From Malacoraja senta (taxonomy: Eukaryota): 64,000 nucleotides of DNA. The notes beneath the pieces were generated by a model. That model worked only from the letters and a program-made list of their open reading frames with translations, had not been told where the DNA came from and did no database searches. Position 1 is the first letter of the stretch. Each line of letters starts with the position of its first letter. The stretch lies in NCBI GenBank assembly GCA_038087875.1, contig CM075993.1, forward strand, positions 3,722,001 to 3,786,000, given 5' to 3'. The translations under genes were made by a program, and so were the position numbers. Positions 1-64,000 of this stretch are shown in pieces.

Positions 1-1536
1 TGTGGTCTGATGTAGGGATTATTAAGATGATTCATTTCTAAGACTTAGATAAACGTAGGCAATTAAATTTGTAGCTCAAAATGTACAACTTGCCTTTGCA
101 CAACATGGTAAAGAATATGTTAAGCTTCACTATGCTATGTTTACCTTATTTAACTTTTTTGTTTCTAATTATTTTCTTCGAAAGACCAATCTTTTCACAG
201 CTTTTACTGCCTATCTCATGGGTTGGTTTCAACAGTTTCTACATGACTGCCTCTATCTGTGTCAACCAGAAAAAGATTTCAAGCCTTTTCAACAAAAGGA
301 CAACAGTGTCCTTTATTTGTACAACGCCTTCAATTAGCGTGAATATTATCAAACAAAATCTGACTCAAAGCCACAGGAGAAGATATTGGGGTAGTTAACC
401 AGAAACATAGTCATAGGTATGTTTTAAGGAGTGCATAAAAGAAGGAATGAAAGGCCAAGATGCAAAGAAGTTGATGAGGAAATCTTATGCAACCAGAAAT
501 ATGGCCACTCATCAGATTTGGAAAGAACAGACTTCCTTGAGGTTTACATGCTTGAGCGTGATAAAGAGTGTTCAGGGATTTGAAACGACAGCATAGGTAA
601 ATAGGACCCAGAGCACAACACCAATAGTTTTGGATACCATAGTTTGGAAGCAATAAGATCAAAGCTAACTAGAAGTAGATCGGATGAGGGATGTCTCAAG
701 ATATTAAAGCTTTGGACTGGAGCTGCAGCAGTAGAATTGATGCAGATACATAGTTGAGAGATGGTTTGACCATTAGGGCTCTTGCTTATTCCATGGATAT
801 GTGCTAATAATCTTCTCTAGCAGTTTTATATTTTGGCAAGTTTGTAACTGCTTTATTCAGATGCACGGGCAACGACTAGGGAACTTCTGTCAGCCTGATA
901 ATTGGGTATAAGTGAAAACTCAAAAGATATAATGATGAGGTTAAGCTGGATGCCATCAGCTTACTTGTGGAAAATGATACTGTATTTTCTTTTGAGAGGT
1001 AGGGTTAGCAGACGTAACAGTGCTGGAAGAGAAAGTTGAGCAGGTTAAGAGAAACACAAATGGAATCAAGTGAGCGTCTTCCCACCTAATTAGACAACAG
1101 TTAGGAATGGTGTTGTCAGACATGTAAAAAGCTTCAGACTGGCCAAGAGGATGAGAAGGAATAGATAATCTATGTCGCAATCACAAAGAATGCCATTAGT
1201 GACATTGATAAGAGATGTTTCAGTTCTGGTGGCAGAGTTGCAAACCTGATTGGATCCAAATCAATGGTCCTTTTAAATGGTGAGTTGGTTTACTTATTCA
1301 GTATTTACAGCCACTGGGCTACCACATCAGCATTCTTTCAATTGTGTTTTACTGTATTGTGACAAAGCCTTTTGTTTTAACGTCGTGTGAGTGTTTTCTC
1401 CTCAAAATCTAACATTAAAGTTCTTTATTTTGACAAATCGTTTCTACGGAGTTGCCATGACGTCTCTAATTGAGGCCAATGTTGATATACAGGATTTCCA
1501 AGATTTTAATTGTTGATAATTATGCGGTTCTTTCAG

Positions 1537-1701
1537 ACGTCTTGCTGAAAATGCATTCAGTCGGGATCTGTGGCTCTGATGTCCATTTTTGGCAAAATGG
1601 AAGAATTGGAGATTTTATTTTGAGGAAACCAATGGTCCTGGGGCATGAAGCCTCAGGAACTGTGTTTAAAGTGGGATCTGGAGTCCAACATCTTAAACCA
1701 G
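1537..1701 (+). CDS. SORD: SORD-like copy A, coding exon equivalent to SORD exon 3 (165 bp)
   Basis: tttcag| acceptor, |gtcagt donor. Translates [55 protein letters not shown], with the catalytic Zn ligands (GICGSD, GHE). Exons 1-2 not found, presumed upstream of the window. Confidence 0.95.
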
Positions 1702-1759
1702 GTCAGTCACTAATCCAATAAGTATTATTATGACTTGGCAGATGCCAATGTGTGTGAAG

Positions 1760-1944
1760 ATAGACACAAAAAGCTGGAGTAACTCAGCAGGACAGGCAGC
1801 ATCTCTGGGGAGTAGGAATGGGTGATGTTTCAGGTCGAGACCCTTCTTCAATCTGAAGAAGGGCCTCAACACGAAATGTCGGCCATTCCTTCTCTCCAGA
1901 GATGCTGCCTGTCCTGCTGAGTTACTCCAGCTTTTTGTGTCTAT
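1760..1944. repeat. About 185-bp foldback made of two inverted Penelope-like terminal repeats, in copy A intron 3
   Basis: ATAGACACAAAAAGCTGGAGTAACTCAGCAGGACAGGCAGCATCTCTGG has its exact reverse complement ending at 1944. Confidence 0.88.
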
Positions 1945-2033
1945 TGAGGTAATTTGCTCAGGGTATGATTCACACGGTATATCGCTATATTGATGTGTTT
2001 ACATTATGTGATCCAGCATTATCTCTACTACAG

Positions 2034-2193
2034 GTGACAGAGTTGCCATTGAACCGGGGGTCCCAAGGGAAAATGATGAGCATTGCAGAACTGGACGATA
2101 CAACCTCTCCCCGTCAATTTTCTTCTCTGCAACTCCTCCTGATGATGGACAACTTTGCCAATACAACTTGCACAATGCCAACTATTGCTACAA
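2034..2193 (+). CDS. SORD: SORD-like copy A, exon 4 (160 bp)
   Basis: ctacag|...|gtgagt. [53 protein letters not shown]; phase matches flanking exons. Confidence 0.95.
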
Positions 2194-2947
2194 GTGAGTT
2201 ATATGTTGAGCAATGATCCTGGCAGTTTCACTCAGTAGGATGGAATGTTCAACTACTCCCATACGTGAATGCTGTAATCTTTTGCAATATCTAAAATTTT
2301 CATCTGATCGAATTCCTATTTATCCCACCAAGTAATAAGGAAATGGGAATTCGGGTGTGAATGATCAGCTTTTATTGTGCTCTTCTTAAAATAGTGCACC
2401 TTGCACGCATATCTGAGTTTAATGTAATTCTGTTTTCAAAGCTACCTGAGATGATGTGTCCTGAATAAACAATAGATCTTTATTAAAAAGGCAGCAGCAT
2501 GAATTGCAGTACCACCATATTTTCCAGTATAATGTGGCAAGTTCTAAGATTGCGTACTATTTCTGGAGCTTGTGTGCATCTTCATTGCAGCAGTGTAAAT
2601 TATCGAAGACTGGGAGGTGGGAGTGGGAGATGAATGCATCTCCGTTGCATCTATTCTGAATATGCTACCTTCTACTCAGTGCTTCTGATGTATCTTCCTT
2701 TTTATTCAACAGTGGTGTCCCCTCCACTATATGTAGGTCAGTGCAAGCTAGAGGAATACCACATCGTCTTTCAAACTGGCACATGTCAAGTTCAACAATC
2801 TTAGATAATCATCCATTCATGTCTCCTATCTCATATTTCCAGCAATCACATTTTCTTTCTCCTCTCCTGGCATTTTAGATTTTAATCATCTCCTCTAGAC
2901 ATATCTTAAACACCTTCCTTTCAAGAGACCAAGTGTTGGTGGGGTGG

Positions 2948-3548
2948 GGTGGTTCTACTGCAGTTGTACAGGGTCTTGGTGAGACCACACCTGGAGTATT
3001 GCGTACAGTTTTGGTCTCCTAATCTGAGGAAAGACATTCTTGCCATAGAGGGAGTACAGAGAAGGTTCACCAGACTGATTCCTGGGATGGCAGGACTTTC
3101 ATATGAAGAAAGACTGGATAGACTCGGCTTGTACACGCTAGAATTTAGAAAATTGAGGGGGGATCTTATAGAAACTTACAAAATTCTTAAGGGGTTGGAC
3201 AGACTAGATGCAGGAATATTATTCCCGATGTTGGGGAAGTCCAGAACTAGGGGTCACAGTTTAAGGATAAGAGGAAAGTCTTTTAGGACCGAGATGAGAA
3301 AATCATTTTTTACACAGAGAGTGGTGAATCTGTGGAATTCTCTGCCACAGAAGGTAGTTGAGGCCAGTTCATTGGCTATATTTAAGAGGGAGTTAGATGT
3401 GGCCCTTGTGGCTAAAGGGATCAGGGGGTATGGAGAGAAGGCAGGGATGGGATACTGAGTTGGATGATCAGCCATGATCATATTGAATTGCGGTGCAGGC
3501 TCGAAGGGCCGAATGGCCTACTCCTGCACCTATTTTCTATGTTTCTAT
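2948..3548 (+). mobile_element. CR1 LINE 3' fragment
   Basis: LYRVLVRPHLEYCVQFWSP...RVVNLWNSLP; near-identical to the 3' end of 55793-58914. Confidence 0.9.
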
Positions 3549-4206
3549 CATGGTGGGGGGGGGGGGGGGGGAGGGGAGGAACTAAATTCAATTCCATTCC
3601 TCCAAGAAACAGGGTGAGTGAGTTTGACCCAAATAAATAATGCAAATCTTGGGCGTTATTATTTTCCCTCAAGAATAAAGACATTTCATTTATGTGGTGT
3701 CCTTCGTCATCACCAGATGCACCAAATTATGTATAGCCATTCAGTTTGCTCACAACAAGTCAATCACCGAGCAATATAATAAAGATAACCTGCTTTTACC
3801 TAGCAATGTAAGAAAATCCAATTTTTGTTTAATACAGTTATCTTGCATTGTTTTAAAACCCACTTTGCTTTAAAACCACGGAGAAATGGAGGTTAATGTT
3901 GTATTTCAGAAATTGGTGTCCAATCACAGAAACACCTATTAGAGTTGAGATGGTGAGTTCATTGTGCAATTTTCCATCCAGGATATATGAGGTCTGTCCA
4001 AAGATCTGGTCTGGATACTTATTGAATGAAGCACAATTTCTTAAATCGGGGTACTGATTGTGGATGATCAGCCATGATCACATTGAATGGCGATGCTGGC
4101 TCGAAGGGCCGAATGGTCTACTCCTGCACCTATTGTTTATTGTCTATTGCTCTGTTTCAGTCATGGTCATCTTTTGACAGGAAACTTTTATATTTACTCG
4201 TTTCAG

Positions 4207-4325
4207 GCTCCCTGAATCTGTGAGCTTTGAGGAAGGTGCCTTAATTGAACCTCTTTCCGTTGCTATTCATACCTGCCGCAGAGGAGGAGTAACAATTGGT
4301 AGCCACGTTTTTATATTGGGAGCAG
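4207..4325 (+). CDS. SORD: SORD-like copy A, exon 5 (119 bp)
   Basis: tttcag|...|gtaagc. [40 protein letters not shown]. Confidence 0.95.
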
Positions 4326-5542
4326 GTAAGCAGTTAATTGTTTTAGTTTAGTTTAGAGATATAGCATGGAAACAGGCCCTTCAGCCCACCAAGTCCACAC
4401 CAACTAACGATCACCCGTACACTAGTTCTATCCTACACACTAGGGATAATTTACAGAAGCCAATTAACCTACAAACCTGCACGTCCTCGGAATGTGGGAG
4501 GAAACCCACGTGGTCGCAAGGAGAACGTTCAAGCTCCATACAGACAGCACCCGTAGTTGGGAACCAATCCATCCCTCTGCCACTGTAAGACGACAAATCT
4601 ATCGCTGCTCCACTGTGCTGCCCCAGTATAATTACGTAAGAGATTATTAACATTCTTGGTGTTTCAGTTCCTTTCTTGTCTAATTTTGTAATTTTATTTT
4701 GAAACCCCAGCATGAGTTAGTTGGCACAATCAGATGTTTGGTTATCTGCTTCACTGAATATTTGGTGCCTCCCAAATTGTCACTGTGTGTTACTCTGTAG
4801 GGGTATAATCTTTTGTTACTTGCATGTGTGAAGGCCAAAATCAATACAAACTAAACTTTACATAGCTCGTATTCCTATATTTCATCAAATGGAAGTAATT
4901 CTTTCTTTGTTTATGGCAATTTTAGGCAAGGGAACATAGTGAGTTTTGGTCCCAGTCGGGATCATGAACCCACAGTCTAATCAGATGGTCACGTAATTCT
5001 TCACAGGAAATGTTGATCAGACTTTTCAGGTTGATGTTAATAATTCCCTTGGACACAAAGTGCTGGAGTAACTCAGCATCTCTCGAGAACATGGATAGGC
5101 GACATGTCAAGTCAAGACCCTTCTTCAGACTGATTGTAGGGGGGCAGGGAAAGAAAGCTGACAAGGGGAGAGGCAGGATATGGGTAATGGGTTGATATAG
5201 GCGAGGGTGGTTTGATTGGAACAAAGGCCAGAGATAAGAAGATGTGAGTTTGAAAAGTTGTGGATTGAGAAGCCAAGGGGGGTGGAAGATTGCCCAACCT
5301 TCACTTGTCCGCCGCCCTGTTATGACTAATGCAATCAACTCGACGTGCACAAAGGGAAGATTAAATAGAACAAGATGTCCTAAAACATTAGGCTGTGCAT
5401 GCCACACGGAAGAAGAAGTGAAGCCAAGGCAGGAGAGTGGGGGGGAAGTGGGAGGAGATTTGGAAGGAGAGAAATGTAGTCATTCGCCCTCTCCTGGCCA
5501 AATAAGTTTCTAACATGTCTTTCTTTTTTTTAATGTTTTAAG

Positions 5543-5608
5543 GAACAATTGGACTTGTGAATCTGCTTGTTTGCAAGGCCATGGGAGCATCTCAGATTTT
5601 GATCTGTG
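5543..5608 (+). CDS. SORD: SORD-like copy A, exon 6 (66 bp)
   Basis: tttaag|...|gtacgt. TIGLVNLLVCKAMGASQILICD completes the Rossmann GxGxxG motif. Confidence 0.93.
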
Positions 5609-5785
5609 GTACGTTGTTTGTCATAATTTGTAAAAGTACACAAGAAATTCTAGAACAAAAAATGCTTTTAACTCATTGTGTGCTCCTTTAAGAACCTATG
5701 TTCTTTTATTTTAATATATGCTATACAATTGTTTATGTAGTTGATTAAACTTTGACATGTGGGAGGAAACACATAACACATATAT

Positions 5786-6200
5786 ATCGCCCAACACCTC
5801 CGCTCAATTCGCAATAACCAACCTGATCTCCCGGTGGCTCAGCAATTCAACTCCCCCTCCCATTCGGAATCCAACCTTTCTGTCCTGGGCCTCCTCCATT
5901 TTCCAGAGTGAGGCCCACCGTAAATTGGAGGAGCAGCACCTCATATTTCGCTTGGGTAGTTTACACCCCAGCGGTATGAACATTGACTTCTCCAAATTCA
6001 GGTAGTCCTTGCTTTCTCCCCCCTTCCCAGCTCTCCCACAGCCCACTGTCTCCGCCTCTTCCTTTCTTCTGCCTGCCCATCCCCACATCAGTCTGAAGAA
6101 GTGTCTCGACCCGAGACGTCACCAATTCCTTCGCTCCGCTGAGTTTCTCCAGCATTTTTGTCTACCTTTGATTTTTCCACATCTGCAGTTCCTTCTTAAA
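5786..6200 (+). mobile_element. Penelope-like element 3' fragment
   Basis: KLEEQHLIFRLGSLHPSGMNIDFS plus the same terminal repeat. Further pieces at about 53856-54115 (+), 36404-36625 (-) and 43735-43920 (+). Confidence 0.82.
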
Positions 6201-7881
6201 CATAAGACGTATATTCGATATCTTTAAATGCCACTGTACTTTAGGTCGAGATTTACTGTCTCTGCTTCATGAAGATTAATTAATTCATTAATTTTACTTC
6301 CCTTGCATGCCTCTATCAAAGTTTTTCTACATAAAAATGGTGTAATTTTTCACCATCGTGTCTTTGTTACACCTGAGAAAAGCGAAACAATTAATTAGTC
6401 AAAGATTATTCCCACAACACATGACGTTGCTATTTCTGTGCATTATCGTCTTACTCAACCTATTATAATCCATCTTTAAATACTTAGTTTTTACTGTTCC
6501 TGTTTTATTTTTTAAGAGAGCAATGCTGCATCCTAATGCAGTACCTTGTATCTTTAGAAAACTAACAAAAGGGGGAACTGTGTGCTGGCATGCCAGTGGT
6601 TAAATAAACAATAACTGTTTATATAACAATAAGTGTGGCATCTGGGAGAATTGTGGAAGGCCCCCCTCGGTCATGACTGACCATGGGCGATGTATCCTGG
6701 TCGGATGCAAGCCTGGGCGATGTCATATGGAGGACAGGCTGTTGCCCATGCAGCACGTCCCCCCCTCTCCACGTCGCTGAGGGGCTCCGACTCCGGATTT
6801 TCTTGAGGTTTACTCCTGGAGCCTTTTCCATGACTGGATATGGCCACAAGGCAGTGGAGGTTTTAAATCAGAGTTTTCCCTCTCCTAGATGGACTGCCTT
6901 CCCAGGCTGACGAGCCCCATCTGCCTAGTGGAAGATAACTGGTGTAATTATAATCGCAAGCAAAGGCTTCCTCTCTCAATGAGAAAGGAAATGGAACAAT
7001 GAGACAATAATCTATTGTTCCATAGTCCCGACCAAAAATGTCACCTATCCACATTCTCCAGAGATGCTGCCTGACCTGCAGAGTTACTTCAGCACTCTGT
7101 GTCCTTTTATGTAAACCAGCATCTGCAGTTCCAAGTTTCTTTATTCAGCCATAAATATTGTAGCCTGAAATATTTTGCATTTGTCCTGAAAGGCAAATTA
7201 TACAGTGCCCTCCATAATGTTTGGAACAAAGACCCATCATTTATTTATTTGCCGCTGTACTCCACAATTTGAAATTTGTAATAGGAAAAAAATCACATGT
7301 GGTTAAAGTGCACATTGTCAGATTTTAATAAAAGCCATTTTTATACATTTTGGTTTCATCATGTAGAAATTACAGCAGTGTTATATACATAGTCTATAAT
7401 ACACAGGGCACCATAATGTTTGGGACAGCAATGTCATGTAAATGAAAGTAGTCATGTTTAGTATTTTGTTGCATATCCTTTGCATGCAATGACTGCTTGA
7501 AGTCTGCGATTCATGGACATCACCAGTTGCTGCGTTGGGTGTCTTCTCTGGTGATGCTCTTCCAGGCCTGTATTCAAGCCATCCTTAGCTTATGCTTGTT
7601 TTGGGGGATAGTCCCCTTCAGTTTTCTCTTCAGCATATAAAAGGCATGCTCAATTGGGTTCAGAGCGGGTGATTGACTTGGCCACTCAAGAATTGACAAT
7701 TTTTTAGCTTTGGAAAAACTCCTTTGTTGCTTTAGCAGTATGTTTGGGATCATTGACTTGCTGTAGAATGAACCGCCGGCCAATGAGTTTTGAGCCATTT
7801 GTTTGAACAGATAGGATGTGCCTATACATATCAGAATTCATTATGCTACTACCATCAGCAGTTGTATCATCAATGAAGATA

Positions 7882-10205
7882 CAGTGGCTTGCAAAAGTAT
7901 TCATACCCCTTGAACTTGAAATGTATTTTATTGGGATTTTATGTGATAGACCAACACAAAGTGGCGCATAATTGTGAAGTGGAAGGAAAATGATACATGG
8001 TTTTCAAATTTTTTTACAAATAAAAAACTGAAAAGTGCCACGTGCAAAGGTATTCAGCCCCCCCTGAGTCAATACTTTGTAGAACCACCTTTCGCTACAA
8101 TTACAGCTGCAAGTCTTTTGGGGGTATGTCTCTACCAGCTTTGCACATCTAGGGACTGAAAATTTTGCCCATTCTTCTTTGCAAAACAGCTCAAGCTCAG
8201 TCAGATTGGATGGAGAGCGTCTGTAAACAGCAATTTTCAAGTCTTGCCAGAGATTCTCAATTGGATTTAGGTCTGGACTTTGACTGGGCCATTCTAACAC
8301 ATGAATATGCTTTGATCTAAACCATTCTATTGTAGCTCTGGCTGTATGTTTAGGGATCGTTGTCCTGCTGGAAGGTGAACCTCCGCCTCAGTCTCAAGTC
8401 TTTTGCAGACTCTAACAGGTATTCTTCCAAGATTGCCCTGTATTTGGCTCCATCCATCTTCCCATCAACTCTGACCAGCTTCCCTGTCCCTGCTGAAGAA
8501 AAGCATCCCCACAGCATGATGCTGCCACCACCATGTTTCACAGTGGGGATAATAATAATAATAATACATTTTATTTATGGGCACCTATACAAAAGTCACA
8601 AGGACACCTTACAAAATTTAACAAAGAAACATATAATCAGAGTAAAATAAGTTATAAAGTCATCACCAATACACAAATTAAAGACAGAAATTCGATCCAA
8701 AAAACAACAACAAAAAATTCAGAAACAATGTGAAGAGAGAGCAGCGGCAGCCAAACCGTGCCAGCGTCCACTCTCCCTTCCGACCGCCATCTTGGACACA
8801 GACTAACATAGACAGTACACACAAAAATCATCCCCCCACAATGGTTACCACTGTGGGGGAAGGCACAATGTCCAGTCCCCAACCCCAGTTCTCCCCAACG
8901 TCAGGCCTATTGAGGCCTCCGCTATTGCCTCTACGGAGCTCACCGGAGCTCCAGCGCGTCGATCCAACGCGGCGACCCAGGCAAGGCATCGCCCGCTCCG
9001 CGAAAGCGCTCCAGCGCTGTGTCGCCACCGAAGCCAAGGTGCTGGGCGGTCCCCGTCAGGAAACGGCGCTCCATGCCCACTGGTAGGCCACGAGGATGGG
9101 TCGACGGGGCAGCCCGGAGAAAAAGCTGCCTCACCGACCAGGTAGGGACCTAGAACATATTTACCCCCATTCACCCTACATTTAAAAAGTAGATTACTCC
9201 AACGGACGAGACACTGGACACACTGAAACTATAAAAAAAAGTGAATTAATCGGACGGCTGCTGCTTAGCATCCGTTCCCCAACATGGCTCCTCATTCAGG
9301 GTGATGTGCAGTGTTAGGTTTCCGCAACACATAGCGTTTTGAATTTAGGCCAAAAACTTCAATTTTGGTCTCATCTGACCAGAGCACCTTCCTCCACATG
9401 TTTGCTGTGTCCCCCACATGGCTTGTGGCAAACTGCAAACGGGACTTCTTATGGGGTTTTTTCAACAATGGCTTTCTTCTTGCCACTCTTCCATAAAGGC
9501 CCGATTTGTGGAGTGCACGACTAATAGTTGTCCTGTGGACAGATTCTCCCACCTGAGCTGTGGATCTCTGCAGCTCCTCCAGAGTTACCATGGGCCTCTT
9601 GGCTGCTTCTCTGATCAATGCTCTCCTTGCCCGGCCTGTCAGTTTAGGTGGACGGCCATGTCTTGGTAGGTTTGCAGTTGTGCCATACTCTTTCCATTTT
9701 CGGATGATGGATTGAACAGTGCTCCGTGAGATGTTCAAAGCTTGGGATATTTGTTTATAACCTAACCCTGCTTTAAACTTCTCCACAACTTTATCCCTGA
9801 CCTGTCTGGTGTGTTCCTTGGGCTTCATGATGCTGTTTGTTCACTAATGTTCTCTAACAAACCTCTGAGGCCTTCACAGAACAGCTGTATTTATACTGAG
9901 ATTAGATTACACACAAGTGGACTCTATTTACTAATTAGGTGACTTCTGAAGGCAATTGGTTGCACTGGATTTTATTTAGGGGTATCAGAGTTAAGGGGGC
10001 TGAATACTTTTGCACGCGACACTTTTCAGTTTTTTATTTGTAAAAAAATTTGAAAACCATGTATCATTTTCCTTCCACTTCACAATTATGCGCCACTTTG
10101 TGTTGGTCTATCACATAAAATCCCAATAAAATACATTTATATTTGGTTGTAACGTGACAAAATGTGGAAAAGTTCAAGGGGTATGAATACTTTTGCAAGC
10201 CACTG
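7882..10205 (-). mobile_element. Second copy of the Passport-like Tc1, disrupted, inserted in the older Tc1
   Basis: TA duplication at 7880-7881 and 10206-10207. ORF pieces 9292-9828, 8350-8541 and 8004-8300 nearly identical to 17852-18871. Small deletion in one TIR; C-terminal frameshift. Confidence 0.93.
8551..9294 (-). mobile_element. Unclassified non-coding retroposon-like insertion with (TTA)n tail inside the Tc1 transposase
   Basis: Interrupts transposase sequence between cagtggggat and ttcagggtg, with loss of 6 bp. Homologous copy at about 42726-43255. Confidence 0.75.
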
Positions 10206-10822
10206 TAAGTGAGCCAGTACCTTCAACAGCCATACATGCCCAGGCCATAACAACCCCCACCACCATGTTTCACAGATGACGTGGTATGTAGTAGCCATGA
10301 AAATCTGTCACTACAGTATGCTTTGGATCTTGGGCAGTTCCTTCTCTCCTCCATAATTTGCTCTTGCCATCACTCTGATATGTTAATCTTTGTCTCATCT
10401 GTCCACAAAACATTTTTTCCAGACTGTGGTTGCTCTTTAAAGTACTTCTTGATAAACTGTAACCTGGCCATCATACATTTGCGGCTAACCAGTGGTTTGC
10501 ATCTTGCAGTGTTGCCTCTGTATTTCTGTTCATGAAGTCTTCTGCGGACAGTGGTCATTGACAAATCTACACCTGACTCCTGAAGAGTGTTTCTGATCTG
10601 TCGGATATGTGTTTGGGAATTTTTCTTTATTATAGGGAGAATTCTTCTGTCATCAGTTTAAACACTAATTTCTACATGGTGAAACCAAAATGTATAAAAA
10701 TACCCTTTAATGAAATCTGACAATGTGCACTTTAACCACATGTGATTTTTTTTCTATTACAAATCTCAAATTGTGGAGTACGGAGGCAAATAAATAAATG
10801 ATGGGTCTTTGTCCCAAACATT

Positions 10823-11310
10823 CAGATTCAGATTCAGAAAACTTTATTGTCTGTCATAACAGAAAATCTTCTTTGGTGTGGTTCAACATACAAACAGGAC
10901 AATGTACTGATAAGCAGTCATACAACACAGATTTCTGCGAGCACACACCGTGTGTATAGATCTTAAAAGCAAGTATAAGGATTAAAAACTGTAAAAATAG
11001 ACAAGATGAAAGTTGTGGATACGTGTAAAGTGACAATGCGTCGGGGTTAATTTGTCCATTGTTCATTTTTTATTTAAGCTGTTTATGGCAATGGGTATGA
11101 ATGAGTTTTTGTGGATGTTTTTCTTAGATAGGGGGACTTTATATCGGCGGCCTGATGGCAGAAGTTGGAAGGACTTGTGCAGGGGGTGGGTGGGATCCTG
11201 TGTAATGAGGTTGGCTTTCCTTTTAACTGCCTGGGTGTGAAGTACTGATAATTGATTTTGAGTTTTGCCAGTTATTTTGCTTGTTTGATTGATAATCCGG
11301 GAAAGCTTTG
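10823..11310 (-). mobile_element. LINE 3' fragment (Rex/L2-like) with (CTGAAT)n tail, inserted in the outer Tc1 TIR
   Basis: ttcagattcagattcag...tttattg is the reverse of a polyA signal plus tandem tail; splits the TIR. Confidence 0.6.
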
Positions 11311-11380
11311 ATTATGGAGGGCACTTGTAAGGCTTTCCCAGATGTAACCCTGGTAAACGAAACGGGCTGCTCTATTACAG

Positions 11381-11562
11381 ATCTGTCACTAAACCGACTG
11401 AAAAGGGCAAAGCAGATGGGAGCTAATTTCACCATTGCTGTAGAGAAAAACACAAGTGCCAAGGAACTGAGCCAAAAAGTGAAGGAAGCTCTTGGTGGAG
11501 CAATGCCTGATATATCTATTGAGTGCACTGGGGCAGAATTATGTATCCAAGCAGGTATTCAT
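11381..11562 (+). CDS. SORD: SORD-like copy A, exon 7 (182 bp; 2 codons longer than copy B)
   Basis: ttacag|...|gtgagt. LSLNRLKRAKQMGANFTIAVEKNTSAKELSQKVKEALGGAMPDISIECTGAELCIQAGIH. Confidence 0.93.
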
Positions 11563-12474
11563 GTGAGTACCACTGAGTATTAAATTACCTATGTAATTTT
11601 AAAGAAAATTATCTCAATGAATGTGGTCAAGGTGCAATATAAAATATGGAACAGTAGGTGGACACAGTTGTTTAGCTAGCTTAGCAGCTGAGCTGAAGAC
11701 GGCACACCCCTTTTGTAAGCTGTCAGTTGCTGACCTCAAGAGTTCAGGGATGATCTTGCCACGTTGAAAAAGGTCAATTCAGCCATTTCCTACCAGATTT
11801 CCAAACAAGAACTGCTCATAAGTCACCCCCCCACCCCCCACACACACACCCCAGGTTGCTATGATATAGATTGCAAAGATGATATGAACATATTCTGTGA
11901 AATAATAGCATTCCAATGACAGCATCAAAGCTCGTTTATTTTAATGCTTGTTATTAATTCTGAAGATGTAGATGCTACTGGCCTTTTACCCTTCCTTTAT
12001 GTCCGTGAGAAAGTAGCTAGCTTCTTCCTTCTAATAATTTCTTTATAACCAACCCTTCACAGTTTGCTAAATCTACACAGATTTATGTCCCAAATTACTA
12101 AGTTTTTGAATCTACGTGGTATATTCTAGATCACTGACGTGAAAATGAGCCCAGAATTGGCAAGCCATCTTCTTGTTCTTTCAGTCACAATCCTGCATCC
12201 ATTTGATGCACTCCTACCTAATCTAACGCTAACATTTTGTTTGAGGAAACAGTTGGGTAATTTTGTAATATTTCTGTATCCCTTATACAAGAAATTAAAA
12301 AAGCATGATTTGTAATAGATTTTCATAAGGTTTGAATTTGAATAAACTTTTCTGTTATGGAATCATCTTGAATATAGCTGCATACTTTGGAAGAATTTTG
12401 GCACAAATTGTAATGACTACTGAAAATTTGAATGAAGATTTTAATTGATCAAATGTATTTGCTTGCTTTCTCAG

Positions 12475-12596
12475 GCAACAAAGTCTGGCGGCGTTTTCGT
12501 TATGGTTGGTTTGGGCAAACCTTTTGCAAATATTCCAATGTTAGAAGTGGGAATTCGGGAGATAGATATCCGTGGGGTATTCCGATATTGCAACAC
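12475..12596 (+). CDS. SORD: SORD-like copy A, exon 8 (122 bp)
   Basis: tctcag|...|gtaagt. [41 protein letters not shown]. Confidence 0.95.
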
Positions 12597-14583
12597 GTAA
12601 GTATTAAATAACAATTCATACATTCCATAGTTTCAATAGGTTTACAATGGAGAATTCTCCTGTGCTTCATTTAATTCACATAACTTCACCATGTTCCAAA
12701 AGTTACATTTGCCAACCAGAAGAAAGTTTCAGATGTGTAATTTCTTCAGCATTTTTGATCTGACAAACTCTAGTTGATAAATAAAAAGATTAATACAAAT
12801 AGTCATGTAACTACCTTAGAATTGTTTGCACTAGCCCTATTTGCAATAAATTTAGAGCTGACTTAAAATGCCTTTCATCATTTAGAGTTTTGCGTGGAAC
12901 TTGCTGATACACGCCCTTCGGCCCAACTTGCCCATGCTGACATTGTCGCCCCATCTACGCTAGTCTCACCTGCCCGCATTCGGGCCATCTTTAAACCTTC
13001 CGATCCATGTTCCTGTCCAAGTGTCTTTTTTATCCTTTGTCTCTTAGTTTTACATCAAAGCTGTCTAATGAAATGGATTAGACAGCGCCAGAGGGAGGGG
13101 TAAAGATGAATATAGTCAAGAGAGAGAAGTTCAGAAGAGAGAATGGGACAGAAGTGTGTGTGTTGATAGAGTGGAATGAAGGAGGAAGAGAGAAGGAATG
13201 GGCGAAACATAAGGATGGAGTTAATGCTTGGGTTATGTTTGTGCATCAAGTTTTGATGTTCTGAGGTTTAGAGATGCAGCATGGAAACAAGCCCTTCGGT
13301 CCACCGAGTCTGCGCTGACCATCGATTCACACTAGTTTTATGCTATCCCATCCTACACACTAGGGACAATTTACAGAAGCCCATTAACTTAAAAACTTAC
13401 ACATCTTTGAAATGTTTAGACTTCAGATTTTACAGTGTGGAAACAGACCCACAGTTGTTTTTTGCAGACTGGTGGTCAATGTGGTGTGAGGATAAATGCT
13501 TGGACTAACTTTCTCAATCTGTATTAGTGACTCTGGATATGCATCTCACTGAGTGCTTCACTTCCGTAGCTGTCAAACAGATTGATATTTTTGCAGCAGT
13601 TTGAATTAATTTTTACATTTGTAGACAACACAGCTTGGAAACATAGTAAACAGAATAAATAGATTGCAAGTAAACAAAATGAGCCCGCAAGTTACAGAGA
13701 AATGTAACACATACTGTAGAAGTGTGAAGTGATACTCATGGTAAAAGCTTAGGGAAAGGAAGTATCAACTAATTGGCACAATGACCTGGTGTATAAGTGG
13801 ATAAGTCCTTGAAAGTGCCAAATTGGGAAAGCAGATGGGATCTTGGGATTCATAAATAGCGACACTGAGTACAAACTCAAGTAAATTATATTAAACCTGT
13901 AAAATAAACATTGGTTACATCACAACCAAAGTGTGGTATCCAAAACTTATCAGTTAACTGTCAGAAGGATGTGATAGTCATAGAGAGGGTGGGAAGATTA
14001 TGATTTTTTTAAGGCAGTGGATATGTTATTAGTAAGCAAGAGGGTGAAAGGCAGGAGTTGAGATCACAAGTAGACCTGCTACATGATTTGTATGCTTGAT
14101 TTTAAGGATGAAGTATTTACTGTAAGAGTGAAGAACAGGACTTCACTGTTCTTTACTGAAGAACAGGACTAACTGGTTCTCTTAGTGACGTGCTTCTAGC
14201 CATAGGCATGACTTCAAACAGAAGCTTACTGTCAGTATGATTTGAAGACTGGCAAGTTGAAGATTTTAATTTAACAATAGCTTTGCACCTGAATTGAAAG
14301 AAAATTGGCTCATGGGCTAAATGAACAACGATTCTAGGAAATCACCCATTTGTCCTAAACTTTCTTTTGCGTGATGCCATTTTCTTAAACCAAATGTGAA
14401 ATACTTTGGAAGTCTTTTTTTTGTGTTGCTTTTATTGAAGGCCCTCTGTATCTGTTGTTATTTCATTGTGAAGATAATCTGTAGTTCAAGTGTGATAAAT
14501 GGAAAATAATCAAGATGAAATAATCTCTCCACGGCAATGTGAAGTTATACATTGTTCTCTTTCCTTGGTTCTTATTGACCTAG

Positions 14584-14749
14584 GTGGCCTGTGGCAATTG
14601 ACATGTTGGCTTCAAAGAGGATTGATGTGAAGTCTCTGGTCACTCATCGCTTTCCCTTGGAAGAAGCTATCAAAGCTTTTGAAACAACAAAGGAAGGTGT
14701 GGGAATCAAGATTATGCTGAAATGTGATTCCAGCGACCAGAATCCCTGA
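14584..14749 (+). CDS. SORD: SORD-like copy A, terminal exon 9 to TGA
   Basis: acctag| acceptor. [54 protein letters not shown], a canonical SORD-type C-terminus. Confidence 0.95.
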
Positions 14750-14959
14750 AAACTGTTTTGTGTATTTGCTTATAGTTATTACTATTTGGCAGTCAATGAC
14801 TGATTTGAAATTGGGAAAGGTATTACAAAGGTGATTTCGCAGATAATTAAGCACGTAATGTACAAATGACCCTATTAGTTATACATTTATGGTTACTTTT
14901 ATTTTAATACATGCAAAGTAAATCGGGGATCTCAGTTTAGATACCATAGCACCCATTAA

Positions 14960-15870
14960 ATAATGTTCTAAACTCCTCTTCCTGAACGGTCTCTTGAATG
15001 ACCTAATTCCTTGACGTTTCTGGCTAATATCCATACAAGAAATCTACAGCTGGGGCAGATATCAATGGGTTGGGAAAATGGATTGATTGGATTCCCGCGT
15101 CCTTCTGCTCTTGGCACTTTGCCTCCACCTGGTTCCATTGGAGAGATACAAAGTGCTTGGAGTCTTCCTGTATGCCTCTCCATCATTTTGGGAGGCTTCT
15201 GGCCAAAGATTCCCATGAATGTGTGAGGCTGTTTCCATTTTTTTTCCAGCAAGCACTGAGAACATCCTTGAAACATTTTCGCAGTTGTGATCGAGATGGG
15301 GGTAGAGTGCTTGTTTTGGGTATCTGGTGTCAGGCATTACTTGATGTGTCCCTCTCACTCGAGCTGGTTGAACATGATCGGAAACATAATGCTGGAGAAG
15401 TTGGCTTGACAGAATCCATTGACAATGGATTTGAAGATTTGTGGAGGAAGCATTTAAGAAGGAACTGCAGATGCTGGAAAATCGAAGGTACACAAAAATG
15501 CTGGAGAAACTCAGCGGGTGCGGCAGCATCTATGGAGCGAAGGAAATGGGCAACGTTTCGGGACGAAACGTTGCCTATTTCCTTCGCTCCATAGAAGAAG
15601 GGTTTCGGGCCGAAACGTTGCCTATTTCCTTCGCTCCATAGATGTTGCTGCACCCGCTGCGTTTCTCCAGCATTTTTGTGTACCTGTGGAGGAAGCATTG
15701 TGTGGTACTTTGAATTGCTTGTTGCAATTTGTCTATATCTCCAAAGTAAACAGGAGTGTAGGGAGGAGCAATGTTTTCGGTAGACCGTAACATTGAGGCC
15801 AGGTTCAATGTCTTGATTTTCAAACACCCTGTACCGAATAGCAACCAAATGCACCCATTCTATAATGAAT
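14960..15870 (-). mobile_element. Decayed RTE-like LINE fragment interrupted by a Penelope-like insertion (15455-15684)
   Basis: Remnant peptides (MPDTRYPKQAL) resemble the RTE RT C-terminus. The insertion is flanked by duplicated TGTGGAGGAAGCATT. Confidence 0.55.
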
Positions 15871-16072
15871 GACAATTTAAATTGAGATAAAGGGTAGCTA
15901 CTTATAGTGGGGTCCAGATGTCACTGCAAATTATGTAAATGGAGTTATTTGCTTATGAAGTAACCAAACGCACAACTTGAACTTTGCTTTCAGCTTTTTT
16001 CTAGATCATGTACTATTCAGGCTCCTGAGTGGAAATTTTTATAATTTTAATGTAGCATGATGTAGCAATTCT

Positions 16073-16458
16073 TACTGTCTACCCTCGTTATTATGGACCT
16101 CGTTATAACCGATTTTGGTTATAGCAGATGGAGTGGCCCCACAGTAATCAAACGCCACTGTCTCCTGAAGAACACAAGCTGCCAGTTACACTGTGAAAGT
16201 TCATGGAAATTGACAAGCAATCGCTTCTTCGATCAATACTTGTGCAATGATACTCTATTGAACAATGTAACTAACAGCCTTTGGCACTTTAGCTTGCAGC
16301 AACCAAAATACATTTTTTTGCCGGTCTAAAGAACTTTGTGTTTGAAAACAACTTGTTGTTTCACGGAGTGAACTGTAGCTGGTTGGAGTGAATTCCTTAC
16401 TCGGTTATAGTGGGCAATCTGCAATAAGGGACACCATGGTCTGTTATAACGAGGGTTT
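16073..16458. mobile_element. Decayed pogo/Tigger-like MITE
   Basis: ACCCTCGTTATTA at the left end and TTATAACGAGGGT at the right end. Confidence 0.45.
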
Positions 16459-17472
16459 TGTGTGTTACAATTATGAAATTATGAGGGGAGAATCAGATTG
16501 GTCAAACAATGGAATTGATGTTTCAGCTTCTATGACATAATAATTGTAGAATATTGTCTCATAATTAATTTGAAGATAAAGTAAGAGAATAAAGATAATT
16601 TGTAAAGATAAATAACCTGGACTTTTATTTCTATGCCTTTGGTTCTCAATCACAACACATCTCTTCTGTATATAAACTTTCATAAAAAATGTATGAAATA
16701 GGAGCAGATGCAAGTCAAGATTCAAGAGAGTTTATTGTCATGTGTCCCAGATAGGACCCCTGACCCCTCATCTGACCCCTCATGTTTGCTGTGGCAAGGT
16801 GTAAGATCATAGCTGCCCTCTTACCTCCACGCTACTTTCCTGGATCAGCTCAATGTTCCTTAATTTCCTAAATAATCAGAGTCAATCTCTCTCTGATTGA
16901 ATATGCTCACTGGCTGAGCCTCCCCTGCTTTTATGGGGCAGGAATTCCAAACACTATCTACAAAATGCATCATGATTACTCACACTGGCAAACAAACAGT
17001 AACTTTCAAACTACCACCAAGAAGGACAAGAGCAACAGAAATACACGAACACCTTCACCTGAAGAGTGGATGCGCAAGAAGACAGCAGTTGCTGGGGAAA
17101 AAAAAGGTGTTGGAGGAACTCAACTGACCAGGTCATATCTGTGGTTGGAATGGACAGATGCATTTTAGGTCTTCTTCACCTGAAGACTTCTCTCCAAGTC
17201 AATCAGCGTCTTGAATATAATCGTCATACCTTTATCATTGTTGGATCTGAATCCTCAAACTCCAAACATTAACACTGAAAGACCTTCCATAGAGAAGTGC
17301 AATGGTTCAAGAAAGTACATTGTCTTCTAGTAAAGGGCAATAGAAATGGCAAGAACTTCTATCCCTACTACCTAAATCTCATGAATGAATTAAAAAGAGG
17401 AAGGGAATAAGAGAGTGATGAATCAGAGTAATGCCCAATTATATAGACACATAGATTCCTTCCTACAACATA

Positions 17473-19089
17473 CAGTGGCTTGCAAAAGTATTCATACCCC
17501 TTGAACTTTTCCACATTTTGTCACGTTACAGCCACAAACATAAATGTATTTTATTGGGATTTTATGTGATAGACCAACACAAAGTGGCGCATAATTGTGA
17601 AGTGGAAGGAAAATGATACATGGTTTTCAAATTTTTTTACAAATAAAAAACTGAAAAGTGTCGCGTACAAAAGTATTCAGCCCCCTTTACTCTGATACCC
17701 CTAAATAAAATCCAGTGCAACCAATTGCCTTCAGAAGTCACCTAATTAGTAAATAGAGTCCACTTGTGTGTAATCTAATCTCAGTATAAATACAGCTGTT
17801 CTGTGAAGGCCTCAGAGGTTTGTTAGAGAACATTAGTGAACAAACAGCATCATGAAGCCCAAGGAACACGCCAGACAGGTCAGGGATAAAGTTGTGGAGA
17901 AGTTTAAAGCAGGGTTAGGTTATAAACAAATATCCCAAGCTTTGAACATCTCACGGAGCACTGTTCAATCCATCATCCGAAAATGGAAAGAGTATGGCAC
18001 AACTGCAAACCTACCAAGACATGGCCGTCCACCTAAACTGACAGGCCGGGCAAGGAGAGCATTGATCAGAGAAGCAGCCAAGAGGCCCATGGTAACTCTG
18101 GAGGAGCTGCAGAGATCCACAGCTCAGGTGGGAGAATCTGTCCACAGGACAACTATTAATCGTGCACTCCACAAATCGGGCCTTTATGGAAGAGTGGCAA
18201 GAAGAAAGCCATTGTTGAAAAAAAGCCATAAGAAGTCCCGTTTGCAGTTTGCCACAAGCCATGTGGGGGACACAGCAAACATGTGGAGTAAGGTGCTCTG
18301 GTCAGATGAGACCAAAATTGAAGTTTTTGGCCTAAATGCAAAACGCTATGTGTGGCGGAAACCTAACACTGCACATCACCCTGAACACACCATCCCCACT
18401 GTGAAACATGGTGGTGGCAGCATCATGCTGTGGGAATGCTTTTCTTCAGCAGGGACAGGGAAGCTGGTCAGAGTTGATGGGAAGATGGATGGAGCCAAAT
18501 ACAGGGCAATCTTGGAAGAAAACCTGTTAGAGTCTGCAAAAGACTTGAGACTGGGGCGGAGGTTCACCTTCCAGCAGGACAACGACCCTAAACATACAGC
18601 CAGAGCTACAATGGAATGGTTTAGATCAAAGCATATTCATGTGTTAGAATGGCCCAGTCAAAGTCCAGACCTAAATCCAATTGAGAATCTCTGGCAAGAC
18701 TTGAAAATTGCTGTTCACAGACGCTCTCCATCCAATCTGACTGAGCTTGAGCTATTTTGCATAGAAGAATGGGCAAAAATGTCAGTCCCTAGATGTGCAA
18801 AGCTGGTAGAGACATACCCCAAAAGACTTGCAGAGGTAATTGCAGCAAAAGGTGGTTCTACAAAGTATTGACTCAGGGGGGCTGAATACTTTTGCACGTG
18901 ACACTTTTCAGTTTTTTATTTGTAAAAAAATTTGAAAACTATGTATCATTTTCCTTCCACTTCACAATTATGCACCACTTTGTGTTGGTCTATCACATAA
19001 AATCCCAATAAAATACATTTACGTTTGTGGTTGTAACGTGACAAAATGTGGAAAAGTTCAAGGGCTATGAAAACTTTTGCAAGCCACTG
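17473..19089 (+). mobile_element. Full-length Tc1/mariner DNA transposon, Passport-like, DD34E (1617 bp)
   Basis: TA|CAGTGGCTTGCAAAAG...CTTTTGCAAGCCACTG|TA; about 210-bp TIRs with inner and outer direct repeats; TA target duplication. Confidence 0.95.
17852..18871 (+). CDS. Tc1-family transposase, 339 aa, uninterrupted ORF
   Basis: Paired-like HTH, GRPP linker, WSDETK / QQDNDPKH / SPDLNPIE with 34 residues between the second D and the E. Confidence 0.95.
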   Translation: MKPKEHARQVRDKVVEKFKAGLGYKQISQALNISRSTVQSIIRKWKEYGTTANLPRHGRPPKLTGRARRALIREAAKRPMVTLEELQRSTAQVGESVHRTTINRALHKSGLYGRVARRKPLLKKSHKKSRLQFATSHVGDTANMWSKVLWSDETKIEVFGLNAKRYVWRKPNTAHHPEHTIPTVKHGGGSIMLWECFSSAGTGKLVRVDGKMDGAKYRAILEENLLESAKDLRLGRRFTFQQDNDPKHTARATMEWFRSKHIHVLEWPSQSPDLNPIENLWQDLKIAVHRRSPSNLTELELFCIEEWAKMSVPRCAKLVETYPKRLAEVIAAKGGSTKY

Positions 19090-22000
19090 TAGATATCTGG
19101 AATACCTTTGTTAATGACCATAAGGATGAGGCATGTTGTTGGGTTAAGTCACGGAAATCATTTCTCTTTTGAGCTTGGAACATGAAAATAATTAACAAGA
19201 AACCTCCAGTCATCAGGTAGTCTGCATACAATTTTAAACTGAGGAAAATGTATGGAACAAGCTGCCAGATGAGGTAGTTGAGGCTGGGACTATCCCAATG
19301 TTTAAGAAACAGGCAGGTACGTGGATAGGACAAGTTTGGAGGGATGTGGACCAAACACAAGCAGGTGGGACTAGTGAAGCTGGGACATGGCTGTGGTCTG
19401 AAGAAAGGTCTCACCCCAAAACGTCACCCATTCCTTCTCTCCAGAGATGCTGCCTGTCCCGCTGAGTTACTCCAGCATTTTGTGTGTAGCTGGGACATGT
19501 TGGCCGGTGTGGGCAAGTTGGGCTGAAGGGCCTGTTTCCACACTGTATCGCTCTATGACTAAAGTGGATTTTATGTTGGTGACAGAGGTGGAATTTCATC
19601 CATCTCAATGGTCATGGATAATTTTACTATGAACTGTAGTTCGGGGCAACCTTTACGGAAATATTATACTGTTCATCGAGTTAGGCAGGTTTAGCAATGG
19701 TGTGGTTGCACAAGTAAGAACAATGTGGTCTTGTGCAATGAAATGTATTGTACCTGTTGGATAGCAACTGCTGAACATGCAGGACAGCATCTAGAACCCA
19801 AGTTGTGCCCGGCAGTATGCTAGCTGACCTTGTGTTTGAACAGCATCGATCATGTGTGTGAGAATGAGTGTGTGTGAGAATGAGTGTGTGTTTGCGTGAC
19901 AAGTAATTACATTTAATCAGATTAGTATCTTTCTGCTAAATGGAGATAAATACATTTGAGTAAGAAAAATGCACTTTTATGTTGAGGTTATGGATTAGAA
20001 ATTGAGACATTAAATATAAACAAAAGAAGAATCTAATTTAAATATTCAGAGATAAATGTGATAATCTGCAGATTATTTGTCAAATATGATAATCAATTTT
20101 TCTATGAAGTAGCACAAAGCCATGGTAAAGAATAACCTAATATGTTCAGCTAAATCAACGCAATGAACTTGTGGTAGTAAAGAAATGTTGAAAGCCAAAC
20201 GGTGAGTATAAAAATATTGCATGAGTTCACTAGTAGTGCCTCCAGCGTGTATAAGTATTCATTTAAGGAGCTATGGCGTAAACAACATGTTTCTTAGAGA
20301 AATCAGGCAACCAATGCATTCAATTTGTTTTAGGTTTGAGTCAGAAACATGTGATAGTTTTGGGAAAATAAGGGGTTTGCTCTTTTCTCTCCCCCACCTA
20401 AGTCACAACACGAAGGTCTATTGACTGCTGTGTCTTCTCGTTGTAGAATCTAGTCACATCTATGTCAATTGGCACCTCGTGGTCTGGATTATAGCAGGCA
20501 GTACCAGCCCTCGTTACAGAGCACGTTACCTTGGCACAGCTGCGATTCCCTGGGATATGCAAACAGAGCAATGGGGACAGGGTTCTAGGAATTAACCTTC
20601 ACTTGATCTTCTCCATGGTAACAGCACAGCCAATGTACTAAGTAATTAAAACACAACATCGCACTTTCCTAATCCCTCACCGGGAACTCCTACCTCCAGG
20701 AAAAGGGAACACAAACAATTTGAGGAGGAGAATAAAAACAATGTCGACAAGTGTAGTTGATTAAAAATCTTTGGAAAATTGGCTCTACTGCCCAAACTCT
20801 ATTACAGATGTGAAACCCCACCAACAATGATATTTATATTAAATTACCCAGAGTTAATAATGTTTTGCTTTGGCGGTGTCCTTTTCACCTGTTTGTCAGC
20901 CTTCTGCTTCACCTGATACTCTACGGGGATGTTGATTTAGTATTGCTATTGGTTTTAACTGCATCACGTCACATGTAATGCAGTGTGTAAATCGGGGGCC
21001 GATCTTAACACGAGTACATCAAGTGATACAAGCAAGGGCTGCAGCCAGATACATTGTGTCAGAGGATAGCAGCTTCTTGTATCCGGAGGTATGTGCTTTC
21101 AAACTTTTGCTTTATGGGAGAGGGGAGAAGACTGTCGGGGCGTTTAACAGATTATGTTGGCTGCTTTCCTGAGTCAGTATGATGGGGGGGGTGGGGGTGG
21201 AGGCTGGTTTGTTTAGTTTTAGTTTAGTTTAGAGATACACCGGGTCCGCACCGACCAGTGCTCCCCGCACATTAACACTACCCTGCACCGACCTGGGGAC
21301 AATTTTTACATTTCCGTACAGACCGCAGTCGGGATCGAACCCAGGTCTCCGGCACTGCTTTCGCTGTAAGGCAGCAACTCTACCGCTGCGCGGGCTGTAT
21401 CAACGACTTTCTGCAATTACATGCAGAATAGCTGTCATTCCTTGCATTCCATGTTGCATCTGTAGAAATTGGTAAATGTCATTTGGTAAATGCTGAATTT
21501 TTGTAGCCTTCTGAGGAAGTCGAGGTGCTTTCTTGACTGTGTCGTTAATATGGTTGGGCCAGATCAGATTGTTGGTGATATTGACACTTTGGAACTTGAA
21601 GCTCTCAACCATCACCACTTCATCTTGTACACTTTAGTAAAATCACCTAACGCTCATCTATTCCCCAATGAACACAGCATTGTGGATGGTGCAGCTGTAG
21701 AGTTGCTGCCTTACAGCGCCGGAGACCTGGGTTTGATCCTGACTATACATGCAGTCTGTACAGAGATTGCAAACTCCCTGTGACAACGTGGATTTCCTCC
21801 CATATTCCAAGGATGTCCAGGTTTGTAGGTTAATTGGCTTCTGCAAATTGTCCCTAGTGTGTAGGATAGAACTAGTGTATGGGTGTTTGTTGGTCGGCAC
21901 GGACCCGGTAGGTGAAGGGCCTGTTTCCACCCTACATCTCTAAACTAAACTAAAACCTGAGTTGTTTAATCATTCCTCATGAAAACCTCATCATCCAATT

Positions 22001-22493
22001 CAATACATTTCTCCTTAAACAAGGACACCTACCTGCCCTTTGGTTTCCCATGTGTAAAAGTGATACAGAAATGTGATGAGACGCAAGAAGCGAACTGCTG
22101 GATAACTCAGCTGGCCAGGAGGCATCTGTGACGGAAAAGGATAAATAATGTTACAGGTGGGATCCACCTCCAGTTTGAGTGGATGCACATGGACTGAAGC
22201 TGAGTCCCGACCGAAATGCCATCGGTCCATGTCACTCCACAGATGCTGCCTGACCCACCGAGTTCCTTCAGCAGTTTGTTGCTTGCACAGAAATGTGACC
22301 AATGAACCTATGTATTGCAATAATAAATAGAATTAGTAAATAGAACAGCAAGTTCTCCAAATAGAGGCAAAGTTTGCCCAATATTGACAGAGTGATTGAT
22401 CAGTAGGATAACTGCTTTTAAACTTTCCTGAACAAGGCTACAGTCTTACAGAGGACTATTGATTACCTTTGATTGCAGACCGTGAAGCTGGAA

Positions 22494-22550
22494 ATGGCGC
22501 AGCAAGAGAATCTGTCAGTTGTGCTCCACGCAGCGGGAGATTTGAGACTG
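22494..22550 (+). CDS. SORD: SORD-like copy B, first coding exon (57 bp)
   Basis: gaaATGG Kozak context; MAQQENLSVVLHAAGDLRL then |gtaact donor, matching the SORD N-terminus (NLSLVVHGPGDLRL). Confidence 0.9.
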
Positions 22551-23883
22551 GTAACTTTATCCTGTTTTATACCTTGCATTGTATTTGTAGATTATTATGT
22601 TGGGTAAGCACTGTTTGTCTTGCTCAAGTGACAATTGATTCAATGAACATTCAGGAGCAGCCGTTGAGATGAAAGGAATTATCTATGGAGGAATCTATGG
22701 GGCACCCGGAGAAAACACACGGGAAGAACGTGCAAACTCCACACAGGCAGCACCTGTGGTCAGGATCGAACCCGGGTCTCTGGTGCTGTACGTGTGCTGT
22801 GTAAAACACACATATTACATGATATGGGGACAGTAATGTGAATTGTATCTGAACATAATGGGCTGAAACAAGTAGGCAGATAGTGCAATATTAGTCCACA
22901 TGGTTGACTGAAAGGAGGAAAGTATTAAATGGCAGGATAACAGATGATCTGTTTGGCCGTAACGTGGCAAGTACTGTCGAATCAGCAGGATGGCACAGCG
23001 CCAGAGACCCTGGAACAATCCTGACCACGGCTGCTGCCTGTGTGGAGTTTGTACGTTCTCCCTGTGATTTTCAACATGTTGAAAATCCAGCGTCGACCAG
23101 AACAAGGTACGACTCCTTGGGCGACTACTCACGACCATACAGGCTTCACCCCGCGACATGCCGTGAGTAGTCCCCTCAGTCGCCCAAAGAGTCGTGGTGT
23201 CTTTCTGGTCGCTGCTGGATTTTCAACATGTTAAAAAATTTCGGCCTATGACGGATGCTGGCAGTCGCCGAAAAAGTCGAGTAAGTGGGACAGGCCCATG
23301 AATTAAGGTAAAACATGAAGGGTCAAAAAATATAATTGAAAATGTAATTGATAGAACAATTAAGTGAGGGGAAAATGTCTTCCAGAGGCTGAATAGTTTA
23401 TATTTTAATTTATTCTATCTGTATTACAGGAGATTGTATATATTTTGTACTCTAGTTGTTAATTACTAAATGTTTTCCAAGAATCATGCTTGCATAGTAT
23501 TGGTCCTGTTTGATAGTCAATTCTGTGGAAGCCAATGAGGCTGTATATTGGGTGTGAACTGCCACACTCTTCTTTCATGTTCATCTTCCATGTTTCAAAT
23601 GTTGACATCGCTGTCATCACCCGTCCTGAAAAGGACGCTATCTTCCGGCGACAATCAGTGGGAGCCATCACTTGCTGCAATAGATGATTGTGGTAGCAGA
23701 ATTAGCTCGGGATACTTCTGAAGAAGGGTTTCGGCCCGAAACGTTGCCAATTTCCTTCGCTCCATAGATGCTGCCTCCACCGCTGAGTTTCTCCAGCACT
23801 TTTGTCTACCTTAGCTCAGGATACTTCCAGTTTCCAGCCCCGCGACATGGACGCTTCTGCTATGGGACCACTACCACACTATC

Positions 23884-24011
23884 AAAGCACCTGTAGAACT
23901 GAAGACTGCAACCATCGCATTCGAATCACTTTGACCAGACGGAATGTAAAATCACTTGAGATAGTTTGTGCTGATCTGATTGATGTTGCCAAAGATAAGA
24001 ATCTAAAAATC
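23884..24011 (+). pseudogene. RPS20: Processed pseudogene fragment of 40S ribosomal protein S20, in intron 1 of copy B
   Basis: KAPVELKTA/(frameshift)/[33 protein letters not shown] versus RPS20 [43 protein letters not shown]. Truncated and intronless. Confidence 0.85.
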
Positions 24012-24136
24012 AACTACAAAAGAGAACTACTGCACCACCCAGAAAAGAAAGAGCTTACACACATTATGTCTGCTCTGTGTCACATCTGTGAAGGATGAAA
24101 CCTCTGACTAATAAAGATCTCATGTTTTCTCCACAG

Positions 24137-24170
24137 GAGCAGCGGCCAGTTGCGGCACCAAGATCTCATG
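24137..24170 (+). CDS. SORD: SORD-like copy B, exon 2 (34 bp, GC donor)
   Basis: ttttctccacag| EQRPVAAPRSH(E) |gcaagt. 34 bp gives the phase-1 end required by exon 3. Confidence 0.8.
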
Positions 24171-25069
24171 GCAAGTTGTTTCACGTCAGCAATTTTGCTT
24201 TACACATGGTAGAGTCATAAAGCCATAGAGCACGGAAGCAGGCCCTTCAGCCCAACTTGTCCATGCTGACCAAGTTGGCCTATCTACATTAGACACATTT
24301 GTCAGCATTCGGCCTAAATCCCTCTAAATCTTTCTTAAATCCTTCTAAATCTTTCCAATCTAAACCTTTCCTGTCAATGCACTCGTCTAAATGTCCTTAC
24401 ACCCACCACCTGTGTGCAAAGGATTCCTCCCAGGTTCCCATTAAATATTTCCTCTCTCATGTTAAACCTAGGTCCTCTGCTTCTGATGCCCCTACTCTGG
24501 GTAAAAGACTCTGTATTTATCCCCTCATGATTTTATGCACCTCTATAAGATCACCCCTTATCCTCCCAAGCTCTAAGCAATAAAGTCCTAGACTGCCCAA
24601 CCCTCTCCCTATAGCTCAGGCCCTCGCATCCTGGCAACATCCTAGTGCTATATTAAGTATTTTTCAGACATGACAATATTTTTCAAATAACCTTGAGAAA
24701 CGAAACATGAATGAAAACAAGTCGATTTTTGTTGCAAATTAGATAGCTGTTGTACTTTTTACATCAACTCCACATCTCACAGCAATCCATGATGAGGAAG
24801 CCAGATACCTAGCAGTCCTAAGAAGGGTTTCGGCCCGAAACGTTGCCTATTTCCTTTGCTCCATAGATGCTGCTGCACCCGCTGAGTTTCTCCAGCATTT
24901 TTGTGTACCTAGCAGTCCTTCTCGGTCGGCCAGTTAAACTCCAATTTCTCCATAATTATCAAGCAATTGAGAGAATTGCATCAGAAATACAAGTTTAAAT
25001 CCCCATTAAAAGTTAAACCTCCTATAATGACTGAAGGGCTTAAATTGCAACCTATAGCATGCACCGAGT

Positions 25070-25770
25070 CATGTAGGAAGGAACTGCAATTGCTGGTTTA
25101 AACGGAAGATGGGCACAAATGCTGGAGTAACTCAGCGGGACAGGCAGCATCTCGGGAGAGAAGGAACGGGTGACGTTTCAGGTCGAAACCCTTCTTCAGA
25201 CTGATGTCAGGGGAGAGGGAGTTACATAGATAAGGAAGTGGAGTGTGAAAATAGGACAAAGGGAATGGAGATCAAGGACAATGTAGAATAGATCATTGCC
25301 AGCATGGAGAAGATAACAAACAAAGCAAACTGAGATAAAATGTAGTTGAAGACAGTAAGACTGGTTGGAGAACTGGGATGGGGAGGGAAGGAGAGAGAGG
25401 GGAAGCAAAGGTTATGAAGTTAGAGAAGTCAATGTTCATACTGCTGGGGTGTTATCTGCCCAGCAAAATATGAGGTGCTGTTCCTCCGATTTGCACTGGG
25501 CCTCACTCTGACTGCCTGTCCCGCTGAGTTACTCCAGCATTTTGTGATCTATTCTACATTATCTTAGATCTCCATTCCTTTTGTCCTATTTTCTTACTCC
25601 ACTTCCTTATCTATGTATCTCCCTCTCCCCTGACATCAGTCTGAAGAAGGGTCTCGACCCGAAATGTCACCCGTTCCTTCTCTCCAGGGATGCTGCCTGT
25701 CCCACTGTTACTCCAGCATTTGTGCCCTTCTTCGGTTTAAACCAGCATCTGCAGTTCCTCCCTACACATA
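25070..25770. mobile_element. Inverted pair of Penelope-like 3' fragments just upstream of copy B exon 3
   Basis: tgtaggaaggaactgc...ggagtaactcagcgggac (minus copy including the GIY-YIG tail) is mirrored by ...gcagttcctccctaca. Confidence 0.75.
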
Positions 25771-25852
25771 TCTCAGCACCGAGACATGCTCTGTATCAGA
25801 AGCTCTTTGGATACTTCGGCTGTGGTAATATGTAATGGACCTCTCCTTTCAG

Positions 25853-26017
25853 AGGTTCTGTTGAAGATCAACTCTGTCGGAATCTGCGGGACGGACATCC
25901 ATTTCTGGAAAGATGGCGAAGGTGCAGGTTTCGCCGTCAACAAGCCAGTGACCCTGGGTCATGAATTCTCAGGCACTGTGGTGAAAGTGGGCTCTGGAGT
26001 TCAACACCTCAAAGCAG
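25853..26017 (+). CDS. SORD: SORD-like copy B, exon 3 (165 bp)
   Basis: tttcag|...|gttagt. [55 protein letters not shown]. Confidence 0.95.
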
Positions 26018-28260
26018 GTTAGTCATGAAGCATTCTGAGGGTCATTTAAGACGGGTTCAAAATTATATGCGATTTTGAAGGACTGAAGTATATCTTGCAC
26101 TCACAGGAACATCATTACCCAGGGGACACATATTTAAAGTGATGAGTGTGATTTGGATTTGGATTTGAATTTTTTTAAGCAACAAGTAGAATGGGTAGCA
26201 CAGCGACACAGCTGGAACAACTGCTGCCTCACAGCGCCAGACACAGGGTCAATCCTGACCTTGGATGCTGTCCGTGTGGAGTTTGCACGTTCTCCCTGTG
26301 ACCGCATGGGTTTCCTCCAGGTACATTAGTTTCCCCCCATATCCCAAAGACCTGCAGGTTTGTTGGTTAATTGGCACTCTATATAATTGCCCCTACTGTG
26401 CAGGGAGCGGATGAAAAAAAGTGGGATAACATGGGACTAGTGTGAACAGGTGATCAATGGTCAGCAGGTACTCGTTGGGCCGAAGGGCCTGTTTCCATGC
26501 TGTTTCTCTGAACTAAATTCTGAACGAAACTAATCTTGAGATCTAGAATGAACTGTCAGAAGAAATGGTGAAGGTAAAATCAGTACCCCTGTTGAAGGGA
26601 ATTCTGTGTTTAACCCTTACCCTGAATCTGGCTTTCATGTGGGGCCTAATTGCCCTCTTAATATACCTCAGATAGGAACAGACACAAAGAACATCTCATA
26701 AAGCGGTGGTGAGTTTCTCAAACAAGTCGGATTATTCAACGTCTTAATAGTAAGTACTGGGAAACACTCTGAGAGAACCCAAAGTTTTTCACAGATTCAC
26801 TGCATCCACAGCATTTTTATATTCTCACAACACGATGGTTACATGTGGATTTTACATTTTTGAAATAATTCATTGTTGATCAATGTGTCTGTAGCCTTTA
26901 ACCTTTGTTTTCCCCCCCCCAGAGTTATCTTTAACCTTCTGTTCCCAGTTATTTAGAAAACTACTCCCATTTGTCAAACAACTGGGCCCAATAAAGTACC
27001 CAATTTCATGATCAGTTTTATTGCCCTCAGCTTGGTTTACAACCCCCAATGATTGTCTCAACTATTTGCGAAAGACAGTTGTTAAATTCGGAGGTAGACA
27101 CAAAATGCTGGAGTAACTCAGCGGGACAGGCAGCATCTCTGGAGAGAAGGAATGGGTGACGTTTCGAGTCGAGACGCTTCTTCTACAGTTATTGAAATTA
27201 GCTTGAATAGGTGAACACAAAGGTGTAATCAACGTTCAGGCAATATACATTGCATTTAGTAATAATTACAGCTTTTATGCTGGCACGTTGTCTAAGAATA
27301 TAAACTGCAAAGCATTTAGTTTAATTTAGCTTAGCTTAGATTAGTTTAGTTTTTTTTTATTGTTACGTATACCAAGGTACAGTGAAAAGCTTTTGTTTGC
27401 GTGCTATCCAGTCAAAGAAAAACACTACACATAAATACAATCAAGCTGTCCACAATGCATGAATAAAAGATAAAGGGCACAACATTGTTGTGGAGAGAGA
27501 GAGAGAACAAAGAAGGGAAGAGATTGAACTTTTTTTCGCCTTCCATCGCAGTGAGGAATGTGGAGGAGTCACTGTGGTGGATGTTTATGTTAAAATGTAT
27601 TTTTGTGTGTTCTGTTGCTTTTTATTTGTATGACTGACTTGGCAAATGAAATTCCACTTATGATGCAAAACATACTTGGTTAATAAAGTATTGTTATATA
27701 GTATTGTATGTAGTGCCAAGATGTAGCATTAAAGGCACATTACAGGCATACTGGTGATTTTGCCTGTTTTGGAGAACAGACTTTTTTGGGGATGTTACCC
27801 ATATTAATCCAATTGCAGTAACAACATCATGGTTTGTAGAAAATGCACAGTGCCAATGTTTACATTACTGACTTCTAGATTATAGTGATGACACCACTTA
27901 GGCGATTATTTAGGCGACTACAGGCGACTAGACTGTCGCCACATGGTCGCCGGGGTGTCGCCTGTCTGGTCGTGAGTAGTCTCCTTAGTCGCCCAGAGAA
28001 TCGTAGCGATTTTCTGGTTGCCGCTGGGTTTTGAAATGTTCAAAGCTTTTCGGCAACAGTCGGCGACAGTTGGCTTGACGCCAATGAGCGTAGCTTGACT
28101 TCTGACGTAGATGCTGTTGTAGGCTGTCGCCAGGGTGACATCGGTTGTCACCGGTGCTGACCGGGTTTTTTTGTTGTTAAAGTATGATTCTATTTCAAAT
28201 TTTATGTCGAAGGGGGGTCCAGTCACCAGGTTTTTGGCAACCGGCTACGACTATGACAGT

Positions 28261-28845
28261 TGAATAAGGAGTAAGCCATTTAGAATGGAGACGAGGAAAC
28301 ACTTTTTCTCACAGAGAGTGGTGAGTCTGTGGAATTCTCTGCCTCGGAGGGCGGTGGAGGCAGGTTCTCTGGATGCTTTCAAGAGAGCTAGATAGGGATT
28401 TTTTTTAGGGGGGTTTTGTTTTTTCCTTTTTTCTCTTTTTTCTTTTTTTCTCTTTTTATCTTAAAAAATATATATATATATGTTTTCTTTTAAACATTTA
28501 ACTATATTTACATAGAGACCGGGAGGTCTATATTCAATGTGTATTTTGATACTGGGCTCATACTTAGGTTATACCTGTTATTAATGTAATCCTGATCCCT
28601 ATGTATCAATATCATTGTTATGTTTATCATTATTCTTTTTGTTTTGTTTTTGGAAAAAAAGCTAATAAAAAGATTTTAAAAGAAAGAAAGAAAGGGCTCT
28701 TAAAAATAGCAGAGTCAGGGGATATGGGGAGAAGGCAGGAACGGGGTACTGATTGGAGATGATCAGACATGATCACATTGAATGGCGGTGCTGGCTCGAA
28801 GGGCCAAATGGCCTACTCCTGCACCTATTGTCGATTGTCTATTGT
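28261..28845 (+). mobile_element. CR1 3' fragment, itself interrupted by a T-rich LINE tail (about 28398-28692), inside a MITE
   Basis: CR1 sequence gatagg...gctcttaaaaatagc is split by a segment ending AATAAA...(AGAA)n. Confidence 0.7.
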
Positions 28846-28951
28846 TGCCGACAGTCGCCTAAAAATAGTGGGACAGGCCCTTACTACCTTGTTGAAAACC
28901 AAGCAACAGAAATGTATTTTCACCAGGGACTATTATCTTGTTTTGCTGCAG

Positions 28952-29111
28952 GTGACAGAGTTGCCATTGAGCCTGGTGTCCCCAGAGAGAATGATGAGTT
29001 TGTTAGAGCTGGACGTTACAACTTGTCACCAACATGCTTCGCCAGTGGCCTTCCTCCTGATCATGGGGGGATGTGCCAATACTATGTCCATGATGCCAGC
29101 TACTGCTACAA
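28952..29111 (+). CDS. SORD: SORD-like copy B, exon 4 (160 bp)
   Basis: ctgcag|...|gttagt. [53 protein letters not shown]. Confidence 0.95.
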
Positions 29112-29601
29112 GTTAGTTTCTCTATATACTGTTAGTTGCATATCTTTAAAAAATCCTTTATTTATGATTTCAAAATATTGTTTTTTTTATATTGAACTGT
29201 TAGTTTCATATCTTTAAAAATACTACCTTTGTAGAATCGGAACTTATCCAGCAGATATCCAATCTTATAGTCATAGAGTGATACGGTGTGGAAACAGGCC
29301 CTTCGGCCCAACTTGCCCACACCGACAAACATGTCCCAGCTACACTAGTCCCACCTGCCTGCGCTTGGTCCATATCCTTCCAAACCTGTCTTATCAGTGT
29401 ATCTGTCTAACTGTTTCTTAAATGTTGGGGTAGTCCCAGCCTCAACGACCTCATCTGGCAGCTTGTTCCATTCACCCACCACCCTTTGTGTGAAAAAGTC
29501 ACCCCTCGGATTCCTATTTTTTCCCCTTCACCTTGAACCCATGTCCTCTGGTCCTCGATTCCCCTACTCTGGGCAAGAGACTCTGTGCATCTACCTGATA
29601 T

Positions 29602-30178
29602 ATGAATGAATGAATGAATGAATGAATAGTTTATTTCAGTCATACATTAAAAAGAACAAAACTTTACAATCTGTGTGAATATGAACCAACACTGTATCCA
29701 TTTCACACAACGTTCCCATAATCAATGACCGAAAAAGGAATGGGCTGAAGCCACAAAGCTTCTTTTTGCCTATCCTATACAATCCATAAGATAAGATAAC
29801 CCAGAATATCAGCATTCAAAGGAAAGAAAAAAAAAATTACTCTAAATTATAATCCTTACTTATATTACATTTTAATCATTTTACATTATAATCCTTAATT
29901 ATTTTACATGTTAAGGCTTTTTTGAAACTCGGCAGAGAGCTACAAAATTTCAACTCATCACTAAGCCCGTTCCATAATTTGACTCCCAAAACTGAGACAC
30001 ATCTATATTGTACATTGGTTCTCATTTTACATGTTTCAAAAATACACAACCCTCTTAAATTATAATGTCCTTCTCTTAATTTAATTTTTTTTTTAATACT
30101 AACAGGAATGCTTTTATTCCTAACTCGGAAAAGTATTTCTAATGTCTTTACATGCAAAATATCCAAAAAATTTAAGGT
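29602..30178 (-). mobile_element. CR1/L2-group LINE 3' fragment with (TTCA)n tail
   Basis: HYNLRG...GVKLWNGLSDELK..SFKK RT C-terminal motif; polyA signal and tandem tail. Confidence 0.7.
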
Positions 30179-31105
30179 ACCCGATCTACCCGATGTTATT
30201 AGAAAAGGAGAAGCTTTCGCTGATTGTAGAGAGTGTTTGTCTCTGATTTTGTGTTCTCGTCTAGTGATGTTCATTTCTCTGTCCCTGAAGTCAAGGCTTT
30301 CTTCTCCAGCACATTGGTTGTGGTTTACCTAAAATAGTTGGGCATGGTTCCAAACTATCCTCTATAGTTTTAGTGCAGCAGAATGCATACAAATTCTAAC
30401 ATAGGACAATTTCCCCATGTAAGTACACTAACTCATCCTTTGCTTTGCTGCTGTATGGTCCAGTTCCAAAATACTTTACCTGTTTATTTAACCTTATAAT
30501 CGTGGATAGTTACACAAAAGGGGAGAGGGTTTAGCTTACCTTGTTTGGTCAACTCTTTGGTCAAACATTGCAGAACAAATTTCACTTACACATGCTTTTT
30601 TCTCGTGACACTCCGTGGCACAAACATTGATGTGCTCAGATCATCCAAAAATAATGCAGACTTCCAAAGTCTATGTTTACTTTGATTGCATCTGAGATTT
30701 GGGGAAAGAAACATGAGAACAGACTATAATCTGATTTTTAAAAAATGCATTGCAGATGCTGGGTTTATACCAAGGATAGGCACAAAGTGCTGGAGTAACT
30801 CAGCGGGTCAGGCAGCATCTCTGGAGAAAATGGAGAGGTGACCTTTCGGATCGGGACCCTTCTTCTCCCGACCCGAAACGTCAGCTTTCTATTTTCTCCA
30901 GAGATGCTGCCTGACTCGCTGAGTTACACCAGCATTTTGTGTCTATATAAGAATGGCGGTGCTGGCTCGAAGGGCTGAATGGCTTACTCCTGCACCTATT
31001 GTCTATTGTCTAATGGATTGTTGTTTGTTTAACCTTCTCTATTCCACAATGGTTTTATAATTTTTAATGGTGTCGTCTTATTGCTCTTATGTCTCTTTCT
31101 TTCAG

Positions 31106-31224
31106 GATTCCCGACTTGTTGACTTTTGAAGAAGGGGCGCTGGTCGAGCCTCTTTCTGTTGCGATTCATGCCTGTCGCAGAGCTGAAGTGAAAATGGGCT
31201 GCAAGATTTTCATCTGTGGAGCTG
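31106..31224 (+). CDS. SORD: SORD-like copy B, exon 5 (119 bp)
   Basis: tttcag|...|gtaaag. [40 protein letters not shown]. Confidence 0.95.
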
Positions 31225-31426
31225 GTAAAGAGTCACTGATGACAAGAAATACTCACACATTCTAGTATCATTAATCTAATATTTTCAATACACACAATTC
31301 AAATGAACCAGCCTCCGGTGCTGTTTTGAGAGTGAAACTTGTAAGATTATAAATTTCTGTGTATTTTAATATTAGTTGGGATCAAAAAAGAATTACCATG
31401 TCATATAGCATACAAACAATCCTTTA

Positions 31427-32002
31427 AGGGCCTGTTCCACTTTGGCGATTTTTTTCGGTGACTGTCACAGTCGTAGCAGGTTGCCGAAAAAGCAGCAACT
31501 GGACCCCCCGCTACAACAATGTCTACGACAAGCTATGACAACCTACCATCTAGTCGACGTCAAGCTACCGACAACCGGCGACCCATTAGGACGTCCACCT
31601 ACGACACAGGCGACAACCTATGACAACCAAAGTCAATCTACGTCCATCCGCGACAAGCAACGACCCTGTCGGCGACAACTGAAGACAATTCAGTCGCTGG
31701 TACTTGTCACTGGTTGACGTAGGTAGTCGCCAATGGAATTCACCAAAGTCAGAACCCGGCGACAACCAACAACACCTGGCGACGACCAGCGACAACACCT
31801 CGGATAGGAGAAGACAAGCCGCGTCAAGCCCACAGTCGCCAAAAAGTTTTGAACATTTCGAAATCCAGTGGCGACCAGAAAAACGTTACGATTCTTTAGG
31901 CGATTTGAGGAGACTACTCACGACCATACAGGCATCACCCCGCGACCATGTGGCGACAGCCTAGTAATCGCCAAAAAAGATCGCCTAAGTGGAACAGGGG
32001 CT
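31427..32002. mobile_element. Non-autonomous DNA transposon (PIF/Harbinger-like MITE) rich in GTCGCC/GGCGAC
   Basis: TTA|AGGGCCTGTTCCACTT...AAGTGGAACAGGGGCT|TTA. Related copies at about 27891-28882 (interrupted) and 23070-23298 (partial). Confidence 0.7.
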
Positions 32003-32580
32003 TTAAGTTGACCAACTTCAAGCCCCCACTGATCTAGCCCATCACTGACCCCCACAGAACCAATGACTGCACCTGGACTCTACCACTTACCAACTTGTGT
32101 CAATTTACAGTGACCAATTAGCCTAACACTTGTTAGGGTCAGAAGGGTCTCAACCCGAAATATCACCCATTTCTTTTATCCAGAGATGCTGCCTGTCCCG
32201 CTGAGTTACTCCAGCATTGTGTCGAACCTAACACATGCATATCTTTGGGGTATGGGTTAAAACTGGAGCACCGGAAGGAAACTCCCACCTTTTTCTCCAG
32301 AGATGCTGCATGACCCACTGAGTTACTCCAGCACTTTGTATCTATCTTCAGTATATACCAGCAGTTCCTTTCTATCCAGGTGAGCAGGGGGGTGGGGGAT
32401 TGGTAGATGGTTGGACAAAGGCCAGAGATGAAAAGACAAAAGGGAGTTAGATAAGGAGAGAAGGAGCAAGTGTATTCCAGGGTTGTGAAAGAAACTATGG
32501 GAAAGGAAGTTAACTGGCATAAAACTCTTGCATATGCAACATTATTTTCTAATTGATGTACCATTCATTCCTTTCTTAAG

Positions 32581-32646
32581 GGACAATTGGACTTATGAAT
32601 CTGTTGGTCGCCAAGGCAATGGGGGCAGCTCAAGTAGTGATAAGTG
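32581..32646 (+). CDS. SORD: SORD-like copy B, exon 6 (66 bp)
   Basis: cttaag|...|gtaagg. TIGLMNLLVAKAMGAAQVVISD. Confidence 0.94.
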
Positions 32647-34778
32647 GTAAGGCACACAGTCAACACTTGTTTATAAACTATTCCCAACAGGTTCATTGGA
32701 GTAGTTCTTTCTTTCTTTCTTTCGCTGGTAATAATATGGCGACTTGTAATTTTCCATAACTCAAATCTAGAATTGGAACCGTCTACTTTTTCCTCTGTTT
32801 ACACGTCAATATTTCATTCACTGAAAAGGTGAAAATAAGCAGCAAAGTGTGTTTAAAAAGGATCAATTTACTGATGCAAGGAAGTAGTGAGATACCCACA
32901 GACTCCAAATTGTCTAGGAGACCAGCCACCAATTAATTCCCCTTTACTCACACCCTCATTAAACTCCAAATACTCTCTTATACACTGTTATCTTTCTGCA
33001 TCACAATGCATCATGGTACTGAGGGACCAAGGTCACCACCAGGTCAGGTATGAATTCATTCTAACTTGCAGAGTGGCCCTGAGCATTTCAGGCCCCTTTT
33101 TGATACAACACAATAATGGGCTCTTCGGCCCACTAAGTCCATGCTAGCACCCCATTATTGTAGATTTGGCTCACTTACACGAATACCATTTGCCTGCATT
33201 GGAGCCATACCATTCTGTACCATGTAAGTGTCTGTCTAAATGTCTCTTAAACATTGTAATTCCAACTGATTCCACCACCTCCAGTGGCAGTGTGTCACAG
33301 ATATCAACCACTCTGTAAATAACTTTCCCCTTAGATACCGTTTAAATCTCCTTCCATCCACCTTAAACCTTTTCCTTCTTGTTTATGATGCCCACAGCAC
33401 TGGATAAAGATTTTGACTCATCTCTGCTTCTCAGAATTGTATCTGCTGCTCCTGTCTGGTCACCTCTCAGCCTCCTTTGCTCCGTGAAAAATATGCACAG
33501 CCTGTCTAATTTTCCCCCATTGCTGAAGTTCTCCAATGCAGGCAACATCTGGTGACTCTGCTCTGCACTCTTGTCAGCACAACCATGCGCCTTAACCTTG
33601 TGAGCAAGCCCACAGCGCGCGAATGTTGGCAAAAGCCTTGCTATGATTCATGTAGACATCAAATACCATCATCCATCTTCAGTACATTTGCTACCGCTGA
33701 TGGAAGTTTCACAACGCTGTAGTAACCTGAATGCACGTCATCAAGGTGTGAATGCACACTGCAAAACGGCCCTATTTAAGATACAAAATGCCCCAACTTT
33801 GCATTTGAACCTTCCACTGTATGACTGTTTTGCTTTTTAAAGTTTTCCTTTTTTTTTGGAACTAACTTTTAAACCTTCATAGGATTAAACAAAAGCAAAG
33901 GCTTTGAACCTGTCATTTGATCTGTAAATTTATTTGCTTATGGTTTACCGACATTCTAATTGTTCCTTAAATATGTATTGTATTTAAAGTCATTACTTGA
34001 AAGTTAACATGAAAATGATATACACTAATAGACAAAGAAATACGAGAACGTTCTGTGAGCTAGGCATTGAGAATTAGGAGATGAACTAAGTTAGGTTCTT
34101 TGTTCATGATATTTTAATCAAAGTGATATTTCCCTTCCTAATTTTAACAGGAGGGGCAGGCACAATAATTTGGTAGAGGTACCAATGATAGGCTTGTAAC
34201 ATTGGGAGGAGTAGGGTAGAGAGCCTTTTCATTGTTCATTAGTATAGAAGTTGGCTAACTAATAATTACTGGGGAGGAAATACTCTGCTGTAAATTAAAA
34301 CCATATGCCAAAATATCAATAAACCAACCGGACCTATTATTTTCCCAACCACAAACAATGAAGATTCCCAGCTAGTTTTGTTTGGTTTAGAGATGCAGCG
34401 TAGAAACAGGCCCTTTGGCCTACCGAGTCCGCACGACCAGCGATCCCCGCACACTAACACGATTCTATACACACACTAGGGGCGATTTACACTTTTACAC
34501 GTCTCACACATAGCCAATTAACCTACAAACCTGTACATCTTTGGAGTGTGGGAGGAAACCGAAGATATCGAAGAAAACCCACAAGGTCATGGGGAGAACG
34601 TACAAACTCCATACGGACAGCACCCGTAGTCGGGATCGAACCTGCGTCTCCGGCGCTGCAAGCGCTGTAAGGCAGCAACTCTACCGCTGCACCACCGTGC
34701 CACACCTCTAAGTAAATTTGATCTGTAAATACTCCAAAAGTTGTTCTTTTGGAATGATAAAAAAATGTTGTCTTAAAG

Positions 34779-34954
34779 ATTTGTCAAGCGACCGGCTAAA
34801 AATGGCAAAGGAAATGGGGGCTGATTATACGCTGAAAGTTGAAAAAGAGACAGCTGAAGAAATGGCCCAGAAAGTGAAGGCTGCCCTTGGCTTCATGCCG
34901 GATATAACCATCGAGTGCACTGGGGCAGAGATCTGTATGCAAGCTGGCATCTAT
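34779..34954 (+). CDS. SORD: SORD-like copy B, exon 7 (176 bp)
   Basis: ttaaag|...|gtaagt. LSSDRLKMAKEMGADYTLKVEKETAEEMAQKVKAALGFMPDITIECTGAEICMQAGIY. Confidence 0.93.
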
Positions 34955-35949
34955 GTAAGTACCATAACAAGATATCTGCATCGTACGTACTGCCAGTAAT
35001 CCTTGCTTGTGTTTATGATTGTGCCTGGTACAGTAATATTTTTATTGAACTGTATACAAAAGAGGAATTTCGCTGGACCCAAGTGCATGCGACAGTCTGA
35101 AGAAGGGTCTCGACCTGAAACGTCGCCTATTTCTTCTCTCCATAGATGCTGCCTCACCTGCTAAGTTCCTCCAGCATTTTTTGTCTACCTTTGATTTTTC
35201 CAGCATCTGCAGTTCTTTCTTAAACATAAAGAACCATTGAACCATTTCTGGGCATAAAGGTCACATCTAATCACAAGAGCATGAGACATAGGTAGCAGAA
35301 TGAGGCCATTTGGCCCTTTGTATCGACTCCACCATTCAAACCTTTGCAACTATGTTGGCACCAGACACGTGGTGAGACTAGTGCGCTGCACGGTGAGGTC
35401 TACTGTATGATTTTACCGGGTCATTAACAAACTAATGCATTTCACTCTACATAGGTACATATAGTAAGTAAGTAAGTACGTTTTATTTATATAGCATGTT
35501 TTAAATCAACTCGTGTTGAAACCAAAGTGCTTTACATAAAATAAATAATAAGTTTCATACATCCATAGAAAAAGATTTAAAGAAAAGAAAAATTGACACA
35601 ACACATTATAGAATTCAACACAAACGTCCCCCCACAACAGAATCAACATTTTCCACTGTGGGGAAAGGCACCAGAAAGTTTAGTCTTCCTCTGTGATCAC
35701 CCGAGGTCGGGGCCTATTTGTGGCCTTGCCGCAAATATGACAATAAAGTACCATTGATCTGTCTTTTTGTCACCCTTCATCAGAATGAACTCTATTAGTT
35801 TTTCCACAGAGGTGGGCTGATCCACTGTGTATTTCCAACTTTTTCTGTTGTTACTTTGCAAAACTGCAATTTCTTAGATTTTTTCCCCTCGGACGAGTCA
35901 AGTCGAGTCTATTGTCATGTGCGCAGGTGCGCTGAGGTACGGGTACAAA

Positions 35950-36270
35950 GGCGGCACAGTGGTGCAGCGGGTAGGGCTGCTGACTCACAGCGCCAGAGAC
36001 CTGAGTTCGACCCCGACCTCGGGTGCTGTCTGTGTGAAGTTTGCATGTTCTCCATGTGACTGCATTGGTTTGCTCTGGGTGCTTCAGTTTCCTTCCACGT
36101 CACAAAGATGTGCAGGATTGTAGGTTATTTGCCCTCTGTAAGTTGCTCTGTAAGTGTGCAGGGAGTGGACACGAAAGTTGGATAACATAGAACTAGTGTA
36201 AACGGGTGATTGAGGGTCAGCATGGACTCAGTTGGCTGAAGGGCCTGTTTTCCTGCTGTATCAGTCAATC
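35950..36270 (+). repeat. tRNA-derived V-SINE (HE1-like), representative near-full copy
   Basis: Pol III A/B-box-like head (GGTGCAGCGGGTAG...GAGTTCGACCCC), V-domain CTGTGTGAAGTTTGCATGTTCTCC, LINE-derived tail GAAGGGCCTGTTT. Other copies at about 4344-4622(-), 13265-13410(-), 21210-21392(-), 21690-21955(+), 26190-26530(+), 34372-34705(-), 39303-39930 (nested pair), 40685-40985(-), 52390-52668(-), 52925-53195(+), 54325-54597(-), 59930-60200(-), 63067-63295(+). Confidence 0.8.
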
Positions 36271-36805
36271 AAATATAATTGTGCTTGCAGTGGCATCACA
36301 GACTCGTAGACTCAGATATTACACAGAACATAAATTGTCCCTCAAGTGTACAAGTCTGTGCAAAAGAGGACATTAATATAAAACACATTTAGAAAATGAG
36401 GGGAGACAAAAATGCTGGAGAAACTCGGCGGGTGAGGCAGCATCTATGGAGCGAAGGAATAGGTGACGTTTCGGGTCAAGACCCTTCTTCAGACTGGGGT
36501 GGGGGGGGGGTGGGGGGGGGGGCGGGAAGAAGAAAGGAAGAGGCGGAGACAGTGGGCTGTGGGAGAGCTGGGAAGGAGAGGGGAAGGAGGGAGAAAGCAA
36601 GGACTACCTGAAATTGGAGGTCAATGAAAATGAGGGTCCTTTTTTAGCCGGCGTAAACATGTGATGATCCCATTGAACTGCCTTAATAAAACTGTGCACC
36701 TGCAATGTCCATCCTGTTTACTTCCAGTTGTGTGAATGTATGGAAGAGTGTAAGTTGGAGATTCATCAATAAAATAGCATTACTGCTAACAAAGCACTGT
36801 CACGT

Positions 36806-37665
36806 GCAGGAAAAATGTTCCCAATGTTGGGCGAGTCCAGAACCAGGGGCCACAGTCTTAGAATAAAGGGGAGGTCATTTAAGACTGAGGTGAGAATTTT
36901 TTTTTTCACCCAGAGAGTTGTGAATTTATGGAATTCTCTGCCACAGAGGGCAGTGGAGGCCAAATCACTGGATGGATTCAAGAGAGAGTTAGATAGAGCT
37001 CTAGGGGCTAGTGGAATCAAGGGATATGGGGAGAAGGCAGGAACGGGGTACTGATTGGGGACGATCAGCCATGATCACAATGAATGGCAGTGCTGGCTCG
37101 AAGGGCCGAATGGCCTCCTCCTGCACCTATTTTCTATGTTTCTATGTTAAGGTCACCGTCTGCTTTCTACATGGGCATGACCTTTGACGTCTGCTACATG
37201 TAATGTCCTCCAACAATCCCTTGAGCTACCGTGTGTCACTTTGAAATGCTTCAGGTACTCACTGGGATTTAGAAGGATGAGAGGAAATCTTGTAGAAACA
37301 GATACAATTCTTAAGGGGTTGGACAGGCTAGATGCAGGAAAAATGTTCCCCATGTAGTGGGAATCCAGAACCAGGGGTCAAGGTTTAAGAATAAGGGGGC
37401 AGGCCATTTAGGACTGAGATGAGGAAAGACTTTTTGACCCAGAGAGTTGTAAATTTGTGGAATTCTCTGCCACGGAGAGCAGTGGAGGCCAATTCACTGG
37501 ATGTTTTCAAGAGGGAGTTAGATATAGCTCTTGGGGCTAAAGGAACCAAGGGATATGGGGAAAAAGCTGGAACGGGGTACTGATTTTGGACGATCAGCCA
37601 TGATCATATTGAATGGTGGTGCAAGATTGAAGGGCCGAATGGCCTACTCCTGCACCTATGTTTCC
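36806..37665 (+). mobile_element. Two tandem CR1 3' fragments (about 36806-37146 and 37250-37665)
   Basis: RGHSLRI/LWNSLP motifs and the shared 3' UTR ending cctgcacctat. Confidence 0.85.
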
Positions 37666-37720
37666 AATACCCAAGGAAATCAGCATTAATAATCCATATT
37701 ATTTACACATTGTTTCCTAG

Positions 37721-37842
37721 GCCACGCGTTCAGGAGGAGTCTTGGCTCTGGTTGGTCTGGGTCACGAGGTTGCAAACATTCCAATACTACATGCAATCCT
37801 TCGAGAAGTGGACATTCGAGGAGTTTTTAAATATTGTAACAC
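37721..37842 (+). CDS. SORD: SORD-like copy B, exon 8 (122 bp)
   Basis: tcctag|...|gtacgt. [41 protein letters not shown]. Confidence 0.95.
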
Positions 37843-38403
37843 GTACGTATTGATATTTTCTTGCCCGTTTGTCAGCTGAAATCACAGAGCCACAGAGCAT
37901 AGAGGTAGGCCCTTTGGCCCATCGAGTTATCACTGATCAATAAGCCTATCAACATTATCCTTACAGTGTAAATTACACTCTTCCCATTTAATTCTTTCAC
38001 ATAAGTTTTTGGTCTTCATTAAACCAGCCAGAAACCAAGCATAAACAATATCTCAATATCACTGTGTCGGAAGGAACTGCAGACGCTGGTTTAAGCTGAA
38101 GATAGACACAAAATGCTGGAGTAACTCAGCGGGGCAGACAGCAACTCTGGAGACAAGGAGATAGAGGAATGCAGAACACAAACAGGCCCTTCGGCCCACC
38201 AAATCTGTGCTGACAATCAACCATCCATTTTGCACTTGACTGCACTCGTCACCTGGCACCTGTCATCACCTGCACAGGACCAGCACATAGAGGGAGAAAG
38301 GTGATGAAAAGACAGCCTTTCACCTTGGTAAACGCACAGTAGCGATTACACCATTACTTTATTTGGAGGTGAAAATATTTATTGATTGTGTTGCTCTTCA
38401 GGT

Positions 38404-38765
38404 CAATAGACAATAGGTGCAGGAGTAGGCCATTCGACCCTTCGAGTCAGCACCGCCATTCAATGTGATCATGGCTGATCATCCCCAATCAGTACCCCGT
38501 TCCTGCCTTCTCCCCATATACCCTGACTCCACTATTTTTAAGAGCCCTATCTAGCTCTCTCTTGAAAGCATCCAGAGAACCTGCCTCCACCGCCCTCTGA
38601 GGCAGAGAATTCCACAGACTCACCACTCTCTGTGAGAAAAAGTGTTTCCTCGTCTCCATTCTAAATGGCTTACTCCTTATTCTTAAACTGTGGCCCCTGG
38701 ATCTGGACTCCCCCAACATCGTGCCTCTAGCGTGTCCAAACCCAAACCCTTAAAAATCTTATAGG
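38404..38765 (-). mobile_element. CR1 3' fragment
   Basis: ORF 38489-38719 is the ORF2 C-terminus, followed by the 3' UTR. Confidence 0.85.
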
Positions 38766-39967
38766 TCATCTCAAAACACCTCACAAATTATTAAAGAATC
38801 AATTAACTTTAAATGAAAATGCTGGCAGAATGAAACCAAAACAGAACACGTTGGAAACACACAGCAGGTGGGCAGCACCAGTGGAAAGGGAAGCAGAGGT
38901 AATGTTTCAGGTCGAAGTCCTGAAGGGTCTGATAACCTTTAGCTGCTTCCCGACCTGCTGAGTGTTTCCACCAGTTTCTGCAATTAATTGTGGCCATTAG
39001 CAGGAAATATTGTCTTATTGGAAAAGCATCAGCTAATCTATGAAGTAATCGAAGATGAAAAAGATGGCCAGGATCCTTATTTCAGTTTATTTTATTATAT
39101 TAGAATATTATTATTATTATATATTAGAATATAAACTTTTAGCTGTAATTCCCTCTTCCACAGAATATTGTCATAGAATAGTGAATACCAACCTGAGAGG
39201 GCAGATGAGTCCTTTGATGATTAGAAAAGTGCTACCTCCAATAATGCAGCTCACTCTCAACATGGCAATGGAGGCATCATGTATTTTGTACGCAGTCCAC
39301 AAGGGGGCAGCATGGTGGCACAACAGTAGAGTTGCTGCCTTTTACAACGCCAGAGACATGAGTTCGATCCTGACCTCGGGTGCTGTCGGTGCAGAGTTTA
39401 GTTTTCGTTTAGTTAAGAGATACCGCTCGAAAACAGGCCCTTTCAGCCCACCGGGTCCGTGGCGACCAGCGATCCCCGCTCATTAACACTCCTATACCCA
39501 CTAGGGACAATTTTTTTGTTTTTCACATTTACCAAGCCAATTAACCTACATACCTGAAAGTCTTTGGAGTGTGGGAGGAAACAGAAGATCTCGGAGAAAA
39601 CCCACGAAGGTCACGGGGAGAACGTACAATCTCCGTACAGACAGCACCCGTAGTCGGGATCGAACCCGGGTCTCCGGCGCTGCATTCACCGTAAGGCAGC
39701 AACTCTACCGCTGCGCCACCGTGCTGCCGACTAATTTATACGTTCTCCCCGTGACCACATGGGTTTCCTCCGGGTGATCCAGTTTCCTCCCACATTCTAA
39801 AGACGTGCAGGGTTGTAAGTTACTTGGCTTCTGTAAATTGTAGCGTGTGTGGGATAGAACTAGTGTACGAGTGATCATTGGTCGGTGTGGGCCGAAGGGC
39901 CTGTTTCCACGATGTATCTCTGAACTAAAACTTTGACGTCACAGCAAAGATAACTCAGTAAAATATG

Positions 39968-40605
39968 ACAAATGGCATGTTGGCCTTCATTGCGAGAGTA
40001 TTTGGGTATAGGAGCAAGGTGGTTTTACTGCAGTTGTACAGGGCTCTGGTGAGACCGCACCTGGAGTATTGTGTGCAGTTTTGGTCTCCTAATTTGAGGA
40101 AGGACATTCTTGCTATTGATAGAGTGCAGCGTAGGTTCACCAGGTTAATTCCCGGGATGGCGGGACTGACATATGATGAAAGAATGGATCGACTGGGCTT
40201 ATATTCACTAGAATTTAGTGAGGATCTTATAGAAATATATAAAATTCTTAAGGAGTTGGACAGGTTAGATGCAGGAAAATTGTTTCCCATGTTGGGGGAG
40301 TCCAGAACCAGGGGGATCACAGTTTAAGAATAAGGGTTAGGCCATTTAGGACTGAGATGAGGAAAACCCTTTTCAACCAGAGCTGTGAATCTGTAGAATT
40401 CTCTGCCACGGATGGCAGTGGAGGCCAATTCACTGGATGTATTAAAGAGAGTTAGATATAGCTCTTAGGGCTAACGGAATCAAGGGATATGGGGAGAAAG
40501 CAGGAACATGGTGCTGATTTTGGATGATCAGCCACGATCATATTGAATGGCGGTGCGGGCTCGAAGGGCCGAATGGCCTACTCCACCTATTTTCTAAGTT
40601 TCTAT
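39968..40605 (+). mobile_element. CR1 3' fragment
   Basis: LYRALVRPHLEYCVQFWSP plus 3' UTR. Confidence 0.88.
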
Positions 40606-41199
40606 ATAAAATTTCAGTTGTTAAAGTACAAATTAATTCTACGTTGTGACAGCTACTGAGGGTAGTGATAAAATATCAGGACAGTTAGTTTAGTTTAGAG
40701 ATACAGCTCGGAAACAGTCTCTTTGGCCCACAGAGTCCGCGCCGACCAGCGATCCCCGCAAATTAACGCTACCCTACACACACCCAGGACAATTTACATT
40801 TATAGAAAGCCAATTAACCTACAAACCTGTACGTCTTTGGAGTGTGGGAGGATACCGAAGATCTGGGAGAAAACCCACGCGGTCACGGGGAGAGCGTGCA
40901 AACTCCGTACAGACAGCACCCGTAGTCGGGATCGAACGTGGGTCTTTGGCGCTGTGAGGCAGCAACTCTACCGCCGTGCTATCCTGCATTGAATCATCAG
41001 TTCAGGATTGTACAAGAGCCCTCCTACAAACTATACCATAACATCGGCTGCACCTTTATAACTTGCTGTTAAAAATGTAATCCAAAATCAAATCCTTCGC
41101 TGCACCCGGCATGTTGTAACCTGTAGGTCTGTACCTGCGGTATTCTTACCAAATTTGTGGTCGAAAGGGAAAGGGCTGCATCATGTGGTTATCCCCCCA

Positions 41200-41750
41200 C
41201 GCTCGAAGATTCTACCACTGGTTCCCGTTCATCTTTAAATGCATCCATCTTAATTACCCTTCTTATTTAAAACAAGACCTATTACCATACACACCCTCAT
41301 ATTCACTAAGACATATTCAACAACTCTTCTTTTTCATTCCAAGAACTAACAAAGAAATTGGGAGACGTGCATTTAAATATAAAGCTCCTTCTGACTGGAA
41401 CACTCTGCCTAGTACCATAAGAACTATTAGTTCATTTCGTCTATTTAAAAATACACTTTTACCATTTCACATAAAACCATGTACCTGTTTCTAGTATTAG
41501 AGTATTGCATAGCGACTAACATTATGCTGTAACACATAACTTTTGTTATTATTGGATTTAAGTTAATTAACAATTGTTATAAACTATAACAAGTGGGGAT
41601 GGAGGGGTTTTGGGTTTGGTGTGTGGGTAGGTGGGTCGATGAGAGCCTTTATGTATGTTATGTCTTGTGCTGTATGTTCTATGTTGGACCCCCTCGAAAA
41701 CGAGATGACTGTCCATCTCAAGGGGTTATCCATAAATAAACTTGTTGTTG
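41200..41750 (+). mobile_element. L2-like LINE 3' fragment
   Basis: YSLR...GRRAFKYKAPSDWNTLP motif; tail with AATAAA and (TTG)n. Confidence 0.65.
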
Positions 41751-42241
41751 ATGTGGTTTCTGATCTCAACCTTGACTCGGTTGCTAACATTCGCTCTCTC
41801 TGCACTGGCCCCTAGAGGGCATCAAAGATGTCTTATGACTGGTGTGTACCAAGCTTCAATTTTGGCCCTTTCAACTCACAAGAATAAAAATGCCTTTATT
41901 CGTTTAAATTGTTTTTGGTCTTCCATATTCCTCTAATCATTTTTTTTTAATGAACCTATTTTTTCATTATAAAGGTGCATTTGAAATATGAGCCAAGGCA
42001 ATATTCGAGATGCTGCAATCCACATCCTCTGCCATCAAGTGTCTGAATGCTCACTGATCTTCCCTGGTCCACATTAATCTCACTGTCAATATCAGATTGT
42101 ATTGTATTCAATTTATTGTCATTATCGTTGTCTCTTATATGAGAATGACAATAAATTGAATACAATACAATACAAAAGATTCAAGAAATGTAAGAGTACC
42201 CTGAAAAATGACTTATTACTAACTATCTTTGCTCTTCTTAG

Positions 42242-42407
42242 GTGGCCCACAGCAATTGACATGTTGGCTTCAAAGAGGATTGATGTCAAGCCTCTGGTCA
42301 CTCATCGCTTTGCTCTGAAAGAAGCTCTCAAGGCCTTTGATACAACAAAGAAAGGAGTGGGCATCAAAGTGATGATCAAGTGTGATCCAAACCACTTGGG
42401 TCAATAG
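42242..42407 (+). CDS. SORD: SORD-like copy B, terminal exon 9 to TAG
   Basis: tcttag| acceptor. [54 protein letters not shown]. The nine exons sum to 1065 bp (354 aa + stop) with no frameshift. Confidence 0.95.
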
Positions 42408-43827
42408 AAGGTACTTCCATGACGTTGAGTATTATTTTCATGTTTGCTGTGGGGCTCACTGAATCTATCATCTTTGGACTTATCTCTTGAAGAGCACATT
42501 CGCTCAGCTGTCCTGGTTCCTATTTCCATTTCATTCTTCATCTTATCCAGCTCCTTTAACAAAACTATCTTCCTCGATTTGGGTTGAATGGGATACATAG
42601 AGCCACACAACATGAAAACACGTACTGCGGCCCAGTAAGTTCCAGAACCAGAGAACATAGGTTTAAGATGCGGGAGGGAGGATTTAATAGGAACTTGAGG
42701 ACCAACTTTTATACACAAAGGGTGGTAATAATAATAATAATAATAGATTTTATTTATGGGCGCCTTTCAAAAGTCTCAAGGACACCTTACAAAGTTTAAC
42801 AAATAGTAGAAACATGTAAGCGGAATGAAATAAATAGTAAAGACATCACGAGTACACAAATTAAAGAGAGAATTCAATCCAAAAACAAAAATCAAAAACA
42901 CAATATGGAAGAGAGAGCAGCGGCTGCTAAAGCGCGCCAGCGTCCACTCACCCTTCCGGCAGCCATCTTGGACATAAAATAAAATATCATTTACACACAA
43001 AAATCATCCCCCCCACAATGATTACCACTGTGGGGGAAGGCACAATGTCCAGTCCCCAACCCCAGTTCACCCAAAGTCAGGCCTATTGAGGCCTCCACAG
43101 TTGCCTCTACGGAGGCCCGATGTTCCTGGCCGTTCTCACCGGGTGATGTTGCTCCGGCGTCGGGAGAGTCCTCGCAGCGGCTGGGCCACCTGGAGCGGCA
43201 GATTTCCTACCGGAGTCCGTGGCACCTGAAGCCAACAAGGCCGCGCCGATTTGGAGGTAGGTATATGGAACGACTTACAGGTGAGGTAGTTGAGCCAGGT
43301 ACTATCACAACATTAAAAACATTTGGACAGGTACGTGGATAAAATAGGTTTTAGAAGGAAGGTAGACAAAAATGCTGGAGAAACTCAGCGGGTGCAGCAG
43401 CATCTATGGAGCGAAGGAAATAGGCAACCTTTCGGGCCGAAACCAAAGGGGATGGGAAAGAGGGAGCTGAGTTTCTCCAGCACTTTTATCTATCTTTGAT
43501 TTTCCAGCTTCTGCAGTTCCTTCTTAAAAATGTTTTAGAAGGATATGGGCCAAATGCAGGCAGATGGGACATGTTGGTCGGCGTGGGCAAGTTGGGCCAA
43601 AGGGCCTGTTCCCACACTGTATGACTGTGACTGATGATACTTTGAGGAATCACCGAAGAGGACAAAGCCAGTGAAATGGTTTCAGCGCCAATTCCCACCT
43701 GATTGTTCTTTTCTTCCACCGTACCCCTGTCCATCTCCCTCTTTCCCCTCCCCTTCCTAGCTCTCCCACAGCTCACTGTTTCCGCCTCTTCCTTTCTTCT
43801 CCCCCCCCCCCCCATCCCCTCATCAAT

Positions 43828-43855
43828 CTGAAGAAGGGTCTCGACCCGAAACGTC
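43828..43855 (+). ncRNA. Minimal hammerhead-ribozyme-like motif in a Penelope-like terminal repeat (best copy of more than a dozen)
   Basis: CUGAAGA-A-GGGU(CUCG)ACCC-GAAA-CG-UC: conserved HHR core boxes, closed stem II, vestigial stem III, GUC cleavage triplet. Activity untested. Confidence 0.6.
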
Positions 43856-43956
43856 ACCCATTCCTTCGCTCCATAGATGCTGCCTCACCCGCTGAGTTTC
43901 TCCAGCATTTTTGTCAACCTGGGTTACAGGAGATGTTTTTCCCCACACTGTTACTC

Positions 43957-44346
43957 CCAAAGATCCTATAGCAAGCGTAGCTATAGACGTAGTAGGGTCA
44001 TGGGCAGATTCATGGGTAAACTTCGGCCCCATTTCCGTAACCGGCTTCCGTTTAAAAAAAAAATTTTTTAAAGAAAATTAACAGAATTAAAATTTATTGA
44101 CATAAATCATTAACAAAAAATAGCAGAATTATGAACTAACAGAATTATGAATGGGTCTAACACTATATCGCACGCACAAACTGTTCCCCCGCAACGCTGA
44201 TTACACTGCCAGAGGGATTTACAAAGTCGGGTCGGGGTTACTGAAATGGCCGACTAAAAGGCCACGTTCCGCTCCGTAGCGTACTTCACTTCAGCCCATT
44301 GGTTTTAGCAGGAGTGCACTATCTTGCTTTGCTAGAGGATCTTTGG
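43957..44346. mobile_element. Putative MITE, superfamily unassigned
   Basis: TIRs CCAAAGATCCTATAGC / GCTAGAGGATCTTTGG; target duplication only imperfect. Confidence 0.55.
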
Positions 44347-45292
44347 TTACTACTCTTGACTCATTCCTCGCCTGTGCCCTATACGCGTTTACTTCTGTTA
44401 TGCAACGCGACCCATTCCCTCATCATGGACTCTCTATATAATTCCTCTGAGGACCATTATTTATCTTGCGTGTATTGGATGAAGGGTCACAAACCCGATA
44501 CGCTTACCCGGCCCTTTTCCTTTTCTCCGCAGGTGTTGCCTGAGCTCTTTATATCTCCCAGCACGGCCTTTGTATCTCCAGCTGTGATCTGGCAAGTGGA
44601 ATTCAATTACATTTCCCAGGCACTCGAATAGTATGCAAAAATAAAAGGTGATCTTTGCAAACAGTCGTGGAAATGTACATTTAATCCGACATCTTCAATG
44701 TCCTTCAGCTATTTTTCAACATCACATCAGCTTCATACCTGTAAAATAAATAGCCTAAAATGCAGTTAAAGAACTAAGTGATTTCAAATTACCCCCATTG
44801 AAATAATATGCTCCAGGCACCAGACAATTACAACGGATAATTTGTATGTTACTATAGTGACATGTAATTCTGTAACTGAGCTGCTAAAATGCCAGCTATC
44901 GAGCTTATTCCGCCGTGTGTCCTCGAACAATGATGACGTTTGGCACCATTGTTAGCTACAGCTTTATGCTAGTGACCTTTCGCCCCGTTCTAAGTGAACC
45001 CAGCTCAGTGTATCTGTGAGAAATTTACTTCACACTCAAAGCAGGTCCGAGTTTTATTTTTGATGATGAAACAGCTTGATTGTGTGTCATTGTGCAGCAG
45101 ACAATGGCACAATGACAATAGGGGAGGTTTAGAGGGAGATGGGCCAAAGCTGGACTAGCTTGGATGGGCATCTTGCTTCGCATGGATGAGCTGGGCCAAA
45201 GTGCCCTTTGCCGTACTAAAGATAGACACAAAATGCTGGAGGAACTCAGTGGGTCAGGCAGTATCAATGGAGAAAAGGAATAGGTGAAGTTT

Positions 45293-45667
45293 CTTACCAA
45301 ATTCTTAAGGGGTTGGACAGACTAGATGCAGGAAGATTGTTCCCGATGTTGGGGAAGTCCAGAACAGGGGGTCACAGTTTAAGGATAAGGGGGAAGTCTT
45401 TTAGGACCGAGATGAGAAAAACATTTTTCACACAGAGAGTGGTGAATCTGTGGAATTCTCTGCCACAGAAGGTAGTTGAGGCCAGTTCATTGGCTATATT
45501 TAAGAGGGTGTTAGATGTGGCCCTTGTGGCTAAAGGGATCAGGGGGTATGGAGAGAAGGCAGGTACAGGATACTGAGTTGGATGATCAGCCATGATCATA
45601 TTGAATGGCGGTGCAGGCTCGAAGGGCCGAATGGCCTACCTGCACCTATTTTCTATGTATCTATGTT
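45293..45667 (+). mobile_element. CR1 3' fragment inserted into an inverted Penelope-like terminal-repeat pair
   Basis: ORF 45313-45576. Host sequence ggtgaagtt...ttgggtcgaaacccttcttcag resumes after the tail. Confidence 0.82.
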
Positions 45668-46449
45668 TTGGGTCGAAACCCTTCTTCAGTTCTGACCCGA
45701 AACATCACCTATTCCTTTTCTCCAGAGATGCTGCCTTACCCGCTGAGTTACTCCACCACTTTGTGACATTGGAAACTGCATGCATTAAACCTCAATAGTT
45801 GTTAATGTGACACTGACAGATTAAATTGCAGTCACTTCATACTTTACTTTTTACAAGTGTGTAGTGTGTGCTGCATATTGATGATATTTGACACTACAGT
45901 AAACCTTTGATAATCTGGCATGCCAATAATTTTGGTGGGAGATTGGACTGTCTGACCTGCTGAGTTACTCCAGCATTTTGTGTCTATCTTCATAAACCAG
46001 CATCTGCAGTTCCTTCCTACACATACAGACTTTTTTTTTTTTACCAGTGGATGTTATTTCTATCAAAGACAGACACAAAATGCTGGAGTAACTCAGCGGG
46101 TCAGGTTGCATCTCTGGAGAAAATGGACAATTGATGTTCTGGGTCTGACCCTTCTTCAGAAGTCTGAAGAAAGGTCCCAACCCAAAACAAAGTCAGTCTG
46201 AAGAACGATCCCGACCCGAAACATCTCCCATTCCTTCTCTCCAGAGATGCTGCCTGTTCTGCTAAGTTCCTCCAGCATTTTGTGTCTATCTTCAGTGTAA
46301 ACCAGCATCTGCAGTTCCTTCCTACACATGTGGACACTGGAAACTGAACACAGAACAGTTCTGAACGTTGAACCACATGTTTCCCTTGACCTTGGTCCTG
46401 TTACCTTTTCCCCATTCTCTTTAATTGGATTGTTGTGGGACATGGTTTC

Positions 46450-49400
46450 TGTAGAGCCGTGCATGTTCCTTTAACATGGTGACCTCACTTCTACTAACCA
46501 CTCCCCATTAGCTTCAGTATAAATGTAACCTTCCCACCCCTAGCCCGCTCTCTAGCTCCGGTAATGGACCACGAACAGCTAGGGCAATATGTGTGTATAC
46601 GAATGCAATGTATGCGATAAACTAGAGTGAAGACACCCTGTGTTTGGACAGTCTTTACATGGTGTCAGAAGTTAACCCTGCGTCTCCTGTTCATCGGGTT
46701 TGTTTTCTTTTCTCCAAGTGTTTATTTTCCTTTCCAACTATTTAAGTACTATGGCCACCTCGTGTCGAAAGCCTGACGTTCTGGTGTTTGACTCGGACAT
46801 CGTCCACCGGTGGACTATTTTTCGGCGCGACTTCCAGCACTATGTCGCCATCGCTCATCCTAATATTACCCCTGCGATTACAGCACATCTGCTCCTCAAC
46901 CTGGCTGGCCCGGAGGCCATGGAACGTTCTGAATCTTTTGAGTACGCCGATGGTGAGAATGCAGAGGACCCCGTGTGTCTCATCAATAAATTTGCCGCGC
47001 TGTGTGACATTCCCACCAACTCCATTCTAGAGCGGTTCAAGTTTTTCAGCAGGCGCCAGAAACCCGGGGAGCACATCGATACCTTCGTGGCATCGCTGCG
47101 TCACCTGGCCCGGCGTTGCCACCTGGAGACGTTGACCCCCGATCAGTTGATCAGAGATGTCCTAGTTCACGGTCTACAGGACGTGAAGCTACGGGCTGAG
47201 CTTCTGAGAAAGCCGGACCTCACTTTAAACGACGCTTTGCATGCCTCTCGCATGTCTGCTGCTGTCGACGCCGTATCTTCCCCTGAAGCTGAGGACATTA
47301 ACTATGCCGGTGCTGCTGGACGCCCGCGGCGCAATGGCCCGCCACGCCAGTGTAGCACCCCTGCCCCTGCAAGGGTCAACCCTCGCCGATGCCCAAACTG
47401 CAACTTTGTCAATCATCAATTTGATGTTTGCCCTGCTCTGGGTAAGATTTGTAATTTGTGTAAGAAGCTTAATCACTTCTCCGCAGCGTGCCGTTCCAGG
47501 GGCCAGCCTGTCCCTGCTCCGAGAAAGAGTCTACACAGCCTGACTGCTACTGACAGTGTTTATGACTCCGAATACCTTCCAGTCGAACTCCCTGATTCTG
47601 ATAACAGCTCCTCCCATGATGAATCGCTTGTTTTTTCAGTCCTGGGTGCACATACTGTGATAGCTGATCCATCAGTTCGAGTTACTGTGAATGGGATGAC
47701 CTTCTCTGCTAAGGTAGATACGGGGGCGTTTACGAATATTATGTCGTTAAGTCTTTTTCAACAGATAAGAGCTGGTGAGAACATTACCGCTGATCACTCC
47801 CGCCTCCGTGCATATGGGGGGAGCATGCTATTCCCAGTCGGCAAGGCCACCCTTATCTGCTCAGTTCTGAAGGCCTCTCGGCCCCTCTCTGTCCTCCTGC
47901 TGGAATCTGAGAATGTTACTCTGTTGGGCGCCCGTGCGTGCCAGGACCTCGGTTTGGTGTCCTTCCACCACGACATCCACCCGGTGCAGACCCCCATGGA
48001 TCCCATGTGCGAGTACCCCGACCGTTTTGACGAAGTATTGGGCAAACTACCCTGCAAGTACGAAATCGAGGTGGACCCGGAGGTCCATCCGGTAGTCCGC
48101 CCTCCTCACCGCGTCTCCTTTGCTATGAAGGACAAGGTGGAGTCCACTCTACGCCAGATGGTGGCCATGGGCATCATCAAGGAAGTGAGCGATGCCACCC
48201 GGTGGGTCTCCACCATGGTCGTTGCTGCTAAGAAGGACAAGAGTGAGATTCGGATCTGTATCAACCCCAAGGACCTAAACCTTGCCATCAAGCGCCCGCA
48301 CTACCCCATGCGAACGGTGGAGGATGTCGCTGCAAAGGTTGGCCCGGCCACTGTATTCTCTGTCCTCGATGCCAAGAACTCTTTCTGGCAGATTCCGCTG
48401 GATGAACGTTCATCTTTACTGACCACGTTTGGTACACCTTTCGGCAGGTTCCGTTTCCTCCGCATGCCTTTCGGGATCAATTCTGCCAGCGAGGTTTTCC
48501 AGCGCACCATGGAACAGCTATTTGCAGGTCTGCCGTGTGCTATCATCGTTGATGACATCTTGGTGTACGGGAGGGACGTCGCTGAGCACGACCTCCACCT
48601 CCGTCTGGTCCTGGATCGGGCTCAGGAAATCAACCTCAAACTGAACCCCAAGAAGTGCCGTTTCCGCGTCCCGGAGGTCACCTACGTGGGCCACGTTTTT
48701 ACGGCCGAGGGTCTGAAACCAGACCCACAGAAGACAGCTGCGGTCTCAGAGATGCCAGCTCCGGTCAACGTGCCAAGCCTGCAACGCTTCTTGGGCATGA
48801 TGAACTATCTGGGGAAATTTATTCCCGACCTCAGCGAGCTGAGTGCGCCCCTGAGGGAACTGACCAAGGTGGACACTGCCTGGGTTTGGTACCCGCTACA
48901 TCAGGCAGCCTTCGATGACTTGAAATCCCGGCTGGTTCGTGCCCCCACTCTGAAGTTCTTCGACTTAAAGCGCCCCATCGTCATTACCTGCGATGCATCA
49001 AGTTTCTGTCTCGGTGCTGCCTGCCTGCAGATCCACGACCGCCTGCAACTACCTGTCTCCTACGCCTCCCGCACCATGACCCCAACCGAGCAACGCTACG
49101 CTCAGATCGAGAAAGAGCTCCTTGCCGTGGTGTTTGCCTGCTCGAAGTTCAGGGACTTCATTATAGGTAACACCTTCACTATCGAAACCGACCACCAGCC
49201 GCTGGTCACGATCTTAAACAAACCGATCCACGTTGCCTCTTCCCGTTTGCAGCGTATGATGCTGCAACTCCAACGCTTCACGTTTCAAATCGTGTACCGC
49301 AAGGGCAAGGACATGTTTGTGGCAGACACGCTGTCCCGCGCACCGCTGGCTTCTACAGCCCGCCACCCGTACGAGTCATCCGACCTGATGGTGCTAAACG

Positions 49401-50800
49401 TCAACTTCATGCCTTCCCAGCAGATGCAGTCCCTGATTCACCACACCGCCAATGATCCTGCCCTGCAACAGCTTATAGACGTCATCCGTCGCGGCTGGCC
49501 TGACCGTCGCTCACCCTTGCCGGCTGGTGCTGCGCCCTACTTCCTAGTCCGGGACGAACTTGTGCTGCAGGGCGGCGTGGTGGTGAAGGGCCACAAGGTT
49601 GTGGTGCCTGCTGCTCTGCGGGACCACTATTTCCAAACTGCCCACAACGGCCATCCCGGTGCCGATGCCACCCTGTCCCAGGCCCAGAGCCAATTTTATT
49701 GGCCCAGCATGGCACAGGACATCCGGGAGAGGGTCTCTGCCTGCTCCACCTGCAATACCCTCTCTCCCCACCAGCAACGCCAGCCACTCCTGCAACAGCC
49801 TGCCCCCGCCCTGGCGTGGATGGCGGTCGCTACGGACATATTTGAGTGGCGTGGCAAACATTTCCTGGTCCTGGTCGACTCTTACTCCAGCTGGTTCGAG
49901 ATTAAGCGTCTGCACTCCCTCACTTCTGCTGCGGTCATCGGGACGTTGCAACCCCTCTTTGCAACCTTTGGCATTCCTGTGACTGTGCAGTCTGACAACG
50001 GGGGCCAGTTCACGAGTGCTGAGTTCCGCGCATTCGCCGCCGCCTACAACTTTCGCCACATCACCAGCAGCCCGGAGTACCCGCAGAGCAACGGCCTTGC
50101 TGAGCGCGCCGTCCGCAGTGCCAAGGAGCTGCTGGAACATTGCAGACTGTCGCATTCGGATTTTTATCTCGCTCTACTGAATCTCCGAAATATTAGTCGC
50201 GACCCTGCCATGGGCTCACCGGCTCAACGGCTCATGTCCCGCACCACTCGCCCTCCAATCCCTGTCTCCCAGCGGTCGCTATGGCCCGCAGTCCGCAGCC
50301 CTGCTGCTGTCCAGAAGCGTATTACCCAGAAACAGGTCGTCCAGAAGCGCTCCCACGACAAGTCATGCCGTCCCCTTCAGCCCCTCTTCGAGGGCCAGGT
50401 CGTCCGGATGCAGTCCCCCTCCGGACACCACCGCTTGGCTGTTGTCATCGGCTTTGCCGACTCTCCGCGCTCTTACCTGGTTGACTACGAGGGCACAATC
50501 TACCGCCGGTCCCGCCAGCATTTGCTGCCGGTCAACGAGCCCGCTCCGCCTCCCGCAGCCCCTTTTGCTCCCCCGGTTGCCGCCTCGTTGCCTCCCGCTC
50601 CTCTGCCCTCGCGACCATTGGCGCCCCGTTCTCCCGCTGCTCCTCCTGGCCCCCCCCATCAGCCATCTCCCGCTCGCGTGCCCGTTGCGGTGCCCTTGTC
50701 TCCTCCCCGGTCTCCTCGTTCTCCCCCTCCTGCTCACTCCCCTTTCGGTTCACCTATCGCCGCTCCTGCCCCGGTGCCCACTCTACCTTCGAAGGTATCT
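46450..50800 (+). mobile_element. Ty3/Gypsy LTR retrotransposon, 3'-truncated (5' LTR + PBS + gag-pol)
   Basis: LTR 46450-46659 (TGTAGAG...CTTTACA) followed directly by PBS TGGTGTCAGAAGT (tRNA-Leu type). No second LTR or polypurine tract seen. Confidence 0.9.
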
Positions 50801-50833
50801 ACTGTGCATTTCACATCTACGGTGGCCCCATAG
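46751..50833 (+). CDS. Gypsy gag-pol polyprotein (single ORF; first ATG at 46751)
   Basis: CCHC knuckles, protease VDTGA, RT (LDAKNSFWQ, MPFG, IVDD), RNase H (CDAS, YAQIEKE, TDHQPL), integrase (H-x3-H...CxxC, ATD, SDNG, SNGLAE) in Gypsy order; proline-rich tail. Confidence 0.93.
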   Translation: MATSCRKPDVLVFDSDIVHRWTIFRRDFQHYVAIAHPNITPAITAHLLLNLAGPEAMERSESFEYADGENAEDPVCLINKFAALCDIPTNSILERFKFFSRRQKPGEHIDTFVASLRHLARRCHLETLTPDQLIRDVLVHGLQDVKLRAELLRKPDLTLNDALHASRMSAAVDAVSSPEAEDINYAGAAGRPRRNGPPRQCSTPAPARVNPRRCPNCNFVNHQFDVCPALGKICNLCKKLNHFSAACRSRGQPVPAPRKSLHSLTATDSVYDSEYLPVELPDSDNSSSHDESLVFSVLGAHTVIADPSVRVTVNGMTFSAKVDTGAFTNIMSLSLFQQIRAGENITADHSRLRAYGGSMLFPVGKATLICSVLKASRPLSVLLLESENVTLLGARACQDLGLVSFHHDIHPVQTPMDPMCEYPDRFDEVLGKLPCKYEIEVDPEVHPVVRPPHRVSFAMKDKVESTLRQMVAMGIIKEVSDATRWVSTMVVAAKKDKSEIRICINPKDLNLAIKRPHYPMRTVEDVAAKVGPATVFSVLDAKNSFWQIPLDERSSLLTTFGTPFGRFRFLRMPFGINSASEVFQRTMEQLFAGLPCAIIVDDILVYGRDVAEHDLHLRLVLDRAQEINLKLNPKKCRFRVPEVTYVGHVFTAEGLKPDPQKTAAVSEMPAPVNVPSLQRFLGMMNYLGKFIPDLSELSAPLRELTKVDTAWVWYPLHQAAFDDLKSRLVRAPTLKFFDLKRPIVITCDASSFCLGAACLQIHDRLQLPVSYASRTMTPTEQRYAQIEKELLAVVFACSKFRDFIIGNTFTIETDHQPLVTILNKPIHVASSRLQRMMLQLQRFTFQIVYRKGKDMFVADTLSRAPLASTARHPYESSDLMVLNVNFMPSQQMQSLIHHTANDPALQQLIDVIRRGWPDRRSPLPAGAAPYFLVRDELVLQGGVVVKGHKVVVPAALRDHYFQTAHNGHPGADATLSQAQSQFYWPSMAQDIRERVSACSTCNTLSPHQQRQPLLQQPAPALAWMAVATDIFEWRGKHFLVLVDSYSSWFEIKRLHSLTSAAVIGTLQPLFATFGIPVTVQSDNGGQFTSAEFRAFAAAYNFRHITSSPEYPQSNGLAERAVRSAKELLEHCRLSHSDFYLALLNLRNISRDPAMGSPAQRLMSRTTRPPIPVSQRSLWPAVRSPAAVQKRITQKQVVQKRSHDKSCRPLQPLFEGQVVRMQSPSGHHRLAVVIGFADSPRSYLVDYEGTIYRRSRQHLLPVNEPAPPPAAPFAPPVAASLPPAPLPSRPLAPRSPAAPPGPPHQPSPARVPVAVPLSPPRSPRSPPPAHSPFGSPIAAPAPVPTLPSKVSTVHFTSTVAP

Positions 50834-52104
50834 CAGAAGCGTCCACGTCGCGGCGGCTGGAAACTGGAAGTATCCTGAACTAATTCTGCTACCACCATCA
50901 TCTATTGAGACAAGTGATGGCGTCCACTGATTGTCGCCCTTTTCAGGACGGACGATGACAGTGAGGCCAACATTTGTAAAATGGACACAAAAAGAAGAAG
51001 AAGACAACTTCGGTTACATGGTGTGACCAAGCTTAATGTCCATAATTACTGGGCAAACAGATTCAGTCCCATCTTTCTGAAGGGAATTGGGAAAGTACTT
51101 GTTGAGAGAAAAATTCCAAGGCTATGGGGCAAGAGCAGGAGTCTGAGACATCGGACAGCTCTTTCAAAAATGCATTGTGGACTAAAATGTTTCATCAACT
51201 GTGAGATATTATGATAAGGTGTCCAGACTTGGAAATTCCCCGGGAAGGCCTGGGGGCAGACAGGTTCGCAGCCACAAAAGAGGCTTATATGATGAAATGG
51301 AATGAGGATGCTTAAGAGGACAAAAATATCTCATTATTATACTTTATTAGCCAAGTATGTTTTGCAACACATGAGGAATTTGATTTGCCGTACAGTCATA
51401 CCAATAAAAAGCAACAAGACACACAAAATACATTTTAACATAAACATCCACCACAGTGACTCCTCCACATTCCTCACTGTGATGGAAGGCAAAAAAAAGG
51501 TCAAAAAGGTCAAAAAAGGTCAAAAAAGGAAAAAAAATCTCTTCTTCTTTGTTCTCCTGCGGTCAGGGGCCTCGAGCCTTCTGTTGACAGGATGATCTTG
51601 GCTCCCGTAGCCGGCGGCGTTCGGGCTCTCCACATCGGGGCAATCAAACTCTTGCATCGGGGGGGGGGGGGAAGTGTCAACTCCCCACGCCGGGCGATCA
51701 GACCCCGGGTGGGGGCTAGTCAAACCTTCTGCGTCGTTGGAGTTTCCCGACTACCCGAGACTGTGAGCTCCTCGACGTTGAAATCCGCAGGCCATGGTTG
51801 GAGTGTCGATCCCAGGCAAGGGATCGCAGGCTCCGATGGTAAGACCACGCCCCCGCGGTGGGGCTCAAAGTCAGTCTCGAGCAAGGCCTCCCACTCCATC
51901 GATGGTAGGCCGCAGAGCGACCGGAGATATGATCCGGAAAACAATCGCATCTCCGGTAAGGTAAGAGATTGAAAAAAAGTTCCTCCCCACCCCCCCACAT
52001 AAAACAAACTAGAGAACATTAACACAAACTTTTAAAACACACTAAAATTAACAAAAAAAAAGACAAAAGTACAGACAGACTGTTGGCGAGGCTGCCATCG
52101 TGCG

Positions 52105-52118
52105 GCGCCCCCTGGTGG
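52105..52118 (-). promoter_or_regulatory. Consensus CTCF core motif
   Basis: The reverse complement reads CCACCAGGGGGCGC. Confidence 0.45.
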
Positions 52119-55100
52119 TATATTTGGAACTTTTATAAAAACTAATGATTGCCAGTGTACAATGTGGAAGCAGCCACAACAGTGGCATTTAAGAGACTTT
52201 TGGATAAGCGCATGGATTATGCACAGATTGGAGGGATATGCATTGTGTGCAGGTTGGTAAGGGTTTGGCACAGACTTTGCTGTGGAGTGAAGGACCTGTT
52301 CCTGTCCTATAATGTTCTGTGCCTGGAAAAAATTGAACAATTAGTCAAGGAATGGAATGGGACAATAAATTATCCTCATCATGTTCATGGTTTAGTTTTG
52401 AGTACAGATACAGCGTGGAAACAGGCCCTTCGGCCCACCCAGTCCGTGCCGGACAGCATTCACCTATACACTAGTTCTATCCTGCACACGAGCGACAATT
52501 TTTAGAAAGGCCAATTAACCCACAAACTTGCCCATCTTTGCAATGTGGGAGGAGAAAACGTCACAGGGAAAACGTGCAAACTCCGTACAGACAGCACCCG
52601 TTGTCAGGATCGAACCCGGGTCTCTGGCGCTGTAAGGCAGCAACTCTACCGCTGTGCCACCATGCTGCCCAATGATGGCTCTGGCCCACGTTGGTGATGG
52701 GAGCAGCCAGCTTGTCACTTCCGAGGACCTTCCCCATTAGACAGCATTCTGGGTAGAGTGGATGTGGAGAGGATGTTTCCACTAGTGGGAGAGTCTAAGA
52801 CGAAAGGCCACAGCCTCAGAATAAAAGGACGTGCCTTTAGAAAGGAGATGAGGAGGAATGTCTTTAGTCAGAAGGTGGTGAATCTGGAATTCGTTGCCAC
52901 GGAAGGCTGTGGAGCCCGTCAATTTGGGCGGTCACGGTAGAGTTGCTGCCTTACAGCCAATGCAGCGCCAGACACCCGGGTTCGAACCTGACCACGGGTG
53001 ATGTCTGTACGGGTTTTCTCCGAGATCTTCGGTTTCCTCCCACACTCCAAAGACGTACAGGTTTGTGGGTTAATTGGCTTGGTAAATGTAAAAATTGTCC
53101 CTAGTGGGTGTGGGATAGTGTTAATGTGCGGGGATCGCTGGTCGGCACGGACCCGGTGGGCCGAAGGGCCTGTTTCTGATACCCTATCAATCTAAACTTT
53201 ACTGTACCCTAACATGAACCATTACATTATACTGACAGCCAAACAAAATCTACCAGCAATAAACCCATTGGTAATGGACAATTGTATTTAATAGTGCCGC
53301 TGTGAATCTTTCTCCTGGCAAATGCTGAGATTTGTATTCAAGAAAAATTATTAGTGATATATTTGATTTGGTGTCATGATATGCCCTCTTAATACATTTC
53401 TGGGGTGTGTTCAGTATTTAGTTACATCAACATTGCCATTATGACATTCAGCTCATTTCACCCTACAAGTGCAGACAAGATCCATAGAAGTGAATTTGGA
53501 GCTCTGGGGCACACATACTGCCAAAGACACTGGTGTTACCGAGCTCAGTTTCAGCTGCGAGCTATTTCGGATCAATGATTTCACAATGCCAACATGCCAT
53601 CATAAAGCAAATGATATTTCAGCTGTGATAAAAGTCACCAATTGCCTCCGTACACAGTGCTGGCAGCAACGCTGAGGGTCGGGCAACAATCTAAAAGCAT
53701 AAAAGGAAACAGTGAACTCATAGACCACAGACGGACAAAAAAAAGTCTGTGCATGCTTATTATCAAAATCAGAATAAAGATATGACATTAAAAAACAGAC
53801 AATGTCAGGAGGTTGAGCATAGCTTAAAAGAACAAGATTATTAAAATATTAAAGCTTGGTTAGTTTACACCCCAGCGGTATGAACATTGACCTCCAATTT
53901 TCAGGTAGTCCTTGCTTTCTCCCTCTTTCCCCTCCCCTTCCCAGCTCTCCCACAGCCCACTGTCTTCCCGCCCCCCACCCCACATCAGTCTGAAGAAGAG
54001 TCTCGACCCGAAACGTCACCTATTCCTTCGCTCCATAGATGCTGCCTCACCCGCTGAGTTTCTCCAGCACTTTTGTCTACCTTCGATTTTTCCAGCATCT
54101 GCAGTTCTTTCTTCAAGATTTTTAAAGGTTATAAGCGGTATGAATTATGAGCAGGAATGGGATACCCAAGCCTCTCAAACCAGTTTGACCATTTAATAAG
54201 ATCGTAGCTGACAATGGAATAAGTGTTTTGAGTTTTGCTTTGGATAATGTAAGTACTGTGTGACCGTTGCCATTGGTAATGGTTTGTTGTTGTCACACCT
54301 ACGGAGATATAGTGAAAAACTTGGTTTTAGTTTAGTTTGGAGGTACAGCACGAATCAGGCCCTTTGGCCCATCAAGTCTGCACCAACCAGCAATCTCTGT
54401 TACACCAGCACACACTATACACTAAGGACAATTTACAATCTTTGGAGTGTGTGGGGGGGGGGAAACCGGAGCGTCCGGGGTAAACCTACGCGGTCATGTG
54501 GAGAACCTACAAACTCCATACCGACAGCACCCGTGGTCAGGATCGAACCGGGGTCTCTGGCGTTGTAAGTCAGCAACTCTACCGTTGCGCCACCTTGCCA
54601 CTCCAGTGTGCTCTCCAGTCAAGTCAACAAGAGTACAATCAAGCATTACGAAGGGTAATTCAAAGAGAAAAATAAATCAGAGTGTGGAATATGGTGCTAC
54701 ATCCTCGCAGTGTTACAGCTGCAGGGAAAGTGCAGAGAGAAAAAATGCAAGGACCGCAAGGCAGTTTGGAAGATCAGAAATTCACCATAAACGGGTGACA
54801 GGTCAGTTCATTAGCCTGATAACAGCGGGGATGTGCTTCTAAGCCTTTGTATCTTTGGCCCAACGGGAGAGGGGAAAAAAAAGGAATGATCAGGGTGTGA
54901 GTGGTCCATGATTATATCGCAGCAATGTGAAGTGTAGATGGAGTTGATGGTGGGGAGGCTGGTTTGTGTGATGGACGGATCACCTATTTCCCACTTAATC
55001 CAAAGAGCTCACTCTCCCTTCAAAGTCAGAAGGTTGTACCGTCAAACCCCACAGTAGTGATTTAGCCTGACACCCCTGAGGCTTCAGGGTAACTTAGATT

Positions 55101-55242
55101 GAAAATGGGCAAAAATATGAAGTTATTCATTTCTGTGGAAAAATAGCTGGGTGTGCCTTATTTAAACCGTGTTAACTTTTGTGGCCTTGATGTACAAAGA
55201 TGTCTCGGTGTCCTCTTACACCAGCTACTGAAAGCAAGTACG

Positions 55243-55785
55243 AGACCCACAATCCCGTTTATATCAACCTGGTGGAAAAGGTCAAAAACTTCAAATTCCT
55301 GGGCGTGCATATTTCCGAAGATCTTTCCTGGTCCCAGCACACTGATGCAATTATAAAGAAGGCACCTCAGGGCCTCTACTTCCTGAGAAGATTACGGAGA
55401 GCCGGTATGTCAAGGAGGACTCTCTCGAGCTTCTACAGGTGCACAGTAGAGAGCATGCTGACCGGTTGCATCGTGGCTTGGTTCGGCAACTTGAACGTTC
55501 AGGAGCGGAAAAGACTGCAAAAAGTTGTAAACACTGCCCAGTCCATCATCGGCTCTGACCTCCCTTCCATCGAGGGGATCGATCGCAGTCGCTGCCTCAA
55601 AAATAAAACATCATCAAAGACCCACACCATCCTGGTCACACACTCATCTCACCATTGCCATCGGGAAGAAGGTACAGGAGCCTGAAATCTATAGCATCCA
55701 GGTTCAGGAACAGTTGCTTCCCCACAGCCATCAGGCTATTAACCACAACATCAAATAAGCTCTGAACAATAACAGTCTATTATTA
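55243..55785 (+). mobile_element. Rex1/Babar-like LINE 3' fragment; its tail appears to resume at about 59400-59560
   Basis: FKFLGVHISEDLSWSQHT...LYFLRRLRR...FYRCTVESMLTGCIVAWFG. Tail with AATAAA and (CTTGACT)n after 59400. Confidence 0.8.
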
Positions 55786-55792
55786 CAATAGA

Positions 55793-58700
55793 AACATAGA
55801 AACATAGAAAATAGGTGCAGGAGTAGTCCATTCGGCCCTTCGCGCCTGCACCGCCATTCGATATGATCATGGCTGATCATCCTACTCAGTATCCTGTACC
55901 TGCTTTCTCTCCATACCCCCTAATCCCTTTAGCCACAAGGGCCACATCTAACTCCCTCTTAAATATAGCCAATGAACTGGCCTCAACTACCTTCTGTGGC
56001 AGAGAATTCCAGAGATTCACCACTCTCTGTGTGAAAAATGTTTTCCTCATCTCCGTCATAAAAGATTTCCCCCTTATCCTTAAACTGTGACCCCTTGTTC
56101 CCCAACATCGGGAACAATCTTCCTGCATCTAGCCTGTCCAACCCTTTAAGAATTTTGTACGTTTCTATAAGATCCCCCCTCAATCTTCTAAATTCTAGCG
56201 AGTACAAACCGAGTCTATCCAGTCTTGCTTCATATGAAAGTTCTGACATCCCAGGAATCAGTCTGGTGAACCTTCTCTGCACTCCCTCTATGGCAAGAAT
56301 GTCTTTCCTCAGATTAGGAGACCAAAACTGTACGCAATACTCCAGGTGTGGTCTCACCAAGACCCTGTACAACTGCAGTAGAACCTCCCTGCTCCTATAC
56401 TCAAATCCTCTTGCTATGAATGCGAACATACCATTCGCTTTCTTCACTGCCTGCTGCACCTGCATGCCTACTTTCAATGACTGGTGTACCATGACACCCA
56501 GGTCTCGTTGCATCTCCCCTTTTCCTAATCGGCCACCATTCAGATAATAGTCTACTTTCCTGTTTTTGCCACCAAAGTGGATAACCTCACATTTATCCAC
56601 ATTATACTGCATCTGCCATGCATTTGCCCACTCACCCAGCCTATCCGTCACCTTGCAGCCTCCAAGCATCCTAGCTAACACTGCCCCCCAGCTTCGTGTC
56701 ATCCGCAAACTTGGAGATGTTGCATTCAATTCCCTCATCCAAATCATTAATATATATCATAAATAGCTGGGGTCCCAGCACTGAGCCTTGCGGTACCCCA
56801 CTAGTCACTGCCTGCCATTGTGAAAAGGACCTGTTTACTCCTACTCTTTGCTTCCTGTCTGCCAGCCAGTTCTCTATCCACATCAATACTGAACCCCCAA
56901 TACCGTGTGCTTTAAGTTTGTATACTAATCTCTTATGTGGGACCTTGTCGAAAGCCTTCTGAAAGTCCAGATATAACACATCCACTGGTTCTCCCTTATC
57001 CACTCTACTAGTTACATCCTCGAAAAATTCTATAAGATTCGTCAGACATGATTTACCTTTCATAAATCCATGCTGACTTTGTCCAATGATTTCACCACTT
57101 TCCAAATGTGCTGCTATCCCATCTTTAATAACTGATTCTAGCAGTTTCCCCACTACCGACGTTAGACTAACTGGTCTGTAATTCCCCGTTTTCTCTCTCC
57201 CTCCCTTTTTAAAAAGTGGGGTTACATTAGCTACCCTCCAATCCTCAGGAACTACTCCAGAATCTAAAGAGTTTTGAAAAATTATCACTAATGCATCCAC
57301 TATTTCTGGGGCTACTTCCTTAAGTACTCTGGGATGCAGCCTATCTGGCCCTGGGGATTTATTGGCCTTTAATCCATTCAATTTATCTAACACCACTTCC
57401 CAGCTAACCTGGATTTCACTCAGTTCCTCCATCTCATTTGACCCCAGGTCCCCTGCTATTTCCGGCAAATTATTTATGTCTTCCTTAGTGAAGACAGAAC
57501 CAAAGTAGTTATTCAATTGGTCTACCATGTCCTTGTTCCCCATGATCAATTCACCTGTTTCTGACTGCAAGGGACCTACATTTGTTTTAACTAATCTTTT
57601 TCTCTTCACATATCTATAATAGCTTTTGCAGTCAGTTTTTATGTTCCCTGCCAGTTTTCTTTCATAATCTATTTTCCCTTTCCTAATTAAGCCCTCTGTC
57701 CTCCTCTGCTGGACTCTGAATTTCTCCCAGTCCTCTGGTAGGCTGCTTTTTCTGGCTAATTTGTACGCTTCATCTTTTGTTTTGATACTATCCCTGATTT
57801 CCCTTGTTATCCATGGATGCACTACCTTCCCTGATTTATATTTTTGCCGAACTGGGATGAACAATTGTTGTAGTTCATCCATGCAGTCTTTAAATGCCTT
57901 CCATTGCATATCTACCGTCAACCCATTAAGAATCAATTGCCAGTCTATCTTGGCCAATTCACTTCTCATACCCTCAAAGTTACCTTTCTTTAAGTTCAGG
58001 ACCCTTGTTTCTGAATTAACAATGTCACTCTCCATCCTAATGAAGAACTCAACCATATTATGGTCACTCTTGCCCAAGGGGCCACGCACAACAAGACCGC
58101 TAACTAACCCTTCCTCATTACTCAATACCCAATCTAGAATAGCCTGCTCTCTCGTTGGTTCCTCTGCATGTTGGTTTAGAAAACTATCCCGCATACATTC
58201 CAAGAAATCCTCTTCCTCAGCACCCTTGCCAATTTGATTCACCCAATCTATATGTAGATTGAAGTCACCCATTATAACTGTTTTACCTTTGTTGCACGCA
58301 TTTCTAATTTCCTGTTTGATGCCATCCCCAACTTCACTACTACTGTTAGGTGGCCTGTACACAACTCCCACTAGCGTTTTCTGCCCCTTAGTGTTTCGCA
58401 GCTCTACCCATATCGATTCCACATCCTCCAAGCTAATGTCCTTCCTTTCTATTGCGTTAATCTGCTCTCTAACCAGCAACGCTACCCCACCTCCTTTCCC
58501 TTTCTGTCTATCCCTCCTGAATATTGAATATCCCTGGATGTTCAGCTCCCAGCCTTGGTTACCCTGGAGCCATGTCTCCGTGATCCCAACTATATCATAA
58601 TCATTAATAGCTATCAGCACATTCAACTCATCCACCTTATTACGAATGCTCCTTGCATTGAGACACAAAGCCTTCAGGCTTGTTTTTACAACACTCTTAC

Positions 58701-58914
58701 CCCTTATACAATTATGTTGAAAAGTGGCCCTTTTTGATTTTTACCCTGGATTTGTCTGCCTGCCACTTTTACTTTTCACCTTGCTACCTATTGCTTCTAT
58801 CCTCATTTTACACTCCTCTGTCTCTACGCTCACACATTTAAGAAACCCTTTCCCTTTAACTCCATCCTCAACTATCCCATTCGACACCCCACCCCCCTTA
58901 TTCAGTTTATCTGT
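55793..58914 (-). mobile_element. Young 5'-truncated CR1 LINE with near-complete but frameshifted ORF2
   Basis: ORF 56671-58668 ([40 protein letters not shown]), continued in other frames to 55886. (GTTTCTAT)n tail; flanked by duplicated TTATTACAATAGA. Confidence 0.93.
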
Positions 58915-58919
58915 TTATT

Positions 58920-59400
58920 ACAATAGACAATAGGTGCAGGAGTAGGCCATTCGGCCCTTCGAGCCATTCAATGTGATCGTGGCTGATCATCCCCAATCAG
59001 TACCCCGTTCCTGCCCTCTCCCCATATCCCCTGACTCCGCTATTTTTAAGAGCCCTATCTAGCTCTCTCTTGAAAGCATCCAGAGAACCTTCCCCCACAG
59101 CCCTCTGATGCAGAGAATTCCACAGACTCACAACTCTCTGTGAGAAAAAGTGTTTCCTCGTCTCAGTTGTAAATGGCTTACCCCTTATTCTTAAACTGTG
59201 GCCCCTGGTTCTGGACTCCCCCAACATCGGGAACATGTTTCCTGCCTCTAGCCCTTAACAATCTTATATGTTTCAATGAGATTCCCTCTCATCCTTCTAA
59301 ACTCCAGAGTGTACAAGCCCAGCTGTTCCATTCTCTCAGCATATGACAGTCCCGCCATCCCGGGAATTAACCTTGTAAACCTACGCTGCACTCCCTCAAT
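58920..59400 (-). mobile_element. Older CR1 3' fragment (host of the young CR1)
   Basis: RGHSLRIRG...RVVSLWNSL C-terminal ORF2 motif; (TCTATTG)n tail. Confidence 0.85.
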
Positions 59401-60894
59401 ATTTATTGTGTATATATGGTCTCTGGTCTATAGGCACACTGAACTTTTATCTCCCGTTTTGTATTATGTTTACATATTCTGTTGTGCTGCAGCAAGTAAG
59501 AATTTCATTGACCTATCTGGGACACATGATAATAAAGCTCTCATGACTCTTGACTCTCAATCAAGCAGGAGCAGCAATCAAGGCAAATGGTATGTTGGCC
59601 ATTGGAACAAGCGGAGTTGAGGACAGCAGCAGAGATGTCTTTCCACAGTGAGACCACGCCTGGACTATATCGTGTGCCGTGGTGGTCTCTGCACCTAAGA
59701 AAGATTTATCTGTCAGGCTTTCCCTGTTAAGATTTAAAGTCCACTGAAGATTCACCAGACTGATTTCTGTGTGAGGAGGTATCAAACCAACTAAGATTGT
59801 ATTCACTCGAGTTTAGAAGAATGAGAAGGCTCTAACTGAAAGATTCTATCAGGGATAGACAGACTGGGTGAAGGGTGGTTGGAGTGCCTCGAATAAGGGA
59901 AGATAGTCTCGGGATTTGATTGATTGGATTGATGGAAAGATACAGTATGGAAACAGGCCCTTTGGCCCATCAAGTCCACACCCATTCCATGTTATCCCAC
60001 GTTTGCATCTACTCCCTACACACTAGGGACAATTTACAGACACCACTTAACCTACAAAAACCGCACACCTTTGGGATGTGGGAGAAAACCGACCCGGTTA
60101 CCTGGAGAACGGACAAACTCCACACAGACAGCACCCGGGGTGAGGATCGAACCTGGATCTCCGGCGCAGTGAGCCTGCATCCCTACCAGCTGTGCCACAA
60201 TCCTGCCTGGTACAGGGCAAGAGGTTTAGGACTGAGATAAGAAAACATTTCAACGATGGGGATGGTGATTGTGTGGAAGTTGGTACCAGGCAGGACGGTT
60301 GGGGCCAAGTCACCAAATAATTTTTAAGAAATAGATCAATACATTTCAAGATGCAATAAAAATCATGGGTTGGTATGTGAGAATATGGTCAGTCAAAGTT
60401 GCGTTAAATAGCGGTGCAGGCTCGATGGGCCGAATGGCCCGTGGCTTCAATCCAAAGAAGGGTCCCAACCCAAATCGTCACCTATCCATGTTCTCCAGAG
60501 ATGTTGCCTGAAACGCGGAGTTACTCCAGCATTTTTTTTTTGTAAACCAGCATCTGCAGTTCCTTGCTTCCACGCATCTCCTTCCATCCTTACACTGGCT
60601 ACCTTGCCTCCATGCACTCGGTTCTGATGCAGGATCTGAACCCGAACGTCGCCTATCCCCCTGTCTCCACAGATGCTGCCTGACCCGCTGAGTTCCTCCA
60701 GCAGTTTGTTGGCTGCTGCAGATCCCAGCATCAGCAGTCGGATGTGTCTCGACTTTACCCCCCCCCCATATCTGGCCTGTTTCTGCCTCAACCACTAACT
60801 CAGATGTTCTGGACACTGTCATTGCTCTTGGTGGGAACAGGCCACATGTAAATTGGCTGCTGAATTGTTTTATACTTTCCATATAAATATATTG

Positions 60895-61378
60895 ACTTGC
60901 TCTAGGTGTCAGCTGCTCTACATCGGTGAGACCAAGCGTAGGCTTGGCGATCGCTTCGCCCAACACCTCTGCTCGGTTCACAATAACCAACCTGATCTCC
61001 CGGTGGCCCAGCACTTCAACTCCCTCTCCCATTCTGAATCCAACCTTTCCGTCCAGGGCCTCCTCCATGGCCAGAGTGAGTCCCACCACAAATTGGAGGA
61101 GCAGCACCTCATATTTCGCTTGGGTAGCTTACACCCCAGCGGTATGAACATTGACTTCTCCAATTTCAGGTAGTCCCTGCTTCCTCCCTCCTTCCCCTCC
61201 CCTTCCCAGCTCTCCCACAACCCACTGTCTCCGCCTCTTCCTTTCTTCTTCTTCCCGCCCCATCCCCCCCTCCGACATCAGTCTGAAGAAAGGTCTCGAC
61301 CCGAAACGTCACCTATTCCTTTGCTCCATAGATGCTGCCTCACCCGCTGAGTTTCTCCAGCATTTGTGTCTACCTTTG
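60895..61378 (+). mobile_element. Penelope-like element 3' fragment: GIY-YIG endonuclease C-terminus plus terminal repeat
   Basis: CSRCQLLYIGETKRRLGDRFAQHL...VAQHFN...LEEQHLIFRLGSLHPSGMN, followed by CTGAAGAAAGGTCTCGACCCGAAACGTC. Confidence 0.85.
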
Positions 61379-62389
61379 ACTTGAACTTGTCATTGGAGAC
61401 CTCTGGAATACCTTTAATCAGACTTTATCTTGCACTAAATGTTGTGCCCTTCACGTGGACATTTGATTGTATTCATCTTTTGCATTTTCTTTCCTCTTTT
61501 CTTTACACTTTCTTTTTTTTCTTCTTTTTTTCATTCTTGTCTTTCTCTGGATGGCACGGATAACAAAAGCTTTGTGAAAAAGATTAAACTAAACTAATCC
61601 AAACTGCCGGGGTGAGATTTGAATATCTGCAGACCAGTAATCCAGCCTCCCAGCCATTACAATACCATAAAGCATTTTCTAAAATGCAAAGTAGACAAAA
61701 ATGCTGGAGAAACTCAGCGGGTGAGGCAGCATCTATGGAGGGAAGGAATGGGTGACGTTTTGGGTCGAGACCCAGACTTCTTCTAAAATGTTTTTTTTTT
61801 TACTGTACAATCAGCTAAAACCCATGCTAGACTGGGACTGCAACCGTACTACAAATGGAGTGGCGTATTGAAAGTGGGTTCACTGTGCCTCTAGGTCCAG
61901 CATACAAAGGACAATGGCTTCAGAAGCTTAGGGCAAGGGCAAGAAGAGTGACACAAGAAACCGCAGATGCTGGAAGCTTGAGCAAAGCACGGAGTGCTGG
62001 AGGAACTCAGCTGGTCGGGCAGCATCTATAAAGGGAATGGACTCCAGAAACTGAAGAAAGACCCCGTCCATTTCCCTCTGTGGACGCTTGCCTGGCCTGC
62101 TGAGTTCCTCCAGAGGAAAAAAAAACAGTGCTAGTTCATAGAAACATAGAAACATAGAAATTAGGTGCAGGAGTAGGCCATTCGGCCCTTCGAGCCTGCA
62201 CCGCCATTCAATATGATCATGGCTGAGCTGGTGGGAGCCATCCTTAGACAACCCAATTCCAATGGGATATGGTGGGGAAACAATTTTATTTGCCCAGCCA
62301 GTACCCAACTCTGGGAGCCTGGGTTGCTTTCTCTGGATGGAGGATGGGGGGTCTTGAGTAGGGATGGGGGTGGGGAGGGGCTATGTTGA

Positions 62390-62615
62390 GCTAATTGGTC
62401 AAACCCCCTGCTAAAGGGGGTATATATTCACCAATCATAGCCCAGCAGGATTGGACATACCCCCTAACAGACGTAACTATGGGAACCAATGACGCCTCCC
62501 CAACGTCTCAAACGTTGCCATGGGTGTTGTCTATGAGCTGAATACACTAAACCCCCTTGCTGGGGTTAACAAATCAAGTTATACGGTTGCTCTGGTGCAG
62601 GAAGGGCGGGCGTCT
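62390..62615 (+). promoter_or_regulatory. Putative promoter of copy C: four CCAAT boxes, two RFX X-box-like motifs, CRE-like half site, GC box
   Basis: ATTGG 62394 and 62450, CCAAT 62431 and 62486, GTAACTATGGGAAC 62473-62486, TGACG 62490, GTTGCCATGG 62514, GGGCGG 62604. All lie in apparently non-repetitive DNA 150-370 bp upstream of the ATG. Confidence 0.55.
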
Positions 62616-62761
62616 CATCAGCTGGAGGGAAAAGGGCAGAACACATCCTAGAGAGGGGGAACTAGTGGTTAAATTAGAGCTATTACAACTGCAACGGGGA
62701 TTGCAGCTCAAAATCCAGAACAGAAGTCCAAAGTAAAGAGGAAACTAACTTCAAACCAACC

Positions 62762-62812
62762 ATGTCGCAGGAGAATCTAGCGTTAGTCTTGGCCTGTGGA
62801 GAGCTGAAACTG
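62762..62812 (+). CDS. SORD: SORD-like copy C, putative first coding exon (51 bp); rest of gene expected beyond the window
   Basis: accATG start; MSQENLALVLACGELKL then |gtaatc at the same phase-0 position as copy B exon 1 (MAQQENLSVVLHAAGDLRL|gtaact). Confidence 0.78.
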
Positions 62813-64000
62813 GTAATCAAACGACTTCCTATTTACCCTTTTACAGCTTCTCTTGTATGAAGTCATGAGGTCGAAGTCGACACAATTATCGGGGGGTGGG
62901 TGGGATTCCGATATCAATGCACATCTCACAGCGTCAGGGTCCCTGGTCCCTGTTTCCTCGGGAGGATCTCAGCAGGGGCCAGGCAAGCAAGCATCCACGG
63001 ATGGAAATGGACAGAAGGGTCGGGGATCCTTCTTCAGACTCTTCAGTCCATTCCCTTCCCAGATGCTGGTTCGATCCTGAGCTCGGTCGCTGTGTCTGTG
63101 TGGAGTTTGTACCTTCACCCCCACATCCCACACAGGGGTTTGTACCCTAATTGACCTCTGCGAATCGCTCCCCCCCTCCTAGTGAACGCGAAAGTGGGAT
63201 AGTATAGATCTGAGTGGGGGGGGGGAAGAGTGATCGGTGGTCGGCATGGACTAGGTGGGCGGAAGGGTCTGATTCCACGCTGTGACTCTAGACTAACGTG
63301 CATTAAGGAGTAATGTACAGCCCTGGTACAAGTTCTGGGACAGTAGTTAAATGGTGGTGGAATTGTGGGGTCGAGTTGAGCCTTAGTGTCCATCCCAGCT
63401 TTGCTATCAGTCCGCTGCTAGCTTGGATGCAAGGTAGCGTGGCTGCCCGTGAAAACCCCGTTGACGGGGGCAAGGTAATCTTCCCCTATTGTTGTCAATG
63501 CATGACAGGACTGTATGTCACAGCGCAGTGACACCGGCCCCCCATCTACACCGCAGCGCCGCTGTTCAACGCCCTTGTTCAACAGAGACAGAGTAGGTAG
63601 ATCAGTGCCTATTAAATCTTACAATCTGGTCAGATTAGATAAAAGATAAATCAAGTGAGTTTATTGTCATGTGTCCCTGATAGGACAATGAAATTCTTGC
63701 TTTGATTCAGCACAACAGAACATAGTAGGCATTGACTACAAGGCATGCTATAAATATATATACACACATGAATCAAGATACTGATAAAGTGCAAATAACA
63801 GTTAATTGGCTAATAAAGTTCAGTGTTTTGTCCGAGCCAGGTTTAATAGCCTGATTGATGGCTGTGGGGAAGTAGCTATTCCTGAACCTGGTCGTTGCAG
63901 TCTTCAGGCTCAGATAAGAGAGAGTTAGATAGAGCTCTGGGGGCTAGTGGGATTGATGGCTATGGGGAAGTAGCTATTCCCGAACATGGTCGTTGCAGTC

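Follow-up and report, generated by a model that had tools for sequence, protein, structure and literature searches.

An ancient tandem SORD-like gene cluster in the skate Malacoraja senta with one paralogue carrying a remodelled substrate pocket

Two intact SORD-like genes and an exon-like stretch

The window analysed here is a 64,000-nucleotide stretch of the Malacoraja senta genome (GCA_038087875.1, contig CM075993.1, positions 3,722,001 to 3,786,000, forward strand). Searching its six frames with a full-length SORD profile yielded 15 exon matches, every one of them in either of two intact SORD paralogues on the same strand, A and B. The initial annotation had described three same-strand SORD-like units; A and B stand as intact genes, whereas the third unit, C, comes down to one 51-nt stretch resembling exon 1. 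The features are as follows.

1537..14749, + strand: paralogue A, SORD-like with a canonical pocket (open frame, splice sites, clade 100/100)
1537-1701, + strand: A exon 3 (AG/GT sites)
2034-2193, + strand: A exon 4 (AG/GT sites)
4207-4325, + strand: A exon 5 (AG/GT sites)
5543-5608, + strand: A exon 6 (AG/GT sites)
11381-11562, + strand: A exon 7 (AG/GT sites)
12475-12596, + strand: A exon 8 (AG/GT sites)
14584-14749, + strand: A exon 9 (AG/GT sites)
22479..22550, + strand: B first coding exon, coding 22494-22550 (ATG at 22494, acceptor at 22479)
24137-24170, + strand: B exon 2, 34 nt (GC-AG donor; peptide identical to Rhinoraja B protein P0003)
25853-26017, + strand: B exon 3 (C44, H69, E70 kept; S46T, Y50F, I56G, G57A)
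28952-29111, + strand: B exon 4 (F118A, A120G, T121L)
31106-31224, 32581-32646 and 34779-34954, + strand: B exons 5-7 (E155, GxGxxG, D203, R208 kept)
37721-37842 and 42242-42407, + strand: B exons 8-9 (F297, Y299 kept; R298K; stop TAG)
62762-62812, + strand: C, isolated SORD exon-1-like stretch, 17 codons, 51 nt (ATG to GT donor, profile score)

Exons 1-2 of A lie upstream of the window start, and exons 3-9 form a single open frame of 325 amino acids ending in TGA. The protein is 95-96% identical to the A proteins of three other skates, and the best matches to exon 3 were SORD structures. B comprises nine coding exons (22494-42407) encoding 354 amino acids up to the TAG. The splice acceptor at 22479 implies an additional B exon upstream, which was not located, and the residues in frame before the ATG match N-terminal extensions of longer B isoforms in other skates. 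Both genes are free of stops and frameshifts, as the initial annotation had reported.

The A and B proteins share 68.7% identity. Their exon sizes, which we take to be those of human SORD, are equal except at exon 7 (182 versus 176 nt), where A carries an insertion of two codons. With a dN of 0.22 and a dS of ~1.0-1.1, dN/dS came to ~0.2 by four methods, a rough value because dS is near saturation; A versus B is under purifying selection. Comparing the A span with the rest of the window by blastn produced 250 HSPs, and those of at least 60 nt fell on exons 4, 6, 7 and 9 or resembled dispersed repeats. We saw no colinear intron block among these HSPs, which bears out the earlier remark that the introns are dissimilar apart from dispersed repeats.

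Stretch C scored 12.2 bits (E 0.003) against an exon-1 profile, ranking second among 568 ATG..GT candidates, and its score was reached in 0/300 Markov-simulated 64-kb windows (best 10.8). The full-length profile, run in six frames, found no SORD exon with E below 2.5 in 42408-64000, and no further C exons were found in the last 1.2 kb of the window; remaining exons could lie beyond it, because this 1.2 kb is shorter than B intron 1 (1.6 kb). A search for a C protein orthologue with a 40-residue in-frame query ending in the exon returned a single candidate and nothing at E ≤10, a weak search because just 17 residues were informative. The C N-terminus was not found in a set of 438 proteins that took in the 150 best 50%-identity representatives, nor in 89 chondrichthyan-cluster proteins, among which the best matches were B-type (9/15 residues). 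The letters of C were found in one contig of run X6, maybe the window's own source; searches of runs X1, X2 and X5 against the C region returned no contig, and a run search with the last exon of A plus its 3′ flank returned 7 rows, 5 of them small shares, with no RNA holder listed, neither result bearing on expression. We rejected C as the first exon of a further class, D (see below), whose N-termini in skates differ from C. The stretch either opens a fourth paralogue that continues outside the window or is a relic; as a lone exon, aligned with a one-codon gap and lacking a protein match in these searches, it may be a relic.

The duplications predate the shark–ray split

Gene trees placed A, B and D in separate classes, each a starred clade containing both sharks and batoids (support for the A clade, 100/100). 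An origin after the shark–ray split, in batoids only, was rejected (AU p 8e-62). The SORD duplications are older than this split, and the earlier proposal of an old, retained expansion is upheld by the clades, the AU test and the A-B dN relative to dS. A, B, D and Callorhinchus grouped together against bony vertebrates in two trees (support 98/95 and 99/93); A, B and D are co-orthologues of vertebrate SORD, derived from a single gnathostome SORD. Neither Callorhinchus with D (AU p 0.11) nor Callorhinchus with B (AU p 0.16) was rejected, and duplications before or after the chimaera split both fit.

Both genes, A and B, are found on one chromosome-length record in Amblyraja, Leucoraja, Rhinoraja, Heptranchias, Mustelus, Hemitrygon and Mobula hypostoma, as well as in Hypanus. 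In three other skates, class D, absent from this window, is on a chromosome record of the same length; RefSeq accession order was treated as a hint only, not as gene order. Among the best 120 matches listed, no B-class protein came from orectolobiform or lamniform sharks or from Scyliorhinus. Logan contigs measuring 0.9-2.3 kb carry A and B orthologues with their exons joined, which implies spliced mRNA in related skates. RefSeq labels every copy 'SORD-like', and a literature search did not find a paper on an elasmobranch SORD cluster.

B keeps the catalytic residues and changes the pocket

The GroES-like and Rossmann domains of MDR zinc-dependent polyol dehydrogenases, the SORD family (PF08240 ADH_N and PF00107 ADH_zinc_N), scored above curated cut-offs in orthologues of A, B and D (P0248, P0238 and P0269). 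The catalytic zinc ligands C44, H69 and E70, together with E155, all named in PMC4404067, show no change in either window protein or in any A, B or D row. Of the features that select NAD+, D203 and the GxGxxG glycines G179/G181/G184 are kept in both window proteins, as is R208, with P182 replaced by T in each. In 10/10 B rows there is no substitution at the ligands, E155, D203, R208 or the GxGxxG glycines, and window B keeps F59, F297 and Y299. A search of the ESM Atlas returned generic SDH clusters only, and an AlphaFold model of a B orthologue was left out of the analysis at a mean pLDDT of 58.

We defined the pocket as the 19 active-site positions given in PMC4404067 and took as reference the consensus of 97 bony-vertebrate rows, 93 of which show 0-1 pocket differences. 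A keeps 18 of the 19, its sole change being Y50F, and class D changes 3-5. Window B keeps 11/19 and changes eight (S46T, Y50F, I56G, G57A, F118A, A120G, T121L, R298K), and the remaining nine B-class rows differ from the consensus at 6-9 positions. Y50F alone means little, because it also occurs in A, Callorhinchus and 3/97 bony rows. T121, A120 and R298 are invariant in 97/97 bony rows and altered in 10/10 B rows, with G120, L/I121 and K298 fixed in B across sharks and rays. Fixed B changes were enriched in the pocket (5/17 versus 10/173 conserved sites; Fisher p 0.005). Other pocket positions vary within the class: 56, 57, 116 and 118 are highly variable among B orthologues, with A, S, T or R at 118 and G, V, T, I or C at 56, and the B branch of myliobatiforms is long. 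The pocket variation is no less compatible with relaxed constraint than with a single fixed new substrate.

Changes at few positions can matter in this family. In a fungal relative, a single pocket change shifts sorbitol affinity ~5-fold (PMC2731777). Y42H/A112G/T113S (human Y50/A120/T121) separate grape L-idonate dehydrogenase from SDH, an assignment resting on modelling, not mutagenesis (PMC4404067). B carries F/G/L where the grape enzyme has H/G/S, sharing the glycine alone.

Proposed functions of A and B

The gene structures, age, purifying selection and residue states are shown by the results above; for catalysis we drew on the known SORD mechanism. A tandem duplication before the shark–ray split would have given rise to the retained classes A, B and D, leaving A, B and possibly exon 1 of a fourth copy in the window. 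A and B would each bind one catalytic zinc through C44/H69/E70, with a water held by E155, and bind NAD+ via D203; a 1,2-diol would be clamped on the zinc and its C2 oxidised to the ketone. A, retaining the pocket that would read the rest of the polyol chain, is predicted to be a working sorbitol/xylitol dehydrogenase, and its residues lend good support to a role in polyol metabolism. B would lack distal hydrogen-bonding groups (Y50F, T121L, R298K) and bulk (F118A, I56G, A120G), and therefore should bind sorbitol poorly and prefer a substrate whose tail differs. The likeliest candidates would be a vicinal diol with fewer hydroxyls or more bulk, and a polyol or aldonate in another configuration. 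Most likely B is a Zn/NAD+ diol or polyol dehydrogenase of shifted specificity. The diversified polyol-metabolism cluster proposed in the initial annotation is thus supported as to diversification, through the B pocket, and as to a polyol role for A; for B that role is presumptive. We think it probable that the pre-split tandem duplication, with at least three classes retained, was followed by neofunctionalisation of B towards a different preferred substrate.

Candidate substrates of B might include scymnol, an elasmobranch bile alcohol, through its polyhydroxylated side chain, or one of its precursors, an ascorbate/glucuronate sugar acid, or a deoxy-polyol. The accessible text of PMC10077225 lends no support to an osmolyte role. 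It is a speculative and rather doubtful extension that B is a vertebrate enzyme not described before, serving an elasmobranch-specific pathway and having acquired its specificity via the three pocket positions of the grape enzyme, and that C is a live fourth paralogue, giving a cluster of at least four specialised dehydrogenases.

A serious, if unlikely, competitor is subfunctionalisation or dosage, with all copies acting as sorbitol/xylitol dehydrogenases that differ mainly in tissue, stage or Km, and B as a low-affinity isoform. Window B does keep every catalytic and cofactor residue as well as F59, F297 and Y299, R298K and S46T are conservative, and SDHs are broad in specificity, plant Class II SDH retaining sorbitol turnover at high Km (PMC4404067); but the eight changes in the B pocket are concentrated there beyond chance and include three positions without exception in the 97 bony-vertebrate rows. 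That B, its pocket drifting, is retained as a structural or otherwise non-catalytic protein, such as a partner in hetero-tetramers or an abundant protein of some tissue, would accommodate the four variable positions and the long myliobatiform branch, but is very improbable given the invariant catalytic and cofactor residues in all B rows and the fixation of G120, L/I121 and K298. For A and B, the tree and AU test rule out a recent duplication confined to this species, pseudogenes and an assembly artefact, the last already judged unlikely at the outset, both genes being open, 31% diverged and represented by their own orthologues in sharks and rays; we give such an origin almost no credence.

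Comparison with known systems

To our knowledge, SORD is regarded as conserved and essentially single-copy across vertebrates. That sharks and rays alike have retained a tandem family in which one copy is canonical and one or two have rebuilt pockets suggests a metabolism peculiar to elasmobranchs. B also provides natural pocket variants at T121, A120 and R298, which may be useful for understanding polyol specificity. For now, the cluster is a modest but well-supported gene-family expansion.

The best PDB matches were to vertebrate SORD (EC 1.1.1.14; human 1PL6/1PL8, sheep 3QE3), and a B orthologue aligns with 1PL6 without gaps. The zinc ligands, E155 and D203 are common to A and B, and A shares nearly the whole pocket; the elasmobranch side differs in having at least three tandem paralogue classes, in the pocket changes of B and D, and in the two-codon exon 7 insertion of A. 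Grape L-idonate 5-dehydrogenase, a eudicot SDH Class II enzyme (PMC4404067), is likewise an SDH paralogue with altered specificity, a shift that in B is predicted. B alters the same three positions and shares the A-to-G replacement, but the plant enzyme arose independently and carries H and S at the two sites occupied by F and L/I in B, so that the B pocket is more hydrophobic, not more polar; B also changes F118 and R298. LAD shares the fold family, in which polyol preference shifts with small pocket changes, but neither window protein has a change at its signature sites F59 and F297, and B is therefore not LAD-like. The human SORD/SORD2P tandem pair is recent, with one copy a pseudogene. Tandem SORD duplication is common to both lineages, whereas the elasmobranch copies A and B are old, intact and conserved.

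Gene models of A, B and C

Models of the SORD (sorbitol dehydrogenase) paralogues A and B were built from exon-wise tblastn and inspection and then checked. Together with C, an isolated exon-1-like stretch, they are placed as follows.

1537-14749, + strand: A, exons 3-9, a single open frame of 325 aa
22494-42407, + strand: B, nine coding exons encoding 354 aa; the 34-nt exon 2 is followed by a GC donor
62762-62812, + strand: C, 17 codons running from an ATG to a phase-0 GT donor

The sequence comes from a skate. Against their counterparts in Amblyraja radiata, Leucoraja erinacea and Rhinoraja longicauda, protein identity is 95-96% for A and 91-93% for B, without an exact match. The non-canonical GC donor of B intron 2 lies at 24171, and the exon-2 peptide is also present in the Rhinoraja B protein. 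A stretch of A intron 2 (1216-1390, + strand) resembles the alternative first exon of A that RefSeq models in Amblyraja, Rhinoraja and Hemitrygon; in the window, its matching frame does not run on from the ATG, which speaks against a coding role for this alternative start.

A and B share 222 of 323 aligned residues (68.7%), with 73, 87 and 55% identity at the three codon positions, and four methods gave a dN of 0.21-0.23 and a dS of 0.96-1.13. Both are intact genes under purifying selection. When the A span was compared with the rest of the window by blastn (250 HSPs, those of at least 60 nt inspected), no colinear A-B intron block was seen, and the inspected HSPs fell on exons or were dispersed-repeat-like. 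The initial annotation had described intact genes lacking intron similarity beyond dispersed repeats, as we find, but its three gene units were only partly confirmed, since there are two genes plus one fragment, C: a full-length profile search of the window recovered no SORD exon beyond 42407.

C ranks second among 568 ATG..GT candidates against the exon-1 profile (12.2 bits, E 0.003), and its score was reached in 0 of 300 simulated windows. Read directly against the first exon of B, 11 of its 17 residues are identical, five of these being encoded by a different synonymous codon, and D to E and R to K are among the substitutions. This pattern suggests that C is an old coding paralogue and not a recent copy. 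Counting against a coding paralogue, C has no codon for the usual His, and protein searches found no protein matching it. We give a live fourth paralogue an even chance and a relic a slightly smaller one; a chance match is improbable. C differs from the first exon of class D, a third SORD paralogue class outside the window, and was rejected as that exon.

Other elements in the window

7197-10822: nested inverted-repeat elements, in the intron between A exons 6 and 7
17471-19091, + strand: Tc1/mariner element between A and B, with 222-nt inverted ends (95% complementary)
23895-24015, + strand: 40S ribosomal protein S20-like fragment in B intron 1 (E 1.5e-10)
46676-50833, + strand: Gypsy-type retroelement whose unbroken frame of 1385 codons encodes RT, RNase H and integrase domains
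55800-58740, - strand: LINE whose 689-codon frame carries endonuclease and RT domains

The S20-like fragment is probably a processed pseudogene. The Tc1/mariner element, with an uninterrupted transposase frame of 343 codons, looks recent; the same family recurs at 7880-10207, split by another repeat and within a second element with 157-nt arms. No matching LTR pair for the Gypsy-type element was found within 45800-52200, and shorter copies of the LINE are scattered across the window.

The duplications predate the shark-ray split

Spread was assessed from searches with B exon 3 (best 120 of 170 matches) and the Amblyraja B protein (best 120 of 7058), with cluster look-ups, which together revealed three SORD classes (A, B and D) in elasmobranchs. 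Among the matches listed, class A occurs in skates, sawfish, torpedo ray, stingrays and at least 10 shark species, class B in skates, stingrays, Mobula, Heptranchias and Mustelus, and class D in skates, sawfish, carpet sharks and Heterodontus. All three lie on equal-length records in Amblyraja, Leucoraja and Rhinoraja. In several species the accession numbers of A and B follow one another directly. Numbers absent from the listings fall between B and D in Leucoraja and, in Chiloscyllium punctatum, between D and A, a slight hint of further genes inside the cluster.

In both trees (LG+C20 with 48 rows; LG+G4 with 43), A, B and D each formed a starred clade holding sharks and batoids, and holding all batoid copies together was rejected (AU p 8e-62). 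The SORD duplications therefore predate the shark-ray split, about 250-300 million years ago. One Callorhinchus cluster lay outside the three clades (support 82/79 and 95/90), and its placement with D (AU p 0.11) or B (AU p 0.16) was not rejected; the duplications may have come before or after the chimaera split. Together with purifying selection, this old tandem origin bears out the retained expansion initially proposed. Exon-joined coding sequences of A and B orthologues occur in Logan contigs of 0.9-2.3 kb, which implies that these genes are transcribed and spliced in related skates.

RefSeq already lists these proteins as 'sorbitol dehydrogenase-like'. In the main texts of Creative Commons PMC and bioRxiv papers, we found none on SORD duplication in skates, elasmobranchs or cartilaginous fish; the expansion may be mentioned in gene-family tables of genome-paper supplements or in subscription papers.

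The active site of B is remodelled

Numbering follows human SORD (1PL6), fixed by gap-free alignment to a Leucoraja B protein. The 19 modelled active-site residues of PMC4404067 were converted by +8 using that paper's anchors, the last four by +6 via an F-R-Y match anchored on F297, named in PMC2731777. Among 97 bony-vertebrate reference rows (Myotis P0123 and mayfly P0190 excluded as aberrant), 69 had no difference from consensus at these sites, 24 had one, three had two and one had four.

The zinc ligands, E155, D203 and R208 are invariant in A, B and D. Window A is changed at one of the 19 sites (Y50F) and 12 other A rows at 0-2, whereas window B is changed at eight (S46T, Y50F, I56G, G57A, F118A, A120G, T121L and R298K) and nine other B rows at 6-9. 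Changes fixed in every B row concentrate in the pocket (5/17 versus 10/173 conserved sites, p 0.005), an enrichment absent from A (p 1.0) and D (p 0.53) in the same test. The eight D rows are changed at 3-5 of the 19 sites, with I56L, F118C and L274H in every one, and class D may represent a third specificity. The D proteins P0161, P0266, P0267, P0269 and P0168 carry their own fixed pocket changes, carpet-shark D additionally has S46T and F59A, and F118C is common to class D and Callorhinchus.

Proposed function and comparison with known dehydrogenases

A and B would both be Zn/NAD+ dehydrogenases that hold the C1/C2 hydroxyls on zinc and oxidize C2, with A an ordinary sorbitol/xylitol dehydrogenase. 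In B, the loss of distal hydrogen-bond donors and bulky walls makes it fairly probable that the preferred substrate is a different diol, polyol or sugar acid. Several points tell against this reading: the grape comparison is modelling-based, Y50F is found in A and Callorhinchus too, several B pocket sites vary between orthologues, and class B was absent for several shark orders among the matches listed (best 120 of 170 and of 7058). The main rival, that B is an isoform with low sorbitol affinity and its own expression pattern, seems to us unlikely.

The proposed preference of B for another substrate can be set beside published enzymes. The equivalents of S46, Y50, T121 and R298 hydrogen-bond distal polyol hydroxyls in simulations (PMC4337239), and in a fungal relative a single pocket change shifts the Km for sorbitol almost 5-fold (PMC2731777). 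Plant SDH Class I and the class that includes L-idonate dehydrogenase differ uniformly by Y42H, A112G and T113S (PMC4404067); these positions correspond to human Y50, A120 and T121, each of which is altered in 10 of 10 B rows, and at A120 the replacement by G is identical in B and in the plant L-idonate dehydrogenase class (PMC4404067).
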